A stretch of 64,000 bases of DNA from IMG/VR virus record IMGVR_UViG_3300010344_001272, positions 11,046-75,045 of that record, one strand, 5' to 3'. Below the pieces are notes generated by a model. It was not told the origin of the DNA, searched no databases, and saw only the letters and a list, made by a program, of their open reading frames with translations. Source of the stretch: a virus. Taxonomy: Duplodnaviria; Heunggongvirae; Uroviricota; Caudoviricetes. The stretch's first letter is position 1. Every line of letters begins with the position of its first letter. The position numbers and the translations under genes were made by a program. This document shows, in pieces, positions 1 to 64,000 of the stretch.

Positions 1-454
1 GCTAAGGGCATGAGAGTATTTGTGCTAAGTTAAGTCAGAATTTTATTAGGGCTTGTTTTCGGCAAATACTCAATAAGGCAGGAACTTAGGATGGCTGGCA
101 GAACGAACACATAAATTCTGTACCTAAGGAGTTTTGAAAAACTTAAAATTTCGGGAGATAGGAACTCCGAAAAACACGCAAATACAATTTTTCTCAGAAA
201 AAAGATTTTTATACCGTAGTAAAGTTAGGTGATACTTCGTAAATAAGAAAGCCGTGGCCCCGTGCCACAAAAATCAAATCAATTCTATGTAAACGAAGAT
301 TTCCTAAAATACTTTTGGAATTTCCTGCATGGTTCGACGAACTATATGTTCTCGGTGTTTAGGCGCCTATTTGCGTACTAACGGATTTCAAAAGTATGGA
401 GATCAATGGAGACAACCATTAAAAACGCACCTACTGGCATTCTCGGAAGATTTA

Positions 455-492
455 AAAGGGGCAAAATTAAAACTTTGTCCCTTTATTTTTTT
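455..492 (+). terminator. Rho-independent terminator closing the ORF-free first 455 nt
   Basis: stem aaGGGGCAAA / TTTGTCCCtt with one G-T wobble followed by T-run. Confidence 0.5.
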
Positions 493-506
493 ATAATAAA
501 ATAAAA

Positions 507-710
507 ATGGGTAATAAAGATTTTTTTAAAGATTTCAATATTCGCGGAGGATTTTCATCTAAATCTTTTTTAACTGATAAATTTACTGTCTGCGTACGAA
601 CAAAAGATGGAAAAGTTATCGAACATGAAAACATTACGGATCCATGGAAATACATTGCAAAGTTAAAAAAGGAAATGAATATTGATGCCGCATGGATAAA
701 AGAAGAATAA
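507..710 (+). CDS. hypothetical small protein
   Basis: 67-aa ORF, no recognisable motifs. Confidence 0.3.
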   Translation: MGNKDFFKDFNIRGGFSSKSFLTDKFTVCVRTKDGKVIEHENITDPWKYIAKLKKEMNIDAAWIKEE

Positions 711-785
711 AAGTGTTAAAAATTGTTAAAAAATTTTTTACTGTCATAGAAAAGTATTATATTTGCTATGTAAATATTAACTTAA

Positions 786-2474
786 ATGACACACACGATG
801 AAAAAATTGACATTTTTATTTATGATTGGTATCATTTTTCTCTTTTCGTGCGAGAAAATAGAAGATACCCCCACCCTGCCCCTTGAATTTACTGTTAGTA
901 TAACAAATGTTTCTATTTTTGGAGGAAGCGATGGAAAAATAGTTATAAATGTAACTTCCGGGGTACCTCCTTACTCTTATAAAATTGGAAGTTCTAATCA
1001 ATCATCCAATGAGTTTTGTAATCTTGTAAGCGGCATATATACTATTACCGTAACAGACAGTAAACAACAAGTTTTATCTAATAATGTTACTATTACAGAA
1101 CCACCTGAAACACCCAAAGTAACCGTTATAAAAAAGGATATAACTTGCAAAGGTTCTAATAATGGTATCATACATATCTATCCTGTTGAATCGTTTCAAT
1201 ATTCGATTAATGGAGGAAATTGGGGTCAATTAAATACTTTTAATAATCTTGCACCTGGTATTTATAACATTAAAGTAAAAGACGGCAGTTCTAATATAGT
1301 TTTCAATGAAAATATATCAATTATTGAACCAAATATTGTTAATGCCATTATTACTTCAACGAATATCACTTGCTTTGGCGCGAATGACGGAACAATTATA
1401 ATTTCTTCTCCAACAGGTGGGTACGGGACGTATCAATATTCTATTGATGGAGGAACTAATTGGTCATCAACAACACAATTTTATAATCTTACTCCAAATA
1501 CTTATAATGTATGGATTCGAGACGCCTCTATTCCGAATTATACATGCATTAGCGGATGTCAAGATATAGTTTTTCCTAATGAAAATCCACCAACTTATTG
1601 TCAATTAATTCTTGGCAGTATTAATATCACACAACCACAAGTTCTTAATGCTGTAGTTACATCTTCAATAATAACGAATGTAGGCGATAATAATGGTATT
1701 ATAAACATATTATCAGCAAGTGGGGGGTCAGGCGTTTATGAATATAGTATTAATGGCGGAACAACTTGGAAAACTTCAGGATATTTTAATAACCTAGTGC
1801 CAGGAAAATATGATGTGTATCTTAAAGATGCCGTTACAGGATGTGTTAAAATACTTAATTCTTGTGTAATAAAAGAACCGACTTACGTTAAAAATTTAAT
1901 TGATTTTACGTTGGCCAGTTATAATAAAGAAACTATTTCAACTGAAGTTTCAGCCTATGTAAATACAATTAACGGTACTAATAAATTTTCCATATCATTT
2001 TGGTATAACACACCCACTTCTACATTGAATAAAAACAATCCAACTTGGACATCTGCTAGATTATTGTCATCCGATCATACATCTAATCCTAGCAATGAAG
2101 CTACTACTTGGATAGAAATTAATAATACTGATTATCAAAATACCGACCCAGATGATCCTATCAAAGCCAAAATCGAATATGGTAGAATTAAAGCTAATCC
2201 ATTAACTACCGATAAGATTACTTTAAATAGTAGAACTGTATGGTCAGGATTACATCATATCGTGGTTATATTCGATGGTTTTAAAATAAAAATGTATATT
2301 GATAATGTTCTAATTAATGAAGTTTCATCTTCAATAAGTTTGAATATCAATAAAATTTATTTTGGCGGTCATGAAAGTAATACCAACTACGAGTACAATG
2401 GCATCATAAGTAAGATAAAAATTTACAACGACGCTATAACTCCAGTCGAAGTAGATTATCTGTTTAAAAATTAA
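786..2474 (+). CDS. SprB-repeat lipoprotein with C-terminal LamG/ConA-like lectin domain (adhesin or receptor-binding candidate)
   Basis: N-terminal MKKLTFLFMIGIIFLFSC lipobox; four repeats of the type (C/I)xGxxDGxI...GGxxPYxYSI(N/D)GG typical of SprB repeats; C-terminal block resembling concanavalin/LamG fold. Confidence 0.6.
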   Translation: MTHTMKKLTFLFMIGIIFLFSCEKIEDTPTLPLEFTVSITNVSIFGGSDGKIVINVTSGVPPYSYKIGSSNQSSNEFCNLVSGIYTITVTDSKQQVLSNNVTITEPPETPKVTVIKKDITCKGSNNGIIHIYPVESFQYSINGGNWGQLNTFNNLAPGIYNIKVKDGSSNIVFNENISIIEPNIVNAIITSTNITCFGANDGTIIISSPTGGYGTYQYSIDGGTNWSSTTQFYNLTPNTYNVWIRDASIPNYTCISGCQDIVFPNENPPTYCQLILGSINITQPQVLNAVVTSSIITNVGDNNGIINILSASGGSGVYEYSINGGTTWKTSGYFNNLVPGKYDVYLKDAVTGCVKILNSCVIKEPTYVKNLIDFTLASYNKETISTEVSAYVNTINGTNKFSISFWYNTPTSTLNKNNPTWTSARLLSSDHTSNPSNEATTWIEINNTDYQNTDPDDPIKAKIEYGRIKANPLTTDKITLNSRTVWSGLHHIVVIFDGFKIKMYIDNVLINEVSSSISLNINKIYFGGHESNTNYEYNGIISKIKIYNDAITPVEVDYLFKN

Positions 2475-2498
2475 TAATTTAAGTTATCAAATATCAAA

Positions 2499-2527
2499 TG
2501 GAGATCAAAAGGTCTCCATTTTTTTTG
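2499..2527 (+). terminator. Rho-independent terminator
   Basis: TGGAGATC aaaa GGTCTCCA followed by T8. Confidence 0.65.
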
Positions 2528-2787
2528 AAAAAAAGTGCTCAAAAATTTTTTTATTTCACGAATATGTATTATAATTGCAACATATTTATTGAAAAAAATT
2601 GCAATAACTTAAAACTTTTTTAAACGAGTTCATAATATATAGAAAAAATCAACAGATGCAGAAACAAGGCTTAAATATAGTCGTAGCGAATTGGGTGGCC
2701 AATGATGATAACAAAGGTCGTAGAGGAGTTATGCGTCCCGTTGAGGATATAATTGATTGGTGAAAAACAACAATTAAGAATAAATCA

Positions 2788-2822
2788 ACGGGAACTCCAA
2801 AAAGGTTCCCGTTTTTATTTTA
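2788..2822 (+). terminator. Rho-independent terminator after a 35-codon micro-ORF (2656-2763)
   Basis: CGGGAAC loop GGTTCCCG then TTTTTATTTT. Confidence 0.5.
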
Positions 2823-2848
2823 AGTTCTTTGACATATTGCTTTCTTTC

Positions 2849-2922
2849 GCGGGTGTAGCACAGTGGTAGTGCAGGAGCCTTCCAAGCTTCTGACGTGAGT
2901 TCGATTCTCATCACCCGCTCCA
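2849..2922 (+). tRNA. tRNA-Gly(TCC), CCA encoded
   Basis: hand fold: acceptor GCGGGTG/CACCCGC 7/7, D stem GCAC/GTGC, anticodon stem GGAGC/GCTTC, loop CTTCCAA, T loop TTCGATT. Confidence 0.85.
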
Positions 2923-2942
2923 ATTACTGTAGTGACTGGAAT

Positions 2943-3019
2943 GGGTTACTTCGTGCTAAATGGTTTAGCAATTGTCTCTTAAACAATGGTTGCGGTTCAA
3001 ATCCGCCTGTTACCCTCCA
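2943..3019 (+). tRNA. tRNA-like, degenerate; anticodon arm reads Lys(CTT)
   Basis: perfect anticodon arm ATTGT-CTCTTAA-ACAAT and D stem TGCT/AGCA, T loop TTCAAAT, CCA end, but acceptor GGGTTAC/GTTACCC has a T-T mismatch and spacing between arms is off by 1-3 nt. Confidence 0.3.
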
Positions 3020-3038
3020 AATTTTCTCAGTAATTAAT

Positions 3039-3126
3039 GGTCTCAGGAGCTGCTAGGTGTGGCTGCCGGCCTGTCACGCCGGAACGACTAATAATCGACA
3101 GGAGGGTTCGAACCCCTTTGGGACCG
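3039..3126 (+). tRNA. 88-nt type-II-like tRNA with 19-nt variable arm; anticodon loop CTGTCAC reads GTC (Asp)
   Basis: acceptor GGTCTCA/TGGGACC 7/7 with one wobble, D stem AGCT/GGCT, anticodon stem CCGGC/GCCGG, T arm GAGGG-TTCGAAC-CCCTT; long variable arm is unusual for GTC. Confidence 0.45.
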
Positions 3127-3156
3127 CTAACCGTAGTGATAGAACAGAGTTTCATC

Positions 3157-3229
3157 GTGAAAATAACTCAATAGATAGAGTGTATTGCTTCTAACAATAA
3201 GGTCGCTGGTTCGACTCCAGCTTTTTACT
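3157..3229 (+). tRNA. tRNA-Arg(TCT)
   Basis: acceptor GTGAAAA/TTTTTAC with one wobble, D stem ACTC/GAGT, anticodon stem TATTG/CAATA, loop CTTCTAA, T arm GCTGG-TTCGACT-CCAGC; D loop lacks GG. Confidence 0.7.
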
Positions 3230-3261
3230 AAAAAGGCTCTTTCTGGTTTTCTCGGTTAAAC

Positions 3262-3333
3262 AGGGGTATGGTGTAATGGTTAGCATGTTTCTCTCCAAAA
3301 GAAATGATCTGGGTTCGAGTCCTGGTACCCCTG
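3262..3333 (+). tRNA. tRNA-Trp(CCA)
   Basis: acceptor AGGGGTA/TACCCCT, anticodon stem TTTCT/AGAAA, loop CTCCAAA, T loop TTCGAGT. Confidence 0.8.
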
Positions 3334-3363
3334 CTAATCAAATCCAAAACTTTTAGTTCAAAT

Positions 3364-3382
3364 GGATATATAATATAAAAAT
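3364..3382 (+). promoter_or_regulatory. T4-late-like promoter motif GGATATATAATATAAAAAT
   Basis: one of at least seven similar ATATATAA(A/T)AAAA boxes 8-25 nt upstream of start codons. Confidence 0.4.
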
Positions 3383-3389
3383 ATCCTCT

Positions 3390-4052
3390 ATGAATTGCGA
3401 AAATTGCGGAAATAAACATGATGGAACTTATGGTTCTGGAAGATTTTGTTCATCTAAATGTGCTAGAGGTTTTAGTACAAAAACAAAAAGAAAGGAAATT
3501 AACCAAAAGGTAAGTAAAAAACTAAAGAAGAATTTTCTGGAAATAAAAACTTGCCCATGTGGAAAAACGTTTGAAACTTCAAATAAAAAAAGATATTGTT
3601 CTTCTTCTTGTGGAAGTCATTATTCTCAGTTAGGAAAAAATAAGAAAAAAGGGATAGAAAGAAAACAAGGATCGGGGGGATTAAGACCTGGTGGAGGTAA
3701 ATCAAAACAAATTCCATACACAAATTGGCTAGGTTTTAAAATGTTTCTTAACACAGAAGAAATAGAAGTAGCAAAAATACTTGATGAGAAAAAATTAAAT
3801 TGGGATAGAAACAGAAAAGGCTTTCCTTATTTAATGCGAAATGGAAAACAAAGAAAATATTATCCTGATTTTGTAGTAAATGGAAACAAATACATTGAAT
3901 ACAAAGGGTGGGTTACTGAAGAAATGGAATGGAAAATGAACGATGCAGTTAAAACTAATAATCTAAATTTGAATATTATAGTCGGAACAGACCCTCGATA
4001 CCAGAGATTCGGTATAACCTTAAAAGAATTAAAAAATGGAAAAAGCTTTTAA
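3390..4052 (+). CDS. putative homing-type endonuclease (N-terminal zinc ribbon, C-terminal YYPDF...IEYKGW PD-(D/E)xK-like motif); paralog of 17118-17750
   Basis: CxxC...CxxxC at N-terminus, basic middle, conserved C-terminal block shared with second copy; sits inside tRNA array. Confidence 0.4.
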   Translation: MNCENCGNKHDGTYGSGRFCSSKCARGFSTKTKRKEINQKVSKKLKKNFLEIKTCPCGKTFETSNKKRYCSSSCGSHYSQLGKNKKKGIERKQGSGGLRPGGGKSKQIPYTNWLGFKMFLNTEEIEVAKILDEKKLNWDRNRKGFPYLMRNGKQRKYYPDFVVNGNKYIEYKGWVTEEMEWKMNDAVKTNNLNLNIIVGTDPRYQRFGITLKELKNGKSF

Positions 4053-4236
4053 ATTTTTTCAAGAATTAATTAAAAGACCTGTTATTAAATCTAAAAAAAT
4101 TAATTTTGGTCCGTATTTCGAAACAAGACGGCGAATTGGGGAAAACAAAGTTACGAGAAATCAGGATCAATTAAAGGATTTTTTTGATGCGGTAATAATA
4201 GAACAAGATATTTTCGAAAAAGAGAAACGCGTATAA
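4036..4236 (+). CDS. hypothetical protein
   Basis: 66-aa ORF. Confidence 0.25.
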   Translation: MEKAFKFFQELIKRPVIKSKKINFGPYFETRRRIGENKVTRNQDQLKDFFDAVIIEQDIFEKEKRV

Positions 4237-4289
4237 TCTAACGAATAACTTGGTTAGTCTGGGGCATCGAGAACCTCTATACGCACCAC

Positions 4290-4363
4290 GGGCTGTTAGC
4301 TCAGATGGCTAGAGCGCCTGCCTTGCAAGCAGGAGGCCAAGGGTTCGACTCCCTTACGGTCCA
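4290..4363 (+). tRNA. tRNA-Ala(TGC)
   Basis: acceptor GGGCTGT/ACGGTCC with two wobbles, D arm GCTC-AGATGGCTA-GAGC, anticodon stem CCTGC/GCAGG, loop CTTGCAA. Confidence 0.85.
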
Positions 4364-4424
4364 CTACAGACAGACTGTTAAATTTTCATAGTAACCGTGA
4401 CGACGGGTTTCATAGAAAATTAAC

Positions 4425-4498
4425 GCCTTCGTGGCGCAATTGCGTAGCGCTACTCCCTCTTAAGGAGAAGGTTAAGGGTTCGAGTCCCTTCGGAGGCA
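4425..4498 (+). tRNA. tRNA-Lys(CTT)
   Basis: acceptor GCCTTCG/CGGAGGC, D arm GCGC-AATTGCGTA-GCGC, anticodon loop CTCTTAA, T arm AAGGG-TTCGAGT-CCCTT; A-A mismatch at 27-43. Confidence 0.7.
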
Positions 4499-4506
4499 CA
4501 AATGCC

Positions 4507-4613
4507 GGATGATACACTGTTTTATCACAGTGCCGGCTCCAAGGGCGATACGTGGTGGTTGGTTGCCGGCCCCACCCAGTTGGTTATCATGGGTTCGATC
4601 CCCATATCGTCCA
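4507..4613 (+). tRNA. atypical 107-nt tRNA-like gene
   Basis: perfect acceptor GGATGAT/ATCGTCC, D arm ACTG-TTTTATCA-CAGT, T arm ATGGG-TTCGATC-CCCAT, but the anticodon region is a GCCGGC...GCCGGC stem enclosing 27 nt plus a 19-nt variable region; packed in the tRNA array with 3-8 nt spacers. Confidence 0.3.
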
Positions 4614-4618
4614 CAAAT

Positions 4619-4695
4619 AGTGCGTTAGTTCAGTTGGTTAGAATATCAGACTGTCACTCTGAGGGTCGCGAGTTCGAGTCTCGTACGCACTGCCA
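4619..4695 (+). tRNA. tRNA-Asp(GTC), CCA encoded
   Basis: acceptor AGTGCGT/ACGCACT 7/7, D arm GTTC-AGTTGGTTA-GAAT, anticodon stem TCAGA/TCTGA, loop CTGTCAC. Confidence 0.85.
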
Positions 4696-4702
4696 TAGAA
4701 TC

Positions 4703-4759
4703 TGTAGTAAGAATAGAGTTTCATCGTGGTAAACATTGGTTCGAATCCAATACCGAGCG
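4703..4759 (+). other. conserved tRNA-junction motif followed by an isolated tRNA 3' fragment (T arm ATTGG-TTCGAAT-CCAAT plus acceptor strand ACCGAGC-G)
   Basis: motif TGTAGTAAGAATAGAGTTTCATCGTGG as in three other sites; no D or anticodon arm and no complementary 5' acceptor strand nearby. Confidence 0.3.
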
Positions 4760-4801
4760 CATTGCTTAGTAATTAAACTCTTTTCAACTTTCTCAGATTA
4801 C

Positions 4802-4877
4802 GGGGAGTTAGCTCAGCAGGTAGAGCGACGGACTGTTAATCCGCAGGTCATGGGTTCGATCCCCTTACTCCCCGCCA
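4802..4877 (+). tRNA. tRNA-Asn(GTT), CCA encoded
   Basis: acceptor GGGGAGT/ACTCCCC 7/7, D arm GCTC-AGCAGGTA-GAGC, anticodon loop CTGTTAA. Confidence 0.75.
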
Positions 4878-4888
4878 AATTTCAAACG

Positions 4889-5143
4889 ATGGATGAATTA
4901 TTAGAGATTATCGAAAGATTAAAAGAAGAGAATGAAGATTTGAAATCAAGATTGATTGATCTTACATTTGAAATGAATTACAATAAACAAACAGAATTGA
5001 TTGAGTTTGTTCGTTCAATTTATTCAAGTATCGAACAGGAAATGAATTTCAAAACAAGAAGTAAGTTATCCAAGAGCCAAATGCTCTATAGTTTGAAAAA
5101 GAACATTGAAGAATTTGCTAAAAACAATAAAATAGCATTATGA
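4889..5143 (+). CDS. hypothetical coiled-coil protein
   Basis: ORF-track frame 4736-5143 overlaps tRNA-Asn; first ATG after the tRNA is at 4889 (MDELLEIIERLKEENEDLK...). Confidence 0.4.
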   Translation: MDELLEIIERLKEENEDLKSRLIDLTFEMNYNKQTELIEFVRSIYSSIEQEMNFKTRSKLSKSQMLYSLKKNIEEFAKNNKIAL

Positions 5144-5571
5144 AACTTTATCGATACAGTGTTACATCTTCAAGACATGGTGCAATTCCACACGTTGAGT
5201 TACAATCGTATGATGTTAAAAAGGAAACAAATAAAGGATATTGGATTAGTTTGTATTGGGGAAGTGATAAGAAATGGGTTTCAAAAGATGGATTGCGAAG
5301 ATTTGCATTTCCAACAAAGTATCAAGCAATGCAGAATTTTATAAAGCGAACTGAGAAACGTGTAAAATATTTAGAAATAGATTTACAAGCATGCCAAGTT
5401 GGTTTGCAGTCTGCAAAAAGAATACAAGAAGATATTTCTGAAGATGATGATGTTGTAACATTATATCATATTTTAAAACTGCGGGGTAGAGCAGCGGTAG
5501 CTCGTGAGGCCCATAACCTCAAGGTCGAGGGTTCGAACCCCTTCCCCGCTACAAATGGCGAGAAAGTTTAG
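5140..5571 (+). CDS. hypothetical protein; 3' end reads through tRNA-Met
   Basis: 143-aa ORF; last 30 codons coincide with a well-folding tRNA so the true stop may be misplaced or the overlap is real. Confidence 0.35.
   Translation: MKLYRYSVTSSRHGAIPHVELQSYDVKKETNKGYWISLYWGSDKKWVSKDGLRRFAFPTKYQAMQNFIKRTEKRVKYLEIDLQACQVGLQSAKRIQEDISEDDDVVTLYHILKLRGRAAVAREAHNLKVEGSNPFPATNGEKV
5480..5551 (+). tRNA. tRNA-Met(CAT), possibly initiator (1-72 T-T mismatch)
   Basis: D arm GAGC-AGCGGTA-GCTC, anticodon stem TGAGG/CCTCA, loop CCCATAA, T arm GAGGG-TTCGAAC-CCCTT, acceptor TGCGGGG/CCCCGCT with 1-72 mismatch. Confidence 0.7.
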
Positions 5572-5682
5572 AAAAAGGCTCTTATTAGCTTTCTCATTTC
5601 GGTGTAGTAATTATGAGAGTTTCATCGGAAAAACGTCAAGCTCATAACTTGAAGATCGTTGGTTCAAATCCAGCTCTCGCCA
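5557..5682 (+). tRNA. tRNA-like Met/Ile2(CAT) gene with about 60-nt insertion in the D loop that contains the conserved junction motif
   Basis: acceptor GGCGAGA/TCTCGCC 7/7, D stem GTTT/AAAC, anticodon arm TCAAG-CTCATAA-CTTGA 5/5, T arm GTTGG-TTCAAAT-CCAGC; the canonical parts are interrupted only inside the D loop. Confidence 0.4.
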
Positions 5683-5706
5683 CACTCACTTTTTGTTCCT
5701 TGGCTA

Positions 5707-5722
5707 TGATATATAAATAAAA
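5707..5722 (+). promoter_or_regulatory. T4-late-like promoter motif GATATATAAATAAAAA
   Basis: immediately upstream of GIY-YIG gene. Confidence 0.4.
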
Positions 5723-5729
5723 ATGTATC

Positions 5730-6284
5730 ATGCCAAGGAAACCAAAAGTGTATCATGTTCTTTACAAAACAACTTGTTTAGTGACAAATCGATATTATAT
5801 TGGAATGCACTCAACAAATGATTTAAATGATGGATATTTAGGAAGTGGAACAAGATTAAGATATTCTATTAAGAAATACGGAATTGAAAATCATAAGTTT
5901 GAAATTTTAGAAAACCTTCCCGATAGAAGTTCTTTGAAATTAAGAGAAAAGGAAGTTGTTAATGAAGAATTAATTAAGGATGTTAATTGTATGAATTTAA
6001 AATGCGGGGGTGAAGGAGGAGGAAAATTTTGGAATAAAGAACACCAGAAAAAATGTTCTATTGCAGGAGCCCTTGCTGTGTTACCTATTAGAAGACAATA
6101 TCATCTTGATAAATTAAAAACAGATCCAGAATATAGAAAAAAATACAAACAATCACTAAGTAAAGCACTATCAGGTGAAAAAAATCCTTTTTATGGAAAA
6201 CATCATACAGAAGAAACAAAACAAAAAATGAGAAAACCTCATAAAACATATAAAAAACGAAAAGCAAAAATCATGACCTCGTAA
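5730..6284 (+). CDS. GIY-YIG homing endonuclease
   Basis: N-terminal KVYHVLYKTTCLVTNRYYIGMHST...GYLGSG GIY-YIG module; paralog at 18204. Confidence 0.75.
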   Translation: MPRKPKVYHVLYKTTCLVTNRYYIGMHSTNDLNDGYLGSGTRLRYSIKKYGIENHKFEILENLPDRSSLKLREKEVVNEELIKDVNCMNLKCGGEGGGKFWNKEHQKKCSIAGALAVLPIRRQYHLDKLKTDPEYRKKYKQSLSKALSGEKNPFYGKHHTEETKQKMRKPHKTYKKRKAKIMTS

Positions 6285-6347
6285 CTCAGTTGGTAGAGTA
6301 CCACACTTTTAATGTGGGAGTCGTGAGTTCGAGTCTCACCGGGGTCA
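6275..6347 (+). tRNA. tRNA-Lys(TTT)
   Basis: acceptor GACCTCG/CGGGGTC, D arm ACTC-AGTTGGTA-GAGT, anticodon stem CCACA/TGTGG, loop CTTTTAA, T arm GTGAG-TTCGAGT-CTCAC. Confidence 0.85.
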
Positions 6348-6363
6348 CAATGATTAGAGTATT

Positions 6364-6593
<230 letters not shown>

Positions 6594-6671
6594 CACTGGA
6601 TGCCGATTGCCGGGGGAGGTATGTTCCCTGATTTGACGGCTATTATCAAAGTGCGGGCATGAAATCCTTTC

Positions 6672-6749
6672 GGAAGATTAGCTCAGTTGGTTCAGAGCAC
6701 TTGCCTTACAAGCAAGGGGTCGTGGGTTCGAATCCCTCATCTTCCACCA
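6672..6749 (+). tRNA. tRNA-Val(TAC), CCA encoded
   Basis: acceptor GGAAGAT/ATCTTCC, D arm GCTC..GAGC, anticodon stem CTTGC/GCAAG, loop CTTACAA. Confidence 0.85.
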
Positions 6750-6760
6750 AATAATTTGAT

Positions 6761-7267
6761 ATGGATTTTAAAGAATTTCCAATCAGACAACAAATGAACA
6801 GACATGATTGTTCAGTATGTGTCATTTGGTGTATACTTAGATATGCTGGAATAGATATTACTTACAGAGATTTATATCGCTTCATTCATCCTCCAATAGG
6901 CCCTAATGATGGGGTTTCTGGAGAACAAGTAATGAAAATACTTAGAAGTTTTGGAATTAATGTTGTTTCAGAAACTAGTAATATTTCAAAATTAAGAATT
7001 GATACAAATAATTGGCCCGTAATAGTCAGTATACAACACAAGAAAAAAAGAAATGTTGATTGGAAAAACATAATCGAATTTGGACATTATGTAATTGTTT
7101 TAAAAGTTGATGATAAAAAAGTAAAATTCATGGATCCAAATTATGGAAAGATAAGGTCTTTAAATATTAAAGATTTTAAAGACAGATGGCATGATGGAGA
7201 TGAAAATGAACTTTGTAAATATCCAGCAATCATATGTATGGTAAATGAATCGAAATCTATACTTTAA
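6761..7267 (+). CDS. putative papain-like cysteine peptidase (C39-like)
   Basis: N-terminal HDCSVCVIWCILRYAGI and later GHYVIVLKV...DPNYG match Cys/His arrangement of C39 peptidase domains. Confidence 0.45.
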   Translation: MDFKEFPIRQQMNRHDCSVCVIWCILRYAGIDITYRDLYRFIHPPIGPNDGVSGEQVMKILRSFGINVVSETSNISKLRIDTNNWPVIVSIQHKKKRNVDWKNIIEFGHYVIVLKVDDKKVKFMDPNYGKIRSLNIKDFKDRWHDGDENELCKYPAIICMVNESKSIL

Positions 7268-7559
7268 GGATGGTGTTCTTTTTGCTAAGGGCTACGAAAG
7301 AGTGGTTCACGGAGGGCGAGGAGATTATATAGAGTTAACTAAAGATCAAATAGTTGTAGAACTTAGATCAAAATTTAAACAATCACTTCCGGAAGCCGTT
7401 TCTGACGAGCCCTTTTATTACTACTGGTTGGTTCCAATTGGAAGAGAAGAAAAAATTTACTGGCAGTGCAGAACTGTAAATTATGCAGATTACAAAATAG
7501 GATATTATTATATAAGTCCTAAGTTAATTATACCATTTGATAGTACAGAATTATTTTAA
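7245..7559 (+). CDS. hypothetical protein
   Basis: 104-aa ORF. Confidence 0.3.
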   Translation: MNRNLYFKDGVLFAKGYERVVHGGRGDYIELTKDQIVVELRSKFKQSLPEAVSDEPFYYYWLVPIGREEKIYWQCRTVNYADYKIGYYYISPKLIIPFDSTELF

Positions 7560-7571
7560 TAAATAAGATAT

Positions 7572-7931
7572 ATGGAAGACAAAGATTTAGATATTAGAAT
7601 CACTCGGGGATCAGGCCCAGGGGGACAACATAAAAACAAGGTGGAAACTTGTGTTATTATAACTCATATTCCAACTGGTTTACAAGAGAAGTGTCAAGAA
7701 ACTCGTAGTAAAATTCAGAATCTTGAACTTGCTAAAGAAAGAATTAAAGCGAAAGTAGAGAAACTACAAGAGCAAAAAATTCAAGAGGCAAAAAATGAAC
7801 GCAGACGTGAATTAATTAAAAACCAGAAAGTAGTTCGTACATATAACTTTGTAAGAAATGAAGTTTATGATCATCGGACAAAAACAAAACACGATCTGAA
7901 AAAGTTTATGAGAGGAGAAATTGATCTATGA
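7572..7931 (+). CDS. arfB: ArfB-like peptidyl-tRNA hydrolase / class I release factor GGQ domain protein
   Basis: ITRGSGPGGQHKNKVETCV GGQ motif block followed by basic C-terminal tail. Confidence 0.75.
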   Translation: MEDKDLDIRITRGSGPGGQHKNKVETCVIITHIPTGLQEKCQETRSKIQNLELAKERIKAKVEKLQEQKIQEAKNERRRELIKNQKVVRTYNFVRNEVYDHRTKTKHDLKKFMRGEIDL

Positions 7932-8119
7932 AACTTACACTCGAAAAAGATATAAAAGTAGCTGTTGAAGTAAATGGTGAAAAATTCATTGGATCCGAAG
8001 AGGGAATTTTATACCAAAGTATTACAGATACAGAAATTTTACTTTATATTAAAACAGAACCTGAAGGAAAAGAAATAAAAATTAAAATAGCAAAAGATGT
8101 TAATAATCAAGGTGCATGA
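7928..8119 (+). CDS. hypothetical small protein
   Basis: 63-aa ORF, overlaps start of bS21 gene in another frame. Confidence 0.25.
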   Translation: MKLTLEKDIKVAVEVNGEKFIGSEEGILYQSITDTEILLYIKTEPEGKEIKIKIAKDVNNQGA

Positions 8120-8297
8120 GGGTGAAAATATTGACAAAGCCCTTAAGAGATTCAAAAGAAAATTCAACATGATTGGAGTTGCTAGTGAATTACGTGAAAG
8201 AGAACAATTCACAAAGCCTTCTGTAAAAAAGAGGCAAATAAAACAGAAAGCTAAATACAGACAATACATGCAGAGAAAAGAAGAAATGGGCGAATAA
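8097..8297 (+). CDS. rpsU: ribosomal protein bS21
   Basis: MLIIKVHEGENIDKALKRFKRKFNMIGVASELREREQFTKPSVKKRQIK matches the S21 family pattern over its full length. Confidence 0.8.
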   Translation: MLIIKVHEGENIDKALKRFKRKFNMIGVASELREREQFTKPSVKKRQIKQKAKYRQYMQRKEEMGE

Positions 8298-8301
8298 CAA
8301 T

Positions 8302-8377
8302 GGTTCGGTAGCTCAATGGATAGAGCAACAGCCTTCTAAGCTGTCGGTTGAGCGTTCGAGTCGCTCCCGAATCACCA
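8302..8377 (+). tRNA. tRNA-Arg(TCT), CCA encoded (second copy of this anticodon)
   Basis: acceptor GGTTCGG/CCGAATC, D arm GCTC-AATGGATA-GAGC, anticodon stem ACAGC/GCTGT, loop CTTCTAA. Confidence 0.85.
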
Positions 8378-8393
8378 ATTTAAATTTTCATTT

Positions 8394-8876
8394 ATGACAG
8401 CACTTTATATTATAATGTTAACCATATTTGTTGGTTATATTTCATGGATATGGGCCAGATATGGTGTATTACCATCTATTTCCCATAGTTATTATTCACT
8501 TCCCGACAATCTTAAATTTATATTTACTTTATGGTCTTGGGGATATGCAATTCCAGCTATCATTGTAGCTTCAACACCATTAATGTTTTTTGCCGGGGCG
8601 GGAATTTGTTTTGTAGGTGCGGCAGCAGCGTATCGAGAAAAAATGACCGAGACTGTTCATATAATTGGAGCAGCATGCGCAATTATTTTTAGTCAATTAT
8701 CTATAATAATCGATTTTGATATGTGGTATGTTACGGTTGCTTTTGCTGCAATTGCTTTACCACTTGCCTTAACAAGATTTTCAAAGAAAGGAATATGTCC
8801 AAATAGAACTTGGTGGGTTGAAATTTTAGCATTTATAACAATAGCTTTAGTATTAGGAATAAAATTATGGTCGTAA
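8394..8876 (+). CDS. polytopic membrane protein
   Basis: about 5 hydrophobic helices. Confidence 0.4.
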   Translation: MTALYIIMLTIFVGYISWIWARYGVLPSISHSYYSLPDNLKFIFTLWSWGYAIPAIIVASTPLMFFAGAGICFVGAAAAYREKMTETVHIIGAACAIIFSQLSIIIDFDMWYVTVAFAAIALPLALTRFSKKGICPNRTWWVEILAFITIALVLGIKLWS

Positions 8877-9142
8877 AGTTGGTATCATATGATGGTTCAT
8901 ATCCAAACTTATGTAGTGGTAAGTTAATTCTTTCTGTTGATGAAAAGGAATGGGTTTTTCCATCATATTGTTTATCAAGTGGCGGCAGCGTATGGTTTGA
9001 CAATGACTGGAGTGAACATGTTGAAGATGGTCCTTGGGGTATAGGTGAATGGCCTGAAGGTTTTCCTGAAGAAGCTAAGGAAGAAGCTTTAAGTGTTATT
9101 AACGAAGAAATTTCCTGGGGTTGTTGCGGAGGATGTGTATGA
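8867..9142 (+). CDS. hypothetical protein
   Basis: 91-aa ORF with C-terminal CCGGC. Confidence 0.3.
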   Translation: MVVKLVSYDGSYPNLCSGKLILSVDEKEWVFPSYCLSSGGSVWFDNDWSEHVEDGPWGIGEWPEGFPEEAKEEALSVINEEISWGCCGGCV

Positions 9143-9384
9143 CAGCGCAAGAATACATAGATGCTTGGGATATAAGATGGGAAAATCATTTTAGATACTC
9201 TGTTTTAGTTGAAGAATTAAGTAATTTACAAGGAATTGATGTAGTTGCCCAGATGGAATCTGTTTTAATAGCCGAAATGACTAAGGAGGTTGACAAACAT
9301 ATACAAAACGATATACAGAGATTATTTAATATGAGTATACAACAATCAGAAAAAATTAACACAATAGTCGATGGAATCCTATAA
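9121..9384 (+). CDS. hypothetical protein
   Basis: 87-aa ORF. Confidence 0.3.
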   Translation: MLRRMCMTAQEYIDAWDIRWENHFRYSVLVEELSNLQGIDVVAQMESVLIAEMTKEVDKHIQNDIQRLFNMSIQQSEKINTIVDGIL

Positions 9385-10003
9385 TTCCATACCAAAATGG
9401 AGTGAAGATTATTTTGGCAAATATGTATTCGCATTTGACAAAATAGACGGTTCCAATTTCAGAGCTGAATGGAATCGAAAATTATCTAAAAAATCCCGCT
9501 TTACATATGGTTTTGGAAAATTTGGAACCAGACAAGACAGAATAAAATTTATTAAAGATCCATATTGTGAAGGTATTGAAATATTTAAAAACAAATTTTC
9601 GGAAAAATTAGATAAGATATTCTTAGAAAACAAAACGTTTAGAAACATTGATAATATCACAGTATTTGGAGAATTTTATGGATCTAAAAGCTTTGCTGGA
9701 ATGCATGATTGGAGTGAAAAACATGATGTCAAAATTTTTGATGTATTTTTAGATAGAAAAGGAATTTTGCCCCCATCTGATTTTATAAAAATATTTGAAG
9801 GATTAGATACATGCAAACTTATATTTGCGGGAATTTTTTCTCAAAGTTATTTAGAGTTAATTGAAAAAAATATATTAAATTTACAAGAAGGAGTTGTTTG
9901 TAAAGGGGTTGAAAACCAAGAGGTATTCATGTTCAAAATAAAAACACTGAAATGGCTTCAGAAGGTAAGAGATTTATATGGTAATGAAAGAACTGATTAT
10001 TAG
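9371..10003 (+). CDS. ATP-dependent RNA ligase, Rnl2-like nucleotidyltransferase domain only
   Basis: motif I KIDGSNFRAEW, motif III FGEFYG, motif IV EGVVCKG, motif V FKIK. Confidence 0.6.
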   Translation: MESYNSIPKWSEDYFGKYVFAFDKIDGSNFRAEWNRKLSKKSRFTYGFGKFGTRQDRIKFIKDPYCEGIEIFKNKFSEKLDKIFLENKTFRNIDNITVFGEFYGSKSFAGMHDWSEKHDVKIFDVFLDRKGILPPSDFIKIFEGLDTCKLIFAGIFSQSYLELIEKNILNLQEGVVCKGVENQEVFMFKIKTLKWLQKVRDLYGNERTDY

Positions 10004-10262
10004 ATCGGCAATTACAGTTGACGAACTTGTTCTTCAATGGGAAGCAAAACAAGAGTTACGATTTATTTTTGATGGATTTCCTCAATTAAATATACTTCGT
10101 CCAACTGCATCATTGATCGCAAATGATTTAGTTTCAGTACAACCCATGGCAGCTCCTACAGGAGTATTCCATTATATAGAATATGTTTATAATGGAACCC
10201 CAGATAGACCGTTTAATGAAATGCAACATGATTGCGGAATTGAAAAAACTTTAAGTGAATGA
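9978..10262 (+). CDS. 94-aa ORF homologous to the N-terminal conserved core of gp23-family major capsid proteins (fragment or mini-paralog)
   Basis: LVSVQPMAAPTGVFHYIEYVYNG aligns with VNVVPMPGPTGVISYLDYVYAGG of the full capsid gene at 39095 and with T4 gp23 ICGVQPMNSPTGQVFALRAVYG. Confidence 0.4.
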   Translation: MVMKELIIRSAITVDELVLQWEAKQELRFIFDGFPQLNILRPTASLIANDLVSVQPMAAPTGVFHYIEYVYNGTPDRPFNEMQHDCGIEKTLSE

Positions 10263-10444
10263 AGAACTATAAATCTAAAAGAAAAGATTTAAGAGATCGA
10301 AAAAGAGAGATAATGGAAGTTGGATTTGACTCTTCAAAAGATAGAAAAAGAGTTGTTGAATCCTTTAAAAGAGAATCTCGTTCATTGAAAAGAAGTGAAA
10401 AGAATTCTTTCAAGAATTCTTGGAGAAGTGAATACGGTATTTAA
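10259..10444 (+). CDS. hypothetical basic protein
   Basis: 61-aa K/R-rich ORF. Confidence 0.2.
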   Translation: MKNYKSKRKDLRDRKREIMEVGFDSSKDRKRVVESFKRESRSLKRSEKNSFKNSWRSEYGI

Positions 10445-10521
10445 GGCCTTATAGCTCAATTGGATAGAGCACCTGACTACGGATCAGGAGGTTATGGGTT
10501 CGACTCCCTTTAAGGTCACCA
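10445..10521 (+). tRNA. tRNA-Arg(ACG), CCA encoded
   Basis: acceptor GGCCTTA/TAAGGTC, D arm GCTC-AATTGGATA-GAGC, anticodon stem CCTGA/TCAGG, loop CTACGGA. Confidence 0.85.
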
Positions 10522-10523
10522 TC

Positions 10524-10597
10524 GCCTTCATAGCTCAATTGGATAGAGCATCTGACTTCGGATCAGATGGTTGAGGGTTCGAATCCTTCTGAGGGCG
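10524..10597 (+). tRNA. tRNA-Arg(TCG)
   Basis: acceptor GCCTTCA/TGAGGGC, same D arm, anticodon stem TCTGA/TCAGA, loop CTTCGGA. Confidence 0.85.
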
Positions 10598-10613
10598 CTT
10601 AATATATAATAAG

Positions 10614-10814
10614 ATGAGTGATAAACTTGAAAATTTGTTGGCTATTTTGTTCTGTGTCATATTTGCAATTAGTGTAGGAATATATTACTTTGTTAGTATG
10701 ACTATTGGGGGGATGGATGGCCGGTTTGACGATTTGTTTGGGGATTTCATACATGTTAGCTCAATCATTTCGTTATGCTTGGATAAGTATCAAGCAGCTA
10801 TCAGACCAAATTGA
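10614..10814 (+). CDS. small membrane protein
   Basis: 66 aa, one or two TM helices. Confidence 0.25.
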   Translation: MSDKLENLLAILFCVIFAISVGIYYFVSMTIGGMDGRFDDLFGDFIHVSSIISLCLDKYQAAIRPN

Positions 10815-10848
10815 TAGTTTAAAAAAATAAAGAGTATGGACGACGAGG

Positions 10849-11082
10849 GTGGTAGTCAAAAAAGAAAAATTATCAACTGTGTTTCTAATGTTAGGAACTT
10901 TCTTCAATCCATTAGGATACGATGCGCTATTGAAGGCTTTACTGGATTGGACAGGCAATTATTGGCTTTCAATTTCCATTTTTTACCTTGTCTCAGCTTG
11001 TTTCTTTACGCTATATTTTGTATTTTCTAAAACAAATCCATTGAATTTGTTTCGAAAAAATAAAAAAAATGCCCATTCATAA
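10849..11082 (+). CDS. small membrane protein
   Basis: 77 aa, hydrophobic. Confidence 0.25.
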   Translation: MVVKKEKLSTVFLMLGTFFNPLGYDALLKALLDWTGNYWLSISIFYLVSACFFTLYFVFSKTNPLNLFRKNKKNAHS

Positions 11083-11383
11083 AATATTCGTAAAAATTTT
11101 TTTAAAATTATTTTCTGGATTCAAATTTTGTTTTATATTCACGTCATATTTCTTACACAATATGACCCTTTTAAAGCCCACCTTTTACGGAGACACAATG
11201 GAACTTCTGGTTCCAGTTAAATCCAATGATTATTTTTTAGAACAGGTTGACGTCGATATGTTTACTGGAAAAAGACGGTACTATAATATTATTGACGGGC
11301 ACGCGAAGGTCTATGGTTATTTACCCGGAGAAGGCGAACGTATTCCTAATCCAAAAACAACAATTTGGTTCTTTCCAAACTAG
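11069..11383 (+). CDS. hypothetical protein
   Basis: 104-aa ORF. Confidence 0.3.
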   Translation: MPIHKIFVKIFLKLFSGFKFCFIFTSYFLHNMTLLKPTFYGDTMELLVPVKSNDYFLEQVDVDMFTGKRRYYNIIDGHAKVYGYLPGEGERIPNPKTTIWFFPN

Positions 11384-11404
11384 TAACATTTAAATTTATA
11401 CAAT

Positions 11405-11887
11405 ATGAAAAAAGTTTTGCTCTTCCTCGTAATGTTTGTTTCACTCAGTATGATAACAAACGCACAAACTCCTATGGCATTACGTGTCCAGGGAGGGTAT
11501 TCTTGGATTAATGGTGTCGTTGGTGGTGAACTTCAAATTGGAAAATTTGGAGTAAGCGGTGGATGGATGCCATGTAAAATGCCATTGAGTGGTGATAAAA
11601 TAAGCTCAATTGGTGGTGCTCTTACTTACTACACACTTCCTGCAGACGAAGAAGGATATTCTTATTATGCATCAGTGGGTGTTGCTTCTCAAGGCTACCG
11701 ATATGAATTAACAAGTTCATGGGGATATGGCGAAGAAGCAACTTTACCTATGACAATCATAATGGTTGGTTACAAATATGACAGTGGCGGAGTTAACTTT
11801 AAACTCGGCGGAGGTTATGGATGGTGTGAAGAAGCTGGCGCCTGGACATTTGAAGCAACATTGGGATTTACACTTTTCGGAAATTAA
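11405..11887 (+). CDS. secreted Gly/Tyr-rich protein, possible small beta-barrel
   Basis: signal peptide MKKVLLFLVMFVSLSMITNAQT, alternating G/Y/W-rich strands. Confidence 0.4.
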   Translation: MKKVLLFLVMFVSLSMITNAQTPMALRVQGGYSWINGVVGGELQIGKFGVSGGWMPCKMPLSGDKISSIGGALTYYTLPADEEGYSYYASVGVASQGYRYELTSSWGYGEEATLPMTIIMVGYKYDSGGVNFKLGGGYGWCEEAGAWTFEATLGFTLFGN

Positions 11888-11888
11888 C

Positions 11889-12554
11889 ATGAAAAAACTA
11901 ATCTTTTTGCCGATTTTGATATTATTGATGTTTTCGTGTGAAGAACCGAACACAGCACCTAATATCGTTAATTTGATAGCAAGTGCTCAAACGGTAGAAA
12001 GCGAAGGAACATTGATGTTATCATGTGAAGCCCAAGACCTAGATGGAGACCCTATAATGTACAGATGGTCTTGTGTTTCAGGAACTTTCTTATCTGGAAC
12101 GTCTTCTTCGACTGTAATGTGGAAGGCTCCTCGTACGAATTCTGAAACAATTTCTAAGATTACTGTGCAAATAGCTGATGCAGAACATCCATTCGATAGT
12201 CCATTCATGGATTCACGCGCCATAATAATAATGGTAGACCCCTCTGCGCCAAGTTGTGTTAAAGAAAATTATGGAACGATGATAATCAAGAACACTAATA
12301 CTTATGCTATACGAGTTTATTGTTCAAGAGAAGACCCAAGCTGCCCACAGTGTGTAACTATTGACCCAACTCCAGTGGTAGCATTGGCTCCTAATCAATC
12401 CACAACGTTTAATATCAAACCTGGAAATATTGTGGCATGGTGTATTTCAGAAGCTAATTGGCAATTGGGGTTGGGGGGTCCTTGGACTACAACTATACCA
12501 TTTCCATTAACTCAATGTGAAATAAGAACATTAAATTGGGGACCTGGCAAATAA
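11889..12554 (+). CDS. lipoprotein with Ig/PKD-like segment and C-terminal Cys-rich small beta domain
   Basis: start at internal ATG giving MKKLIFLPILILLMFSC lipobox (ORF-track N-terminal extension overlaps upstream gene); C-terminal CVKENYGTMIIKNTNTYAIRVYC shared with 13108 ORF. Confidence 0.45.
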   Translation: MKKLIFLPILILLMFSCEEPNTAPNIVNLIASAQTVESEGTLMLSCEAQDLDGDPIMYRWSCVSGTFLSGTSSSTVMWKAPRTNSETISKITVQIADAEHPFDSPFMDSRAIIIMVDPSAPSCVKENYGTMIIKNTNTYAIRVYCSREDPSCPQCVTIDPTPVVALAPNQSTTFNIKPGNIVAWCISEANWQLGLGGPWTTTIPFPLTQCEIRTLNWGPGK

Positions 12555-12565
12555 CAATAAAAAAT

Positions 12566-13090
12566 ATGAAAAATCTACTAATCATTTTCATCACAACATT
12601 GTTTCTTACCTCGTGTGGGTGGGGAACCTTCGTGCAGGATATGAATTCTGCAAACAATAATCCTAACCGAACTTCATTTGCTGCAGAAATGCAAGAAATT
12701 CGAGATGCTGGCGGTGATATAACGTATACTGCTTTTATGACACATAATGCCATATTTCATGGTGATAATGTACCAAAAACGTTGGAGCAGCACAATAGTT
12801 ATTTCTGTGAATATACTCTTAACGATCAAACATATTTCAAAATTGTTGCATATGAAGCCACAGATCACTTGACAGCACTTGTTTGTACGGATCTAAAACT
12901 TGAAGGTTATTATGAACAAGAAGGACCATTCAATTGGTTTGCTGGGTGTATTGATATGGCTGATGATCAGAAATGCAAATTGCTTTTTTCTGCAGAGTCT
13001 TCTACTTTTCTTGTTATTTATAAAAAGGGAGAATATGGAAGGGCCTTTAAAGGAAGCATATTAAGTGGAATAAATGTACCTCGTAATTAA
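12566..13090 (+). CDS. lipoprotein
   Basis: MKNLLIIFITTLFLTSC lipobox at first ATG; ORF-track start 12536 is a TTG upstream. Confidence 0.45.
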   Translation: MKNLLIIFITTLFLTSCGWGTFVQDMNSANNNPNRTSFAAEMQEIRDAGGDITYTAFMTHNAIFHGDNVPKTLEQHNSYFCEYTLNDQTYFKIVAYEATDHLTALVCTDLKLEGYYEQEGPFNWFAGCIDMADDQKCKLLFSAESSTFLVIYKKGEYGRAFKGSILSGINVPRN

Positions 13091-13107
13091 TTAATTAACA
13101 CAAATAA

Positions 13108-13356
13108 ATGAAAACAAGAGCTCTTTTAAAATTTTCAGCTATTATAGTAGCTGGATTGATGATCCTAGGATTAAATTCCTGTACTAAAAAACCTTGTGAA
13201 AAGGATAATTTTGGAACTGTAATTGTCACTAACCATACAGGTCAGGTGATTTATGTCGATTGTACACAGGCAGGCAGCGATTATAATGACGAACGAATGC
13301 TTGGTATCGGACAGTCAACTACATATCACATGACTCCCGGACAAATAACCGAATAG
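13108..13356 (+). CDS. small lipoprotein of the CxKDNFGTVIVTN family
   Basis: lipobox ILGLNSC; CEKDNFGTVIVTNHTGQVIYVDC parallels 11889 ORF C-terminus. Confidence 0.4.
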   Translation: MKTRALLKFSAIIVAGLMILGLNSCTKKPCEKDNFGTVIVTNHTGQVIYVDCTQAGSDYNDERMLGIGQSTTYHMTPGQITE

Positions 13357-13547
13357 GCAATTGAGGCCTGGGACTATCCGAACGGTTCATGGTATACTGA
13401 CAGCTATTATCTCGGTCAGTGCGAAACACATAACGATCCCTGGACAGACGGTAAAAAGAAAAGTACCAAAAACTTGGAAAAATTGGATGTGAAGGTAAAT
13501 TCCACTATAAAGATTACCCACGAATAATTTTTCAATTTCACATATAA

Positions 13548-13578
13548 AAAGAGCTCTAGTTTAGAGCTCTTTTTTTGT
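13548..13578 (+). terminator. Rho-independent terminator
   Basis: AGAGCTCTA gtt TAGAGCTCT followed by T7. Confidence 0.65.
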
Positions 13579-13580
13579 TT

Positions 13581-13598
13581 GGATATATAATAAAATTA
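13581..13598 (+). promoter_or_regulatory. T4-late-like promoter motif GGATATATAATAAAATTA
   Basis: 10 nt upstream of M23 peptidase ATG. Confidence 0.4.
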
Positions 13599-13607
13599 TT
13601 TCTATGG

Positions 13608-14558
13608 ATGAAGTTTTATACATATCAAAAAGATACTGTTTCGTATCAACGATATAAGTTTTTTAGACTAAAATTCATCATTCCCTTTTTACTTTTTCAA
13701 TCAGTTATAGCATTTATTGTTTTTATTTTAATTGCTACATTTTATACAACACCTAAAGAAAAAATATTAAAACAAGATGTTGCATATTTGTTATACGAAT
13801 TTGATAATGTAAATAAAAGGATGATTGAAACTGAAGCCACATTAGAACAAATTAAACAAAATGATAGTATCATTTATCAATCCTTGTTCGATGTTAATAC
13901 CATAGCAAAAAAGGAATTAAATGTTTATTATGAGGATTTAGAAGGAAATAAATACAGTCAAATGGTTGAATTAACAAATCAAAAACTATCTGAATTAAGC
14001 GCAAGATTAGCAAAAGAATTATATCGTTTAGATGGAATGGTTAAAACTGCTTATTCACATCAAGAAATGCTAACTCATTTGCCTGCTATTCAGCCTATTG
14101 ATAATAAAGATTTAAAAAGGACTGCGTCAGGATGGGGTATGAGAATTCATCCAGTTTATAACATTCAAAAATTCCACTATGGATTGGACTTTACAGCACC
14201 TACAGGAACTTCTATTTATTCAACTGGGGACGGGGTAGTTGAATATGCAATTCCTTATACTAGCAAAGATTCCCAAGGCTATGGAAATGTGATGATTATC
14301 AATCATGGATATGGATATAGAACCTTATATGCCCATATGAATAAATTTAAAGCAAAGATTGGACAGCAAGTTAAAAGAGGAGAAATAATTGGATATGTTG
14401 GAAATACAGGAATATCTACAGGTCCTCATTTACATTATGAAGTTATAAAGGATGGGCAAAAAGTAAATCCTATCTATTATCTATTTAATAGTTTGACTCC
14501 TGAAGAATATCAAAAAATAATCGAGATATCGAATTCAATAACTAAATCTTATGATTAA
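13608..14558 (+). CDS. M23 family metallopeptidase (LytM-like), membrane anchored
   Basis: HYGLDFTAPTGTSIYSTGDGVV ... NHGYGYRTLYAHM ... GNTGISTGPHLHYEV; N-terminal TM helix; start moved to first ATG after promoter box. Confidence 0.75.
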   Translation: MKFYTYQKDTVSYQRYKFFRLKFIIPFLLFQSVIAFIVFILIATFYTTPKEKILKQDVAYLLYEFDNVNKRMIETEATLEQIKQNDSIIYQSLFDVNTIAKKELNVYYEDLEGNKYSQMVELTNQKLSELSARLAKELYRLDGMVKTAYSHQEMLTHLPAIQPIDNKDLKRTASGWGMRIHPVYNIQKFHYGLDFTAPTGTSIYSTGDGVVEYAIPYTSKDSQGYGNVMIINHGYGYRTLYAHMNKFKAKIGQQVKRGEIIGYVGNTGISTGPHLHYEVIKDGQKVNPIYYLFNSLTPEEYQKIIEISNSITKSYD

Positions 14559-14584
14559 AATGGAAGATTAAAACTTTTGATGAA

Positions 14585-14974
14585 TTGAAGAATAAAATAA
14601 ATAAAATAACTATGGAAGATATTACGAAAGAACAATTTCTTGAGGTTTATAATCAGCATTTGCCAAATAAGTGGATAAAATTTATTTACAAATATTTTTC
14701 TCAAGGAACTACGGAAGAAAATTTGAAACCAAGTAAAATAATAACTGCTATCTTACTTATTTTATTTGTTTCAGGATTTTTTGCTACAGTTTTAGGATTA
14801 CCCAAGGCAGCCATTTTGCCTATAGTAATACTTTATGCTATCATATTAACAGCATTAGTTGGTTCAATGTTTTCAGCAGTAATATTGAATAATTTAAGAA
14901 TACGTAAAATACGAAAAAAATTAGGGTTAACAGTGTGGCAATATAATTTACTTGCAGACTTATACGTAGAATGA
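14585..14974 (+). CDS. membrane protein
   Basis: two TM helices. Confidence 0.35.
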   Translation: MKNKINKITMEDITKEQFLEVYNQHLPNKWIKFIYKYFSQGTTEENLKPSKIITAILLILFVSGFFATVLGLPKAAILPIVILYAIILTALVGSMFSAVILNNLRIRKIRKKLGLTVWQYNLLADLYVE

Positions 14975-15453
14975 AAAAACTTTTAATAATATTATCTCTC
15001 ATATTATTTTCATGTGGCCCTTCTCCAGAGCAAAAAATAATAAAATCTTTTGAAGATGGCAGACATCGTAATCATTTTAAAATAAATAATGTATCTATTT
15101 ATGACACTATTTATTATGTAGATATTATTGATTCACTTGAATTTTACGAAAATAAAGTTCGTTTAATTCGAACACAAATAGATGGTCTTAGGGGATTTAG
15201 AGATAGTGTTTTTAAATTAAATTACCCAGATTCTACTCGCAGATCAATTCTTCAAAAGAGATTTGATTTGGACAGGGAATTACAAAGAGATTTACATCAT
15301 GCTTCAAGCCAACAAATGAATAGATATACATTTTATAATATGAATGATAGTATTTGTGGTTATCTAGTCAAAATTTATACTCCTCGAGATACATTTGATT
15401 TTGTTGTTACATCAAAATATACAATAGTTTGTCCAACTTTTATGTTTTATTAA
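14971..15453 (+). CDS. lipoprotein
   Basis: MKKLLIILSLILFSCGPSPE lipobox. Confidence 0.4.
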   Translation: MKKLLIILSLILFSCGPSPEQKIIKSFEDGRHRNHFKINNVSIYDTIYYVDIIDSLEFYENKVRLIRTQIDGLRGFRDSVFKLNYPDSTRRSILQKRFDLDRELQRDLHHASSQQMNRYTFYNMNDSICGYLVKIYTPRDTFDFVVTSKYTIVCPTFMFY

Positions 15454-15454
15454 A

Positions 15455-16048
15455 ATGAATCCATTTATTGTTTATAAGGAAATATTAGATAAATATCTGC
15501 ATTCTGATTCTTCTTTAAAATTGCAACAAGCTTGGAGTGAACCTCATAGAAAATATCACACAACTGAGCATTTAATATCTGTCTTAAAATATTTAGACAA
15601 ATATAGATTTGGGCTGCCTAATGAATTTTATGATGCTTTAGTGTTAGCTGCTTTTTTTCATGATTGTTACTATGATCCTAAAAGTTCTAGAAATAATGAA
15701 GATGAATCAATACGTCGATTTCTTTCTGAATTTCGAACAAAGGGTGATAATTGGAATATACGGAATGCTGTGATGGCAATGATCGAAGCAACTAAATATC
15801 GCAAACGTCCATCACAATATTTAGTTCGTTTATTTTGGGAAGCGGACAATCATCAATTTTATGATGGATATGAAACACTTTTAAAGAATGAACATTTAAT
15901 TAGACAAGAATTTATTCATCTTCCTAAGTCTGTTTATAGAACTAATCGTATAAAATTTCTAAAAACTAACATCGGTCTTTTTAATTCTAATGTTGATAAT
16001 GATCTAAGAAAACTGATGAAATACGTCGAGGATATATATAAAAATTAA
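15455..16048 (+). CDS. HD-domain phosphohydrolase-like protein
   Basis: HRKYHTTEHL ... AAFFHDCYYDP resembles H..H...HD metal site. Confidence 0.4.
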   Translation: MNPFIVYKEILDKYLHSDSSLKLQQAWSEPHRKYHTTEHLISVLKYLDKYRFGLPNEFYDALVLAAFFHDCYYDPKSSRNNEDESIRRFLSEFRTKGDNWNIRNAVMAMIEATKYRKRPSQYLVRLFWEADNHQFYDGYETLLKNEHLIRQEFIHLPKSVYRTNRIKFLKTNIGLFNSNVDNDLRKLMKYVEDIYKN

Positions 16049-16056
16049 TTATTCAG

Positions 16057-16422
16057 ATGGAAGATGTTAAGTTAGTAGCGGAATCATTACAAGACTTTGA
16101 TAAAATTGATGAAGGAATAGGTGATTTCTTCGCTGGTGCCAAATCAGCAATTTCTTTAGCCCTTAAAAATCCTAATGATGAAGATAAAGTAAATTCAGCT
16201 GTAAAAACTGCTTTTGCTAGACAATTTGGAAAATATCCTAAAATTAAAGAGACTATACTAGGATGGGAATTACAAAAGAAAATAGAGCTATTAAAATTAG
16301 CAGCTAAGAGATTAGAAGATAAAAAGATTGGGTCTTTATCCGTTGTTAAAAAGGATGGAAAAATTTTAGTTGTTGGAGTTCCATTAGAAGGAGGAGCAAC
16401 AACTTCGACAGGAGTTAGATAA
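16057..16422 (+). CDS. hypothetical protein
   Basis: 121-aa ORF. Confidence 0.35.
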   Translation: MEDVKLVAESLQDFDKIDEGIGDFFAGAKSAISLALKNPNDEDKVNSAVKTAFARQFGKYPKIKETILGWELQKKIELLKLAAKRLEDKKIGSLSVVKKDGKILVVGVPLEGGATTSTGVR

Positions 16423-16469
16423 AAAAAGCTGCAAAAAATTTTTTAGATTCAAAAACTTTTTGTATTTTT

Positions 16470-16487
16470 GCGTATATATAATAAAAG
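16470..16487 (+). promoter_or_regulatory. T4-late-like promoter motif GCGTATATATAATAAAAG driving a 23-codon micro-ORF (16501-16572)
   Basis: motif, tiny ORF MKCHSIHISSISSTESCLWPSYVN, then terminator. Confidence 0.35.
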
Positions 16488-16596
16488 AAATTTTTATAGA
16501 ATGAAGTGTCATAGCATACATATTAGTTCGATTAGTTCAACTGAAAGTTGTCTGTGGCCTTCTTATGTAAATTGAAGTACTAACTTTAAAAATTAA

Positions 16597-16630
16597 GGGA
16601 AGGCCTAAAAAGACCTTCCCTTTTTTGTTT
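16597..16630 (+). terminator. Rho-independent terminator
   Basis: GGGAAGG ... CCTTCCC followed by TTTTTTGTTTT. Confidence 0.65.
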
Positions 16631-16635
16631 TATAT

Positions 16636-16711
16636 GCTCTTTTAGCTCAGACGGTAGAGTACTTCCTTGGTAAGGAAGAGGTCTTGGGTTCGATCCCCAA
16701 AAAGAGCTCCA
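16636..16711 (+). tRNA. tRNA-Thr(GGT), CCA encoded
   Basis: acceptor GCTCTTT/AAAGAGC, anticodon stem CTTCC/GGAAG, loop TTGGTAA, T arm TTGGG-TTCGATC-CCCAA. Confidence 0.85.
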
Positions 16712-16713
16712 AT

Positions 16714-16803
16714 GGATGGGTGGCCGAGTGGTCTATGGCGTTAGTCTTGAAAACTAATGATCGAGTGATTGGTCCGTGGGTTCGAATCCCACCTCATCCG
16801 CCA
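16714..16803 (+). tRNA. tRNA-Ser(TGA), type II, CCA encoded
   Basis: acceptor GGATGGG/CTCATCC, 3-bp D stem GCC/GGC, anticodon stem TTAGT/ACTAA, loop CTTGAAA, long variable arm, T arm GTGGG-TTCGAAT-CCCAC. Confidence 0.8.
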
Positions 16804-16805
16804 AA

Positions 16806-16895
16806 GGAGGTGTAAAGCGTAATTGCGTATCGCCCCGGTCCCGAAAACCGGTTCCGTCGTAAGATGGAGTGTAGGTTCGAGTCCTATCGCCTCCG
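16806..16895 (+). tRNA. tRNA-Ser(CGA), type II
   Basis: acceptor GGAGGTG/CGCCTCC, anticodon stem CCGGT/ACCGG, loop CCCGAAA, variable-arm stem TCCGTC/GATGGA, T arm GTAGG-TTCGAGT-CCTAT. Confidence 0.7.
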
Positions 16896-16901
16896 CAAAG
16901 A

Positions 16902-16974
16902 CCCGATGTGGCGCAACGGTTAGCGCAAGCGGCTTATATCCACGAGGTTGGGGGTTCGAATCCCTCCATCGGGA
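16902..16974 (+). tRNA. 73-nt tRNA with anticodon loop CTTATAT (TAT, Ile/AUA); weak anticodon stem
   Basis: acceptor CCCGATG/CATCGGG 7/7, D arm GCGC-AACGGTTA-GCGC, T arm GGGGG-TTCGAAT-CCCTC; anticodon stem AGCGG/CCACG has two mismatches. Confidence 0.5.
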
Positions 16975-16979
16975 CTATT

Positions 16980-17061
16980 CCGGATGTGGATGAATGGTTT
17001 AGTCACCAGTCTGATACACTGGGTTCTTTGAACAATGTAGGTTCGAGTCCTACCGTCCGGA
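16980..17061 (+). tRNA. 82-nt type-II-like tRNA with anticodon loop CTGATAC (GAT, Ile)
   Basis: acceptor CCGGATG/CGTCCGG, anticodon stem CCAGT/ACTGG 5/5, 14-nt variable arm with GTTC/GAAC stem, T arm GTAGG-TTCGAGT-CCTAC; long variable arm atypical for Ile. Confidence 0.5.
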
Positions 17062-17098
17062 CTAAGTATTTTCTTGAAATAATATGCTGTTGATTTTA

Positions 17099-17115
17099 GA
17101 TATATAAAATAAAAA
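17099..17115 (+). promoter_or_regulatory. T4-late-like promoter motif GATATATAAAATAAAAA
   Basis: 3 nt upstream region of endonuclease paralog. Confidence 0.4.
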
Positions 17116-17117
17116 GA

Positions 17118-17750
17118 ATGGCAAGAAAATCAAGAAAATTTATTTGTGAAAAATGTGGAAATGAATTTGAATCAAAAAGAAAAGATGTTAGATTTTGTTC
17201 TAATAGTTGCAGGGCTTCAATTATAAATATGGGTAGAAAACCATTTAATTTTGTTGAAGGAAAAATTAGATATTGTTTAACATGCGGAAAAAAACTTCAT
17301 CATCAAACTAAAACAGGATATTGTGTTGACCATTATGTAACAGATGATTTTAAAGACAAAATTAGCAAAGGCGTTAAAAAAATAGGTGGGGGCGGATATC
17401 GAAAAAACTCAGGAAGAGGTAAACATGGGTGGTATAAAGGATTTTGGTGTGACAGTAGTTGGGAATTAGCTTGGGTTATTTATAATTTAGATCACGGAAT
17501 AAAATTTGAACGTAATACTAAAGGATTTGAATATATTTTTGAGGAAAAAATTTATAAATATTATCCAGATTTTAAAATATTAAAAGACAATTTGTACATA
17601 GAAATAAAAGGATGGATAGATGAAAAAAACAAAGCAAAAATTTCTCAATTTAAAGGTTTTTTAAAGGTATTATTTAGAAATGACATGAAATATATTTTTG
17701 AATACGTTGAAAATAAATACGGAAAACAATTTATAAAAATGTATGAATAA
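17118..17750 (+). CDS. putative homing-type endonuclease, paralog of 3390-4052
   Basis: N-terminal CEKCGNEFESKRKDVRFCSNSC zinc ribbon and C-terminal YYPDFKILKDNLYIEIKGW block. Confidence 0.4.
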   Translation: MARKSRKFICEKCGNEFESKRKDVRFCSNSCRASIINMGRKPFNFVEGKIRYCLTCGKKLHHQTKTGYCVDHYVTDDFKDKISKGVKKIGGGGYRKNSGRGKHGWYKGFWCDSSWELAWVIYNLDHGIKFERNTKGFEYIFEEKIYKYYPDFKILKDNLYIEIKGWIDEKNKAKISQFKGFLKVLFRNDMKYIFEYVENKYGKQFIKMYE

Positions 17751-17834
17751 CATGGAGAGTTGCCAGAGTGGTCTATCGGGGCAGCCTGCTAAGCTGTTGA
17801 ACGCGATATGTGTTCCGTGAGTTCGAACCTCACA
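17744..17834 (+). tRNA. tRNA-Ser(GCT), type II, CCA encoded
   Basis: acceptor GGAGAGT/ACTCTCC, anticodon stem GCAGC/GCTGT, loop CTGCTAA, T arm GTGAG-TTCGAAC-CTCAC. Confidence 0.8.
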
Positions 17835-17895
17835 CTCTCCGCCACTGAAAACGATGCTAAAGTTATCCCTGTTTTAAGTAGCGGAAGTTTTAGGG

Positions 17896-17982
17896 ATGAC
17901 AAACTGGAGAGTTGGCAGAGTTGGTCTATTGCGGCAGCCTGGAAAGCTGTGATCGAGAGATTGGTCCGTGGGTTCGAATCCC
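17896..17982 (+). tRNA. tRNA-Ser(GGA), type II
   Basis: acceptor GGAGAGT/ACTCTCC, anticodon loop CTGGAAA, T arm GTGGG-TTCGAAT-CCCGC. Confidence 0.8.
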
Positions 17983-18075
17983 GCACTCTCCGCACTTGGT
18001 GTAATCACGGAACGAACCGTGTCTTTGGAAATGGCCACCAAAGAAGCATTTGATGTTGATGCAGCCTTGGTATAC

Positions 18076-18140
18076 GGTGGTATTAGTGTTAACGGTTAGC
18101 ACGCAAGTCTGTGGAACTTGTAGTGAAGGGTTCGAATCCC
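18076..18140 (+). tRNA. tRNA-His(GTG) with encoded G-1 opposite C73
   Basis: G-1 then acceptor GTGGTAT/ATACCAC 7/7, D arm GTGT-TAACGGTTA-GCAC, anticodon stem CAAGT/ACTTG, loop CTGTGGA; T stem only 3 clean pairs. Confidence 0.75.
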
Positions 18141-18178
18141 ACATACCACCAAATGGACAAAATTGTCCCTTCTAGACT

Positions 18179-18195
18179 GGATATATAAATAAACT
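18179..18195 (+). promoter_or_regulatory. T4-late-like promoter motif GGATATATAAATAAACT
   Basis: 8 nt upstream of GIY-YIG gene. Confidence 0.4.
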
Positions 18196-18203
18196 ATATA
18201 TCC

Positions 18204-18848
18204 ATGTCTAGAAGTAAAATAAAATTTCATTATATTTATAAAACAACCTGTTCTATAACAAATAGATATTATTATGGAATGCATTCTACTTATAATATTG
18301 ATGACGAATATTTAGGTTCAGGAAAAAGATTAAGATATTCCATAAGAAAATATGGAAAAGAAAATCATAAAAAAGAAATAATTGAATTTTGTAAAGATAA
18401 ATTAGAATTAAAGGAGAAAGAATTTAAAATAATAAATGAAGAATTATTGAATGATCCATTATGTATGAATTTACAGCCTGGTGGTGGAGGGGGATGGAGT
18501 AGTGAAATGCAAAGTCAAAATGGTATTAGAGGCAATGTCAGAATGAAATGGTTAAGGGAAAATGATGAAGATTGGAAAAATAAATTATCGATTAAACACT
18601 CTAATTATATGATAAATTCTTATAAAAATGGAACCAGAATTCCAAATCCCCCAAATTGGACAGGAAGAAAACATAAAGAAGAAACTAAACAAAAAATAGG
18701 TTTTTCAAATTCAATAAAACAACTTGGACAAAAAAATTCACAATATGGAACTCATTGGATAACAAACGGAGTTCAAAATAAAAAAATTAATAAAAATTGT
18801 GATATTCCTGATGAATGGTACTTAGGTAGAATTGTTAAAAAATGTTAA
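18204..18848 (+). CDS. GIY-YIG homing endonuclease (paralog of 5730)
   Basis: KIKFHYIYKTTCSITNRYYYGMHST...EYLGSGKRLRYSIRKYG. Confidence 0.75.
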   Translation: MSRSKIKFHYIYKTTCSITNRYYYGMHSTYNIDDEYLGSGKRLRYSIRKYGKENHKKEIIEFCKDKLELKEKEFKIINEELLNDPLCMNLQPGGGGGWSSEMQSQNGIRGNVRMKWLRENDEDWKNKLSIKHSNYMINSYKNGTRIPNPPNWTGRKHKEETKQKIGFSNSIKQLGQKNSQYGTHWITNGVQNKKINKNCDIPDEWYLGRIVKKC

Positions 18849-18925
18849 TTTAATGCTAAAACAGTAAAAAATATTTTTTAGTCTCATAAGTATTTATTAT
18901 ATTTGCTGTATAAACACACACTTAT

Positions 18926-19183
18926 ATGAGACAAATTATTTCAAATAGGTTAATAAAAGAAGAAATGGAGAAGCCCGTAAAATCATCTTATAAAGACGTT
19001 GGTACATGCCTCCGTTATAAAGGTAAACAATCAATTATGCGTTCCAAGTTCAAAACGGCTAAGGATGCCCAGAATTACTTTGAAAAACTTCTTTCCATTG
19101 GGGTAATAAATCCATCATATGTAGTATATAAGTGCCCTGAATGTCACATGTGGCATGTTGGCTTAAAAGAATGGTCTGAATAA
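18926..19183 (+). CDS. small zinc-ribbon protein
   Basis: VVYKCPECHMWH motif shared with 6364 ORF. Confidence 0.3.
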   Translation: MRQIISNRLIKEEMEKPVKSSYKDVGTCLRYKGKQSIMRSKFKTAKDAQNYFEKLLSIGVINPSYVVYKCPECHMWHVGLKEWSE

Positions 19184-19203
19184 TAATTTAATACACACAC
19201 GTC

Positions 19204-19389
19204 ATGAACAAACAGATGTTAAAGGAAGCTGGATTCGACAGAGAAGTAAAGCTTATTGAAGAAGGAAAATGCCCTTGTTGTGAAGAAGTTATCAACGAAG
19301 CTGATTTCAGAGATGAACTTTCCAAAAAGGAATTTCATGTAAGTGGAATGTGTCAGTCCTGCCAGGATTCAGTTTTCGGAAAAGAATAA
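19204..19389 (+). CDS. small zinc-ribbon protein
   Basis: CPCC ... CQSC pairs. Confidence 0.3.
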   Translation: MNKQMLKEAGFDREVKLIEEGKCPCCEEVINEADFRDELSKKEFHVSGMCQSCQDSVFGKE

Positions 19390-19393
19390 AATT

Positions 19394-19942
19394 ATGAGTT
19401 TTAAACTTGAGCCCAAAAAACCTGAAGAAATTGTTGATGGGTTAAGGGAATTACCTACCGATGACATATTTTCAAAAATCAGTAAGGACCCTAAATCACC
19501 ATTCAACATTTTTCTTTCTTTAGCTCTCAAGGATCGTTATGAACAACGACCAATTGAAGAGAAGCATTTGACTTTTGATCAGTGGCGGAATCTTTATATG
19601 CTACGTCAAGAAAAAGAAAAGGATGTAGAAAAAAAGAGAGATCGCATGAGAATGATTATGGACCGGTTAAACAGAACTACATCAGAAGTCAAAAAGAAAA
19701 ACAAAGCTCTTTATCAACATTTGCAAGACAGCATTCCTGAAATGTTCAAGCAAATGAGTACTAAGCAACTCTTAGATTTACGTTATAGGTATTATTATCC
19801 GGGATATTATGATGCCTCAGAAGTAAATAAAGATTTACTTTATGCTGAATTAGCAAATCGTCCTCATGTCAAAAATAAAAGTGACCGCAAGGAAGTGTTT
19901 ACAAAGAAAGAAAAGAAGAAGATGAAATTCAAAAATAAATGA
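19394..19942 (+). CDS. hypothetical basic protein
   Basis: first ATG after previous stop (MSFKLEPKKPEE...). Confidence 0.35.
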   Translation: MSFKLEPKKPEEIVDGLRELPTDDIFSKISKDPKSPFNIFLSLALKDRYEQRPIEEKHLTFDQWRNLYMLRQEKEKDVEKKRDRMRMIMDRLNRTTSEVKKKNKALYQHLQDSIPEMFKQMSTKQLLDLRYRYYYPGYYDASEVNKDLLYAELANRPHVKNKSDRKEVFTKKEKKKMKFKNK

Positions 19943-20157
19943 AAGCATTTGAAGCCAAAGCTGCTAAAACTATTTCGCTAATAAAAAACTCTAATCCTTT
20001 TGGTAGAAAAAATTTTCGCGTTAAAATAGGGGCTATTAAAAAAGGAGATACCATTACAGTAGCTCAATCAGGAGATGAGTATTTTCTTTGGCATGATGCG
20101 ATCTATACACTCGATAAAAAATACATTGGAGAAAAAATAAGAGATTTATCAAAATGA
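19939..20157 (+). CDS. hypothetical protein
   Basis: 72-aa ORF. Confidence 0.3.
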   Translation: MKAFEAKAAKTISLIKNSNPFGRKNFRVKIGAIKKGDTITVAQSGDEYFLWHDAIYTLDKKYIGEKIRDLSK

Positions 20158-20813
20158 TGGCTGAAACAGGAATAATTAAAGAAGTTGTTGAACAAGAAGA
20201 TGGTTTTAGTGTTGGTCTTCCTGGAAGTGGATTTTTCTTAAGTAAAGAATGGGGTGTTACTCCAAAAGTTGGAGATAAAATTACTCTACATACAACACAA
20301 GGTAGCTTAATTCGTGGTGTTTTTTTGAATGATAGAAAGGTGTTTTATAAATCAGATGAAGACCTTGACAATGACCATAAAAAATGGGTTGCTGAATATC
20401 ATCGAAAACAAGAAGAAGACTACAAAAAATATAAAGACAAATATGATGAACAATATCAAAGTCTTCCTCCTGAGTTTAAACAAAGAATTGATAACTTTCG
20501 AAAAAATAATGAAAGATTTTGTTATGAACTTGAACCTTATGAATTATTTTGTTGTACTCAAGCCGTTCTCATTGCTAACACTCTAAAAACGACTGACAAA
20601 ATTAAAGAATTTTCAGAAAGCAGTGACAGGTGGAATTATGTTCCGGACTTAGATAAAGGGCATTCAGGAAATACTTTAGGCGCTGCTACACAATTAGCAT
20701 ATTGGTACTTGCAACAGCCTGGAGCCATTGCAAGAATTCCAGGTTCTTTATCTCCATTAGTTGGAAGTAAAGCATATGAAGAAAAGAACAAACGTAAAAA
20801 ACTTTCCAAATGA
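20154..20813 (+). CDS. hypothetical protein
   Basis: 219-aa ORF. Confidence 0.35.
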   Translation: MMAETGIIKEVVEQEDGFSVGLPGSGFFLSKEWGVTPKVGDKITLHTTQGSLIRGVFLNDRKVFYKSDEDLDNDHKKWVAEYHRKQEEDYKKYKDKYDEQYQSLPPEFKQRIDNFRKNNERFCYELEPYELFCCTQAVLIANTLKTTDKIKEFSESSDRWNYVPDLDKGHSGNTLGAATQLAYWYLQQPGAIARIPGSLSPLVGSKAYEEKNKRKKLSK

Positions 20814-20910
20814 GTAAGCTTAAAGAATTCCGTGAATGGTGTAACAGATATTTAGAGAAACAGGCTATCATTGAAAGACGAGAAAATATAAAAAAAGAAA
20901 AAATTAAACA

Positions 20911-21318
20911 ATGGGAAAACAAACAAGAAAAAATAGCGCTCGCTTTATACTCAGATTACACTCAGTGATTGATGTCATAACAAATTCAAGTACTGAATTG
21001 TTTATCATTGATAAAGAAAAAGGACTTCAATATGTTCAAGAAATTGTTAATGAAGCTTTAAAGAAATTTCCGCCAAAATATGGAGAACATATTCCGTATG
21101 TATCTATTGAAAATCCAGAATATTATGATGGAAATTGTGGAATTTTTGATAGTCAAGATGCTATTAAACATCTTGAAAGCAGAGGGTATAAAGTAATACC
21201 CCCTGAAGTTCCGCAAGAACCTGAAGCTATTATTATATCATGGGAAAGGGGATATATGAGTGAAGGCTTCATAAATTATATTTCGAATGTATTTGGAGTA
21301 GAACCTACATATAATTAA
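20911..21318 (+). CDS. member of the IDVITNSSTE(L/I)F-motif family
   Basis: LHSVIDVITNSSTELFIIDKEKG near N-terminus; four more paralogs at 29.0-31.1 kb. Confidence 0.4.
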   Translation: MGKQTRKNSARFILRLHSVIDVITNSSTELFIIDKEKGLQYVQEIVNEALKKFPPKYGEHIPYVSIENPEYYDGNCGIFDSQDAIKHLESRGYKVIPPEVPQEPEAIIISWERGYMSEGFINYISNVFGVEPTYN

Positions 21319-21320
21319 TT

Positions 21321-21995
21321 ATGGGACTTGATATTTGCCTTTATAAGATTCAGCCATTAAATGGTCGCGATCCTGAAAAAATAAGGGAAGAAGAATATGC
21401 TAACACTACAAATTTACATGTTCATTACATTGACGAAGAGCTGAATAAAGATTTCGTAGAATTCTTTAAGGATTTTATTTTTGAATCGAAGGAATCTGTG
21501 TATGATCTTGAAGGATTATTGGCTGAACAGGGGTATACATGGGAAGCCATTGATCGAAGAGATGATGACTATTCTTATCGAGATGATGACTTTCACCCAG
21601 GTGATTTTCAATTTATTATGAAGGATGGCAAGGTTCTTACATTCAATAATGCTCGAACCATTATGCAACCATATAAAGGTTGTCTTTGCGAAGAAGTTGG
21701 TTATCAAAGAAAAGGTGCCAATCGGTCATTTTATGCCGATGGGATGTGGGACAGCGCCGATGTTTTTAAAATGGAAACTCTTTTAGAACATTGGGAAAAA
21801 TACTTTTCAGGAGAAGGAAATGTCAAAGGAGAGGGTGGAATAAAAATCCGGGAAGGAAAGGTATCTGTTGAAGAAGGAGTTCCATGGGGATTTGGTGTTG
21901 AATATGACAACACTGCTGAAGAAAATAAAGCGAGATTCAAAGAAAATATTATCGATAATTTTGTTCAAGGAGAAACCTTTGTAGTATATTGTTGA
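21321..21995 (+). CDS. hypothetical acidic protein
   Basis: 224-aa ORF. Confidence 0.35.
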   Translation: MGLDICLYKIQPLNGRDPEKIREEEYANTTNLHVHYIDEELNKDFVEFFKDFIFESKESVYDLEGLLAEQGYTWEAIDRRDDDYSYRDDDFHPGDFQFIMKDGKVLTFNNARTIMQPYKGCLCEEVGYQRKGANRSFYADGMWDSADVFKMETLLEHWEKYFSGEGNVKGEGGIKIREGKVSVEEGVPWGFGVEYDNTAEENKARFKENIIDNFVQGETFVVYC

Positions 21996-21996
21996 T

Positions 21997-22335
21997 ATGA
22001 GTGACGAACATGAAGATCAAATATTTGTAAGAAATCACTTTACAGACTTTGAAAAACTTCTTTTTGCACAAGATGAAATAAAACAATTAAAAAAGAACAA
22101 TTCAGAATTAAGTGTTGAAGTTGGAAAGTGTCAATCTTACATAACTGAACTTGAAGAAACTATTCGGCAATTAAATTCCAATCCAAGATCAGAAGAAGAA
22201 AAAAAGGAGTTAAGAAAGTTACAATATAACGAAGAACTTTTGAGACTAAATAAACAATTAATGGAAAAGTGCCGCAAATTAAAAAAGGACAACGACGAAT
22301 TAATTTATAAATTGTGTAAAAATGAAAACAGGTAA
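21997..22335 (+). CDS. hypothetical coiled-coil protein
   Basis: heptad-rich 112-aa ORF. Confidence 0.35.
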   Translation: MSDEHEDQIFVRNHFTDFEKLLFAQDEIKQLKKNNSELSVEVGKCQSYITELEETIRQLNSNPRSEEEKKELRKLQYNEELLRLNKQLMEKCRKLKKDNDELIYKLCKNENR

Positions 22336-22936
22336 TACGAGGGCAATTTGCAAAAAAGGCAAGCATGGCATGACCAAGCACGGAGTTTACTCATATAAAA
22401 ATGGAACGATTGTTTCCATTCGGTGTTTAGAATGTGCGAAAGAACAAAAAAATATTCGTCGGCAAAACAAAGAAAAATATGAACATGACAAAGCATATTC
22501 TAAACAATGGCATAAAGATAACAAAGATAAACTTCGCCAGAAACGTAGTGTTTTGAGAACCAAAGAACAAGAACAAAGAAAAAGAAGAGTTGAAAATTAT
22601 TTTAAGGAAATGAAACCTGAAATAATGAGACTATTAAAAACTCTCGAATCTACGTTGACCTTTAAGCAAATAAAAAGCCACTGTTATCGTTTTAACATCA
22701 CTTCTATTTATAAAATAAAAGAATTCATTATAAACAACAAAAGAAGTCAATTATTGGATCGTGAAGCATACATGCAATCATATGTTGTGAAATATGCATG
22801 GGGAATTGCCGGCAATGGATTTAATAATTATTCTTCATTGCCTGAACGAACAAAAGAAAAAATAAGAAAGGAATACAAGGATAAGGCCAAAAATATTGTA
22901 AATAAAAAAATGGTCGAACTTTGTGCTAATATTTAA
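22322..22936 (+). CDS. hypothetical K-rich protein with zinc-finger-like Cys pairs
   Basis: 204-aa ORF. Confidence 0.35.
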   Translation: MKTGNTRAICKKGKHGMTKHGVYSYKNGTIVSIRCLECAKEQKNIRRQNKEKYEHDKAYSKQWHKDNKDKLRQKRSVLRTKEQEQRKRRVENYFKEMKPEIMRLLKTLESTLTFKQIKSHCYRFNITSIYKIKEFIINNKRSQLLDREAYMQSYVVKYAWGIAGNGFNNYSSLPERTKEKIRKEYKDKAKNIVNKKMVELCANI

Positions 22937-22945
22937 AAAATTGTT

Positions 22946-22953
22946 TATATTTG
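22946..22953 (+). promoter_or_regulatory. Bacteroidetes-type -7 box TATATTTG upstream of GC-rich ncRNA candidate
   Basis: matches TAnnTTTG consensus. Confidence 0.3.
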
Positions 22954-22957
22954 TTCT

Positions 22958-23150
22958 TTAAATAACTAAGAGGACTTGTCGCTTCGCAAGAAGAGGAACT
23001 TCAGGACATCTCTGCTAAATGCGGGAGGGCTAAACCCCGATACTACCGCAGAGGATGCGAGCCAAACAGACCGAGGCGGAAAGCAGGCCAATGAGGTCGG
23101 GTTGGTGCTTAGAGAAATGACGAGATAAAACAGAATCCTGGGTACGCTCA
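22958..23150 (+). ncRNA. candidate structured ncRNA (unclassified): about 190-nt GC-rich ORF-free island
   Basis: roughly 50% GC versus about 30% background, no ORF on + strand, several short hairpins including CTTC-GCAA-GAAG tetraloop and GGG-CTAAA-CCC. Confidence 0.4.
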
Positions 23151-23172
23151 AGTTATTTTTAAAAATATTTTT

Positions 23173-23457
23173 ATGGCAGAAAATAGAGGTAATCGAAATC
23201 GAAGAACTTCCCTAGAACAATTAGAGAAGTTTCCATTGTCCGAAGAGGAAAAAATTAATTATTTTAGAATTGCTTTGGGACTTCAAAAAATTGGAGTTGA
23301 CAATGAAATGGCAGACCGCATCATACAAACATATGAAGCGGTAACTCATTTAGGAGGAAATTTCAGTATTCATGATGCCGTTGATATAGAATTATCTCTT
23401 GATCGAAAATATCGTAAAAAAGATGTTGTCGTAAGGGCTGAACCAGATGTACAATGA
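23173..23457 (+). CDS. hypothetical protein
   Basis: 94-aa ORF. Confidence 0.3.
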   Translation: MAENRGNRNRRTSLEQLEKFPLSEEEKINYFRIALGLQKIGVDNEMADRIIQTYEAVTHLGGNFSIHDAVDIELSLDRKYRKKDVVVRAEPDVQ

Positions 23458-23732
23458 GTGCATTTTCTAAACTAAAAGATTATATTAATTCTATACCAAT
23501 AGGAGAAACAGTTTATAGGAAAGAATTAATTAGATGTTTGAATTCATCAAGTTTAGATTTGTATCGTAGAAGATTGTCTTTATTAGGTTATATTTCTGAA
23601 GGAGAAGGAGATGGATCGTATAAAAAATTGAAACAAATTCCAGATGATTTAAAAACTTCTGACCTGGAATCAGCTTATAAGAATAAAAGATTTAAATTAA
23701 AGAAAAATGCCAGAATTAAGAAGAGTATCTGA
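23454..23732 (+). CDS. hypothetical protein
   Basis: 92-aa ORF. Confidence 0.3.
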   Translation: MSAFSKLKDYINSIPIGETVYRKELIRCLNSSSLDLYRRRLSLLGYISEGEGDGSYKKLKQIPDDLKTSDLESAYKNKRFKLKKNARIKKSI

Positions 23733-24030
23733 TGGGGCAGGAGATGCCGGTTCAATGGTTGATGCCATTGCATGGAATGAAGATGGAACATTTAAAGAAA
23801 TTGCCGGTCATAAACCAATGATCGGTTGTTCTCTTAAAGTTGGTAGTCCATTTGCAAGATCATATTCCAATCAAGATTGGTGGATGACTACTCCTATAAC
23901 CGAAATTATCGAGGATATTGAAAAGGAAGATGGACATTATGTTCGCTTTAAAACTCAAAATAGCGAATATGAATATTTTTCGGGAAATGCCTCTTTATGG
24001 GCAAAAACAAAGAAACGAATAAAGAAATGA
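23707..24030 (+). CDS. hypothetical protein
   Basis: 107-aa ORF. Confidence 0.3.
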   Translation: MPELRRVSDGAGDAGSMVDAIAWNEDGTFKEIAGHKPMIGCSLKVGSPFARSYSNQDWWMTTPITEIIEDIEKEDGHYVRFKTQNSEYEYFSGNASLWAKTKKRIKK

Positions 24031-24434
24031 AATATTGGGTATTGTCTGCATTACTATTATTTTCAATGAGTTTGTTTTCACAAACTTATGATAGTTTTGT
24101 AGCATATTCACCGACATATGAAAGTACTGTTGAATCCAAAGAAACTACTATTTCCATAAAAGAAGATAAAAATTCCATTACATTTTATAATGCAACATAT
24201 GATGGAGAGGTTACGAATCTTAGAATAGATTCCGTTAAAACGAAATATTGGACCTATGAATTGGGAGAAGTAAAAACTTTCTTCTGTACGGATTTAGATG
24301 AGGATATGATGATTATTGTATTAGATTTAATAAATCTGAAAAATACAATAAAACTTATTTATATTTGGGATGAAATATCTATAGAAGAATATTCATTTAT
24401 AGTTAAAAAAGATGAAAGCAGAATTACAAAATAA
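23997..24434 (+). CDS. secreted hypothetical protein
   Basis: signal peptide after N-terminal K-rich stretch. Confidence 0.35.
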   Translation: MGKNKETNKEMKYWVLSALLLFSMSLFSQTYDSFVAYSPTYESTVESKETTISIKEDKNSITFYNATYDGEVTNLRIDSVKTKYWTYELGEVKTFFCTDLDEDMMIIVLDLINLKNTIKLIYIWDEISIEEYSFIVKKDESRITK

Positions 24435-24894
24435 ACTCGTAAGTAAATATCCAGAATTTTTTGAATATTTGAAGGAGAATGAAACTCCTATGATTGATCC
24501 TTCACAACCCGTTATACACGAGGTTGAAAAATTATTAAATCAAGAGAAAATAGTTCTTCCAATGCAGTTTGGAATTGAATGCGGAAATGGCTGGTATTGG
24601 TTGTTAGATCAATTAATGGACACAATTTATTCTTATTGTAAAAACAATAATAAACCTATTCCGCATGTTTCTCAGATAAAGGAAAAATGGGGAGGTCTTT
24701 GTTTTTATGCAGGTGGAGATCAAATGATTCATGGCATGATATGGCTTGCAGAACACATGTCATATAGCATATGTGAAACCTGTGGAACAAACAAAAATGT
24801 GGGCCAAACCGAAGGGTGGGTTTACACTATCTGCAAAGATTGCTATGAAAAAAACGAAAGAGCAAAAAACTTAAACTTTAAACTTAGAACATAA
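24412..24894 (+). CDS. hypothetical Cys-rich protein
   Basis: 160-aa ORF. Confidence 0.35.
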   Translation: MKAELQNKLVSKYPEFFEYLKENETPMIDPSQPVIHEVEKLLNQEKIVLPMQFGIECGNGWYWLLDQLMDTIYSYCKNNNKPIPHVSQIKEKWGGLCFYAGGDQMIHGMIWLAEHMSYSICETCGTNKNVGQTEGWVYTICKDCYEKNERAKNLNFKLRT

Positions 24895-25103
24895 TGGCAG
24901 AATCAAAAGCAGCAGCTTCAGGTGGCGTATCATTAGCAACTGTATTAGTTGCTATATTTGTGGTTCTTAAATTAACCCATGTTATTGATTGGTCTTGGTG
25001 GTGGGTATTCTCACCTTGGTGGATTGGGCTTGCGATATTCATAGGAGTATTAGCAATAATCGGTCTAATTGCTGGAATAGTATTAATTTTTAAAAACTTG
25101 TGA
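24894..25103 (+). CDS. small two-helix membrane protein (holin-like topology)
   Basis: 69 aa, two hydrophobic helices, W-rich. Confidence 0.35.
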   Translation: MAESKAAASGGVSLATVLVAIFVVLKLTHVIDWSWWWVFSPWWIGLAIFIGVLAIIGLIAGIVLIFKNL

Positions 25104-25104
25104 A

Positions 25105-25332
25105 ATGAGTAAAGTAACTACCTATGAAAGACTTCCAGAAAGTCTTGGAGGATTTGAAGTTGAAGTATTTTGGGAACTCGGCGATCAATATGATGACGCT
25201 GGTGATGGTCATTGCTTCTTCTATCATGCAGATGGTTATTCTCCATCAGGATATAGATTCTCTGGATCAGCCAGTGTCGTTGATGAAGAATGGGACTCTG
25301 TTGAAGATGTTGAATTTGAAGGAGAAGAATGA
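25105..25332 (+). CDS. small highly acidic protein
   Basis: 75 aa, D/E-rich. Confidence 0.3.
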   Translation: MSKVTTYERLPESLGGFEVEVFWELGDQYDDAGDGHCFFYHADGYSPSGYRFSGSASVVDEEWDSVEDVEFEGEE

Positions 25333-25919
25333 AAACTTGGCTCCTTATTTTCATAATATTATTATTCTTTGCATTTTTATTAGGATGGATAGGATTTTTA
25401 ATATTAGGAGCATTTACTATAGCATTAATTATTAAACGTATGAAAAAACAAAATCGAATTATTTTAGTTGGACCCACTGCATCAGGAAAAAATTTCATTA
25501 GATCTAAATTTGCCGAAAGGGGATTTAGTTTTGATGTATCATATACAACTCGTGAACCCAGGGAAGGAGAAGAATTTGGAGTCGATTATAATTTTATCTC
25601 CAAGAACGAATTTGAAAAAATGATAAAGGACAATGCCTTTTATGAATGGGTTGAATATAATGGAAACTATTATGGTACTGGTTTATGGGAATTCAAACAT
25701 TCTGATGTATTCATAATGGAAACAGATGGAATTAAACATTTGAAACCAAAGCACAGAAAGAAATCATTAGTAATGTTTGTCAATACTCCTGAAAATGTTC
25801 GAATTGAACGAATGAAGGAAAGAGGATGGGATGATGACAAAATTGCCAATCGTATAAAAACCGACAAAGAAAAATTTGATAATTTTACAGATTTTGATTT
25901 GCAAATTCAATCGATATGA
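25329..25919 (+). CDS. gmk: guanylate kinase-like nucleoside monophosphate kinase with N-terminal membrane anchor
   Basis: P-loop GPTASGKN, SYTTREPREGEEFGVDYNFIS ... YYGT signature. Confidence 0.65.
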   Translation: MKTWLLIFIILLFFAFLLGWIGFLILGAFTIALIIKRMKKQNRIILVGPTASGKNFIRSKFAERGFSFDVSYTTREPREGEEFGVDYNFISKNEFEKMIKDNAFYEWVEYNGNYYGTGLWEFKHSDVFIMETDGIKHLKPKHRKKSLVMFVNTPENVRIERMKERGWDDDKIANRIKTDKEKFDNFTDFDLQIQSI

Positions 25920-26491
25920 ATGTTGCTATCTATGGTGGTGCATTTAATCCCATCACCTTAGCACATATACAAGTAATTCAGGCTGTTTTAAATCATGGGT
26001 TTGATGAAATTTGGATAACTCCAACATTTAAACACAGATTTAATAAGATGATGGAATCGTCTGATCACAGATTAAAAATGTGTGAAATTGTAGCTGAAAC
26101 AGATAAACGAATTCGTGTGTTTGACTATGAAATTAAACATCAGCTTTCAAATGGAACATATGATTTCATAAATCGATTAAAACAAGAAAAAGAATTAAAT
26201 CATAACTTTAGCATGGTTATTGGTTTAGATAATGCAAATATTTTTGATAAATGGGCCAATAGTGAATTACTTAAAAAAGCTATTCCGTTTGTTGTAATTT
26301 CTAGACCAGGATATGAAGTCATTCCTAATTCTTGGTATTTAAATGCACCACATATTTTTATACAAACGGATGTCATTAATGTTTCTTCAACAGTAGTTAG
26401 AGAATTAATAAAGAGAGATATAGATGCTTCTAAAAAATTCCTGTTATATGATGTTTGGGAGTATATATTAAATAATAATCTTTACTTATGA
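25916..26491 (+). CDS. nicotinate/nicotinamide mononucleotide adenylyltransferase
   Basis: IYGGAFNPITLAHIQ nucleotidyltransferase (H/T)xGH-type motif, length 191 aa. Confidence 0.6.
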   Translation: MNVAIYGGAFNPITLAHIQVIQAVLNHGFDEIWITPTFKHRFNKMMESSDHRLKMCEIVAETDKRIRVFDYEIKHQLSNGTYDFINRLKQEKELNHNFSMVIGLDNANIFDKWANSELLKKAIPFVVISRPGYEVIPNSWYLNAPHIFIQTDVINVSSTVVRELIKRDIDASKKFLLYDVWEYILNNNLYL

Positions 26492-27024
26492 TACATCCTA
26501 TAGTAACATATGGAAGTGATTTATTAACTCAGAAATCTGGAGAAATTCCAAGAAATTTTCCAAACATTCATGAGTTGATAGATGACATGTTTGAAACCAT
26601 GCATAAAGCTAATGGTGTAGGATTATCAGCTATTCAAATCGGAATTCCATTACGAATTTTTGTCATTGAAGTAACTCGTCAACGTGCCGATGATTTTGGT
26701 TTTAGAGGTATATTTATAAATCCATACATTCGAAAAGAATTTGGAGATAAAGTAAAATTTACCGAAGGATGCCTTTCCGTTCCCCTTATTACCGCTATGG
26801 TAGAAAGAAGTGCCGAAATAGAATTAGAATATTATGATGAATATTGGAAACATCATGTTCATAAATTTGATGGAATGGCAGCAAGAATAATTCAACATGA
26901 ATATGATCACTTAGAAGGCATAATTTATGTTGAAAGATTAAACTCCCTTTGGAAAGAGGCACTTAAAAATCCATTACAAGAAATTAAAGAAAAGAAGTTC
27001 GAAGTCAATTATTTAATAAAATAG
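26488..27024 (+). CDS. def: peptide deformylase
   Basis: GVGLSAIQIG, EGCLSVP, QHEYDHLEG motifs. Confidence 0.8.
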   Translation: MIHPIVTYGSDLLTQKSGEIPRNFPNIHELIDDMFETMHKANGVGLSAIQIGIPLRIFVIEVTRQRADDFGFRGIFINPYIRKEFGDKVKFTEGCLSVPLITAMVERSAEIELEYYDEYWKHHVHKFDGMAARIIQHEYDHLEGIIYVERLNSLWKEALKNPLQEIKEKKFEVNYLIK

Positions 27025-27096
27025 TTGGAAAAAATTTTTTGTTTTCGTTTTTTTGTTTATATTAGCAAAAATTATTAACGAACAAATCACACAATT

Positions 27097-27645
27097 ATGA
27101 AAGGAAAACTTATTGCTTTAGGTGTAGTTTTAATCCTCGGAATCGGAATTGCTATTTGGGCTATCGGAGTTTCGAATGATGAAAAACGCCTGGTTAACAA
27201 AATGGATGCACAGAAAGAAGTGATCGGCCTTTACTTCGACAAAATGTGGAAAATCCTGAAAGAGAAAGCTGGTGTTGCTGATGCAGCCAAAGAAGCTTTC
27301 AAAGAAATCTATGTACCCCTTATTGAAGGCCGATATTCCCAGGGTGATGGTACTCTTATGAAGTGGATTACCGAACAGAATCCAACATTTGATTTATCAC
27401 TTTATAAAGATGTCCAGAATTCCATTGAAACAGAACGTAATGGCTTTTTTGTCGAACAGGCAAAAATGACCGACATGAACCGGGAACATGAAAATATGCG
27501 CGATTTATTTCCTCGCAGCATTATCTGTGGAAAACGCCCGGCTTATGATTATACACCGATTACATCCGCTTTGACCAAAGAAGTTCAGCGCACGGGTGAA
27601 GAAAATGATATAGAGTTATTCCCCAAGAAAGATGGAAGCAAGTAA
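27097..27645 (+). CDS. LemA family membrane protein
   Basis: N-terminal TM, overall LemA layout, C-terminal FPRSIICG matching LemA FPGSIFAG. Confidence 0.5.
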   Translation: MKGKLIALGVVLILGIGIAIWAIGVSNDEKRLVNKMDAQKEVIGLYFDKMWKILKEKAGVADAAKEAFKEIYVPLIEGRYSQGDGTLMKWITEQNPTFDLSLYKDVQNSIETERNGFFVEQAKMTDMNREHENMRDLFPRSIICGKRPAYDYTPITSALTKEVQRTGEENDIELFPKKDGSK

Positions 27646-27841
27646 ATTTGTCTCAAAATACTGTCAGGGAGAAAAATGTGGTATGTGTTGGGGCCAGGAG
27701 CATAAACTGGTCCCAGCTACCCACAAAGTTCAAGAAACACTTTTCGATGATGACCCTCTCAAAGAAAGACATGAACTAACACAATATGTTTGTGACCGAC
27801 ATTTCAGAAGTATCTTTGGAACACCAAAACAAAACGCTTAA
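27632..27841 (+). CDS. small zinc-finger protein
   Basis: CQGEKCGMC ... C..H. Confidence 0.3.
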   Translation: MEASKFVSKYCQGEKCGMCWGQEHKLVPATHKVQETLFDDDPLKERHELTQYVCDRHFRSIFGTPKQNA

Positions 27842-29107
27842 ATGCTTATCTACCTAACACTCCTCATTCCAATATTTACCACATTTGGATTTTACATCTT
27901 CTTCAAACACAAGTTTAGATGGTGGGAATTCTTCATTCCAATTGCTTGTACTCTGATCGTTATCGTTATAACCAAATTAATTTTCGACACATCAAATCTA
28001 AAATTTGACGAGTGGTGGGGTTCTACTGTTGTAGAAGTATACGAAGAAGAACCATACAATGAATGGCATCATCAGACTTGTACACGTTCGGTTCCTTGTG
28101 GTACGGATAGTGATGGAAATACAGAATATTGTGATGAAACATATGATTGTTCTCATCAAGATGATTATGGTCCATCATGGTATATGGAAACTAACATTGG
28201 TGAACGAGTTTATATAACTGAGGCCGAATATGAACACATGAAGGCTTTATGGGGAACACCAAAGATAACCATTAAACAAATTAAAAATCATTCCCCAAGA
28301 GATTGGGCTGTTGGTTCTAAAGGAACTAAATTTGAAGGGCAGAGGGTTGGCCAGGTTTCTCATTTTTATAAATGCGAATGGAATAATGTTGATTTGACAA
28401 GGGTTCCATTTGTTTCTCGAAGAGTTTATGAAAACCGTGTAAAAGCTTCTGACTTATCAGTTTTCAATATTTCTATTGTAAAGGAAAAGGATGCTGACAG
28501 TTTAAAATTATTCAAATATCCTGAAAAGGGGCCAAGAGGAAACGATGGACTTTATTTTCCAACAATACTCGGGGGAAATGTTTCCGAAGATGTTCACCAA
28601 CGATTCCGTCAGCTAAATGGAAAATTTGGGGTGTCAGATTCCCTGCGTCTTTGGATTCTTATATTTCCAAGCGGCACTCCAGAAGTGAATGCCTCATATC
28701 AAGAAAACTACTGGGTCAAGGGAAATAAAAATGAAATAGTTGTATGTCTAAGTTTGAATAAGGATAATACCCTGCAATGGGTTCATACATTTTCATGGGG
28801 AATGCCTACAGGAATTGCCGAATCTTCAAAAATGCAAGCTATTTCTATTGATACACTTGATAACAAAGGGATGATGGAATATGCTGATTGGTTTGATAAA
28901 AACTTGCATATTTATAAACAAAGAGATTTTAATAAGGAATTTTCTTACATAAAATTAAAGCCAACGGTACCATCTATCATAACTATTATTATATTAGCAC
29001 TGTTAACCTCTATTGGAACCAACATATGGGCCATTAAAAATGAAATTGACGATGAAGAAACAGATCATAGCAATAAGCACTCATTCATTCATAGACGTTA
29101 TTACTAA
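27842..29107 (+). CDS. large membrane protein (two N-terminal and one C-terminal TM helices), LemA-partner-like
   Basis: topology typical of the membrane proteins encoded next to lemA genes. Confidence 0.4.
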   Translation: MLIYLTLLIPIFTTFGFYIFFKHKFRWWEFFIPIACTLIVIVITKLIFDTSNLKFDEWWGSTVVEVYEEEPYNEWHHQTCTRSVPCGTDSDGNTEYCDETYDCSHQDDYGPSWYMETNIGERVYITEAEYEHMKALWGTPKITIKQIKNHSPRDWAVGSKGTKFEGQRVGQVSHFYKCEWNNVDLTRVPFVSRRVYENRVKASDLSVFNISIVKEKDADSLKLFKYPEKGPRGNDGLYFPTILGGNVSEDVHQRFRQLNGKFGVSDSLRLWILIFPSGTPEVNASYQENYWVKGNKNEIVVCLSLNKDNTLQWVHTFSWGMPTGIAESSKMQAISIDTLDNKGMMEYADWFDKNLHIYKQRDFNKEFSYIKLKPTVPSIITIIILALLTSIGTNIWAIKNEIDDEETDHSNKHSFIHRRYY

Positions 29108-29543
29108 CAGTTCTTCCGAATTGTTCGTATTAGGTGACGCTAAGTCTATTGAGGCTGTAAAAGAATTACTTCAGGTAATGCTTGACCATTGGAATCAAAT
29201 GGCTGTTCAAGGTATTTTTGGTTCTCATTATGTCACTAATGAAAGGTATTCTTTAGCTTCGAACGAAAAAGCTGAATACAAACCTATCAAAAATTGGAAT
29301 GACACTTTTGGCAATGTTTACATTTATACTGAAGACAGGTACAATGCAGATATGGCTGAAATGGAAAGATTTAATAAACAATATCCTAATCGGGATTATG
29401 AACCTGGATGGGGATATGAAAAGAAAGAAAACATCGGCAAGATTTTTATTGAAAGCGAAAGTGATAATTCAATTCCACATGAAATGTTTGAATGGATTGA
29501 ATCTGCTTTCGGTTATCACACTCAAAGATACCACTTAGGATAA
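29052..29543 (+). CDS. IDVITNSSTE(L/I)F-motif family protein
   Basis: ISTHSFIDVITNSSSELFVLG; start chosen at MKKQ to limit overlap with upstream gene. Confidence 0.4.
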   Translation: MKKQIIAISTHSFIDVITNSSSELFVLGDAKSIEAVKELLQVMLDHWNQMAVQGIFGSHYVTNERYSLASNEKAEYKPIKNWNDTFGNVYIYTEDRYNADMAEMERFNKQYPNRDYEPGWGYEKKENIGKIFIESESDNSIPHEMFEWIESAFGYHTQRYHLG

Positions 29544-29824
29544 TGGCAACGCAATTAACAACTAAACAAGAATTCATCGATCTCCTTAGTAAGGAAATCA
29601 AAGATGATGAAGTAATTCTTTTTACCACTGAATTTGATGGCCAAGCATATGCAGCCTCAAGTAGAAATCCATACATACGACTTCCGTTTGCTTTTTCGGG
29701 AGATGCGTTAAAAGAATCTCAGGGATTAAATCATATTCTCAAAAATGCTATATTTGCTGCGATGATTGTCCCGAAAGAAAAACTGACTGATGCAGCAATT
29801 GAATTATTAAATTCTAAAAAATGA
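29543..29824 (+). CDS. hypothetical protein
   Basis: 93-aa ORF. Confidence 0.3.
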   Translation: MATQLTTKQEFIDLLSKEIKDDEVILFTTEFDGQAYAASSRNPYIRLPFAFSGDALKESQGLNHILKNAIFAAMIVPKEKLTDAAIELLNSKK

Positions 29825-30273
29825 AAATAAAAATTCCACTTCATTCCACAACGGATTTGATTACCAATTCATCCACTGTTATTTTTACATACAGTGAGAA
29901 TTCGGTAGGAGCTCTCAAAGAAATGATTGATGAGCTGTTTAAAACTTTCGGTATTGAAAAAACATGTGAAGATGTTTTTGATACTGTGATTACTTGTGAA
30001 GATTCTTGGCCTTATGAAGAATATGCCCGAGAAAATGAAATTGAAGGAGTAAACATTGATGAAATTGATCAATTGCTCAAAGATGTTACAGCCGGAAAAA
30101 CTCCAAAACCTGAATGGTTTAACGATGCTGAAAAAACAGAATCTTGTTGTGATTATTACACACCTACAACGATTTTGTCTCTTATTCCAAAATCGGCGGA
30201 GTATGAAAGACTTGGAAGCTTAGTCGAAAACTTTTTATATTCACCCAATCACGAAGCAACAAGAGATGGATAA
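29821..30273 (+). CDS. IDVITNSSTE(L/I)F-motif family protein
   Basis: IPLHSTTDLITNSSTVIFTYS. Confidence 0.4.
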   Translation: MKIKIPLHSTTDLITNSSTVIFTYSENSVGALKEMIDELFKTFGIEKTCEDVFDTVITCEDSWPYEEYARENEIEGVNIDEIDQLLKDVTAGKTPKPEWFNDAEKTESCCDYYTPTTILSLIPKSAEYERLGSLVENFLYSPNHEATRDG

Positions 30274-30751
30274 AGTTATCAAAATTCCCGTACATTCTCA
30301 GATTGATGTAATTACAAATTCATCAACAGAGATATTCGTTCATAGTGAAAATTCTATTGAACCGGCCCGCGAACTGTTGGCTGAACTTCTAAAAATGGAT
30401 GGTTCAGACAAGAAAGTTGATGATGTATTCGAAATATCTACCAGAATGGAAGAATGGAATCTGGAGCAGATGATCGAGTATGGAAGTGAAGATATCGATT
30501 CTGACGAACTTCAGGAAGAACTTGGTATCGATCCGAAATTGCCCTACAAAGAAAAGGAAAAGGAAATTAAAAGGGTTGTCAAAGAAATAATGGACGGAAC
30601 CCGCTCTGTACCTGAAGTACTTGAAGATTATGATTCAGGGATTCAGACATTTTTGGTGGTTAAATCAAAAGACCCCAAATATGATAAGTTCCTTGATCTC
30701 CTGGTTAAACTGGTTTATTCACCTGATTGGTATGAATACAGCAACAACTAA
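30266..30751 (+). CDS. IDVITNSSTE(L/I)F-motif family protein
   Basis: IPVHSQIDVITNSSTEIFVHS. Confidence 0.4.
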   Translation: MDKVIKIPVHSQIDVITNSSTEIFVHSENSIEPARELLAELLKMDGSDKKVDDVFEISTRMEEWNLEQMIEYGSEDIDSDELQEELGIDPKLPYKEKEKEIKRVVKEIMDGTRSVPEVLEDYDSGIQTFLVVKSKDPKYDKFLDLLVKLVYSPDWYEYSNN

Positions 30752-31073
30752 AATAAAACTCGGAACGATTCAAGTACATAGCGTCATAGACGTTATTACG
30801 AATTCTTCTACGGAAATCTTTTGCACTGTTGAAGGAAAAACCGAAGAAGCTATTCAAAAAGTCATAGACAAGATTTTAAAAGATTTTGACTGTGAGTGTT
30901 TGAAGAATGGAGATTTCGGAATGTATGTACAAGAACATTGGGATTATAAAGATGACCACGAAGTTCTCGTTAAAGGGAAATTCGATATCTATTATAATTA
31001 TGGATGTAAACCGTGCAAAATGATTTATGAAGAACTCAAAAAACGTTTCTCAGTCATTAATTTTAACGACTAA
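30732..31073 (+). CDS. IDVITNSSTE(L/I)F-motif family protein
   Basis: IQVHSVIDVITNSSTEIFCTV; internal ATG start. Confidence 0.4.
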   Translation: MNTATTKIKLGTIQVHSVIDVITNSSTEIFCTVEGKTEEAIQKVIDKILKDFDCECLKNGDFGMYVQEHWDYKDDHEVLVKGKFDIYYNYGCKPCKMIYEELKKRFSVINFND

Positions 31074-31085
31074 ATATACAGAAAT

Positions 31086-31361
31086 ATGTTGATACAACTA
31101 TGCATTGAACTGATCGTACTGTTAATAGCAATTTACTACATAACAGTTGTGATTCATTTCCTTGGATTTAACATCTTTAAGGGAAAGAAAATTGAATTTG
31201 GGAAAGCATTTATTCCCTTCTACGCGTGGATTACCAGAAATATAAATGAAGGAAATCCTGAGAACTTCGAAGACGACATTCCGGAAGAAAAACCTAAAGG
31301 GCCGGAAATTAAAACAACAACTAAAAAAACAACAAGTAAACGTAACATTAAAAACAAATAA
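31086..31361 (+). CDS. small membrane protein with K-rich tail
   Basis: 91 aa. Confidence 0.3.
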   Translation: MLIQLCIELIVLLIAIYYITVVIHFLGFNIFKGKKIEFGKAFIPFYAWITRNINEGNPENFEDDIPEEKPKGPEIKTTTKKTTSKRNIKNK

Positions 31362-31363
31362 AA

Positions 31364-32501
31364 ATGACAAACAGAAAAATTATTCTCGCGATTGCCTTTG
31401 GAGTATTGGCAGTAATTTTTATCTTCCTTGCAGGAGGAATTTTTGAAACTAACCAGGCTGGTTATTTCCAGGTGAAGCAGGCTGCTTTTACTGGAAAAAT
31501 GACCGTTCGTCTCAACCCAGGAACCTATTTCCAGTGGTTCACATCGCGGTGATGGAAGTGCTGACATCGATGCAGTTCCTGTAATATTTAATGACGGTTC
31601 GAAAGCCGTTATATCTGGACTTATTCGTGTTAAATTGCCTTCAACATCAGAAAGTGCTATTCATCTTAAAAACGAATATGCTGGTGGGTTTGACCATTTT
31701 ATTAATTCAGGCGTTGTTCCTATTGTAAATAACGCTATTAAACTTGCCGCTAACCTACGTTCAGCCCAGGATGCTTATACCACACTTGCTCTATTCCAAC
31801 AGGCGGTTGAAGACCAGCTTAAAAATGGTATATATGTAACCAAATCTGATAAAGTAACTATTACCAGAAGTACAGGTGATACAGAAGAACAGCGTATTAC
31901 AGCTATTGTTTATGGACCAGACGGTAATCCTCTTCGAATGGAGAACCGACTTCAGCAGTTAGGATGTGAAGTTCTTGAATGTGTTATAGATGTTCCATCA
32001 TTTGATGCAAAAGTTGAAGAAATGATTGCCAAACGTAAAGATGAAGCTATGAAAACAGAACTTGCAAAGCAGGAAGCTATTCGCGCACAACAGGATGCTC
32101 TTACTGCAGAACAGCAGGGTCTTGCTAACGTTGCCAAAGCTAAATACGAAAAAGAAGTTGAAAAGGTTCAGGCTGTTACTCAGGCACAGAAAGAATTTGA
32201 GGTTGCTCAGCTTCAGGCCAAAAGGGAAGAGCAGAATAAACTCGCTAAAATCTATGAAGGTCAGGGTATTGCTGAATTCAACCGTTTGAAAGTCCAGGCC
32301 GGTCTTACTCCTCAGGAAAAAATGGAATGGGAATATAAGACCAAAGTTGGTGTTGCAGCTGAATTAGCTAAAGCACAGCCAGGAGCATTCGTTCCAAGTG
32401 TTATGGTTGCCAGCGGCAGTGGAAATGGTGTCAATGCCATGGATGCTGTTGGTATCAACATGCTTTTGGACGTCATGAACAAAATGGACACTAAGAAGTA
32501 A
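31364..32501 (+). pseudogene. SPFH/band-7 (HflK/C-like) gene split by a frameshift near 31540
   Basis: TM plus NPGTYFQWF in frame A; frame B continues IDAVPVIFNDGSKAVISGLIRVKL and a long coiled-coil tail. Confidence 0.5.
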
Positions 32502-32512
32502 TTATTACCATT

Positions 32513-32791
32513 ATGTATAGAGAAAACGAAATTTACAAGATCGTACGGAACGAGTCGGAATCTGAAACTCAAAGAGGGAGGAAACCATCATCGTTCAGAA
32601 CAAAAGTTGACAAGACTTTAGGTTCAATGAACAGAAATGAATCCTTTACGGTTTGGAACAAGGTTGGAATGACCAATGTTGAACTCCAGAAAGTGCTTAG
32701 CAGCTATGCTTGCATGTATGGAAATAAAACAGGAAGACGGTTTACTACCAAGAAGTACAAACACGGAGTAAAAGTTTCGCGGGTCTGGTAA
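32513..32791 (+). CDS. hypothetical protein
   Basis: 92-aa ORF. Confidence 0.3.
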   Translation: MYRENEIYKIVRNESESETQRGRKPSSFRTKVDKTLGSMNRNESFTVWNKVGMTNVELQKVLSSYACMYGNKTGRRFTTKKYKHGVKVSRVW

Positions 32792-32808
32792 GATTCTTGT
32801 GAAAATAA

Positions 32809-32846
32809 ATCCCTCTAGATTTTTTATTTAGAGGGTTTTTTTTTAT
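32809..32846 (+). terminator. Rho-independent terminator
   Basis: CCCTCTA ... TAGAGGG followed by T9. Confidence 0.6.
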
Positions 32847-32848
32847 AT

Positions 32849-33103
32849 TTGTATTCTATGGACGAAGTTGAAAAAATATACGATCAGTCATTTGACAAAT
32901 ACTATAGCCGTTACGGTACTATTTGGGAAACATGGAGTTGGGAACATTGGCCATTTGGACCAGGACGATCACAAAAAGTTAAAGACCGCATTAAGGAATT
33001 ATTGGAACAGGGATATAGAGTGAAATGCGGATATGCTGCTACAAAGATAAGAAACGTACATGATAGATTTATATTCTATAAACCAAAAACCAAACTTAAA
33101 TGA
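32849..33103 (+). CDS. hypothetical protein
   Basis: 84-aa ORF. Confidence 0.3.
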   Translation: MYSMDEVEKIYDQSFDKYYSRYGTIWETWSWEHWPFGPGRSQKVKDRIKELLEQGYRVKCGYAATKIRNVHDRFIFYKPKTKLK

Positions 33104-33996
33104 TAAAAACACGCGTTTTTCCTGAACACAACTACAAAGCCATTCATATTAATGGCAAAACAATTCGTATTGCTCTTAACCCTAAGATGCCTATTGATGA
33201 ACTAAGTTATCCTGAATTCTATGATGTAAAGGTAACACCATATTGCGAAGGAAACTGTCCCTATTGTTACCAGAATAGCCTGGATTCTAACGATCATCCT
33301 AAGGATATTATCAAAAGGTTTCTTGCTTTCTTCAGTCCTATGAATGAGAATCAAAAGCCTTTTCAAATTGCTTTCGGGGGTGGCGAACCAACAACTCATC
33401 CTGATTTTGCCGAACTTATGAAAGTTTGTTTTGATATGGGCATCATGCCTAATTATACTACAAACGGAATGTGGGTAAATTTCGATGAAAATCACAAAAA
33501 CAAACTAATTTCATATACCAAAGAATATTGTGGTGGTGTGGCAGTTTCAACACATCCTCATCTACACAGGTTTTGGGAAGAAGCAACCAATATTTACATC
33601 AAAGAAAACATCTTCACAAATCTCCATATAATAATTGGAGACAGATATTCTATTGATGAATTTTCAAGAGTTTACAAATTGTACAAAGGATTCGTCAAAT
33701 ATTTTGTTTTGCTTCCACTTACAGCACAAGGAAGAGCAACCGAATCATTTGTCGATTGGGAATATTTCAAGGATAAAATTGATGGAAGCCCAGCTGATAT
33801 AGCATTTGGCGCTAATTTTTATCCTTATCTTTGTAAGGACCCTCATAGATTTACTGTTTCACTTTATGAACCAGAAATCATGTCTGCTTATCTTGATTTG
33901 GAAGATATGAAAGTTTACAAATCAAGTTTTAGTTCATGCGAGAAGAAAGTTGGAGATTCAAAATTTCAGGAGGTAGTATGTCAATCGGTCAAATAA
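33100..33996 (+). CDS. radical SAM enzyme
   Basis: CEGNCPYC CxxxCxxC cluster and GGGEP motif. Confidence 0.6.
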   Translation: MIKTRVFPEHNYKAIHINGKTIRIALNPKMPIDELSYPEFYDVKVTPYCEGNCPYCYQNSLDSNDHPKDIIKRFLAFFSPMNENQKPFQIAFGGGEPTTHPDFAELMKVCFDMGIMPNYTTNGMWVNFDENHKNKLISYTKEYCGGVAVSTHPHLHRFWEEATNIYIKENIFTNLHIIIGDRYSIDEFSRVYKLYKGFVKYFVLLPLTAQGRATESFVDWEYFKDKIDGSPADIAFGANFYPYLCKDPHRFTVSLYEPEIMSAYLDLEDMKVYKSSFSSCEKKVGDSKFQEVVCQSVK

Positions 33997-34253
33997 TTTA
34001 TGGCATTGGAACATCTGCACTAATATCATTTCCTATAGCACTGGCATGTTGGAAATTTTTTAAATGGAAATTAGATACATGCACAACTATCGGAGCTGCA
34101 GCTTTTGGCGGAACTATTAGCTTTTTTGGATTTAACATCATAGCTAAATGGCCATTATGGCTTCTTACACTAGCAGCAATAATGATATATGTTATTGTTC
34201 AAAGAATTGCACTTGATCATATAGATAAAATTTATGGCAAAAAAGAAAGTTAA
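33978..34253 (+). CDS. small membrane protein
   Basis: RBS AGGAGG then MSIGQIIYGIG..., three hydrophobic helices. Confidence 0.35.
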   Translation: MSIGQIIYGIGTSALISFPIALACWKFFKWKLDTCTTIGAAAFGGTISFFGFNIIAKWPLWLLTLAAIMIYVIVQRIALDHIDKIYGKKES

Positions 34254-34710
34254 AACTTGTCAGGAATTAGTTGATTCTTGGGAAGAAAAGATGGAGAAAG
34301 GTCTAACGAATAGACCACGCATCGTATTAAACAGGATTAAAACTCCTGATGGAACAATAATAACTTCTTATCATGTTCATGATTATGTTACCCATTTGGA
34401 CAAAAATGGTAAAGAATACATGGTTGATGGAGGTTTAGATTATCTTCGTAGAAATGTTCATGAGGATGCTCCTTATGAAGAAATGTCAGTCACAACCGAA
34501 GCTCCATTTGAACAGGTTCGTGAATCAATGCATTGGGGGACTTTTGGTAAAAAAGGAGATCAACCATTGAGATATGTTACAGTCAGCCAAATGACTGATG
34601 GACATATCAACGCTATTCTTGATCAGGAAATGGGTGCAGCTTGGGTTCGTGATATTCTTTCTGAAGAATTGAAATACCGAAGAAAAAAAGGAATAACCAT
34701 AACAGATTAA
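34234..34710 (+). CDS. hypothetical protein
   Basis: 158-aa ORF. Confidence 0.35.
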   Translation: MAKKKVKTCQELVDSWEEKMEKGLTNRPRIVLNRIKTPDGTIITSYHVHDYVTHLDKNGKEYMVDGGLDYLRRNVHEDAPYEEMSVTTEAPFEQVRESMHWGTFGKKGDQPLRYVTVSQMTDGHINAILDQEMGAAWVRDILSEELKYRRKKGITITD

Positions 34711-34713
34711 AAT

Positions 34714-34965
34714 ATGAAAAAAAGTAATGTTGTTGAATTCAGCGAGTTACTGGAACATGCTGAAACATTAGGATATAAATGGAATGACGCTTGTGGTTTT
34801 CTTGATGGTGTTCGCCCTCAATATGAGGTCCACACAACCGAATTAAGATTAAGTGAGGAGAATGAATGGAGAGAAGAATTTGAGTGGGATGAAAAGGCTA
34901 TTGAGGTTATTAAATCATTCATGAAGAAAAATAAAGTGAATGAAATAACAGTTGTTGATGATTAA
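34714..34965 (+). CDS. hypothetical protein
   Basis: 83-aa ORF. Confidence 0.3.
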   Translation: MKKSNVVEFSELLEHAETLGYKWNDACGFLDGVRPQYEVHTTELRLSEENEWREEFEWDEKAIEVIKSFMKKNKVNEITVVDD

Positions 34966-35413
34966 GGACATCTTAAAACCGAAGCCAATTGATAATATAA
35001 TCGATGATTTATTAAGGCCTTCGTATGTCAAAAATGATGCAAACACTATCCTATCATTAATTGATAAAAAGGAAATTCTAATTCCAATTATCGAACACGA
35101 GTCCTTTAAGTCTAGAATTATTTTAGAACAACTTTTTTCTAAATGTTGTACTGATGATAGGCACATTGAGTTGACTAAAATAATTATGAAAAAACAACTC
35201 ATTGATTTGTCCGATAATAATAACAGATTTCTAAGAGTCGCATATCATCATAATAGTTTTGACACAATTAGATTGTTATTGAACCAAGAAAGTGTCAAAT
35301 CTAAATTAACTGTAATTCAAAAAAGAGCTTTGCGTGCCTATATTTTAATAGGACAAGAACCATTAATTGATAAACCAACTGCAACTAGATTGATATTTGA
35401 ATCCGATATATAG
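34952..35413 (+). CDS. hypothetical protein
   Basis: 153-aa ORF. Confidence 0.3.
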   Translation: MLMIKDILKPKPIDNIIDDLLRPSYVKNDANTILSLIDKKEILIPIIEHESFKSRIILEQLFSKCCTDDRHIELTKIIMKKQLIDLSDNNNRFLRVAYHHNSFDTIRLLLNQESVKSKLTVIQKRALRAYILIGQEPLIDKPTATRLIFESDI

Positions 35414-35426
35414 ATAAAACGGATTT

Positions 35427-36488
35427 ATGAAAATCATACTATCTATGGACGGCGGCGGAATACGAGGAATCGTTCCTGCCGCCGTCCTTGCTTATCTTGA
35501 GAATAGAATTCAAGAAATGATGAATGATAACAGAATTCGACTAGTTAATTTAGTTGATTTTGTTGCAGGCACGTCAACGGGTTCCATCATCGGCGGATTA
35601 ATGTTAATTCCTGGCACAGTAAAAAATCAATATGTTGTTCCTATGTACACGATGTGGGAAATTGTACAAATGTATTTTGAATTTGGTGGTGCTGTATTTA
35701 AGAAAAATGATTTATGGTATTATATAAGAACTATGTGGGGATTATTAGGCCCCAAATTTCCTGAGAGAAACATAGAGACACCTTTGCTACAATATATGGA
35801 TCACTATAAATTAAAGGATTTATTAAAACCTTGCATGTTTAGTGGTTATGATATAGATAAAAGAAAAGCAATATTTTATACAAACTCAGATGAACGTCAA
35901 GAATATGCTGATTATTATTTAAAAGATGTTGTTAGAGGTTCTACTTCTATTCCATCTATATTTTCTCCAGCTTATTTTAATGAAGGAATTAATATTAATA
36001 CTATTGTTGATGGCGGTACTTTTGCAAATAATCCTTCATTAGCAGCATATATTGAAGTTTCAAAAACAATATTTAAAGGAGAAAATAAACCTAAAAAACA
36101 TAGTGTAAAAGATGTGTTAGTAATTTCTTTAGGAACAGGAAGTTATTCTAAAAAACCATATACCTTCAGCAAAACTAAAAGATGGGGAAAAGCCCAATGG
36201 ATTGTTCCCGCTTTAGATGTTATGACTTCTTCACATTCTGAAGTTACAAATTATGAGATGGAAAAAATATTTGCTGCAAATGATTCTTCTCAAAATTATA
36301 TAAGATTAAACCCACCAATAGTATTAGGTTCTACTAATGCGCTAGACGCGTCTAAAGAAAACTTATCTAAACTGTTAAAAGACGCTCAAAACTATACAAA
36401 AGAAAATAAGGAGATGCTAGATGATTTGGCACAAAAAATTTGTCGAATAAAATGTCTGCATAATTGGAAAGAAGAAGACCTCGATTGA
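35427..36488 (+). CDS. patatin-like phospholipase
   Basis: DGGGIRG oxyanion motif, GTSTGS nucleophile elbow, DGG catalytic Asp motif. Confidence 0.75.
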   Translation: MKIILSMDGGGIRGIVPAAVLAYLENRIQEMMNDNRIRLVNLVDFVAGTSTGSIIGGLMLIPGTVKNQYVVPMYTMWEIVQMYFEFGGAVFKKNDLWYYIRTMWGLLGPKFPERNIETPLLQYMDHYKLKDLLKPCMFSGYDIDKRKAIFYTNSDERQEYADYYLKDVVRGSTSIPSIFSPAYFNEGININTIVDGGTFANNPSLAAYIEVSKTIFKGENKPKKHSVKDVLVISLGTGSYSKKPYTFSKTKRWGKAQWIVPALDVMTSSHSEVTNYEMEKIFAANDSSQNYIRLNPPIVLGSTNALDASKENLSKLLKDAQNYTKENKEMLDDLAQKICRIKCLHNWKEEDLD

Positions 36489-36503
36489 GGTCTTTTTTAT
36501 TTT
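36475..36503 (+). terminator. Rho-independent terminator
   Basis: AGACCTC gatt GAGGTCT followed by TTTTTTATTTTT. Confidence 0.6.
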
Positions 36504-36635
36504 TAACAATCTCTTAACATTCATACATTAATTAAATGTTTATATATCAATTAGATATATAACCTATTTATTATCAATTCTTTCAAAATCCAATTTTTAC
36601 TGCAATATGTTCATTTTTCACTGCCGAAGGAGCTC

Positions 36636-36654
36636 TATATATAATAAAAAACTC
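36636..36654 (+). promoter_or_regulatory. T4-late-like promoter motif CTATATATAATAAAAAACT
   Basis: 8 nt upstream of protease-scaffold gene. Confidence 0.4.
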
Positions 36655-36662
36655 TAAAAGGC

Positions 36663-39014
36663 ATGAAAAATGTATTAATACTTGAGAGATCAAGTGAAAA
36701 TCTTAAAAAGGTCAGCCAGAAAGGAAAGACTGTCCTTGAGGGAGTATTTGCCGAGTTTGGAGTTGAAAACAGAAATGGACGCGTATATGAGGAAAAAGAA
36801 TATCTTCCTCATTTAGAGTACTTAAAAAAGGACATTCAAGGCGGAAGTCTTTTAGGTGAACTTGACCACCCAGAAAGATTTGAAGTTGCGCTTGGTAATG
36901 TTTCACATAGAGTAACAGATTTATGGTATGATCAACAAAATCGTCAGGTTAAAGGTCGTATCGAAATTCTTGAAGGAACGCCTAAGGGACAGATTGCAAA
37001 ATCTCTTCTCGATTCTGGAGTTCCTCTTTCTATTTCTTCACGTGCTGCGGGTACAGTAAATGAAGACAAAACTGTTTCTATTCAGCAGATTTATACCTAT
37101 GACTTAGTTGCTAAGCCAGGTTTCGAAAAAGCTCAATTGGAAACTGTTAACGAAAGTGCAAGAGCAAGAATTGAAAATCAAATAAGACAATTAAACGAGT
37201 CCTATAGTAAGTTTGAAAAAGATCACAACGATCTTAAGCCCGAACTAGGTATCATGAATGAACACGTTTCTATCTATGACTTAACAGACAAGTACCCAGC
37301 TGTGAAACTTAGAGAAGAAGCAAAAGAACTTGTTAAAAATAAAAGCGAGAAAACGATGAATGAAAAAGTAAATGAAGAAAATGTTCAGCAATGGACTGTT
37401 TACTTTAAAAACGAACTTAGCAAAGCACAAGACAGATTAACCGCTATTGAAAATGCTATTCTTGAAGGTGGATCAGTAAAAGAATTAAAAGCTCTTAGAG
37501 AGTATGTTGATGAATTACGTAAGCTTCAGGAAAAACATCAGAAGTGGACTGGCGATATTGCTAAAAACGTTAACAAAGTTGCCACACATTCGCAGAGTTT
37601 AGCCGAAAAGAGTAACCAACATTATAAATTGACTAAGAAGATTTCTGAAACAGTTGATTTCAATGCACAGGTTCTCAACCACACCCAGGATTGGGTTGGA
37701 AATAACGCTAAAGTTACGAATGCAATTGCTGAAACTGTTGACCACAATGCTGAAATGCTTAATGGCATCAACGAATGGAACACTCAATTAGCTAAGGGTG
37801 TTAATGCTCTCCACGAATGGGGAACTGAAAAAGCAAAAGCTATTAACGAAATGCACGAGTGGACAAGCACTATTGCTAAAGGCTTGAATACCACTGCAAG
37901 TTGGTCTGAAGACATGTTCGGAAGAGCAATGTCAAAAGCTGACGCCAAGAAACTTGTTGAGTATATTGAGTTAGTTTCTGAATCTAAAGCAGATCCTAAA
38001 CTCAGAGAAAAACTCGACGAAATTCTTTCAACTCATGGAATCACTGAAAAACCTCTATCAGAATCTATGTTAACTAGCATTGCAGGTGTAAAAGGACTTG
38101 GTGTTATCACCGATGTTAAAACAACTGGTAATGAAAAAGTTGATACTGAAGCTGGAAAAGACAAGAATGTAAAATTCGATGGAAAAATCATTGTTGCTAA
38201 AACCGGTAAAGGTTCAAAAGTAGGTGGTCAGAAACCGAAAGAATTAAATACTAAAGAAACAGCAATTCCTGTTCAAAATACTACTGGACAGAAATTAGGT
38301 GCTACTGGTAAAACCAAAGGTGTTATGGTACTTGATACTACTAAAACCGCTGGAGCCAGACCTACTGTTAAGATAACTGGAGATGGTCCTTCTCCTGCAA
38401 TTGTAAAGGGCCAGAATTTAAAATTAGACACTAAGCCAGTTGGTAAACTTAAGGAGTCCTTCAGCGGATCTTCGGAAGTTTCAACTAGACGTTCTAAATT
38501 AGATGAAAAGCTAGGTGCAATCATCGCTGATCTTGAAAAAGAGAAGAAGGCTGATGACGATTCAGTTAAGCTTTTTCCATTCTTAGGACTTCTTAGCGAA
38601 AGCGAAAGAAAAGAATTTAGAGCTCTAGACTCAGCTAATAAAGAAAAAGTTGCGCAAGAAGTAGCGAAAAATCCTACCACTGATAGCGGTGTTATTCGTA
38701 AGTTATGGGAATCAGCTTTAGCAAATCCTACAAGCACTGAGCCTTTATGGAAGAAAGCAGCTCCTGCGAAATTCAAAGAACTTTATGAAAGTGCTTCTGA
38801 CGTTCAAAAGGCTGCAATAGATGCTAGAGCAGAATTCTATACTCTCGATACACAATATCAAATTAATAACTTCTGGGAAACTTCAGGATTAGTAACCAGA
38901 CCTACACTATCTCTTAATGAGGTTGTAACTGCTAAAACTCCTGAGGAATCAGACAAGAAGTTAGACACCTTTGTTGCATCCGTTGGTGAAGCAATGAAGA
39001 GATACAACAAATAA
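36663..39014 (+). CDS. T4 gp21-like prohead core protease fused to scaffolding protein (gp22-like) with internal 14-aa tandem repeats
   Basis: N-terminal LGELDHPERFE block as in gp21 proteases; long coiled-coil; repeats such as INEWNTQLAKGVNA / LHEWGTEKAKAINE / MHEWTSTIAKGLNT; gene order protease-scaffold-capsid. Confidence 0.6.
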   Translation: MKNVLILERSSENLKKVSQKGKTVLEGVFAEFGVENRNGRVYEEKEYLPHLEYLKKDIQGGSLLGELDHPERFEVALGNVSHRVTDLWYDQQNRQVKGRIEILEGTPKGQIAKSLLDSGVPLSISSRAAGTVNEDKTVSIQQIYTYDLVAKPGFEKAQLETVNESARARIENQIRQLNESYSKFEKDHNDLKPELGIMNEHVSIYDLTDKYPAVKLREEAKELVKNKSEKTMNEKVNEENVQQWTVYFKNELSKAQDRLTAIENAILEGGSVKELKALREYVDELRKLQEKHQKWTGDIAKNVNKVATHSQSLAEKSNQHYKLTKKISETVDFNAQVLNHTQDWVGNNAKVTNAIAETVDHNAEMLNGINEWNTQLAKGVNALHEWGTEKAKAINEMHEWTSTIAKGLNTTASWSEDMFGRAMSKADAKKLVEYIELVSESKADPKLREKLDEILSTHGITEKPLSESMLTSIAGVKGLGVITDVKTTGNEKVDTEAGKDKNVKFDGKIIVAKTGKGSKVGGQKPKELNTKETAIPVQNTTGQKLGATGKTKGVMVLDTTKTAGARPTVKITGDGPSPAIVKGQNLKLDTKPVGKLKESFSGSSEVSTRRSKLDEKLGAIIADLEKEKKADDDSVKLFPFLGLLSESERKEFRALDSANKEKVAQEVAKNPTTDSGVIRKLWESALANPTSTEPLWKKAAPAKFKELYESASDVQKAAIDARAEFYTLDTQYQINNFWETSGLVTRPTLSLNEVVTAKTPEESDKKLDTFVASVGEAMKRYNK

Positions 39015-39094
39015 TTTTCTGCACTACGTTATAAAAGTGCCGAAATGGTAAAAAATAAATAGATAAAATAAAAATTAAAATTAATTAAAAGATC

Positions 39095-40852
39095 ATGAAT
39101 CATCTTAATGAACAACAAATTGAGCAAAAATGGTCTCCAATGGTAGAACAAGTTACAGGGATCAAAGATAAATCAAAACTATCTTGGATTTCTAAATACG
39201 CACACTTTCACGCATTAAACGAAGCTGCTATGGGTGGTGTTTACACTCCTTATGCAACTCTTTATAATGTTCCAGGTGTTGGTAACGCAGTTCCAGCTTC
39301 TCAAGCTGCAACAACTGGTAACCAGTTCTATCAAGCCGCAACCAAAGGTTCCGGAGACAAATGGCCTGCACTTCTTCCTATGTCACTTCAGGTGGCTGCA
39401 AGAACGATAGGTTTCGACATTGTGAACGTAGTTCCTATGCCAGGTCCAACAGGAGTTATCTCTTATTTGGATTATGTTTATGCTGGTGGCAAGCAGCCTT
39501 ATGGCGCACAGCCTGCAAATAGCCCAGCTAATGCTAACCCACCTCACAATGGTGCTTATGATCCAGCTTGGAAGGCTTACGAAGCTCCTCATGCTTTCAA
39601 ACTTCAGATAGCTGACGCATCACTCAAGGCTGTTTTAACAAATGGCGCTGCTATCACCTTTACTGGTGGTCTTGGTAGTGTAGATGCTACTTACATTGGC
39701 AAATCACGTATTGATGGTTTTGCAATGTTTAAAACCGGAAAATTCACCGGTGCTACAAACTTAGGAGAAGTATTTGATGGTGTAGCTCCTGTACAAGCTG
39801 ATACATCTCTTGGAATAGTTGATGTAGAAATACTTACCTTCCCATCACTTATCTCTACTCTTGAAGATCAGGTTCAAGGATTTACTGGTGCTGGTGAATA
39901 CGACCAGGCTAATTGGGATGGTACTTTCGTAGATGGTACTAAACTTTATGAGCCTATGGAACGTGGTGTTGGTGAAATGAAATACCCAAGAGCCCTTGGT
40001 TTACAGGTATTCACCAAATTCGTTCAGGTTGGAACTTACCAAGTATCTGTTTCTGTAACTCAGGAACAAATTCAAGACCTTAACAAACAGTGGGGTATTG
40101 ATGTTATCGCAATGGTTGAAAACGCTGGTATCAACGAAATTAGCCAGAGCATTAACAAGCACATCCTCTCAAGAGCATTTGGTCTTGGTTGGAAAAACCA
40201 CATCAGAGCTAACGAAGTTGAAGGTATGAACTTCAACCTTAGAACTGACAACGCAGCTGACGGTGTAACTCCTGCATTCGCTTATCCAGATGCAGCTGGT
40301 ACTTCAACCGCTCCTGTAACCGCTACAATGTTACTTCCTGGCTTCAAAGCTGTTCCAGTTGCCGCTACTACTACCTTCGAAAACGAAGATACAGCTATCA
40401 AGAGAATTATGGCTCGTATAATGGCAGCAGGTAACGCAGTTGCACAAAGAGGTCGTAGAGGTCCTGCTAACTTTATTGTTACCAACATTAAAATAGCTAC
40501 CGCTCTCCAGGTAAATGCACAGTACGCATTCTCACCATTAGCAAACACTTTCAATCAAACTAACGGTTCACTTTATCCACTCGGAACCATCGGCGGAATG
40601 ACATTATATGTTGATCCTAACATGATTTACGAAGATACTAGAGTTCTTGTTGGACGTAAAGGTGCTGCTGATGAACCAGGTATCGTATTCTGCCCATACT
40701 TAATGGCTGAATCAGTTAAGCTTATCACTGAAGGTACAGGTGCTCCTAAAGTTATCATCAAATCAAGATACGCTCTTGTTGATGCTGGCTGGCATCCTGA
40801 AACGCAATATTTGACCTTGTATATTCGCACAAGTCCAGGTGCTCTTATTTAA
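39095..40852 (+). CDS. major capsid protein, T4 gp23 family
   Basis: VNVVPMPGPTGVISYLDYVYAGG aligns with T4 gp23 core; follows protease-scaffold gene; 585 aa. Confidence 0.75.
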   Translation: MNHLNEQQIEQKWSPMVEQVTGIKDKSKLSWISKYAHFHALNEAAMGGVYTPYATLYNVPGVGNAVPASQAATTGNQFYQAATKGSGDKWPALLPMSLQVAARTIGFDIVNVVPMPGPTGVISYLDYVYAGGKQPYGAQPANSPANANPPHNGAYDPAWKAYEAPHAFKLQIADASLKAVLTNGAAITFTGGLGSVDATYIGKSRIDGFAMFKTGKFTGATNLGEVFDGVAPVQADTSLGIVDVEILTFPSLISTLEDQVQGFTGAGEYDQANWDGTFVDGTKLYEPMERGVGEMKYPRALGLQVFTKFVQVGTYQVSVSVTQEQIQDLNKQWGIDVIAMVENAGINEISQSINKHILSRAFGLGWKNHIRANEVEGMNFNLRTDNAADGVTPAFAYPDAAGTSTAPVTATMLLPGFKAVPVAATTTFENEDTAIKRIMARIMAAGNAVAQRGRRGPANFIVTNIKIATALQVNAQYAFSPLANTFNQTNGSLYPLGTIGGMTLYVDPNMIYEDTRVLVGRKGAADEPGIVFCPYLMAESVKLITEGTGAPKVIIKSRYALVDAGWHPETQYLTLYIRTSPGALI

Positions 40853-40868
40853 TGTCAAATTAAAAAAT

Positions 40869-40898
40869 AAAGAGGGGTAATCTTACCCCTCTTTTTGT
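40869..40898. terminator. bidirectional Rho-independent terminator between convergent capsid and endonuclease genes
   Basis: AGAGGGGTA atct TACCCCTCT flanked by A-run and T-run. Confidence 0.6.
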
Positions 40899-41692
40899 TT
40901 GTAATGGTTTTTAAGTCCTTGAGATATTTTTAGTTTAGTTTCTTCAGAATGATTATACCCTTTTCTTGAAATTTTCCATTTTTCGATAGTTTCTTTAGAA
41001 ATATTTTTTCCTCGATGGGCATTTCCAATTTTTTCTTTATGTTCCTTTGTAAAAACTCGATTTTTAAGTTTTTCTTTAAATTCTTTCGATCTTTTTATAC
41101 CCCTTCCTTTTTTACTTATTTTTATTTTAGTTTCTTCCGGCGTGATTTTTCCTAATCTACTTACTCGAAGCTTTTTAATAAATTCATCATATCTTTTTTG
41201 TCCTTCTTCTTCACCATATTTTTGCACTAATAATTCTAATCTTGTTTTGCCTTTTCTCTCTTTTAACTTATTAATATAATCTTCATATCTATTCTTTCCT
41301 TCTATTTCTCCATATCTATTAATATAATGATCCAAATTACTTTTTCCTTTCATTACATTTTTTAAATGCTCTTTAGTTTCTAGAGTATGATGATAACCTC
41401 GAATAGTTCCCCCACCAGAAGTCATATTATATCCACTTTTTAAGGTGTCATAAAAATCTATCCAAAAAATTTCTCGATTATCTAAATAATCAACCGCCAC
41501 GTTATTTTCAATAATTTCCCATTTAAAATTTCTTTTTCCGTATTTTCTTAAAGCTTCATGAAATCTAGATTGAGAATTAAATTTAAAGGCAGCAGAAAAA
41601 TGTTTTGCTTTACGATAATTCAATTGAGTAATGCATTGCCCAATATATTTTTTACCATTAATTTTATTTTCAACTAAATATATAAGTCCCAT
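40883..41692 (-). CDS. GIY-YIG homing endonuclease with repeated NUMOD-like DNA-binding modules
   Basis: GLIYLVENKINGKKYIGQ ... KWEIIE GIY-YIG core then several repeats of the E(E/T)KxKIS...KG type. Confidence 0.7.
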   Translation of the reverse strand: MGLIYLVENKINGKKYIGQCITQLNYRKAKHFSAAFKFNSQSRFHEALRKYGKRNFKWEIIENNVAVDYLDNREIFWIDFYDTLKSGYNMTSGGGTIRGYHHTLETKEHLKNVMKGKSNLDHYINRYGEIEGKNRYEDYINKLKERKGKTRLELLVQKYGEEEGQKRYDEFIKKLRVSRLGKITPEETKIKISKKGRGIKRSKEFKEKLKNRVFTKEHKEKIGNAHRGKNISKETIEKWKISRKGYNHSEETKLKISQGLKNHYKQKEG

Positions 41693-41695
41693 TAT

Positions 41696-42040
41696 TCAAT
41701 TTTGAGTCCCTTTTTTATTAAGATAATTTCGAATATTTAGTTCTCGTAATTCTAGAATTTCCGATGATATTGAGTTCATTATATCATTTGTACCACTCCA
41801 CCATTTGGTATAAAGCATATAACGATGGTGTTCATTATCTAATTCTAAATAAGGAATAGCTATGCATTTTTTAGAAGTTGTTGTTTTCTCTTTTAACAAT
41901 TCATTTCGAACATCTCTTTTTATTTCTTGAATTGAATAGCAGGACGCTAATTCTCCATATCCATATCTATACTCATTATCTATAAGATATTTAAACAAAA
42001 AATCTACATTCTGTAAATTTAAAATAAAATATGTTTTCAT
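41696..42040 (-). CDS. hypothetical protein
   Basis: 114-aa ORF. Confidence 0.3.
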   Translation of the reverse strand: MKTYFILNLQNVDFLFKYLIDNEYRYGYGELASCYSIQEIKRDVRNELLKEKTTTSKKCIAIPYLELDNEHHRYMLYTKWWSGTNDIMNSISSEILELRELNIRNYLNKKGTQN

Positions 42041-42044
42041 TTTT

Positions 42045-43001
42045 TCAATTTAAAGCGTTTATTCCAAGCTTAAGTTTTTGGTAAAAAGGAGGGGGGGTTT
42101 TTTCCCAACGATTGTGCCAATGATACGCATAAATTTCTTTTGGTAAATTTAATTCTTCTTGTTGAAAAAATTCATCCCAGTTTTGAAAAGAAACAAATTC
42201 ATTTGGCCCTTGCCAATGAATATCAAAAAATGTTGATGGAATTATAGTCAAATCAATATCATTTTCTAATTTAAAGGATGATGTAGGATAAAATGTTTTA
42301 GGATAATTTTTAAATTTTTGAATTAAATCATGCCCCTTTTCTAATTTTAAGATAGCTGCATTTCCACAAGGATCTGTTCCCCACTGAGAAACAAACCTTT
42401 TCATCTTAATAGAATCAAAATTTCTTAAAAACAAAATATCCATATCAAACCATACTCCGCCATAAAGATATAATGTAACAAATCTAATAATATCTGAGGC
42501 ATATGCTAGATCGGCTTTATAATTTTTTTCATTTTCTTGAATTATTAAATAAGCTAATTCATCATCTGATTTATTAGGGTATATTTTTTTATATTCTTCA
42601 AATTGATATATGTTTACAGATTTAAAGTTAACTTGCATAGAATAAATAGAATAGAACAATGAAGCACCAGCTTCTTTAAAATGTTCATATGTCACTTCTT
42701 GTAATTTAATCCTATCTTTAAATAGTCTCTTTATCTTTATCCATGAATATGATCCCTGAACCTCCAGAAGGTTGGGGGTCCAAAATAAAACTGTACAATT
42801 GGGATGTGTTTCATTTAAAGATTCTAGACACATTAAATGAAGATCTGAAACTGATCCTTTCCAAAAACAATGAAAATATTGTATTGGTTCTACATCTTCA
42901 TTTCCTATTTGTGGATTGTTTCGAAGATATTCTAAAATAAATGGAACATCATTGTATTTTTCAAACGATATATCTGGGAGTAATTTCATTTTTCTTAGCA
43001 A
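42045..43001 (-). CDS. glycosyltransferase, GT32-like (DxD sugar transferase)
   Basis: YASDIIRFVTLYLYGGVWFDMD resembles GT32 family core. Confidence 0.5.
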   Translation of the reverse strand: MLRKMKLLPDISFEKYNDVPFILEYLRNNPQIGNEDVEPIQYFHCFWKGSVSDLHLMCLESLNETHPNCTVLFWTPNLLEVQGSYSWIKIKRLFKDRIKLQEVTYEHFKEAGASLFYSIYSMQVNFKSVNIYQFEEYKKIYPNKSDDELAYLIIQENEKNYKADLAYASDIIRFVTLYLYGGVWFDMDILFLRNFDSIKMKRFVSQWGTDPCGNAAILKLEKGHDLIQKFKNYPKTFYPTSSFKLENDIDLTIIPSTFFDIHWQGPNEFVSFQNWDEFFQQEELNLPKEIYAYHWHNRWEKTPPPFYQKLKLGINALN

Positions 43002-43569
43002 TTATACATTGTGTTTTTTGATTTTTATTTGTGTCATACTGATTTACAACATTCAAATATTGACCGATATATTCTCTTAATTCTGATGATGACCACTCTC
43101 TTGCGTGTGCGTCATTTTTTGGTGGTCCATTTTGAGATAACTCTAGATTATCTCTATTAGGTGTTGAAATAATTAAATATTCAAAATTAATTTTTTCAAT
43201 ATATTTCATCATTTCATCTGGGTCATTTAGATGTTCTAGTACATCCGCTAAAATAACTACTCCAAATTTTTCTTTCGGAGGAATATTTGTTTTAATTTCC
43301 CATTTCTTCTCCGGATATTTTTCTATCAAAAACTTATAAGTTTCCTCTAATTCAATTCCTAAAGTATCAAATTCTTTAAAAATATTGACTAATTTATATC
43401 CTGACCCACAACCAATATCAAGGACTGGCAATTTAGGAATAATAAGAGCGATTGTATGCGCTAACTCATAAACTTCGTATTGCCATTTATCAGTATTTGG
43501 AGTATCATCAAATGGTCTTGGATTGTCTCGATGAATATAATTCGATTTTATTTTATATAAACTTACCAT
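42961..43569 (-). CDS. class I SAM-dependent methyltransferase
   Basis: VLDIGCGSGYKL motif I. Confidence 0.55.
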   Translation of the reverse strand: MVSLYKIKSNYIHRDNPRPFDDTPNTDKWQYEVYELAHTIALIIPKLPVLDIGCGSGYKLVNIFKEFDTLGIELEETYKFLIEKYPEKKWEIKTNIPPKEKFGVVILADVLEHLNDPDEMMKYIEKINFEYLIISTPNRDNLELSQNGPPKNDAHAREWSSSELREYIGQYLNVVNQYDTNKNQKTQCIIAKKNEITPRYIV

Positions 43570-44219
43570 ATTTCTTTTCCTATTTTTTCCTGTTCTGGTT
43601 TATTTCTATATTGTTTATCAAAAACGACTACACTATCATATATGTGAATGCCCGTTGTGCTTTTTGTAAAATCAGTTATTACTAAATCATCAGATTGGCT
43701 AAAAAATGCGTGTAATTCATCTATTAAATTTTTAGTTAGTTCTATAAATGTATTTTTTGATTTATATCCTCCTCCGTAATGCGTCCAATAATTAGTATGT
43801 AAATCCTCACATAAATAAATTCCGCCGTTATTTACAAATGGATATAAAGTTTTAAAACTAGTTATTTGCTGATTCATTAAATGACCACCATCATCAATAA
43901 TAATATCAAAATTTTTTTCTTCATCAATAAGTTTATTTAAAAATTCAATATTTGCTTGATCGCCGATGTATATTTTTATTTGTTCATCTTCAATTTGTTT
44001 GCATTTTGAATTAATATCAACACTGATTATTTGTGCATTTTTACCAAAATATTCTTTCCACATTTTTAAAGAACCCCCTTGCCACACTCCAATTTCTAGA
44101 ATTTTGACGTTTTTACCAATAAATTTATTAAAATGTTTCTCATATATTTCAAAATAGTGAAGCCATTTGGTCATGGCATTTCTATCCTGATTGCTTTCAA
44201 AATATTCTAATAATTTCAT
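43563..44219 (-). CDS. SAM-dependent O-methyltransferase, CmcI/TylF-like
   Basis: ILEIGVWQGGSLKMW ... IIIDDGGH pattern. Confidence 0.5.
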   Translation of the reverse strand: MKLLEYFESNQDRNAMTKWLHYFEIYEKHFNKFIGKNVKILEIGVWQGGSLKMWKEYFGKNAQIISVDINSKCKQIEDEQIKIYIGDQANIEFLNKLIDEEKNFDIIIDDGGHLMNQQITSFKTLYPFVNNGGIYLCEDLHTNYWTHYGGGYKSKNTFIELTKNLIDELHAFFSQSDDLVITDFTKSTTGIHIYDSVVVFDKQYRNKPEQEKIGKEIW

Positions 44220-45106
44220 ATTGATGTTTCTATTATATTAAACCACTGTTCTATTCGATTTTTCCATAAATGCTTTTGATGTATGACATTTAAAATATGT
44301 GAAGTATCTATATGTATAAAATTTAAATTTTGTAAATTATTCATATTAAAGAATATCCCTAAATTATCGTTTTTGAGTATTTCTCTTTCTCCAATAGAAT
44401 CTTCATATAAAACAGGAAGCCCATATGATAAATAATCAAATACTTTGCCACAAGGGGAAGGTGTTCCTTCAAAACATAATCCGTAACTATGATTGTTTAT
44501 TGCTTTATATAAATCCGCATATTTTAATTGTCCTTTAAATTTAATATATTGTTCGTTGGGAACATCATCAACATCAAATGTATATAAATCAATATTTCTT
44601 TTTATTGCCTTAGAAAATTTTATAAGTTTATTAGTTTTCCCCTTTATTCTACCTATATATAGTAAGCTTCCATTATTATCAATTTTTGGCAAATTTTCTT
44701 GATAAACACATGCATTATGAATTAGATATTTATTAGTATGTTTTATCTTTTCAAATGATGGCGGATGAGCAATTCCAACCGCAACAAATTTATTCATTAT
44801 GTTCCAATCATGTGTAAAGGGCCAAATAGCACAATCTAATTGAATAAAAACAGGTTTTGTAAATAATGAAATGTCATTTTTTAATAATCTATGATATGTT
44901 TCTTCATGAAATATAAAGATGAAATCATAATTAAAGTTTGTAATGGAAGGAATTATATTGCTTTCTTTATCTACAACATGAAAATCTACATCATATCTGT
45001 CATTTAGTAATGTATAATATTCTTTTATTCTTGCAGAGTCAACATGCATGAATATATTATAATCTTTAACTAAATTAGAAAATGATAAGAATAATACTTT
45101 TTTCAT
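44216..45106 (-). CDS. glycosyltransferase, GT4-like C-terminal domain
   Basis: CFEGTPSPCGKVFDYLSYGLPVLYEDSIGEREIL resembles E...G...E...G.P GT-B donor-binding motif. Confidence 0.5.
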   Translation of the reverse strand: MKKVLFLSFSNLVKDYNIFMHVDSARIKEYYTLLNDRYDVDFHVVDKESNIIPSITNFNYDFIFIFHEETYHRLLKNDISLFTKPVFIQLDCAIWPFTHDWNIMNKFVAVGIAHPPSFEKIKHTNKYLIHNACVYQENLPKIDNNGSLLYIGRIKGKTNKLIKFSKAIKRNIDLYTFDVDDVPNEQYIKFKGQLKYADLYKAINNHSYGLCFEGTPSPCGKVFDYLSYGLPVLYEDSIGEREILKNDNLGIFFNMNNLQNLNFIHIDTSHILNVIHQKHLWKNRIEQWFNIIETSI

Positions 45107-47553
45107 CTATATTTTGCTAAATTCCATCTCATTTTAACTCTATGCGTTTCATTATCTCTGGATTTTCTAATATCTGAATCACCAACATCAGAAATTATTA
45201 AATTTGGAAATGATGTAAAACATTTATTAAAGTTTTTTTCTTGAATATCATGTAACATGTTATCTATAGGACGATTTTTAAAATCATTTGTATTTAATAT
45301 TTGATCATAAATTGAATGATCTACTGCATAGGCAAAAGTTCCATCACAATTTTTACTCAAATAATAGCCTCTGCTAACATTAATTCCATTCCATTCATGC
45401 TGAGAGGCACCCAGATATAGCAATTTCCAATCACTTTTTATTTGTGAAATAAACTTTGTGAAATTATCATTAAAATTTTCGATGAATAAAACGTCATCTT
45501 CAAGAATTAAGATGCGATTATATTTATTATTTTTTGCATCCTCAATTATTTTATAATGACTTAGTATACAACCTACTGCATATTTATTTATTTTTTCATA
45601 CTGTTGTAGTACGTAATCTGGTATTAAATTTCCATCAACCGCCGAAAATCTTTCAACATTTATTTTTAATTCTAAAAATCTTTGATTCACGGTTTCCCAT
45701 TTATCAGATCTTCTATCTAAATTTAAACAGTACACGTGATCAAAATAATCATTTAATGGCGAAGATTGTTTAATTTTAGTACCATTCATTCTAGTTGGAA
45801 TTTCATTATAAGCAACATAAAATCTTGATTTACGAAGTAATTGTTTTTTATTTTTTAATTGATCTTCAGTGTTCCATAATCTTCGAAATTCATTATGGCT
45901 GATATAATTATCTTTGTTTAATTGAATAAATTCGTTGCTGTCTTTGGCATCAAATGGATAGTTTAAATCATTATATCCAGATCGACAACATCTCAATGAG
46001 AAATCAACATGACCCAGACCGCATAGTCCAAAATTTTGAACATCAATAAATCCGACACTCTTTATTAAATCTTTTGTAAATGTCCAAAATGCTCCCTGTA
46101 AATTTACATTATCTACATAATTTTGCAATATATCATCTTTAAAAATTGGATTACGAACTTCATTTCTTCGAACACCCCAATTTCTGTCATAAAAAATCAA
46201 ATGAGAATACCCAGATTGTTCAATGGCATTAATATACAAATCATCCCAGCCAGATTTAATAAACACTAAATCATCATCAGATTTAAACCCGATGTCAAAT
46301 TCTTTAGATATTGAGATTTTTAATAGTTGATTTGTTTGATGGTGAACACCTCTTCTGTCATTTAATATTATTATTATTTCAATTCCATCTAATTTTAAAT
46401 TACGTAAATATTCAACAGTTCCGTCATCAGAATTATCATCAGCAACAATTAAAGTCCATTTATGTTTTTTATTAATGGTGTTATACCATGTTTCGATGGT
46501 TTTTTTAAGAAATGATAAGCGATTATATGTGGTTACAGAGTATATTAAAGATAAAGATTTAGACAAATCCTTGGGTTCATCTTTAACATGATTTTTTATT
46601 TTTCCTATAAAATTTTTAAGAGGAAAAGTTTTTTTTTCTTCTTTATGTTCAATAGGCTTCTCTTGTATTTCTTCTTTTGGTTTAGGTGTAAAGACAGAAG
46701 AAATTCCTGAAATCATTTTTTGTACATATTCTTTATCTAAATAGGGAAGTTCTTCAAATAAATCAAATGGGCATCTTGTAACTTGCGTCCCGTCAAATCT
46801 TCCTGGCCCAACAAACGGATTTCCATAAAATCCCTTTTTATTTAAAACATTAAATTTAGCTTCAGAAAATTCTTCCCATTCTTTTATATACTTAACACTC
46901 ACAAATCCTGTCACTGGATTGTCTTTATAATATGAAAACTTTTCTCTTACTCGTTTTTCTCCTACCCAAGACAGATGATAAAGAGCATTCTTTGTTGTTA
47001 AGTTTATAGGTCGGTATTTAGCCCCATCGCAGTGCCCATATTTATTTCCCTTTTGATGACGTATTATTCTAACTGAGGAATTTGGTGTTGGATTTACATA
47101 TAATTCTTTGTTATTTGTCAAAAGAAATTCAGGGGTTTTATAGAAATTATAAAATTTTGTTCCTATTGAATTTACAGATCTTTTAAAAATGGTTTCAACT
47201 TCTGCAATTAAATCTTCTTTAAAAAATTCATCCATATCAGTACACCAGAAAACATCTATGTCATCATGAACAAAATTGCTTCCATAGGAAAACATTTTAC
47301 ATTTTATTTCGTTTCCTGCACCCAATGGAGTTACTCCAGATAAATCCGTTTCTTCAATTAAAGTGATCTTGTTGTCAGGATCTGGATAATTTTTTATAAA
47401 CTCGTGACTTCCATCATCTGAAAATTTTCTTTCCTTTCCAAATACATATAAATCATAAAAAATAAGTTGGTCAAAATGCTCATATAAAAATGGCATCTTG
47501 AGCCGTAAAAAATCTATTTCATTATACAGAATTGTAAAATGGCAGTGCTTCAT
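45103..47553 (-). CDS. multidomain glycosyltransferase (GT2 domain plus GT25-like C-terminal domain)
   Basis: LIVADDNSDDGTVEYL GT2 DxD block; C-terminal FDHVYCLNLDRRSDKWETV ... ILEDDVLF GT25-like. Confidence 0.55.
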   Translation of the reverse strand: MKHCHFTILYNEIDFLRLKMPFLYEHFDQLIFYDLYVFGKERKFSDDGSHEFIKNYPDPDNKITLIEETDLSGVTPLGAGNEIKCKMFSYGSNFVHDDIDVFWCTDMDEFFKEDLIAEVETIFKRSVNSIGTKFYNFYKTPEFLLTNNKELYVNPTPNSSVRIIRHQKGNKYGHCDGAKYRPINLTTKNALYHLSWVGEKRVREKFSYYKDNPVTGFVSVKYIKEWEEFSEAKFNVLNKKGFYGNPFVGPGRFDGTQVTRCPFDLFEELPYLDKEYVQKMISGISSVFTPKPKEEIQEKPIEHKEEKKTFPLKNFIGKIKNHVKDEPKDLSKSLSLIYSVTTYNRLSFLKKTIETWYNTINKKHKWTLIVADDNSDDGTVEYLRNLKLDGIEIIIILNDRRGVHHQTNQLLKISISKEFDIGFKSDDDLVFIKSGWDDLYINAIEQSGYSHLIFYDRNWGVRRNEVRNPIFKDDILQNYVDNVNLQGAFWTFTKDLIKSVGFIDVQNFGLCGLGHVDFSLRCCRSGYNDLNYPFDAKDSNEFIQLNKDNYISHNEFRRLWNTEDQLKNKKQLLRKSRFYVAYNEIPTRMNGTKIKQSSPLNDYFDHVYCLNLDRRSDKWETVNQRFLELKINVERFSAVDGNLIPDYVLQQYEKINKYAVGCILSHYKIIEDAKNNKYNRILILEDDVLFIENFNDNFTKFISQIKSDWKLLYLGASQHEWNGINVSRGYYLSKNCDGTFAYAVDHSIYDQILNTNDFKNRPIDNMLHDIQEKNFNKCFTSFPNLIISDVGDSDIRKSRDNETHRVKMRWNLAKYR

Positions 47554-47555
47554 GA

Positions 47556-48269
47556 TTATTTATAGTCCTTGTAAGATTTAACTTCAACAATATTAGAACC
47601 ATACTTCTCATTAATTTTCTTTTTAAGGAGACTACGTTCATCATTTGTTATATATACCGCTCTTGCAAGTTTAACGAATATTTCATCATATTGTTTACGA
47701 TCTTCTTTTATTCGAATATTGTCTTCTATTCCCCACAATGCCTCATTTTTCTTTTTTAGTTGAAAATAAAGTTTATCATCTATTGGAAATTTACTAGATA
47801 TTTCATTCAATAAGAGCAATTCTTTTTGAATTAATTTCAATTTTTCTTCATCTTTAATTCTTTCCATCTTTATTTCTAAAATAGAAATTTTATCATAAAG
47901 TTCTCCTAATGAAATTGGTGCTAATATTTCCATATTTTTGGTTGTTAATTGATTCCTATAATTTACTTTTACTTGATCTCCTTCGAAGTATTTTTCTGGA
48001 TGATTGAACAAGTTTTCAATTGGTGCCCAAGAAACTACTTCGAAATCTCCTGGTTCAACCCGCTCGTCTTTAAATAATCTATCATATGTATATCGATAAT
48101 TGCCAGGATGACCTCTAAGAGCCTCAAATGAATATGTTTTAAAGTCATTATTTAAAAGTAACATTGCCCCATCGCTAGTTCTACGAATCGCAAATGGGAT
48201 ATGTTGATCTACGTAAAGTTTTTTATAATACTCTTTTAGATCATTTAAGTTTTTTAAAGAATTTTCCAC
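47556..48269 (-). CDS. hypothetical protein
   Basis: 237-aa ORF. Confidence 0.35.
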   Translation of the reverse strand: MENSLKNLNDLKEYYKKLYVDQHIPFAIRRTSDGAMLLLNNDFKTYSFEALRGHPGNYRYTYDRLFKDERVEPGDFEVVSWAPIENLFNHPEKYFEGDQVKVNYRNQLTTKNMEILAPISLGELYDKISILEIKMERIKDEEKLKLIQKELLLLNEISSKFPIDDKLYFQLKKKNEALWGIEDNIRIKEDRKQYDEIFVKLARAVYITNDERSLLKKKINEKYGSNIVEVKSYKDYK

Positions 48270-48955
48270 GGTAATTTTGTTGTTGGTGTTCCGCCTTCTC
48301 CGACTAAATGTATTTTAACATATTTATGAAAATATAAATTTTCATCTTGTCTAAGTTGCATACAATCAATAAGATTGAAAAATGAGGAATCTATGCAATG
48401 TACTTCTTTAGCCTTTTCAATAGTATATAAAAAATGAAATATTGAAATATCTTTTCGATCTGGTCTAATTATCCGAATATCTGTTGGAAGTTTATCTGGT
48501 AACATAGGACGTTCAAAGTCATCATGAACAAAAATAAATTTACTATCATCTTTTAAACCAAGTTTATTATAGTAAACATTCTTTTCTTCTTCTAATTGTC
48601 GCTTAATGTAAAATCTTTTCCATTTATCTTCAAACGGAACATTAGCCATTTTATAAAATATTTGATCAAATCTACCCTTTGGATCCTCACGGAGTTCTTC
48701 GTGTAATTTTTGATGTCCTACAATTAAATAATTATTTTGAGGGCTAATAGAAATAAATTGTTGAACTTGATCTTCTTCCATTGGCATTATGTAAATTTTA
48801 GGATTGTCCCTAAACATCCACATAACATTTTTAGTATTTTTTGGTTTAGAAAAAACATAAATACGATCATATTTTTCTGCATAAAATCTCACCAATCCAT
48901 TGCAAGCAATTTGATCGCCGAGTCCTAAATGTTCATATATGTAAATAGTTTTCAC
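48254..48955 (-). CDS. hypothetical protein, possible GT9-like transferase
   Basis: N-terminal HLGLGDQIACNGLVR weakly resembles heptosyltransferase N-terminus. Confidence 0.3.
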   Translation of the reverse strand: MKTIYIYEHLGLGDQIACNGLVRFYAEKYDRIYVFSKPKNTKNVMWMFRDNPKIYIMPMEEDQVQQFISISPQNNYLIVGHQKLHEELREDPKGRFDQIFYKMANVPFEDKWKRFYIKRQLEEEKNVYYNKLGLKDDSKFIFVHDDFERPMLPDKLPTDIRIIRPDRKDISIFHFLYTIEKAKEVHCIDSSFFNLIDCMQLRQDENLYFHKYVKIHLVGEGGTPTTKLPWKIL

Positions 48956-49608
48956 AACGATTCATTCTTTAATAAAACATCATAGTCATATTTTTCCACA
49001 ACACTCCACTTTCCTGGAAGTTTCTTCAAAATTTCATCTAATCCTATTTCTCCTTCATACATTTCTTGTTCATATACTTCTGTATATAAGTATTTTGTAT
49101 TGGATAAAGCTTTTTGACCATGTTCTATTAAATCAATTTCAGCACCTTGAATATCTGCCCAAATAAAATCAATAATTCCTGGCTGAACTTTATCATAATA
49201 AGTATCGAATCTTATTGATGGAATTATGCAAGGTTGAAATTGCATATCTGGAAATTCTGATAAGGTTTCTTTTGGTTTTCGAATAGATGAAGAACCATAA
49301 AACTCCTGTTTTATTTTATCGGGTCTTGATTCTTGGCCACTAGAAAGATAAAATTTTACATTTCCATCTTTATTCCCTACTGCTGCTTGAACGAATGTTA
49401 TTTCGGGATGAATTTGATTATTTATTTTAAACTGAGGAACTATTCGCGGATCTGCTTCAAATGCGTAATATTTGAAATTCTTCTTGTGCTTTTTAAGAAT
49501 GTTGCACATCTGTTTTGTTTGAAGACCCTCACAAGTTCCAAATTCAAATATAACAGGAGCATCACTATTTTTAATGATACTCTGAAAATGATCCATAATC
49601 TCGATCAT
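48952..49608 (-). CDS. FkbM-family methyltransferase
   Basis: VIFEFGTCEGLQT ... YAFEADPR pattern. Confidence 0.5.
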   Translation of the reverse strand: MIEIMDHFQSIIKNSDAPVIFEFGTCEGLQTKQMCNILKKHKKNFKYYAFEADPRIVPQFKINNQIHPEITFVQAAVGNKDGNVKFYLSSGQESRPDKIKQEFYGSSSIRKPKETLSEFPDMQFQPCIIPSIRFDTYYDKVQPGIIDFIWADIQGAEIDLIEHGQKALSNTKYLYTEVYEQEMYEGEIGLDEILKKLPGKWSVVEKYDYDVLLKNESL

Positions 49609-49618
49609 ATTATCTTAT

Positions 49619-50422
49619 TTATAGTTTATAAAACTCTTCTTTAATTAAGTTTTGCCACCAACTCATTTTTAACTGATCAAATGATTGTTTATCTTTCCAT
49701 TTTAAAAAATGTTCATCCAATAATTCATATGTAATGTCAGACCATTTTTTTACTTGTAAGATTGGTAGATCATAATATTTGTATATGCGGCTCTCCAGGG
49801 TGATGGGATAACACCCTAGATAAAGAGCTTCCCATAATCTATGAGTGTCTACCCCATTACCAGGCGGGCATACAATAAATTTATGGTGAGCCATGTGTTC
49901 GCAATATTCTTCATAAGAAATATTGCTATGAAAAACTATTTGTAAATCATTTTTTTGTAATGTTTCTATGATATTACCTCGTATTTCCCTATTAGTATTT
50001 ATGTTCCAATTACAATAGAGAGCACAATCTTTAGGAACTTTTTTTAATTCATCAACATTATCAGTAAACCATTTGTGATCAGTAAATTTTCCCTTTGACC
50101 GGCCGGCATGATTTTCTAAACCCAATGGAATAGGAACTAGATTAGGATGATCATAAATAGCATTTTCAGCATACCATTTTACAATAGATTTAGGTGCAGA
50201 TTTAAATCTAGTTTCATTTATCGGATAATCAGACATATGAGAAATAAGAATATATTTTCGACCTGACCATCTCATATAATCAAATAACTGATTTAAAAAA
50301 TCAGTTTTACAGTAAATAATTGCATTTTGTTTAAATAGTTCTAATCCCACATTGTTGTGATCAAAATCGATAGCAAAATCAGCTATTTCTAAAAACTTAT
50401 TTCCGTTAATGTAATCTAACAT
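49619..50422 (-). CDS. hypothetical protein in glycan locus
   Basis: 267-aa ORF. Confidence 0.35.
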   Translation of the reverse strand: MLDYINGNKFLEIADFAIDFDHNNVGLELFKQNAIIYCKTDFLNQLFDYMRWSGRKYILISHMSDYPINETRFKSAPKSIVKWYAENAIYDHPNLVPIPLGLENHAGRSKGKFTDHKWFTDNVDELKKVPKDCALYCNWNINTNREIRGNIIETLQKNDLQIVFHSNISYEEYCEHMAHHKFIVCPPGNGVDTHRLWEALYLGCYPITLESRIYKYYDLPILQVKKWSDITYELLDEHFLKWKDKQSFDQLKMSWWQNLIKEEFYKL

Positions 50423-51108
50423 TAGTAAAATATTTTTTGTAAAAGTTCCATTTTTTTTAAATCTAATGATCTATCAAGAGATTTACATCTAAAACACCAT
50501 ATATTATCATTTTTTGTTTTAAAAAGAGGATCCTCAAGCTGTGATAAATTAGAACCACCTATATCTTTTCTGTCAAAATGAATATAAATATCAAAATAAT
50601 TAGGATATATTTTTTTTAATAACATTCCTATTCCCACATCATCTTCAGAAGGGTTTTTATCAGCAGGCCACAAATCCTTATTTTTGATTATTTTTTCTAC
50701 TACATCTCTAGATAATAGCATTGACATTCCGTTTGGATAATTCTTATTAAAACCTGGTAAAGACGCAGATCCAAAAAAATCCTTTAAATCATATGTTGAT
50801 ATAATTTTTTCAAATATATCTAACCTAAAATAAGCATTTAAACTAGTTTTTAAAATTATATCAAAATCTAAATTATTATAAGCTACTTCAAGTACAGACA
50901 ATAATTTTTTATACGTATTTTTAGCTCCATAATCTTCATCAACAACATTTATTATTTTTCCATCAAACGAATTAGTATTAGATCCTCCAAAGGAATAGAT
51001 AATATTTATATTACTATTTGTTGATGTACCCCAAGTTTTTTCTATTGTTTTTATATAATTATAACAGATTTCATGATGATACCCTAATATTAGTACAATT
51101 ATTTTCAT
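50422..51108 (-). CDS. putative GT31-like glycosyltransferase, paralog of 52951-53646
   Basis: DEDYGAKNTYKKLL and GMSMLLSRDVVEKI blocks resemble Fringe/GT31 family; conserved C-terminus with paralog. Confidence 0.4.
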   Translation of the reverse strand: MKIIVLILGYHHEICYNYIKTIEKTWGTSTNSNINIIYSFGGSNTNSFDGKIINVVDEDYGAKNTYKKLLSVLEVAYNNLDFDIILKTSLNAYFRLDIFEKIISTYDLKDFFGSASLPGFNKNYPNGMSMLLSRDVVEKIIKNKDLWPADKNPSEDDVGIGMLLKKIYPNYFDIYIHFDRKDIGGSNLSQLEDPLFKTKNDNIWCFRCKSLDRSLDLKKMELLQKIFY

Positions 51109-51131
51109 ATTACTATATAATTATTTTCATA

Positions 51132-51791
51132 TTACTCTATAACGATTCCTTGTCCTACAAACATTTTATTTTCATTCTCAACTTTAAATTGTCTCTTATC
51201 ACCCGACCATTGGCTCTGCACACTTTCATGAGCAATATGCTTATTTATTATTCTTGGCCAAATAGTTTCTTGTAAAAATGATTGATCAACATAAAAATAT
51301 TTTCCTCTTGGATGGCTTAAAACCCTATGTTGATTCTTTGATAACCAATCAGATAATAATCTTTGATAATTTGGTTTAAATTCTTTTGTAGCCCCCCACA
51401 TTCCACCACAAATAGGAACAACATTATGCCATTTATTGTCTCGCATAATGTGAAATATTTTTCCTGATTCTTCCCATTCTCTAACGGCATCAGCTTCTCT
51501 AGGATTTAATCTGCAATCAGTATCTCGAACTATAAATCGTTCTATTGAATCATCGTCTAATGGTTGAAATCTCCAAAACATTCCAAAATTTCCATCAGAT
51601 TTAGGCATAATAATAGTTTCAGCACCTAAATCTTGAAGTTGTTTTATTGAATCTTCTGGAACCGTTTCATCATAATAAAAACGACAAGTCCAACCCGGAT
51701 AAATTGCGGGTTGGAGTTTAGCATTCTCAATAGCTCCTTGAGAATAAAATGGATTTTTACCCCAAAGAGAAAAACTAATTATTTTATTCAT
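51132..51791 (-). CDS. putative DxD glycosyltransferase
   Basis: FIVRDTDCRL DxD-like motif. Confidence 0.3.
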   Translation of the reverse strand: MNKIISFSLWGKNPFYSQGAIENAKLQPAIYPGWTCRFYYDETVPEDSIKQLQDLGAETIIMPKSDGNFGMFWRFQPLDDDSIERFIVRDTDCRLNPREADAVREWEESGKIFHIMRDNKWHNVVPICGGMWGATKEFKPNYQRLLSDWLSKNQHRVLSHPRGKYFYVDQSFLQETIWPRIINKHIAHESVQSQWSGDKRQFKVENENKMFVGQGIVIE

Positions 51792-52006
51792 TCATCAACA
51801 TTAAATTCCAATGATTGTAAAGTACCCACATTTGATTTATTTTCACTCATGCCTCTTATGTAATTTCCATAATTTGTCATTACATTTATTGTTTGGCCAT
51901 GTATTGTTTTTCCATTAAAAATATAAGTGGCTTTAACTGTTCCCCTTTTATTTTGGATTTCTTTCATGACCTCACTCATGTTTTCACGAGTAGCAATTAT
52001 TTTCAT
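51788..52006 (-). CDS. hypothetical small protein
   Basis: 72 aa. Confidence 0.3.
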   Translation of the reverse strand: MKIIATRENMSEVMKEIQNKRGTVKATYIFNGKTIHGQTINVMTNYGNYIRGMSENKSNVGTLQSLEFNVDE

Positions 52007-52007
52007 A

Positions 52008-52286
52008 TTATAAAATTTTTACAACTATATCTTCATCGTAACTAAAATTTGCTTCTTCTTCTCCTACGAAGTCCCAATATTCTTCTTCATGTAATCGTTT
52101 CAAGCGATTTTTAAAATATTTTTTTATAACTTTTTGAACTACTTCATCCAAACCATTCATACCCTCTTCTGTATAAGGCCACAAGTCAAAGGTAATACAT
52201 TTTTTATCATGATGAACAGTCATGGTTTGTAAGTCTGGAAATTCTTTCCTAACTTTTTCTTCGAATTTTTCAATTAAATCTTTCAT
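52008..52286 (-). CDS. hypothetical small protein
   Basis: 92 aa. Confidence 0.3.
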   Translation of the reverse strand: MKDLIEKFEEKVRKEFPDLQTMTVHHDKKCITFDLWPYTEEGMNGLDEVVQKVIKKYFKNRLKRLHEEEYWDFVGEEEANFSYDEDIVVKIL

Positions 52287-52951
52287 AATGTTTCTTTATA
52301 ATGTTGCATAGTATCTTGTCTAACTGCAAATTTTCCATCAACATCTGAAAAATCAGCAATTTGATAAGCTGATAATGGTAATAACGTATATGATTTAAGT
52401 GTTCCATTTAATATAATATCATTTATAGCGTCATCTGCTGTTGTGTTAAATCTATACATTTCTTCATAAACCTTTTTAATACCAAGTCCTTTCACAATAT
52501 ATGCATGCGTACAATCTGTAAATGAAGATGTCCAAACATGATCTTTAATTTGTCTCATTTGATTAAATCTTCGTATGGCCCCACCTATAAATAAATGTTC
52601 CCATTCTATTCCTTCAAGTTCTTTTTCATATATGCCCATTCTTTCATTAAAGTCTTTTGAAAGAACGACATCATCCTCAAGCATTAAAGGCTGATTATAA
52701 CCAAGAGCTTTAGCCATTTTTAATGCACCGATATGAGATAAAGAACATGATGCAGCATTCATATTTATACTAGTCCATGAAAAATATGGTCTTCTTGGAG
52801 GAATTATTGTTACATTTTTTATTATTTTTCCATCAAATGCTGGATATACTAAAAGATTTTGAACACCTCTTTTTTTAAGATGTTCAATGACTCTTTTAGT
52901 TCTATCTTCTCGTCTTTCAAGATTAATTAATATAGCTACATCGTAAATCAT
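52283..52951 (-). CDS. glycosyltransferase family 25
   Basis: IYDVAILINLERREDRTKRV ... MLEDDVVL. Confidence 0.55.
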   Translation of the reverse strand: MIYDVAILINLERREDRTKRVIEHLKKRGVQNLLVYPAFDGKIIKNVTIIPPRRPYFSWTSINMNAASCSLSHIGALKMAKALGYNQPLMLEDDVVLSKDFNERMGIYEKELEGIEWEHLFIGGAIRRFNQMRQIKDHVWTSSFTDCTHAYIVKGLGIKKVYEEMYRFNTTADDAINDIILNGTLKSYTLLPLSAYQIADFSDVDGKFAVRQDTMQHYKETL

Positions 52952-53646
52952 TATGAATATATTTTATGTAATAATTCTATTTTTTTAATATCTAAATCCC
53001 TATTTACAATTCCATTCTGACTTGTTTTACATCGAAATGCCCAAATGTCATCATATTTTAATTTAAATAAAGGGTCACATAATCTAAATAGATTATTTTC
53101 AGAAATATCCAATCTTTTAAAATCTTTATAATTTTGTATGTAATTAGGATAAATTTGTTTTAATAGATATTCAATGCCAGTATCATCCCATTTAGTATAT
53201 GGATTATCTATATGCTTAATATCTAATATTTTCTTTACCACGTCTTTAGATAACAACATTGAAACCCCATGAAAACATCCTTTATCTAAATGACTGTCAT
53301 GAGATGATCCATAGAAATTATGCAATTCATAGGATTTTAATATTTTATATGTTAAATCTAATCTAAAATATGAGTTATTACTAGTTTTAAGAATTACATC
53401 AAAATCTAAATTTTTATATACAACGTCAAACACATTCAATAATTTATCATAAGTATTTTCTTCGCCAAAATCTTTAGATGTAACATAAACAGTGTCATCA
53501 ATTAATTCATTAGTATGATGACCTCCATAAGAATAAATTATTTGAATATTTTCATTTTTAAAATCCCCCCAAGTTTTTTTAACTACTTCAATATATTTTT
53601 CATATATGGGATTATGATACCCTAATATAACTACAATTAATTTCAT
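52951..53646 (-). CDS. putative GT31-like glycosyltransferase, paralog of 50422-51108
   Basis: SKDFGEENTYDKLL and GVSMLLSKDVVKKI. Confidence 0.4.
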   Translation of the reverse strand: MKLIVVILGYHNPIYEKYIEVVKKTWGDFKNENIQIIYSYGGHHTNELIDDTVYVTSKDFGEENTYDKLLNVFDVVYKNLDFDVILKTSNNSYFRLDLTYKILKSYELHNFYGSSHDSHLDKGCFHGVSMLLSKDVVKKILDIKHIDNPYTKWDDTGIEYLLKQIYPNYIQNYKDFKRLDISENNLFRLCDPLFKLKYDDIWAFRCKTSQNGIVNRDLDIKKIELLHKIYS

Positions 53647-54539
53647 TTTGATATATAATTTTTACCAAAATTTTGCATGTATTCTGAAAGACATTCTTTC
53701 CAATTTCTCATATTATTTAATCCTCTCGATTCAAGTTTTAGATTTATTAATTTTTCTGAGTATGGTCTTGGAGCCCAGTATTCTTTTTTAAAAAAATCAG
53801 AATCTACTAAATTTACAGGAATATTTAAATTTAAAAGCTTTATAATTTCGACAGCAACTTCATATCTAGAACAATCACCCGTACATACTTGATTATATAA
53901 ACCATAATGTTCATGTTCAATTATAGGAATCATATTTTTTATAAAATCATAAGTATAAGTCGGGGTTCCTAATTTATCACCTACTACATTTAATTCTAAT
54001 ATTCCATTTTTTATTTGGTCAAGTATTTTTTTAACAAATTTTTTATCTTTTTCTTCTCCTCCCATCATCCATCCAGCTCTAAAAACAAAATGTTTAGGAA
54101 CTAATTGTACAATTTTTTCTCCATAATATTTACTTTTTCCATAAATACTTTTAGGAGTAGGGATGTCAAAATCAGTAAATTTTTCTTGATCAACAGTATC
54201 AAATATTCCTGCTGTACTAATATAAACAATTTTGCAGTCATATTTTTTTGCAATTAGTGCAGCATTTTCGGCACCTAATGCATTAGTTTTCCACGAATTT
54301 TCTAAATTTTGTTCGCAATATTCCAAGTCAGTTAATGCTGCTAAATGAAATATTATATCAAAATTATGATCTCTAAAATAATTTTCAAAATGATTTAATT
54401 CTCTAACATCTAAATAAGATAACCAAGGTTCATTTAAATTTATGTCAGTAGCAATTACATCATATTTTTCAGATAGTATTTTATATGCTGCTTTTCCAAG
54501 CATACCACCACATCCAGTGATTAAGGCCTTATTTTTCAT
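53643..54539 (-). CDS. NAD(P)-dependent sugar-nucleotide reductase/epimerase (RmlD-like)
   Basis: ITGCGGMLG Rossmann motif, 298 aa. Confidence 0.55.
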   Translation of the reverse strand: MKNKALITGCGGMLGKAAYKILSEKYDVIATDINLNEPWLSYLDVRELNHFENYFRDHNFDIIFHLAALTDLEYCEQNLENSWKTNALGAENAALIAKKYDCKIVYISTAGIFDTVDQEKFTDFDIPTPKSIYGKSKYYGEKIVQLVPKHFVFRAGWMMGGEEKDKKFVKKILDQIKNGILELNVVGDKLGTPTYTYDFIKNMIPIIEHEHYGLYNQVCTGDCSRYEVAVEIIKLLNLNIPVNLVDSDFFKKEYWAPRPYSEKLINLKLESRGLNNMRNWKECLSEYMQNFGKNYISK

Positions 54540-55615
54540 TAAAAATTCTTAATTAATTCAAATGCTCTTTCAATAGTTTGATCCATATTTAAATACTTAT
54601 ATGAACCTAATCTTCCTCCAAAAAGGTATTTTTTATCTATATTTTTTAAATATTTTTCATAAATTTCTTGATTTTTTAAATCATTTACAGGATAATATGC
54701 AGGCAAGCCAATTTTCCAATCTTGAGGATATTCTCTAGTAATTATAGTAAATTCTTGTTGTCCAAATTCAAAATGTTTGTGTTCAATAATTCTAGTAAAG
54801 GAATATTTTGTTTCCGGATAAGAAATCATAAAAACTCCTTGAAAATCTTTAATTGGTAATAATTCTTCTTCAAATCTCAAAGATCTATAATCTAATGAAC
54901 CAAATTCATAATTATAAAATTCGTCAATAGCTCCAGTATATATTATTTTTTCATATTTTGAATCAAAATATTGTCGGTCATTCAAATAATCAATATTTAA
55001 TGTTATTGGAATATTATGTAATAATGTATCAAATAGCTTGGTATAATCGGGAATGCCTTGATAAGTATCATAATAATAACTATCATTATAATTTAAACGC
55101 ATTACCTGTCGAATCATTATTTCTGCTGGAATTTGCTTTGGATCTTTATTCCATTGTTTAATTAAATATCCTTTGTAAAATATTTCATAAATTTCTTTTC
55201 CTACATTTCCTAAAGCATATTCTTCAGCGTTAAGATATTTTTCTTTTTTGTATTCTTTTGTAATTTGTTTTATCTTTTCTTCAGCTTCAATAGGAGTAGT
55301 AATTCCCCATAATTGATTAAAAGTCATTAAATTAATAGGAAAAGAATACACATTCTCTCCATATTTTAATTTAGGTCTGCAAGAAAATTGATTTATAGTT
55401 GTATGTTTTGAAATATAAGACCATATGTTTTTATTTGATGTATGAAATATGTGGGGGCCATATTTGTGTACATTTATTCCATTGATATTTTCAGTATAAC
55501 AATTTCCTCCCACATGATTTCTTTTATCCACTACATGACATTTAAATCCCATATCTGTTAATTCTCTCGCTATAACAGATCCAAATAATCCCGCACCTAC
55601 TATAAGAAATTTCAT
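54539..55615 (-). CDS. glf: UDP-galactopyranose mutase
   Basis: FLIVGAGLFGSV FAD motif, NGINVHKYGPHIFHT, C-terminal LFGGRLGSYKYLNMDQ. Confidence 0.8.
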   Translation of the reverse strand: MKFLIVGAGLFGSVIARELTDMGFKCHVVDKRNHVGGNCYTENINGINVHKYGPHIFHTSNKNIWSYISKHTTINQFSCRPKLKYGENVYSFPINLMTFNQLWGITTPIEAEEKIKQITKEYKKEKYLNAEEYALGNVGKEIYEIFYKGYLIKQWNKDPKQIPAEIMIRQVMRLNYNDSYYYDTYQGIPDYTKLFDTLLHNIPITLNIDYLNDRQYFDSKYEKIIYTGAIDEFYNYEFGSLDYRSLRFEEELLPIKDFQGVFMISYPETKYSFTRIIEHKHFEFGQQEFTIITREYPQDWKIGLPAYYPVNDLKNQEIYEKYLKNIDKKYLFGGRLGSYKYLNMDQTIERAFELIKNF

Positions 55616-56217
55616 GAATTTTTTGCTTTTTCAAAAAATAATAAATTTATTAAATGACCACTATGTGAAAAACCTTGAAAATCTCTCATCGCAATTGCTA
55701 TTTTTCTCAGTTGCTTAGAGTATTCATCACCACATTTAAATCCGATTGAATTTAATTTTTCAATCCAATATTCAGCTGATTTAACATTGACTCTATAATG
55801 AGGAGATTCTGTTCCATCATAAGTCATTGCAATATATTTTGCATGTTTGAAATCATGTAAAAAATTATCTATAAATTTTTCTTCAACATGTTGAACAAAC
55901 TCACAGCACCAAATTAAATCAAATTCTTCATCTTCCAATGCCGAAGAAACAGTGTAATCATTTTTAATTAAATAACCCTCAAATAAACTATTATTAATAG
56001 CGTTTGACCCGCCTTCAATACCGACAGTATATAATCCCTTTTTGGCAAAATAGGCTGTTGATGCTCCTAATCCACATCCCATATCTACAACACTTTCAAT
56101 ATCATAATCTTTTATGATTTTATTCCATATTTCAGGCCCCCAAGTTCCTGGATCTCCCCAAGGAACTTTAGCACTCCACCACCCTCCTAAATGTTTTTCT
56201 TTTTCGTATCCGTACAT
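55612..56217 (-). CDS. SAM-dependent methyltransferase
   Basis: VVDMGCGLGAST motif I. Confidence 0.5.
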   Translation of the reverse strand: MYGYEKEKHLGGWWSAKVPWGDPGTWGPEIWNKIIKDYDIESVVDMGCGLGASTAYFAKKGLYTVGIEGGSNAINNSLFEGYLIKNDYTVSSALEDEEFDLIWCCEFVQHVEEKFIDNFLHDFKHAKYIAMTYDGTESPHYRVNVKSAEYWIEKLNSIGFKCGDEYSKQLRKIAIAMRDFQGFSHSGHLINLLFFEKAKNS

Positions 56218-56218
56218 A

Positions 56219-56734
56219 TTAAATACATTTAATATTAAATTTTAGTATTAAAACTGGGGCATTTGTTCCTTCAGCAATTAACGAAATATTTCTAATTAGA
56301 TTATTTACATAGATGGTTTTTCCTTCATCTATTAATCGATTTATTTCATTACCAGCTTCGATTAATGATTGGTTTATAGCCATTTCCATAGCATCAATGT
56401 TCCATTCTCGTAGCATTTCAATTTGTTCTCTTGACTCAAAGCAAACTTTAACCTGTTTGTCTTCACATTCTTCTTTGGTAAAAATAATTTTTGATAGATC
56501 TTTTACTTTAGAAAGAAGATATAAACTTCCTGAAACTAATTCCATTTCTCCATCTGTCAACAGCCGATCATAACCATTAGATATTTTCTTAGAAAACTCA
56601 TTCATATAACATGAAATTCTCATAAGATCATAATCATTTAAATTAGGAATGGATTTATTGACTAAATCTTCCCACAATGTGACAGCTTCAGTTTTGTCTT
56701 CCCAAAGTTTTATGATACTATCTCTATTAACCAT
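56219..56734 (-). CDS. hypothetical protein
   Basis: 171-aa ORF. Confidence 0.3.
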   Translation of the reverse strand: MVNRDSIIKLWEDKTEAVTLWEDLVNKSIPNLNDYDLMRISCYMNEFSKKISNGYDRLLTDGEMELVSGSLYLLSKVKDLSKIIFTKEECEDKQVKVCFESREQIEMLREWNIDAMEMAINQSLIEAGNEINRLIDEGKTIYVNNLIRNISLIAEGTNAPVLILKFNIKCI

Positions 56735-57561
56735 TTTTCAAAATTAATCAAATTTTCAATATGTTTGTTCTTTTGTTCCTCTGTAAATACAGGTTCTTCA
56801 TACATTTCTTCCCAAAAACTTTGATTTTCATCAGCTGTTTTAATCCAATCTAACCAATCAGGGTGTTTCATTACATTGATAAAAGCTTTTGGATTCCAAT
56901 CTTGTTCGATTTTTGGATCACCCCAATATATTGGCATTGAACCAACTAAAAAGGCATCCATTAATTTTTCAGTTGAATAATATGGATATGAAGTATTCTC
57001 ATAAGTCATCATGAACTTATGAGGGTGTTTTAAAAAGAATTCATCCTTAGCATCTCTCCAATATTTTCCTTCTGTAGCATTTTTTAATTCGAACGTATTC
57101 ATTCTAACTTTACCATAAGAATGGACCTTTTTATATGATGATATAAGGTCAAAATGATTATTCCTCAACATGTTAGATGGATTAGAAACTGTAAAAGCAC
57201 AAAATCTTTCAAAGTTGTCCAATCGTTTACGTTCAAATAATCGATCTTTAAGTTCTGGTTTCATTAACCAGTATATTTGCCATAAAGGCAAACGAAAGTT
57301 TGTTTTTGAATGAGGATCAAATGAAATAGAATAGTTTGAACCAAATTGATGAGGTCTCCAGTTCTCAGCTAATATCAGAACTTTTTTGCATTTGTATTTC
57401 GGCGTCTCCACCATTCTATTAAAAATAGAATGAAAAAGAACGTCAGGATTGCTTTTAGAAAGAGTAACGCTAAAGTGTCCATTCAATATCGGGGTTATAA
57501 AATCTTCGACATTCCATTCGGGCCAAAAATCTGTAAACCATATTTTTAATTCGGGTTTCAT
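56710..57561 (-). CDS. alpha-1,3-fucosyltransferase (GT10)
   Basis: TYENTSYPYYSTEKLMDAFLVGSMPIYWGDPKIEQDWNPKAFINV aligns with GT10 block ENSQGYGYVTEKIIDAYFSHTIPIYWGSPSVAKDFNPKSFVNV. Confidence 0.7.
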   Translation of the reverse strand: MKPELKIWFTDFWPEWNVEDFITPILNGHFSVTLSKSNPDVLFHSIFNRMVETPKYKCKKVLILAENWRPHQFGSNYSISFDPHSKTNFRLPLWQIYWLMKPELKDRLFERKRLDNFERFCAFTVSNPSNMLRNNHFDLISSYKKVHSYGKVRMNTFELKNATEGKYWRDAKDEFFLKHPHKFMMTYENTSYPYYSTEKLMDAFLVGSMPIYWGDPKIEQDWNPKAFINVMKHPDWLDWIKTADENQSFWEEMYEEPVFTEEQKNKHIENLINFEKWLIEIVS

Positions 57562-57569
57562 TATATATT

Positions 57570-58352
57570 TTATTCGTAATCATTCTCATTTAAACCAAGC
57601 ATAAAAACATTTCCTCCGAGGAATTGTACTTGATCATAGTTTTTGTTTTTACCTCTTATATCCGAACTCAACATTTTAGTTGGAATTACAAGAGGAGGAG
57701 TCGCTATATAAAAATTAAATTTATCATGAGTCATCATATGAAGTGTAATTGTATCAGCTATCATAGGTTGTGTATCGGCAATTTGAATATATCTTTCCAT
57801 TGCTCTTCTGTTCATTCCATATGCTAATATTGACCAGCTTGCAAATCCTTTTGTCCAACGTGGCTTTACTCGAATGTTTTGTGGTTCAAGCTTTGCCATA
57901 TATGAATATAATAAAATTCCATCTGCATCTTCAGGAACACTATCTAAATATTTTTTAATAAGTGTATCAAAATCTTTATGAAAGGCACAATCATCTTCAA
58001 AAATAAACAAACTTTGGACTCCTTCTAATAATGCAGTTTTAATTACGTGATAATGTGATTGCATTGCCCCTAATTCGTTTGGAAATTGAGGATTAAAAAG
58101 AACTTTTCTATTTACAATATTATGTTTTTGGCAATAAGGTTCTAACAATCTTGCTGCATATCCTGGAATAACAGGCCTAAACCATTCTACTTCAATATCA
58201 TGTTTTATGAACTGCGACAGCATATATTTGTACTTGTCATCACGTTCTTTCAAACAAATACATACAACTTTGTTATATTTCTCGTTAATTAGACTCATAT
58301 ATCTTTTATGAAGATGTTCATTGATAGTTTTAACCACATAATTGATATTCAA
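57570..58352 (-). CDS. putative GT25-like glycosyltransferase
   Basis: KVVCICLKERDDKYKYM ... IFEDD. Confidence 0.4.
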   Translation of the reverse strand: MNINYVVKTINEHLHKRYMSLINEKYNKVVCICLKERDDKYKYMLSQFIKHDIEVEWFRPVIPGYAARLLEPYCQKHNIVNRKVLFNPQFPNELGAMQSHYHVIKTALLEGVQSLFIFEDDCAFHKDFDTLIKKYLDSVPEDADGILLYSYMAKLEPQNIRVKPRWTKGFASWSILAYGMNRRAMERYIQIADTQPMIADTITLHMMTHDKFNFYIATPPLVIPTKMLSSDIRGKNKNYDQVQFLGGNVFMLGLNENDYE

Positions 58353-58629
58353 GCCATAAAGTATAATCAGAAGTTAATCTTTCTGGCGAATTTCTTTTTG
58401 TTGGATATGTAGCGTAGCAAGCAGTATCACAATGATAAATGTCCCGAATTTCTCGTATACCTAATTGTTCTTCCATCCAAAGTCCATAAATGGATTTAGG
58501 TGTACCTCTGATAACATGTCTATCTTTAATAATCCAGCCATCCCATGGATGCCATTCATTTTCATCGCACCAAACAGGATATTCTCCTGTTTCCATAATA
58601 AATTTTACTCTAAGATCTATTGGTGTCAT
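58330..58629 (-). CDS. hypothetical small protein
   Basis: 99 aa. Confidence 0.3.
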   Translation of the reverse strand: MTPIDLRVKFIMETGEYPVWCDENEWHPWDGWIIKDRHVIRGTPKSIYGLWMEEQLGIREIRDIYHCDTACYATYPTKRNSPERLTSDYTLWLEYQLCG

Positions 58630-59435
58630 ACGTCTAATATTATTTTTTTAAATTTTGGTTCGTAATCTATTGATTTAATTGTATGATATAAATTTAAACA
58701 CATTTTCTTTTGTAAAGAATAACCAGAATCTGCATATTCAAAAAATGGGTGTTCGGATTTATAATAAAACAAAGTATTGCCGTGGTCAAATCTCTTAGTT
58801 GTTCCAAATATCATTGTATTTTGATTCATACGAGGATCTACAAAAATTGTCATATTTTTAAATTTCCCAAATGGATGAATAAATACAGGATCAACATTAG
58901 TTGTATCTACATTAAATGTACTAAAAGCTACTGGGTAAACTGTATTATGACCTATAAAATTAGCTATTTCGGGTGAAACAATTGCATAAAATAAATCATC
59001 TTGATAATAATTGTAAATTTCTATTTGACATTGTTCTATGATCCCAAGTATATTTTCATAACGATTAACATCTAATTTTTTAGAAGTTAAATGAAATCGA
59101 GTATTAACTTTTAAATATTTTATTGGGGGTTTATAAATGTTATTTTTATAAAATGAAATTCGTTCTGTGATACAATGATTTTCAACAAATTCTTTAAATT
59201 TGTCTTCAAGATTTAATAGAAATTTTTTTGAAGCAATATCTAATGAAGGTTCTGCTTGGCCTTGATTATATGGAATGATCATATCTTCTCTATAATTTTG
59301 TAATGAAATTTCTTGAGTTTCTACTAATGTAGAATATTTGAACACAGGAGCAGGAGCTTGCACCATTTTTACAAAATTATTCAAAGAAGAACTTTTATAG
59401 ATCCAATCAATAAACTTATCTATTTGAGCATCCAT
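58626..59435 (-). CDS. hypothetical protein
   Basis: 269-aa ORF. Confidence 0.35.
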   Translation of the reverse strand: MDAQIDKFIDWIYKSSSLNNFVKMVQAPAPVFKYSTLVETQEISLQNYREDMIIPYNQGQAEPSLDIASKKFLLNLEDKFKEFVENHCITERISFYKNNIYKPPIKYLKVNTRFHLTSKKLDVNRYENILGIIEQCQIEIYNYYQDDLFYAIVSPEIANFIGHNTVYPVAFSTFNVDTTNVDPVFIHPFGKFKNMTIFVDPRMNQNTMIFGTTKRFDHGNTLFYYKSEHPFFEYADSGYSLQKKMCLNLYHTIKSIDYEPKFKKIILDV

Positions 59436-60622
59436 TAGAATAAGGCCTTTGGCTTCAATGATTTAACATCAACAATTTCTATATTATTTATCGTCCTAGT
59501 TTTTTCTGCATTCTCTAAATATAAATCTTCTATTAACTTACAAAATTGTTTGCTTAAATCTTCTTTTGAAATATAAGAATCTTCATACTGAGCCTTTAAA
59601 ACCTCGATCATAAAATCAGGGTCAGCTTTAAGCTGTCTTAATTTTTCAACTAGTTCTTTTTGATTTTTAACATACAAAAAATCTTGTAAGAACTTATCTG
59701 AGAATGCTCTCTTTTGTGGATCATATTCTAAATCCATAAATGAAACTACATTTGCTAAAACTGTTTCATAGATTCTTGGATTTAATTGTCTACCTTCATT
59801 AAATGTATCGCTTATGTTTATAGTAGCAATTGCGCTATTCATTTTCTGAAGATTTTCCTTAAATTGAATTGGACCTTCAAATTTTGGAAGTATTTTACCT
59901 GCAACTAACGAAGGTTTAAAATCTTCAAGTTTCATTTTTCCATAAAATACACCACTTATATCTGATGGAAGATCAAAGTAATATTTGACCATTTTCTTTT
60001 CTCTCTTATTTCTAAAGCTATTTGCTCCATAAATAAGATCAATAGTTTTAGTTCCAATAAAATTTAATCGTTCACTAAAAAATGGATATTTTTCAAATGG
60101 AAAGTAAACAATCTTTTTAGGATTTATTCCTGTCTTTTCAGTTATTTGAAATACTGCTTCAGTATCATAGCACATCGTAATGTAAATAATATCATCACGA
60201 GTTATGTTCATGTTCTTCTCTTCATATTTTTTACTCCAGGGCTTAGCTTTGATGCTCTCCCATACATTCTTTAGTGGAAGTAATGTGTCTATGAATACAT
60301 AGAAGACAGGGCCTTGGAAGTTATTAATCACATGTAGATTCATCAATTGTTCTGGTGTCTCAGCACCTCCATAAAAATTGATGTTTCCGTTAATAACTAT
60401 CAAAGCATCATAATTTCCAGAAATTGAATTATAATGTTTGGTAATATCAAAAATGTTTAATTCAGGTATTGGAAGATCTTTATCAGAAATTTTTGTATAA
60501 CAATCAGCATGATGAAGGCCACCAATACTTAGCATTTTGCTGATTGAAACAGCTTCAAATGATGTAATTCCGTGTCCTTCATTAGCAATTCTTCCACCTA
60601 ATTTTATTACAGCTACTTTCAT
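59435..60622 (-). CDS. hypothetical protein in glycan locus
   Basis: 395-aa ORF. Confidence 0.35.
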   Translation of the reverse strand: MKVAVIKLGGRIANEGHGITSFEAVSISKMLSIGGLHHADCYTKISDKDLPIPELNIFDITKHYNSISGNYDALIVINGNINFYGGAETPEQLMNLHVINNFQGPVFYVFIDTLLPLKNVWESIKAKPWSKKYEEKNMNITRDDIIYITMCYDTEAVFQITEKTGINPKKIVYFPFEKYPFFSERLNFIGTKTIDLIYGANSFRNKREKKMVKYYFDLPSDISGVFYGKMKLEDFKPSLVAGKILPKFEGPIQFKENLQKMNSAIATINISDTFNEGRQLNPRIYETVLANVVSFMDLEYDPQKRAFSDKFLQDFLYVKNQKELVEKLRQLKADPDFMIEVLKAQYEDSYISKEDLSKQFCKLIEDLYLENAEKTRTINNIEIVDVKSLKPKALF

Positions 60623-61071
60623 ATATTAAAATCTTCTATTTTTAATTTAAAAAACTTCATAAAATTTTCATGATTTAGGTGATATTCCATATTGTCAAGC
60701 AAATCGGAAACTTGATCGTAAGCTTCTTTTCCAACAACATTACCACTGTGTAAAAAATAAACTATTGCGCTGCCCTTATAAAGAGTATCACTTATAATTA
60801 ATTCTAATTTCCATTTATCTCCATGCATCCAATATCTTTGGTCAACACAGCGAGTCAAAAATCCAATACCCTTTTTATTTGTAGCTCGTAGAAAAAGCAT
60901 ATAAGGTTTATTTGGACCAATGTCACAAGAACAAGATATTTTAATTCCAGGTAAAGATTTTATGGCTTCTTCTAAATCTCTTTTTGCAGCAAGCCACTTA
61001 CCTTCTTCATCAGTAATTAATTCTCTATCTATTTTTTTAGGAAACTGAATCATTTCAATTGATTTTTCCAA
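60619..61071 (-). CDS. hypothetical protein
   Basis: 150-aa ORF. Confidence 0.3.
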   Translation of the reverse strand: MEKSIEMIQFPKKIDRELITDEEGKWLAAKRDLEEAIKSLPGIKISCSCDIGPNKPYMLFLRATNKKGIGFLTRCVDQRYWMHGDKWKLELIISDTLYKGSAIVYFLHSGNVVGKEAYDQVSDLLDNMEYHLNHENFMKFFKLKIEDFNI

Positions 61072-61736
61072 GAGTTAAATTTATTCTCGTCATATCCTCT
61101 AGCTAAAAAACCAGGATGCCATATAGAATGAAAATTTAATTTCATATGAAACTTTTGAAACACTGGATGATTAAGTAAATACTCTTTAAATAGTGGGTAT
61201 TCTTCGTAATTACCCATAAAAACAAGGTTCATTTCAGATATACCGTATACTATTTTATATATGTAGAAGATAACTATAAGTTCTTTGAAAATGAAATTAA
61301 AATCCTTATTAAAAGGTTTGTTTGGTTCATTATAAATATTCGTAAAATAAGGGTATATGTTTAAGGAAATTAAAAGCTTATGTAATAATACACTGCTAGG
61401 ACCAAACAGCCATGCAGTGTCTGCTTTACTTAAATGTGCATATACGTGACCAGGACGAATTCCAATAAAAATATAGTTATTGCTTTTTGAAAGATTTCCT
61501 CTTGAAGGAGTGTAGATATTATTGTCTACAAAGTCTTTGTAAATTTTTAGATAGTTTGTTTGGGCTTCTAAATTCGAAAAAACAAAACCAGGAAATCTTA
61601 AATAACGAATATCACTTGTATCTGAAAGAAAAAATGAATGTTTTTGTTGTGCAATTATTTCCCATTCATTATCTTGTATCTCTGTTAAATTTTGTGAAGA
61701 AGCAAAATGAACATTATTTACCTCGATTCGTACCAT
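61050..61736 (-). CDS. hypothetical protein
   Basis: 228-aa ORF. Confidence 0.35.
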   Translation of the reverse strand: MVRIEVNNVHFASSQNLTEIQDNEWEIIAQQKHSFFLSDTSDIRYLRFPGFVFSNLEAQTNYLKIYKDFVDNNIYTPSRGNLSKSNNYIFIGIRPGHVYAHLSKADTAWLFGPSSVLLHKLLISLNIYPYFTNIYNEPNKPFNKDFNFIFKELIVIFYIYKIVYGISEMNLVFMGNYEEYPLFKEYLLNHPVFQKFHMKLNFHSIWHPGFLARGYDENKFNSWKNQLK

Positions 61737-61945
61737 TTATAATTGTGTTTTTCAAATTCTTCTTGTGTTACTAAGCCAAAAGTATCTAATTGATCTAAAA
61801 TATCTTTTTCTCTATCTCTGCAAGCTGCTGCGCGTTCAAAATGTTGTTCATTAATGGCTTGTATTTTTTTCTCCATTATATCTTCAAGAGCTAATCGTAG
61901 CTCTTGAATTTTTTCCCAAGTTTCTATATGTTGTTTTGAATCCAT
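61718..61945 (-). CDS. hypothetical small protein
   Basis: 75 aa. Confidence 0.3.
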   Translation of the reverse strand: MDSKQHIETWEKIQELRLALEDIMEKKIQAINEQHFERAAACRDREKDILDQLDTFGLVTQEEFEKHNYKWYESR

Positions 61946-62295
61946 TAAAAACCTAAACGATGGATAAATCTTTGAAATGGATTACGCATATCATGTTCAA
62001 TCATTTCTTCAGTTATTACAGCATGCACCGGCATTGTTTGCCAGTCATCAGGCTGAGGATTTGGTACTGCTTGTACTCCTTGAATACCTTGTATTGCGTG
62101 TTGAAATCCCCCTACATTAATCATAGCAGTTGCTCCTCCGCCAACCCAAGTTGTAGCTGATGATCCTCCACCAACATAAGAGCGACCCATAGAAATGGTT
62201 CGCTTACTTAAGCTAATTCGAAAATTTTGCTGAATATATTGAATATCAAATCTGATCTTTTCTGGCTTCAATCCAGAATCCGCCATAGTAGCCAT
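61945..62295 (-). CDS. hypothetical Gly-rich protein
   Basis: 116 aa. Confidence 0.3.
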   Translation of the reverse strand: MATMADSGLKPEKIRFDIQYIQQNFRISLSKRTISMGRSYVGGGSSATTWVGGGATAMINVGGFQHAIQGIQGVQAVPNPQPDDWQTMPVHAVITEEMIEHDMRNPFQRFIHRLGF

Positions 62296-62671
62296 TGTGT
62301 TCGTTGTGATTTGACATTGTAAAAATTCCCTTGTCGGTTTTTACATCCAGAAATTGTACTTCGTGGACTTCACCCCATTCATCCTCCATATCTGGAGCAT
62401 CTTTTATTTCAAAATCTTCAAGAATTGCTCCACAATATTCATTAAGATCATCATCAGTTCTCATGTAACGATGTTCACAGCAGCTTTGTCCGCCATCCCA
62501 CATTACTAATTGAGTTCCATCTTCTAGGTTAAATCGAAGTTTGTCATTTTCTTCATCAAGCCAAACTTTTTCAATTCGTTTACCTACTGATTCCTTTATA
62601 GAATTTACGGTTTCTTCGTTTCCACCCATCATACAAAGCATGACTCCCATTCCTAATCTGTCTGATTTCAT
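62246..62671 (-). CDS. hypothetical protein
   Basis: 141 aa. Confidence 0.3.
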   Translation of the reverse strand: MKSDRLGMGVMLCMMGGNEETVNSIKESVGKRIEKVWLDEENDKLRFNLEDGTQLVMWDGGQSCCEHRYMRTDDDLNEYCGAILEDFEIKDAPDMEDEWGEVHEVQFLDVKTDKGIFTMSNHNEHNGYYGGFWIEARKDQI

Positions 62672-63033
62672 TTTAATTTGTCTTTAGCGTTAATATCTAT
62701 ATCGTAATAATTACAAGTTATTTCTTCTCCTTTTTTAATATCTCTTAGAGCAATCATTCTGCCATCATTAAGAGGACCTGTATTTGGATCGTCAGAATGA
62801 TTTGTGTATTTGTCATTATCTAATGAAACTATCCACTGTTCTGTTTGTTTATCTCGAAATGAATATTTTTTTAAATATTTTTTATCAATTCCTGCTAATT
62901 TCAATCCATCTAAAACTATATCAAATCCTCTAAAAAATTCCCAAGTTATTGTTCCTTTAGGAATATCTTCATCAGCAAACAAACCTTCTCCATTTATAGA
63001 ACTATCTTTAACTATAGTTTTAACTTTTAACAT
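62668..63033 (-). CDS. SET-domain protein lysine methyltransferase-like
   Basis: NHSDDPN and GEEITCNYY match NHSCDPN and ELTxDY SET motifs; N-terminal GEGLFA. Confidence 0.55.
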   Translation of the reverse strand: MLKVKTIVKDSSINGEGLFADEDIPKGTITWEFFRGFDIVLDGLKLAGIDKKYLKKYSFRDKQTEQWIVSLDNDKYTNHSDDPNTGPLNDGRMIALRDIKKGEEITCNYYDIDINAKDKLK

Positions 63034-63401
63034 TATCTTTCCACTTCTTTAAAGATGAAAGGAACTGTACCAAGTATTTCTTCAAAATCTTTTCCAACAT
63101 CAATCATATCTTGATCTTTTAATTCATGACACCAAGTAACTGTTGTAGGAAAATTTTTGAATTTATACATCATAGCCATTAATTCTTTAGCTGTTGCAGT
63201 ATTAAAATATTCAAGATTAATTGTAACATCTAAATTTTTACTAGGTGTTTCTCCATAAATATCTAATTGTTTTTGAAGCTCTTTAAAAAATTGTTTAGCA
63301 TCTTCAGGAACACAACGGCCTTCTATATCAAGAATTCCTTTATCCCCATCAAAAAATACGTATGGAGTTCTATCTTCAGCAGAATATCTTATGACTTCCA
63401 T
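63033..63401 (-). CDS. hypothetical protein
   Basis: 122 aa. Confidence 0.3.
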   Translation of the reverse strand: MEVIRYSAEDRTPYVFFDGDKGILDIEGRCVPEDAKQFFKELQKQLDIYGETPSKNLDVTINLEYFNTATAKELMAMMYKFKNFPTTVTWCHELKDQDMIDVGKDFEEILGTVPFIFKEVER

Positions 63402-63415
63402 AATTTTTAATTATT

Positions 63416-64000
63416 TTATTTCCAGAATGAATACATTCCTTTTTCTACTTCATAAGGAATTGTTTTCACGGTCCTTTCAGGTTGCATCATTCCCCATGTA
63501 AACATATCGTGCATAACCTTTTCAAGATCAGTTCCATCAACAAAGCTTAAAAGTTTTTTAGCCTTGGAATGATCACAAAAAGCATCTTTCACTTCATGCC
63601 TTGGTTCAAGATGTTTTATTTCACTTTTAAATCCATGCTTTTGAGCAACACCATTTAATAAATTAGCTGCATCTATGATGTGATATTCTTTATCAGCACC
63701 AATATTAAATGTTTCACCATTATATTCTTCCATTAATCTAGTAAATGGTTCCATATAAAATGAAATATCAGAAAATGCTCTCTTTTGTAAACCATCACCA
63801 AAAATGGTGATAGGCTGTTTATTTAAAATTTGTCTAATCCAAATTCCTATAACGTTTCTATAACGATCCCAAATATTTTGGTACATACCTACAACGTTAT
63901 GAGGTCTTACAATTGTAAAGTTTAATCCAAACTGATTGTTTGCTTGTTTAATATCTTGTTCAACAGTAAACTTAGCGATTCCATAAGGATCAATAGGTGA
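63416..64000 (-). CDS. NAD-dependent sugar-nucleotide epimerase/dehydratase, N-terminus beyond window
   Basis: frame stays open upstream of the ORF-track Met; SPIDPYGIAK (YxxxK catalytic motif) and IFGDGLQKRAFSDISF; partial. Confidence 0.55.
   Translation of the reverse strand, partial: SPIDPYGIAKFTVEQDIKQANNQFGLNFTIVRPHNVVGMYQNIWDRYRNVIGIWIRQILNKQPITIFGDGLQKRAFSDISFYMEPFTRLMEEYNGETFNIGADKEYHIIDAANLLNGVAQKHGFKSEIKHLEPRHEVKDAFCDHSKAKKLLSFVDGTDLEKVMHDMFTWGMMQPERTVKTIPYEVEKGMYSFWK

Follow-up and report, generated by a model that had tools for sequence, protein, structure and literature searches.

Why does this phage carry so many tRNA genes broken up by endonuclease-like reading frames, and are the misshapen tRNAs among them working genes or debris? 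Judged from its genes, the window, by which we mean the whole 64,000-nucleotide stretch analysed, is part of a huge, Lak-related bacteriophage genome; its major capsid protein is 48% identical to the capsid protein of Prevotella Lak megaphages, and head protease and major head protein genes were recognised in it. The host is probably a member of the Bacteroidota, and a genetic code test found the window compatible with the standard code. The earlier note called the tRNA complement very dense for a phage, but it is unexceptional among huge phages, for which as many as 67 tRNAs per genome are on record (PMC7162821). The evidence also supports the view that interleaving of tRNA genes with selfish homing-endonuclease genes is already known and ordinary for such phages. 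We read the locus as a tRNA and translation island with a homing-endonuclease-driven mosaic and three expanded tRNAs, and put the probability of this reading as a whole at roughly 85%.

With default settings, ARAGORN found 22 tRNA genes, all on the plus strand between positions 2849 and 18151 and none in the rest of the window, and the Rfam tRNA model found 23 at its gathering score; relative to ARAGORN, Rfam adds 5615-5679 and a partial match at 2955-3006 and misses 3039-3127. A relaxed ARAGORN run (-ps95) adds the Lys(CUU)-like gene at 2943-3019 and Ser(CGA) at 16806-16896. The union comes to 25 credible tRNA genes and two degenerate tRNA-like pieces, spread over about 15 kb in eight blocks of 5, 6, 2, 3, 1, 2, 5 and 3 elements (Table 1), which agrees with the roughly 27 genes in eight clusters that the earlier note had folded by hand. 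Rejection by automated finders had been set beforehand as a possible refutation; 25 of the 27 hand-folded genes were accepted. As the note also held, small ORFs at 4502-4732, 16908-17093 and 17808-18053 coincide with tRNA genes, and four Ser isoacceptors (UGA, CGA, GCU and GGA) are present; its four Arg isoacceptors are indeed four genes, but with three anticodons (UCU twice, ACG and UCG).

Table 1. Features of the island, in window coordinates.
Feature	Position	Strand	Evidence
Terminator-like hairpin directly 5' of first tRNA block	2787..2813	+	10 pairs, then T run
tRNA-Gly(UCC), CCA encoded	2849..2922	+	ARAGORN; Rfam 69.6 bits
Atypical tRNA-Lys(CUU)-like, CCA encoded	2943..3019	+	ARAGORN -ps95; Rfam partial 34.8 bits
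tRNA-Asp(GUC), variable-arm hairpin, G73, C38	3039..3127	+	ARAGORN; missed by Rfam
tRNA-Arg(UCU), AT-rich body	3157..3229	+	ARAGORN; Rfam 63.4 bits
tRNA-Trp(CCA)	3262..3334	+	ARAGORN; Rfam 60.4 bits
GATATATAA-type box, upstream of ORF 3390	3365..3378	+	resembles T4 late promoter
Free-standing endonuclease ORF, Cys-rich N-terminus, putative PD-(D/E)xK-type C-terminus	3390..4052	+	phrog_945 3e-7
tRNA-Ala(UGC)	4290..4364	+	ARAGORN; Rfam 68.5 bits
tRNA-Lys(CUU)	4425..4499	+	ARAGORN; Rfam 60.5 bits
Degenerate tRNA-like element	4543..4614	+	ARAGORN -ps90 '???'; repeat family D2
tRNA-Asp(GUC), canonical, CCA encoded	4619..4695	+	ARAGORN; Rfam 67 bits
T-arm-only tRNA remnant	4727..4760	+	spacer module A (4703-4726) directly 5'
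tRNA-Asn(GUU), CCA encoded	4802..4877	+	ARAGORN; Rfam 67.6 bits
tRNA-Met(CAU), initiator-like	5480..5552	+	ARAGORN; Rfam 58.3 bits; 1:72 mismatch, A11:U24 pair
tRNA(CAU), D-loop insert	5557..5682	+	Rfam 41.6 bits with 59-nt insertion; fold
GATATATAAATAAA box, upstream of GIY-YIG ORF 5730	5708..5721	+	exact match
Free-standing GIY-YIG + NUMOD3 homing-endonuclease ORF	5730..6284	+	NUMOD3 7e-13; phrog_314 8e-38
tRNA-Lys(UUU)	6275..6348	+	ARAGORN; Rfam 70.1 bits
tRNA-Gly(GCC)	6521..6594	+	ARAGORN; Rfam 68.5 bits
tRNA-Val(UAC), CCA encoded	6672..6749	+	ARAGORN; Rfam 72.8 bits
Small RF-1-domain (GGQ) protein, ArfB-like	7572..7931	+	PF00472 3e-25; GGQ motif
tRNA-Arg(UCU), CCA encoded	8302..8377	+	ARAGORN; Rfam 68.5 bits
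RNA ligase, nucleotidyltransferase domain only	9371..10003	+	PF09414 4.5e-11; phrog_548 1.3e-11
tRNA-Arg(ACG), CCA encoded	10445..10521	+	ARAGORN; Rfam 65.8 bits
tRNA-Arg(UCG)	10524..10598	+	ARAGORN; Rfam 69 bits
Strong hairpin terminator, upstream of block 7	16595..16622	.	terminator-like on both strands
tRNA-Thr(GGU), CCA encoded	16636..16711	+	ARAGORN; Rfam 67.1 bits
tRNA-Ser(UGA), CCA encoded	16714..16803	+	ARAGORN; Rfam 59.2 bits
tRNA-Ser(CGA)	16806..16896	+	ARAGORN -ps95; 37.1 bits on tRNA-Sec model
tRNA-Ile(UAU), C1-G72	16902..16975	+	ARAGORN; Rfam 59.8 bits
tRNA-Ile(GAU), class-II-style variable arm	16980..17062	+	ARAGORN; Rfam 51.9 bits
GATATATAAAATAA box, upstream of ORF 17118	17099..17112	+	T4-late-like box scan
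Free-standing endonuclease ORF, Cys-rich N-terminus, putative PD-(D/E)xK-type C-terminus	17118..17750	+	nuclease-profile matches
tRNA-Ser(GCU), CCA encoded	17754..17844	+	ARAGORN; Rfam 45.4 bits
tRNA-Ser(GGA)	17906..17993	+	ARAGORN; Rfam 54.1 bits
tRNA-His(GUG), G-1, C73	18076..18151	+	ARAGORN; Rfam 44.7 bits
GATATATAAATAAA box, upstream of second GIY-YIG ORF 18204	18180..18193	+	exact match
Free-standing GIY-YIG homing-endonuclease ORF	18204..18848	+	SegE_GIY-YIG 0.002; phrog_314 1.8e-34

Codon usage in the window favours ATA (37% of Ile codons), AGA (58% of Arg) and AAA (82% of Lys), which fits the tRNAs with anticodons UAU, UCU (two genes) and UUU. Codon supplementation alone is nevertheless insufficient to account for the set, because rare codons are served as well: TCG, the codon of Ser(CGA), makes up 5% of Ser codons, and AAG, for which there are two Lys(CUU) genes, makes up 18% of Lys codons. 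In the Lys(CUU)-like tRNA the D-stem has 3 bp and follows a 4-nt connector, and the acceptor stem contains a T.T mismatch; the ortholog in the related contig L007 has the anticodon UUU, still Lys. Arg(UCU) at 3157 sits between spacer modules A (3131-3156) and B (3231-3261), and L007 lacks this entire unit; the L007 counterpart of Trp(CCA) is an 85-nt variable-arm version. Ser(CGA) has the same sequence in L008 and L009 and is missing from L007, and the C.A mismatch that Ile(UAU) has in its anticodon stem is confined to this lineage. By known initiator features, tRNA-Met(CAU) is probably of the initiator type. The degenerate element at 4543, kept in L007 and L008, has a 7-bp acceptor stem and a perfect T arm around an aberrant anticodon arm, and at the remnant at 4727 close relatives differ from one another in the sequence 3' of the T arm.

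The four endonuclease ORFs form two pairs of paralogs, whose starts and families the earlier note had right. The ORFs at 5730 and 18204 (43% identity, 7e-42) are GIY-YIG genes, as borne out by phrog_314 ('homing endonuclease'), the GIY-YIG motif and a NUMOD3 domain; the 3' end of ORF 5730 overlaps tRNA-Lys(UUU) by 10 nt. Those at 3390 and 17118 (34% identity, 2e-14), described as zinc-ribbon/PD-(D/E)xK-like, share an invariant E...PDF...ExKG motif behind a Cys-rich N-terminal region and have weak profile matches to Phage_endo_I, T7 endonuclease I and TnsA-N. The motif and these sub-threshold matches support their assignment as putative PD-(D/E)xK-type nucleases; an AlphaFold model had a mean pLDDT of 38.8, too low to use. 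A box resembling the T4 late promoter lies 5' of all four ORFs and of late genes at 35427 and 36663, with 25 matches against 11.7 expected, a number reached by none of 100 shuffles. The comparison with T4 segB was apt, since segB is likewise a free-standing GIY-YIG gene among tRNAs, has tRNA-Arg and tRNA-Ile on either side and is predicted to have a late promoter (PMC2988022).

Related contigs show the presence/absence pattern and identity mosaic expected of mobile homing-endonuclease genes. L007 lacks ORFs 5730 and 17118, and the tRNAs that flank them lie side by side there (5 nt separate Ile(GAU) from Ser(GCU) in place of ORF 17118), and ORF 5730 is also missing from L031 and L035. At different inter-tRNA sites, L008/L009 carry three other endonuclease ORFs and L007 carries one (HNH, GIY-YIG and PD-(D/E)xK). 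Segment 5475-6353, which includes ORF 5730, matches L008 at 99.5% identity between flanks at 91-94%, and segment 16803-17993 is 99.4% identical to L009; segments neighbouring these stretches are at 86-94%.

The abnormal tRNA structures, on which the earlier note was silent, are to us the most interesting part of the island. Three tRNAs carry extra structure that is conserved in related phages, and we found no description of such a variable arm or D-loop insert in the literature searched. Ile(GAU) has a variable arm (17023-17035) with a 4-bp stem, GUUC/GAAC, and discriminator A73; Asp(GUC) at 3039 has a variable-arm hairpin; and tRNA(CAU), with acceptor stem GGCGAGA/TCTCGCC, D-stem GUUU/AAAC and discriminator A73, has 55 nt (5572-5626) inside its D-loop. 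Expanded tRNAs recur in independent assemblies (IMG/VR, JGI and ENA), and related phage arrays hold many further variable-arm versions of class-I tRNAs.

It is unlikely that these tRNAs amount to by-products of endonuclease-driven recombination, whether neutral or in decay, that is, pseudogenes or junk insertions like the remnants at 4543-4614 and 4727-4760. Such debris is clearly present in the island, standard models give low scores to the gene for Asp(GUC) and to the Lys(CUU)-like one, and a single indel sets the Asp arm apart from its closest relatives, 11 nt (3086-3096) missing from L007, L008 and L009. The D-loop insert, moreover, starts with the motif that trails the 3' end of Arg(UCU) 3157 (AAAAAGGCTCTT) and ends with the one that precedes its 5' end (GTTTCATC); this sharing of trailer-like and leader-like spacer modules suggests illegitimate recombination. 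However, all helices of the three stay paired because a change on one side is compensated on the other. Across 14 distinct Ile(GAU) sequences pairing is 99.1%, with both sides changed in 14 of 24 pairs, including 4/4 of the variable stem, values reached by 0/500 shuffles. Four Asp(GUC) sequences have 98.9% of cells paired and five covarying pairs, and the L033 ortholog has a different hairpin, CAGA-GAAA-UCUG. Over five lineages of tRNA(CAU) (the window, L007, L031, L036 and L010), the D-stem that spans the insert varies in compensation (GTTT/AAAC versus ATTC/GAAT), as do two T-stem pairs and pair 31:39 of the anticodon stem, while anticodon and acceptor stem are invariant. Anticodons in general are conserved or changed synonymously (CUU to UUU). 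Selection on cloverleaf pairing appears to be the best explanation for the upkeep of all three. A very improbable alternative makes the variable-arm tRNAs members of class II (Ser, Leu or Tyr type) with a 'wrong' anticodon, like nematode nev-tRNAs, charged by SerRS, LeuRS or TyrRS and deliberately mistranslating Ile and Asp codons. In both, the variable arm is long and contains a paired stem, G73 of Asp(GUC) is common to tRNA-Ser, several variable-arm tRNAs of relatives have class-II-like D-arms, and SerRS reads class-II shape rather than the anticodon (PMC7609411). Yet some Ile(GAU) family members have the same body with a normal 5-nt loop, so the arm looks like an addition to a class-I tRNA; that body, D-arm included, matches Bacteroidales tRNA-Cys and not Ser, Leu or Tyr; and the stems, at 3-4 bp, are shorter than the tRNA-Ser arms of the window. 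By published identity rules (PMC9976931), the discriminator belongs to the anticodon's identity set in nearly every variable-arm tRNA inspected: A in Ile(GAU) and G in Asp(GUC) here, and overall G with Asp or Asn, U with Cys (GCA), A with Ile, Lys or Met, G with Trp and C in most His (GUG) genes, with one exception to the match. The synthetase cognate to the anticodon most probably continues to charge both Ile(GAU) and Asp(GUC).

For tRNA(CAU), the insert might be an intervening sequence removed from the RNA, by splicing or by excision to a two-piece tRNA that the nearby RNA ligase might reseal, an idea we consider doubtful. With the Arg(UCU)-flank motifs its borders look like 3'-trailer and 5'-leader processing contexts, its internal helix (UUCUCAU/AUGAGAG) is roughly maintained in all variants, and the ligase gene lies 3.7 kb downstream. 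The insert, however, had no match at E<=5 among ribozyme families, group I introns included, its fold z-score is only -2.2, no bulge-helix-bulge was seen at its borders, the sole candidate border pairing (GAAA/UUUC) is lost in L031, and no splicing endonuclease was found; to our knowledge, RNase P cleavage inside a D-loop would not be expected. Variants in L036 and L010 lack G18G19, and that in L010 also the T-loop TTC, which raises doubt that tRNA(CAU) is an ordinary elongator. Somewhat more plausible, though still tentative, is a counter-defence role for the island, in which phage tRNAs would take the place of host tRNAs that anticodon nucleases of the host or phage shut-off have cut, or would out-compete them, and the expansions would make poor nuclease substrates or mark the tRNAs for phage enzymes. 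There are precedents for phage tRNAs evading defences that attack tRNA, such as those of T5, which counter PARIS and retron-linked nucleases. Consistent with this, several isoacceptors occur in more than one copy, with bodies that differ in build (Lys three times, Asp and Arg(UCU) twice each), the variable-arm version often adjoins a canonical gene with the same anticodon in related arrays, and the island houses genes for an RNA ligase and a GGQ rescue factor. But no defence or anti-defence gene was identified in the region, domain and profile searches of it found no polynucleotide kinase partner for the ligase, no observation ties the expansions to nuclease resistance, and the evasion cases that we know of involve anticodon-loop changes, not variable arms.

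In the translation island that we favour, some 25 co-oriented tRNAs would supply decoding for AT-rich phage codon usage, replace host tRNAs lost in infection, or both, and the GGQ protein, which resembles peptidyl-tRNA hydrolase or the ribosome-rescue factor ArfB, would form part of it together with the RNA ligase. Free-standing genes for homing endonucleases, representing two or more nuclease folds, would have colonised the gaps between blocks, each expressed from its own late-type promoter box. From this arrangement we infer actual cleavage and homing, the timing of expression and a part for the tRNAs in translation: the endonucleases would cut endonuclease-free alleles during co-infection and so drive inheritance of themselves and of tRNA genes nearby, in the manner of segB in T4, an activity that would keep the island mosaic and leave tRNA debris behind. 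Against this background Ile(GAU) and Asp(GUC) would have gained a variable-arm hairpin and tRNA(CAU) a D-loop insert, with selection maintaining the pairing of the cloverleaf.

ARAGORN with default settings called 22 tRNA genes, every one on the plus strand and within 2849-18151, and found no further tRNA in the rest of the 64-kb window. Rfam RF00005 at its gathering score gave 23 tRNA matches, each of at least 29 bits; compared with the ARAGORN set, these included a 65-nt match at 5615-5679 and a partial match at 2955-3006, and lacked 3039-3127. Running ARAGORN at 95% of threshold (-ps95) added a Lys(CUU)-like tRNA (2943-3019) and a Ser(CGA) tRNA (16806-16896), the latter also scoring 37.1 bits on the tRNA-Sec model. 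The union of the three sets is 25 credible tRNA genes. Two remnants have a good T arm and 3' acceptor strand but pass no threshold and fail as tRNAs. Genes and remnants together form eight blocks of 5, 6, 2, 3, 1, 2, 5 and 3 elements, in exact agreement with the earlier note, which had counted about 27 hand-folded tRNA genes in eight clusters; the automated finders pass 25 of these and reject the two remnants. The three small ORFs that the note had dismissed all overlie tRNA genes, and its four Ser isoacceptors are present (UGA, CGA, GCU and GGA). Its four Arg isoacceptors hold as a count of genes but not of anticodons, of which there are only three (UCU twice, ACG and UCG). The complement had also been called very dense for a phage, a description that does not stand: because counts of as many as 67 tRNAs per genome have been reported for huge phages, in arrays of tens of tRNAs distinct from host tRNAs that are accompanied by translation factors (PMC7162821), the density here is normal for a huge phage. 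The CCA end is encoded in 11 of the tRNA genes, and hairpin terminators precede blocks 1 and 7.

Features of the tRNA island and of related loci, in window coordinates unless a related contig is named
Feature	Position	Strand	Description	Related contigs or loci
tRNA-Asp(GUC), expanded	3039-3127	+	89 nt, variable arm	
tRNA-Asp(GUC), canonical	4619-4695	+	second Asp(GUC) gene	
tRNA remnant	4543-4614	+	aberrant anticodon arm	
tRNA remnant	4727-4760	+	T arm alone	
Initiator-like tRNA-Met	5480-5552	+		
tRNA(CAU), expanded	5557-5682	+	D-loop insert at 5572-5626	
tRNA-Ile(GAU), expanded	16980-17062	+	83 nt, variable arm	
GIY-YIG ORF	5730-6284		free-standing	missing in L007, L031, L035
GIY-YIG ORF	18204-18848		free-standing	
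PD-(D/E)xK-type ORF	3390-4052		free-standing	
PD-(D/E)xK-type ORF	17118-17750		free-standing	missing in L007
HNH ORF	after tRNA-Asn			L008, L009
Third GIY-YIG ORF	before initiator tRNA			L008, L009
HNH ORF	between Ser(UGA) and Ser(CGA)			L008, L009
Further PD-(D/E)xK paralog	before Ile(GAU)			L007
RF-1-domain protein	7572-7931		119 aa, GPGGQ motif; among tRNA blocks	
RNA ligase nucleotidyltransferase domain, stand-alone	9371-10003		inside island; PF09414 4.5e-11, phrog_548 1.3e-11	
Spacer modules	3131-3156, 3231-3261, 4388-4415, 4703-4726, 5572-5626			also in L007, L008, L010, L031, L033
GATATATAA(A/T)AAA box	3365, 5708, 13582, 16031, 16473, 17099, 18180, 35405, 36636	+	upstream of many plus-strand genes	
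82-90-nt variable-arm tRNA versions				L010, L011, L013, L014, L023-L027, L031, L033

Among the proteins encoded in the window are a head-maturation protease and a major head protein. The latter shares 48% identity, across 98% of its length, with its Prevotella Lak megaphage counterpart and 74-94% with proteins on IMG/VR contigs; a DNA-level search of GenBank phages gave no close relative, returning tRNA-sized matches only. Lak and other huge phages with tRNA arrays (Al-Shayeb et al. 2020; Devoto et al. 2019) have huge genomes and Bacteroidota hosts, as this phage probably does too. Whereas Lak phages are described as alternatively coded (PMC8346664), the window uses the standard code: stop-to-stop ORFs then span 54 of the 64 kb and all three stop codons are in use, which rules out an alternative code. 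No suppressor tRNA was found in the window, save for one spurious intron call. Its G+C is about 32%, and codon usage in 56 window ORFs strongly prefers A/T-ending codons; ATA makes up 37% of Ile, AGA 58% of Arg and AAA 82% of Lys codons, a preference that fits the tRNAs UAU, UCU (two genes) and UUU, respectively. Several other island tRNAs decode rare codons of these ORFs. On the minus strand, 41000-62000 is a long run of genes with several glycosyltransferases, including an 816-aa double glycosyltransferase (45103-47553) and a beta-glucosyltransferase-like protein (59435-60622); this run has a lowered G+C of 26-30%, and the sign of the GC skew switches near 40 kb.

Both pairs of endonuclease genes that had been recognized between the tRNA blocks were borne out, the GIY-YIG pair by strong profile matches and the other by an invariant motif with weak profile matches. 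The GIY-YIG ORFs (43% mutual identity) match phrog_314 'homing endonuclease' at 8e-38 for the first and 1.8e-34 for the second, and both begin with a GIY-YIG-type motif (N-terminal reading 'VYHVLYKTT...NRYYIGMHST'). The first contains NUMOD3, a C-terminal DNA-binding module, above cut-off (6.9e-13); a profile search detected no NUMOD3 in the second, which matches SegE_GIY-YIG below the Pfam cut-off (E=0.002). The other pair, described earlier as zinc-ribbon/PD-(D/E)xK-like, shares 34% identity and a Cys-rich N-terminus. In four paralogs, these two and two from a relative, residues E116, P150-D151-F152 and E162-x-K164-G165 are invariant, and the resulting E...PDF...ExKG fits the PD-(D/E)xK catalytic motif E...PD...(D/E)xK. 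Profile matches of this pair are sub-cut-off in Pfam (Phage_endo_I, 0.0038 and 2.4e-4; TnsA-like N, 0.0058), with phrog_945 'endonuclease' (3e-7) and phrog_9019 'resolvase' (2e-6) in PHROG and a weak match to T7 endonuclease I (PDB 1m0d, E=0.24); weak but consistent, they agree among themselves in suggesting a nuclease. An AlphaFold model of the 17118 protein, built on a 2-sequence alignment, was too poor for use (pLDDT 38.8). Each of the four endonuclease ORFs has a GATATATAA(A/T)AAA box no more than about 25 nt upstream; the box also precedes ORF 35427 and the prohead protease gene at 36663. This box resembles the T4 late promoter, TATAAATA, and occurs 25 times against 11.7 expected, a number reached in none of 100 shuffles; a sigma-70 promoter scan showed no enrichment (67 sites vs 71.9 expected).

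Comparison with three contigs that span the whole island and are collinear with the window (L007, L008 and L009), and with further related loci, revealed presence/absence polymorphism. Where the GIY-YIG ORF at 5730 is missing, tRNA(CAU) lies within a few bases of Lys(UUU); where the ORF at 17118 is missing, the gap between Ile(GAU) and Ser(GCU) is 5 nt. Identity to L008 is 99.5% across the endonuclease-bearing segment 5475-6353 and identity to L009 is 99.4% across 16803-17993, with flanking segments at 86-94% (91-94% beside the former). This mosaic, an indirect sign, is consistent with what homing with co-conversion of flanks would leave. In L007, 1.4 kb with no counterpart in the window is inserted after tRNA-Val (5902-7714 of that contig) and encodes two DNA methyltransferases, an N6/N4 DNA methylase and a Dam-like D12 methylase, the second of which is fused to or overlaps the C39 peptidase gene; C39 and M23 peptidases are also encoded in the island. 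A 1.2-kb segment of the window (11888-13084), missing from all three contigs, codes for two proteins that bear lipoprotein-type signal peptides, one of them also giving a weak PKD match, and looks like moron-type cargo, not an endonuclease. A 79-nt structured element between Ser(GGA) and His (17994-18072) is found in the window and L008 and not in L007 or L009, and a 40-nt hairpin before the degenerate tRNA (4502-4541) is missing in L008.

Both an intergenic location and presence/absence polymorphism, as known for T4 Seg-like homing endonucleases, were found for the GIY-YIG ORF at 5730. The closest counterpart described is segB of T4, a GIY-YIG gene that stands free between tRNA-Arg and tRNA-Ile; a late promoter is predicted just before it, and preferential inheritance of the tRNA region in mixed infections depends on it (PMC2988022). 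The island likewise has two free-standing GIY-YIG ORFs in or adjoining tRNA blocks, each behind a TATAAATA-like box, in surroundings marked by presence/absence polymorphism and an identity mosaic. Unlike the T4 region, it has about three times T4's eight tRNAs, a single genome carries four endonuclease ORFs representing two folds, close relatives add at least four insertion sites, and its predicted GIY-YIG endonucleases are only distantly related to Seg proteins. The segB-like interpretation offered in the earlier note is supported because endonuclease polymorphism, the identity mosaic and the late-type boxes accompany this parallel. T5 also has a big tRNA cluster, of more than 20 genes of standard architecture, interrupted by several free-standing HNH homing-endonuclease genes, but it belongs to a different phage lineage with different nuclease families. 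As an endonuclease-invaded tRNA island, the region has known counterparts in T4 and T5 and agrees with huge-phage reports; the base finding is ordinary. It is a clear polymorphic example from a Lak-related huge phage, and its natural endonuclease-free alleles could be used for homing-site mapping.

In contrast to this ordinary base finding, three of the tRNAs are expanded and make a testable surprise. The Ile(GAU) tRNA has a 7-bp acceptor stem (C1-G72), A73, a 3-bp D-stem and a 13-nt variable region that folds as a 4-bp hairpin. Its D-arm, used as a query against IMG/VR, retrieved 19 loci, several on contigs of 197-365 kb, with 14 distinct sequences. GAU and A73 are kept in all 14; ten have a variable-arm hairpin, which varies in sequence and in some cases has a GCAA or UUCG loop, and the other four have an ordinary 5-nt loop. 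On the cloverleaf with its variable stem, 99.1% of the cells in these sequences are paired; both-side changes affect 14 of 24 pairs, and each of the four variable-stem pairs covaries. The percentage paired, the number of covarying pairs and the covariation score were not reached in any of 500 shuffles, and pairing was 28-57% in slid controls. The D-arm pattern also occurs in 97 bacterial genomes, almost all Bacteroidales, and in 97 of 97 it belongs to a chromosomal tRNA-Cys(GCA), whose anticodon stem is nearly identical to that of Ile(GAU) as well. Because both elements match, the Ile(GAU) tRNA would derive from a tRNA-Cys-type body remodelled into an Ile decoder, with A73 for U73 and GAU for GCA, that presumably gained its variable arm later. 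Together with SprB repeats in a neighbouring protein, this relationship points to a probable Bacteroidota host. Prevotellaceae, Muribaculaceae, Alistipes/Rikenellaceae and further Bacteroidales have the 20-nt D-arm pattern as the D-arm of their chromosomal tRNA-Cys(GCA), which may hint at both the host and the source of the phage tRNA.

The second tRNA of this kind, Asp(GUC), has G73, C38 and a variable arm of which its closest relatives lack 11 nt. The ortholog in the related locus L033 has a different hairpin at the same location, CAGA-GAAA-UCUG, so that the variable stem is 3 bp in the window and 4 bp in L033. Across four orthologs, 98.9% of cells are paired, five pairs have changed on both sides and GUC is kept in all four. 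Both tRNAs thus have the paired long variable arm of class II without a Ser, Leu or Tyr anticodon; in Ile(GAU) the body is not of Ser/Leu/Tyr relatedness either, being of tRNA-Cys type and having short-loop siblings.

Such tRNAs recur in related phages. Among 289 tRNAs called by ARAGORN in the window and 17 related loci, 33 are 82-90 nt long with His, Asn, Met, Thr, Cys, Lys, Trp, Asp or Ile anticodons. Their extra length is in the variable region, frequently with a GNRA or UUCG loop, and they often stand beside a normal-sized gene of the same anticodon; these variable-arm class-I genes clear the Rfam tRNA threshold with 54-64 bits. One 13-nt variable-arm hairpin, AGACGTAAGTCCG, with a GUAA tetraloop, is common to Thr(UGU) at 8792 of L023 and Lys(UUU) at 2088 on the minus strand of L027, two otherwise unrelated contigs, which suggests that it moves between tRNAs or is a putative common binding site. 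Related arrays also hold class-I-sized Ser-anticodon genes (76 nt) and a 74-nt Tyr(GUA). On L027, which carries a short-loop Ile(GAU), a GOLLD RNA (9689-10110; Rfam RF02032, 254 bits) adjoins the tRNA array.

The third expanded tRNA, tRNA(CAU), lies directly 3' of the initiator-like tRNA-Met. Its 5' part, GGCGAGA-AA-GTTT-AG (5557-5571), is followed by a 55-nt insert; the tRNA then resumes with GG-AA-AAAC and continues through a normal anticodon arm, whose loop is CUCAUAA, and a T arm to a final TCTCGCC-A. Rfam aligned it as a full tRNA with a 59-nt D-loop insertion (41.6 bits), and the minimum free energy fold keeps the acceptor, anticodon and T helices. Orthologs from IMG/VR, JGI and ENA assemblies give five variants, with acceptor stem and anticodon invariant and the order fMet-like, CAU with insert, Lys(UUU) kept in most. 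The D-stem, which spans the insert, changes from GUUU/AAAC to AUUC/GAAU by two both-side changes; the T-stem has both-side changes at two pairs, and pair 31:39 goes from G-C to C-G in one ortholog (L010). The alternative 65-nt tRNA at 5615-5679, with GAGAGUU/AGCUCUC as its acceptor, intrudes on the T-stem and is unsupported, because its pairing is lost in another ortholog (L031), whereas GGCGAGA/TCTCGCC and the cross-insert D-stem are kept or covary. A hairpin within the insert (AGGCU/AGCUU) is not conserved in L007 or L031. Two variants lack the D-loop GG, one of them also the T-loop TTC, and because of these losses tRNA(CAU) with its insert may not be an ordinary elongator tRNA.

At its 5' end the insert carries the motif found after tRNA-Arg(UCU) at 3230, AAAAAGGCTCTT...TTTCTC, and at its 3' end the motif preceding that same tRNA, GTAGTRA...GAGTTTCATC. 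Because its ends match the trailer and leader motifs of this tRNA, it looks like a trailer-plus-leader spacer captured inside a tRNA. The same motifs recur in the spacers of the island and of its relatives. One module, A, follows the regular expression GTAGTRA-N5-10-RGTTWCWTCG and ends exactly at tRNA 5' ends; the other, B (AAAAAGGCTCTT...TTTCTC), begins right after a tRNA 3' end. The leader motif also precedes the T-arm remnant at 4727, and a variant of it precedes Lys(CUU) at 4425. GAGA(A/G) in module A is able to pair with TTTCTC in module B, and module A is similar to GGGTTACTTCG, which in the atypical Lys(CUU)-like tRNA forms the 5' acceptor strand and the connector. Fixed-spacing patterns for the modules had no matches, because the module spacing varies. 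A processing signal, a recombination scar and a protein-binding site are all possible roles.

The insert may stay in the mature RNA, or it may be cut out and the tRNA perhaps religated by the RNA ligase encoded in the island. Among the ORFs scanned in 6761-16048, no kinase/phosphatase (Pnkp) partner for this ligase was matched, and a PDB sequence search with it was uninformative. The RF-1-domain protein encoded among the tRNA blocks resembles the ArfB/ICT1 peptidyl-tRNA hydrolase/ribosome-rescue factor. Searches for ribozymes, introns and known RNA families in the insert and the spacers gave nothing credible at E<=5, so that this 55-nt insert in a D-loop, with no intron or ribozyme match, is not a group I intron by the usual signature. 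Inspection by eye saw no conserved bulge-helix-bulge (BHB) at its borders.

Long variable arms on tRNAs with class-I amino acid anticodons, Ile included, are also found in the nematode nev-tRNAs, which are class-II-shaped, bear Gly or Ile anticodons, are charged with Leu and have tRNA-Leu-like bodies. By this analogy, the phage tRNAs might deliberately mistranslate by way of class-II synthetases. Their discriminator bases, however, fit the synthetase of their own anticodon (identity rules from the review PMC9976931): A in Ile, Lys and Met, G in Asp, Asn and Trp, U in Cys, and C in most His genes, with one exception. This match favours cognate isoacceptors that have gained a hairpin over Ser, Leu or Tyr tRNAs with a mutated anticodon, which makes mistranslation in the nev-tRNA manner unlikely. 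Ile(GAU) in particular differs from the mischarged, tRNA-Leu-like nev-tRNAs in combining a tRNA-Cys-like class-I scaffold and a hairpin with a cognate-type A73 and short-loop siblings.

The nearest parallels to the expanded tRNAs, namely nev-tRNAs, allo-tRNAs and archaeal intron-bearing or split tRNAs, each lack a defining feature here. Archaeal intron-bearing and split tRNAs resemble tRNA(CAU) in that the D-arm region is interrupted and the two parts still form a cloverleaf; unlike them, the present tRNA occurs in a bacterial and phage context in which neither a BHB motif nor a splicing endonuclease was found. Allo-tRNAs are likewise unusual cloverleaf variants from metagenomes, some of them in phages, but their defining trait is an acceptor/T-stem geometry of 8/4 or 9/3 (Mukai et al. 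2017, PMC5389517; review PMC7609411), whereas the expanded tRNAs described here keep 7/5 and are enlarged in the variable arm or the D-loop. A 2020 review of non-canonical tRNAs (PMC7609411) mentions neither phages nor D-loop expansions, and the accessible parts of Al-Shayeb et al. 2020 and Devoto et al. 2019 contain no mention of structurally expanded tRNAs. Our literature search found no phage class-I tRNAs with variable arms and none with D-loop inserts; its coverage was incomplete and it is weak evidence of novelty, which is therefore provisional.

The tRNA helices of Ile(GAU), Asp(GUC) and tRNA(CAU) are all kept by compensatory substitution among orthologs. We put at roughly 40%, somewhat short of even odds, the probability that Bacteroidota huge phages carry a class of expanded tRNAs, undescribed in the literature searched, that is maintained by selection and serves a phage-specific purpose. 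This class would comprise two kinds: class-I isoacceptors of cognate identity with a class-II-style hairpin (Ile, Asp, His, Asn, Met, Thr, Cys, Lys and Trp), and a tRNA(CAU) whose D-loop would have been replaced by a module of about 55 nt made of trailer-like and leader-like tRNA sequence. The expansions might serve to evade host tRNA-directed nucleases, to allow selective handling by phage enzymes, or to introduce a new step of RNA excision and ligation. The expanded tRNAs show that a phage tRNA can gain a variable arm or a big D-loop insert and retain it under selection. This bears on how extra tRNA domains are accommodated by the ribosome, RNase P, the CCA-adding enzyme and aminoacyl-tRNA synthetases, on the possible protection of phage tRNAs from host nucleases, and on the remodelling of tRNA genes, here apparently from a tRNA-Cys-like body to a decoder of Ile codons with the anticodon GAU.

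Follow-up and report, generated by a model that had tools for sequence, protein, structure and literature searches.

The window, by which we mean the whole 64,000-nucleotide stretch of viral DNA analysed, carries a tRNA gene array that most likely belongs to an AT-rich, Lak-megaphage-like huge phage, whose host is probably a Bacteroidota species. Homing-endonuclease-like ORFs are scattered among the genes of the array, which also encloses genes for an RNA ligase and an RF-1-domain protein (Table 1). Three of its tRNAs concern us here: Asp(GUC) and Ile(GAU), both with long variable arms, and Ile(UAU). ARAGORN places them at 3039-3127 (89 nt), 16980-17062 (83 nt) and 16902-16975, respectively.

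Table 1. Features of the tRNA array and of the three tRNA genes considered
Feature	Position	Strand	Basis or content
tRNA gene array	2849..18151	+	22 ARAGORN tRNAs and at least 3 aberrant tRNA-like genes
tRNA-Asp(GUC), unusual phage scaffold	3039..3126	+	ARAGORN; parsed by reading the sequence
Variable region of long-arm Asp tRNA	3083..3101	+	19 nt: AA-CGA-CUAAUAA-UCG-ACAG
Second tRNA-Asp(GUC), canonical length	4619..4695	+	ARAGORN; Rfam 67.0 bits
RF-1-domain protein gene	7572-7931		inside tRNA array
RNA ligase gene	9371-10003		inside tRNA array
tRNA-Ile(UAU), 73 nt	16902..16974	+	ARAGORN; Rfam tRNA 59.8 bits (gathering 29)
tRNA-Ile(GAU), hairpin-bearing variable region	16980..17061	+	ARAGORN; Rfam tRNA 51.9 bits (gathering 29)
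Variable arm of Ile(GAU) tRNA	17023..17036	+	14 nt: GUUC-UUU-GAAC-AAU

Structure of the three tRNAs

In the textbook view, a long extra arm is restricted to Leu, Ser and Tyr tRNAs. The first-pass annotation had pointed to long arms on other anticodons, and these are real: the Asp and Ile(GAU) genes encode genuine tRNAs with variable regions of 19 and 14 nt. Both families have a 7-bp acceptor stem, a 5-bp anticodon stem, a 7-nt anticodon loop with U33 and a purine at position 37, a 5-bp T stem, and a GUUCGA-type T loop. They resemble class II tRNAs in having a variable region of at least 10 nt with a stem-loop, but their anticodons (GUC, GAU) are not those of class II, and Ser-type arm geometry combined with G73 is likewise absent.

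In the Asp tRNA, the acceptor (GGUCUCA/UGGGACC, 7/7), anticodon (CCGGC/GCCGG, 5/5) and T (GAGGG/CCCUU, 5/5) stems are fully paired. The anticodon lies at 3073-3075 in the loop CUGUCAC, and the discriminator (G73) is G3126, directly followed by CTA, not CCA. G8G9 accompany a 6-bp Sec-like D stem (AGCUGC/GUGGCU) with a 5-nt loop, UAGGU. Three pairs form the variable stem (C3085-G3097, G3086-C3096, A3087-U3095), which carries a 7-nt loop and leaves ACAG on its 3' side.

The Ile(GAU) tRNA has a clear 7/5 arrangement of acceptor and T stems and an ordinary D stem of 3-4 bp. Its acceptor (CCGGAUG/CGUCCGG) is paired 7/7 from C1-G72 onwards, its anticodon stem is CCAGU/ACUGG, and the loop CUGAUAC holds the anticodon at 17013-17015. 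The variable arm consists of a 4-bp stem (GUUC/GAAC), a UUU loop and three unpaired nucleotides, AAU; A73 is A17061, and CTA follows.

The Ile(UAU) tRNA (anticodon at 16935-16937, A73, then CTA) does have the weak anticodon stem earlier ascribed to it, AGCGG/CCACG, in which A27·G43 and C29·A41 mismatches leave 3/5 pairs. Its relatives retain the purine-purine mismatch at 27·43 and pair 29 with 41, giving 4/5 pairs; 14 distinct UAU tRNAs occur across the surveyed phage loci. A UAU anticodon reads AUA without TilS, in place of lysidine-modified tRNAIle2; such decoders are described in Mycoplasma mobile and are common in AT-rich phages, and the window copy is unusual among them only in its additional C29·A41 mismatch. 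No clear lysidine-type tRNAIle2 was seen within the window, and this gene is the only evident AUA decoder there, in agreement with the decoding role first proposed for it. AUA is in demand: Ile makes up 8.4% of codons and AUA is.38 of these (ATT.51, ATC.11).

Conservation, covariation and loss of the arm

Homologues give the main reason to regard the two long-arm genes as more than chance folds. Across 19 aligned Ile-family sequences, extra arm included, 96.9% of paired positions are kept and 18/24 pairs covary; the corresponding values for nine Asp-family sequences are 98.3% and 10/26, with covariation in 5/5 helices. For neither family did any of 500 shuffles equal the paired percentage or the covariation score of the real alignment. 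The arms take part in this pattern. All four pairs of the Ile variable stem covary, and GNRA or UUCG loops are frequent there, while the Asp variable stem alternates among CGA/UCG, CGG/CCG, CAG/CUG and CCA/UGG. The 6-bp Asp D stem is 100% paired with two covarying pairs, and the anticodon stem is 5 bp with 26/44 unpaired. No other fold that would assign either gene to Ser, Leu or Tyr is available; the GUC and GAU loops are flanked by covarying 5-bp stems.

These alignments argue against the pseudogene reading offered in the first-pass annotation, as both long-arm genes are conserved across numerous phage contigs and compensatory changes occur in every one of their helices. As for covariance scores, both Ile genes exceed the Rfam tRNA gathering score (Table 1), whereas the Asp gene has no match to RF00005 at its gathering score of 29, and its top clan match is tRNA-Sec with 27.2 bits (gathering 47; E = 0.003, 601-nt search). 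Most long forms in five loci were recovered independently by the Rfam tRNA model, and some long Ile relatives fall outside it.

Could these be decaying or non-functional copies, or RNAs that act outside translation, for instance as decoys? The sub-threshold Asp score, the two stem mismatches of the UAU tRNA and the clearly aberrant tRNA-like genes in the array would fit, as would the irregular tRNAs found by Mukai et al. to be charged but unused in translation (PMC5389517). We nevertheless consider this very improbable. Helices are preserved across divergent contigs; U33, the purine at 37, the GUUCGA T loop and isotype-specific discriminators are all kept; and tRNAs remain identical in relatives whose intergenic DNA differs. 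The Ile(GAU) tRNA itself is 100% identical in two further loci (L001 and L002), and by ARAGORN it is the sole AUY-reading tRNA in the window's array.

The arm is present in some family members and absent in others. Two relatives of the Asp gene (L361 and L364), which share about 92-94% identity with the window, are missing exactly 11 nt of hairpin sequence, corresponding to 3085-3095 or an equivalent register, which leaves a variable region of AACGACAG; they also show a compensatory 7-66 swap. Across about 30 tRNAs on this scaffold, the variable region falls into two length classes, 7-8 nt (no hairpin) and 15-21 nt (with hairpin). The Ile D-arm motif GGATGAATGGTTKAGTCRCC occurs at 21 IMG/VR loci, four of which encode an ordinary 74-nt class-I tRNA-Ile with a 5-nt variable loop. 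Since the variable loops of these short siblings read UCAAU, GCAAU or GUAAU, the long form can be read as G-[hairpin]-CAAU.

Amino-acid identity and codon meaning

Identity marks follow the anticodon. Every one of the 21 loci with the Ile motif has anticodon GAT. The Asp scaffold carries GTC in 25 cases, TGC in two and TTG in one: all nine aligned Asp-family sequences have G73, both TGC tRNAs have the Ala marks G3·U70 and A73, and the TTG tRNA has the Gln-like marks U1-A72 and G73.

In E. coli, the tRNA-Asp identity set comprises G34 U35 C36, C38, G73, G2-C71 and G10. By these rules, which may not be the host's, the long-arm Asp tRNA has GUC, C38, G73 and G2-C71, although C38 in its relatives was imposed by the search pattern; at position 10 the window has A, where several relatives have G. 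The second tRNA-Asp of the array shares GUC, C38 and G73 with it. Measured against the E. coli Ile rules (G34 A35 U36, A37, A38, A73), the long-arm Ile tRNA has GAU, A37 and A73, with C at position 38. C38 is also frequent in the short phage tRNAIle partners, and short siblings on the Ile(GAU) scaffold have A38. The identity rules used here come mainly from E. coli (PMC9976931), and the phage host is probably a member of the Bacteroidota.

The same pattern extends to other isotypes. Among 897 distinct phage tRNAs, from loci picked by Ile- and Asp-form patterns so that frequencies are biased, 135 have long variable regions with class-I anticodons. They cover Ile, Asp, Asn, Cys, His, Thr, Met, Glu, Pro, Val and Gln, and none in the survey belongs to Arg, Gly, Lys or Trp. 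Discriminators of the long forms match the short forms of their own isotype and not those of Ser or Leu: G in Asn (14/19) and Asp (20/21), U in Cys (11/12) and Thr (6/7), C in His (8/9), and A in Ile (31/36) as well as Met, Pro, Val and Glu (6/6 each). Long tRNAHis also encodes G-1 upstream. Off-isotype discriminators are rare, with G73 in only 3/88 long forms of isotypes that do not use G and A73 in only 2/68 of isotypes that do not use A. Long and short forms with an identical anticodon occur side by side in 46 neighbour pairs.

These observations bear on missense recoding, in which the arm would recruit SerRS to the Asp tRNA (G73) or let LeuRS charge the Ile-anticodon tRNA (A73), so that GAY codons would be read as Ser or AUY codons as Leu. 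The idea has precedents in allo-tRNAs and nematode nev-tRNAs. A long variable region, G73 and a Sec-like D arm give the Asp tRNA a resemblance to (8/4) allo-tRNAs, among which GUC is a predominant anticodon and of which tested examples inserted Ser in response to Leu codons in E. coli. Its top Rfam match is tRNA-Sec, and G73 with an extra arm is formally SerRS-compatible. E. coli LeuRS requires A73, A15-U48 and G18G19 and ignores the anticodon (PMC9976931); the Ile tRNA, with A73, A15 and U48, is partly compatible with it, and nev-tRNAIle(UAU) reportedly receives Leu in vitro.

We still regard recoding as unlikely. Hairpin-less forms of both scaffolds keep anticodon and discriminator, each scaffold is either bound to one anticodon or switches its identity marks along with it, and discriminators in the 135 long forms follow isotype. 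The arms themselves differ from that of tRNA-Ser: long class-I variable stems have 2-4 bp, mostly 3-4, and 3-5 unpaired 3' nucleotides, whereas tRNA-Ser from the same phages has 5-7 bp and about one. In the Asp acceptor branch, G8 could pair with the equally invariant U65; since position 49, opposite U65, is always a purine (A or G), a 7/5 arrangement is favoured over 8/4.

Codon meaning points the same way: GAY and AUY codons have their standard meaning. In the conserved gene for UDP-galactopyranose mutase, 10/17 GAY positions align with D/E and 1/17 with S, and ATY behaves as ATA does, aligning with aliphatic residues. AUY accounts for about 5% of all codons, and the window has no second GAU tRNA. 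The first-pass suggestion of recoding or suppressor tRNAs finds no support: for Ile, the motif is restricted to GAU and has an ordinary class-I form; for Asp, the scaffold exists in hairpin-bearing and hairpin-less versions, and its UGC and UUG variants carry Ala and Gln-like marks, respectively; discriminators of the long forms follow the isotype; and the codon alignments agree with the standard code.

Interpretation and comparison with known systems

We think it likely that all three genes encode functional phage tRNAs, namely hairpin-bearing Ile(GAU) and Asp(GUC) and an ordinary phage-type Ile(UAU), each charged with its cognate amino acid, the arm being a tolerated add-on. Judged by their sequences, they seem to belong to widespread phage tRNA families that keep normal amino-acid identity. 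Ile(GAU) would be a class-I body with a short, stable hairpin inserted into a 5-nt variable loop, and Asp(GUC) a phage-specific scaffold with a similar, evolutionarily labile hairpin. EF-Tu and the ribosome, which already take class-II-shaped Leu, Ser and Tyr tRNAs, could take the long-arm forms too. Once expressed, the three tRNAs would presumably serve translation by covering the heavily used AUY, AUA and GAY codons (GAT is 81% of Asp codons). Selection would maintain the folding of the arm, which may stabilise the core or change recognition by tRNA-targeting enzymes.

A more specific version of this explanation holds that the class-II-like shape shields phage tRNAs from nucleases or modifiers that recognise the tRNA body, while cognate charging is kept; the enzymes could belong to host defence or to the phage's own host shut-off. 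In its favour, the arm arose repeatedly, in at least 11 isotypes and on several scaffolds, it is strongly isotype-selective (75/375 versus 0/174, p = 4e-14), and its folding is kept by selection. The window encodes an RNA ligase, and arrays with long forms are richer in repair genes, an enrichment confounded by phage lineage: a polynucleotide-kinase-like AAA_33 protein (15/89 versus 0/40, p = 0.005), a T4 Rnl1-type ligase (9/89 versus 0/40) and a CCA-adding enzyme (8/89 versus 0/40). Against it, Lys and Arg, the classical nuclease targets, have no long forms, a nuclease that reads the variable region was not identified in this analysis, and the absence of the Asp hairpin in close relatives fits a nearly neutral indel. 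We rate this version as doubtful overall, and evasion of tRNA-targeting nucleases in particular as a guess. Phage tRNAs have been reported to evade tRNA-targeting defences through sequence changes, and like those described here they are duplicates of host isoacceptors whose sequence differences are thought to bear on how well the tRNA pool survives infection; the escape described there runs through anticodon-loop changes or tRNA supply, not the variable arm (PMC10264068, PMC11555353).

The literature searched contained no published description of such long-arm class-I phage tRNAs, and the families are apparently undescribed so far. Among their closest counterparts are the allo-tRNAs and selC* tRNACys, which are bacterial or phage-associated and likewise combine a long variable region with anticodons outside Leu, Ser and Tyr (PMC5389517). 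Allo-tRNAs are defined by a 12-bp acceptor branch split 8/4 or 9/3, and most of them have Ser (or Ala) identity whatever their anticodon; their Sec-like D arm, with a long stem and a small loop of about 4 nt, resembles that of the Asp scaffold, their anticodon stem is lengthened, and GUC and UAU are among their commonest anticodons (PMC5389517). The Ile(GAU) tRNA differs from them: it has A73, its D arm is ordinary, and its acceptor and T stems are clearly 7/5. The Asp scaffold, for which 7/5 is no worse a fit than 8/4, has a 5-bp anticodon stem and a variable stem of only 2-4 bp, also occurs armless, and switches its identity marks with the anticodon. The phage tRNAHis described by Mukai et al. 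has an 8/4 branch, lacks G-1 and carries A73 or U73 (PMC5389517), whereas long tRNAHis here has G-1 and C73.

Nev-tRNAs, the noncanonical V-arm-containing tRNAs that Hamashima et al. described from nematodes and other eukaryotes, also break the Leu/Ser/Tyr-only rule, with a class-II shape on Gly or Ile anticodons. They derive from tRNALeu and are reported to accept Leu in vitro, which is misacylation (PMC3333845, PMC4300185). The phage forms, in contrast, have siblings within their isotype that carry a short variable region, and their discriminators match that isotype; both features point towards cognate charging.

A single isotype in both class-I and class-II shapes is known from Streptomyces coelicolor, where one synthetase serves type I (short-loop) and type II tRNALeu; that case is cellular, concerns one isotype and involves loss of the arm, not gain (PMC6614811). 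Short tRNALeu is also found in phage arrays (37/86), including in a crAss-like phage. A precedent for cognate use in spite of a long arm is selC* tRNACys, which has a long variable region, U73 and anticodon GCA and is reported to be functional in translation as a Cys tRNA, with a cysteinylation assay among the methods (PMC5389517).

Two extra-armed genes in a phage tRNA array

Long variable arms in bacteria belong, by the textbook rule, to Leu, Ser, Tyr and Sec tRNAs, and most of the exceptions known so far either misread the code or are suspected of it. The window carries such arms on Asp and Ile anticodons, within an array of 22 tRNA genes that ARAGORN places on the + strand from 2849 to 18151. 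The tRNA-Asp(GUC) gene pairs its acceptor over 7 bp and its anticodon and T stems over 5 bp each; the anticodon loop is CUGUCAC, the discriminator is G3126, and the 19-nt variable region reads AA-CGA-CUAAUAA-UCG-ACAG. In tRNA-Ile(GAU) the stems are perfect, the anticodon loop is CUGAUAC, the discriminator is A17061, and the variable region, 14 nt long, reads GUUC-UUU-GAAC-AAU. A 73-nt neighbor, tRNA-Ile(UAU), has two mismatches in its anticodon stem (AGCGG/CCACG). Direct reading thus bears out the first-pass annotation, which had described long arms and clean stems in the GUC and GAU tRNAs and a weak anticodon stem in the UAU tRNA. That annotation had also taken low covariance scores as a sign against its reading. 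Ile(GAU) and Ile(UAU) score 51.9 and 59.8 bits, above the Rfam tRNA gathering score of 29, but the Asp gene is missed by this model; its best match is tRNA-Sec, at a sub-threshold 27.2 bits, because its D arm is Sec-like. All three genes are directly followed by CTA, not CCA.

The window (~32% G+C) codes for a gp23-type major capsid protein and a prohead protease. Among GenBank phages the capsid protein best matches those of Prevotella Lak megaphages (48% identity across 98% of its length), and an SprB-repeat protein likewise indicates a Bacteroidota host. Searched by megablast against GenBank phages, the tRNA regions gave no close relative, only trivial tRNA matches or nothing, and blastn of the Ile-long consensus found no match there. 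A crAss-like match to the Ile pair was rejected as a relative, its tRNAs being ordinary and 73–74 nt long. ORFs among the tRNA genes encode GIY-YIG/NUMOD3 and other nuclease-like proteins, an RNA ligase and an RF-1-domain protein; the last two suggest tRNA-repair and ribosome-rescue functions. Two paralogous ORFs, each downstream of one odd tRNA, belong to the ORF family that recurs most often across the surveyed arrays, with homologues at 34 loci, and are probably free-standing homing endonucleases. Farther along, a long, unusually AT-rich block is possibly a module for DNA or surface-glycan modification.

Coordinates of the features discussed
Feature	Position	Strand	Source or content
tRNA-Asp(gtc)	3039-3127	+	ARAGORN
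Asp variable region	3083-3101	+	
tRNA-Ile(tat)	16902-16975	+	ARAGORN
tRNA-Ile(gat)	16980-17062	+	ARAGORN
Ile(GAU) variable region	17023-17036	+	
RF-1-domain protein	7572-7931	+	GGQ; ArfB-like peptidyl-tRNA hydrolase; within tRNA array
RNA ligase	9371-10003	+	PF09414; within tRNA array
Paralogous ORFs	3390-4052; 17118-17750	+	N-terminal Cys-rich motifs, C-terminal nuclease-like region; weak Phage_endo_I match
AT-rich block	40883-63886	-	26-31% G+C; many glycosyltransferases, T4-type beta-glucosyltransferase homologue, UDP-galactopyranose mutase
tRNA-like gene (CGA)	16806-16895	+	Unannotated; between tRNA-Ser(UGA) and tRNA-Ile(UAU)
tRNA-like sequence (CUU)	2942-3012	+	Rfam partial match 2955-3006; no ARAGORN call
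tRNA(CAU), initiator-type	5480-5552	+	
tRNA-like gene (CAU), 65 nt	5615-5679	+	Rfam tRNA 40.9 bits; no ARAGORN call
Ser(UGA)/HNH region of contig L001	2487-3060		Close relative of window phage
tmRNA on contig L033	9414-9770	-	Full length; Rfam 70.4 bits

Several further tRNA-like genes in the array are irregular. The CGA gene combines acceptor GGAGGUG/CGCCUCC, discriminator G, an odd D region without GG, an anticodon arm with C33 in place of U33 (CCGGU-CCCGAAA-ACCGG) and a 6-bp variable arm (UCCGUC-GUAA-GAUGGA). ARAGORN misses it, as does Rfam at gathering (tRNA-Sec, 37.1 bits; gathering score 47), and it may be a counterpart of the irregular phage tRNASer of Mukai et al. It is kept in L001, where the tRNA-Ser(UGA) gene has another, irregular sequence and an HNH-endonuclease ORF sits between that gene and the Sec-like, tRNA-Ser(CGA)-like one, immediately upstream of the latter; the changed Ser(UGA) gene and the insertion are evidence for endonuclease-driven turnover in the array. 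The CUU sequence combines a D arm and a 4-bp T stem with an anticodon arm whose loop is CUCUUAA, but its acceptor is poor (GGGUUAC/GUUACCC, 6/7 pairs) and irregularly spaced (5 nt before the D stem); it is essentially identical across four related contigs despite differing spacers. The initiator-type tRNA(CAU), with D arm GAGCAGCGGUAGCUC and U1-A72, has the anticodon loop CCCAUAA, where C33 replaces the near-universal U33, and the 65-nt CAU gene encodes its CCA and has just 4 bp in its acceptor stem.

Covarying arms and hairpin-less siblings

Relatives of the Ile genes were sought in IMG/VR. An exact 23-mer search returned two contigs with identical Ile(UAU)+Ile(GAU) pairs; these were near-identical and hence useless for covariation, and gapped patterns were used instead. 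The pattern CTGATAC, 18–28 nt, GGTTCGANTCC matched 105 viral loci, about 40 of them holding 82–88-nt tRNAs with anticodon GAU by ARAGORN. In a core family of ~26 distinct sequences the standard stems are paired 7/7, 5/5 and 5/5, and the arm begins right after position 43 with a 3–5-bp stem, often closed by a GNRA or UUCG loop, and ends in 3–4 unpaired bases. Across an alignment of 19 sequences, 96.9% of cells are paired vs 77.0% in shuffles, slid controls collapse, and 18 of 24 pairs show compensatory changes, including all four of the extra arm. When a long-arm pattern with GAU was sought across genomes, most of the matches listed were DPANN archaeal tRNAs and Sec/allo-like GGAGGG...CCCUCCG tRNAs; since only one small contig among them, L208, is a member of the phage family (it was binned with a Methanobacterium MAG), the scan says little about hosts.

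Searching with the D arm of this family, blind to anticodon, recovered 21 loci, and all 21 have GAU. Four are ordinary 74-nt tRNAs whose variable loops (UCAAU, GCAAU or GUAAU) show how the long form can be read, as G-[hairpin]-CAAU. Descent from Leu, Ser or Tyr tRNAs was considered, the D arms of several long forms resembling class-II D arms, and was rejected for Ile since the same D arm is present in short class-I tRNAIle. The sequences fit better with a class-I tRNA-Ile that gained a hairpin in its variable loop, or with the reverse deletion.

For the Asp gene, a similar pattern found 24 loci with 82–91-nt Asp(GUC) tRNAs. The window's copy falls in a family marked by G8G9, a 6-bp D stem (AGCUGC/GUGGCU), a 5-nt D loop and a variable region of AA, a 2–4-bp stem, a loop and ACAG. 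Nine aligned sequences are 98.3% paired, with ten covarying pairs, among them two in the D stem and every one of the three in the extra arm. G8 and U65 never vary, a constancy compatible with either a 7/5 or an 8/4 division of acceptor and T stems; position 49 opposite U65 is only A or G, as 7/5 predicts. An anticodon-blind search with the D arm returned ~30 tRNAs with variable regions of either 7–8 nt without a hairpin or 15–21 nt with one. GUC is the anticodon of 25, and G73 is present in all nine aligned family members. Two others carry UGC together with the alanine marks G3·U70 and A73, and one carries UUG with U1-A72 and G73. In the two contigs closest to the window (~92–94% identical), the Asp tRNA lacks exactly 11 hairpin nucleotides (AACGA[CUAAUAAUCGA]CAG) and shows a compensatory A7-U66 to U7-A66 swap, while neighboring tRNAs are identical. 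This difference marks the hairpin as a recent, tolerated insertion or deletion in a dedicated tRNA-Asp scaffold.

The UAU gene resembles the usual AUA decoders of phages, apart from a slightly weaker stem. The surveyed loci contain 14 distinct UAU tRNAs; in the window's family the 27·43 mismatch, purine against purine, is retained with the stem otherwise 4/5 paired, and the extra C29·A41 of the window's lineage is a single U-to-C difference from its relatives. AUA makes up 38% of Ile codons and ~3% of all codons, and the window has no clear lysidine-type tRNAIle2.

Isotype selectivity and amino-acid identity

ARAGORN was run on all fetched phage loci and the window, a sample in which Ile and Asp long forms (36 and 21) were selected for. 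Among 897 distinct, well-paired tRNAs, 135 combine a class-I anticodon (not Leu, Ser or Tyr) with a variable region of at least 9 nt. The long forms are isotype-selective (p = 4e-14, Fisher's test): they account for Asn 19/66, Cys 12/38, His 9/33, Thr 7/42, Met 6/59, Glu 6/41, Pro 6/37, Val 6/33 and Gln 4/26, but for Arg 0/88, Gly 0/36, Lys 0/23 and Trp 0/27. Long and short neighbors with a common anticodon form 46 distinct pairs. In five loci the Rfam tRNA model independently recovered most long forms, missing the Sec-like Asp scaffold and two Ile-long genes. In a 735-kb phage genome that is published but lacks annotation (LR756501.1), a 91-nt initiator-like tRNA(CAU) bears an extra arm of 7 bp and adjoins two normal Met tRNAs.

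The same arrays hold other departures. The converse is also common: of 86 distinct tRNALeu in the surveyed arrays, 37 are short (class-I length, 74–76 nt), including the annotated tRNA-Leu of a cultured crAss-like phage (Kehishuvirus 'tikkala', L346). One contig with long-arm tRNAs (L033) encodes a tmRNA. Seven arrays (L358 and six others), all with long-arm tRNAs, encode a lysine-2,3-aminomutase-like radical-SAM protein that is EpmB-like, EpmB belonging to the enzyme family that modifies EF-P.

The first-pass annotation had proposed that these genes are recoding or suppressor-type tRNAs, or else pseudogenes. Covariation contradicts the latter. Recoding, in the manner of allo-tRNAs or nev-tRNAs, is weighed against by several results. 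First, identity marks are linked to the anticodon: discriminators of long forms track isotype (G in 14/19 Asn and 20/21 Asp; U in 11/12 Cys and 6/7 Thr; C in 8/9 His, which have an upstream-encoded G-1; A in 31/36 Ile and in 6/6 each of Met, Pro, Val and Glu), with G73 in isotypes that do not use G in only 3/88 and A73 in isotypes that do not use A in 2/68. Second, hairpin-less siblings exist. Third, arm geometry differs: extra stems of long class-I forms are mostly 3–4 bp with 3–5 unpaired bases 3', whereas tRNA-Ser of the same phages has a 5–7-bp arm stem and ~1 unpaired base. Fourth, the code is standard by codon alignment. In an alignment of the window-encoded UDP-galactopyranose mutase with two solved homologues, GAY codons stand opposite D/E at 10/17 positions and opposite S at 1/17, and AUY codons behave as AUA does. 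Under a standard code, a Ser-charged GUC or Leu-charged GAU tRNA would give missense at ~6% or 5% of codons.

The best reading is that Asp(GUC), Ile(GAU) and Ile(UAU) are cognately charged, translating tRNAs and that the extra arm is an add-on. In this view the synthetases concerned rely on anticodon and discriminator, and the arm, once present, is kept folded by selection; class-II shapes are already accepted by EF-Tu and the ribosome.

A possible role for the arm and comparison with known systems

It is conceivable, though we think it unlikely, that huge phages systematically give a class-II-like form to a defined set of the class-I tRNAs they encode (Ile, Asp, Asn, His, Cys, Thr, Met, Glu, Pro, Val and Gln, never Arg, Gly, Lys or Trp), with cognate identity kept and the arm serving as a self-mark or shield. 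A shield would act against enzymes that recognize the tRNA body, either host defense tRNases or modifiers, or alternatively against the phage's own host-tRNA-destroying activity. Consistent with this idea, a polynucleotide-kinase-like protein, an Rnl1-type ligase and a CCA-adding enzyme are encoded more often in arrays that have long forms, an enrichment that is real in the sample but confounded by lineage. Defenses that target tRNA are also widespread, yet no long forms occur for Lys and Arg, the classical nuclease targets, and the Asp hairpin is absent from close relatives. Protection of the tRNA gene itself from homing endonucleases, the commonest ORFs in the arrays, was also considered and is not supported: long-arm tRNAs are only marginally nearer to them (medians of 372 vs 529 nt, p = 0.018), and the share that is adjacent, 25% vs 21%, does not differ significantly.

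At least eleven isotypes other than Leu, Ser, Tyr and Sec carry the arm in many uncultured phage tRNA arrays, with amino-acid identity features intact and with hairpin-plus and hairpin-minus versions in near-identical phages. If confirmed, this would mean that an added arm is no obstacle to many synthetases, to EF-Tu or to the ribosome, that natural scaffolds exist for engineering tagged or orthogonal tRNAs, and that tRNA annotation misses or mislabels such genes, as with the LR756501.1 tRNA and the Asp scaffold that fails Rfam's tRNA model. A self-mark or shield, if real, would add to the tRNA arms race a new layer based on shape. The arrays offer a concrete, testable system for asking whether tRNA shape, beyond the anticodon loop, matters in phage-host tRNA conflicts.

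Full-text searches of one literature library found no description of class-I-isotype long-arm tRNAs in phages, an absence that is not proof of novelty. The closest systems described are allo-tRNAs and selC* tRNACys (PMC5389517), nematode nev-tRNAs (PMC3333845, PMC4300185) and the two-shape tRNALeu of Streptomyces (PMC6614811). In common with known systems, the window's genes have a long arm on a non-class-II anticodon and, for Asp only, a Sec-like D arm. Unlike those systems, they keep isotype-specific identity marks, have short arm stems and arm-less siblings, and combine these with a 7/5 branch in Ile and, in Asp, a branch that fits either 7/5 or 8/4; allo-tRNAs are defined by 8/4 or 9/3.
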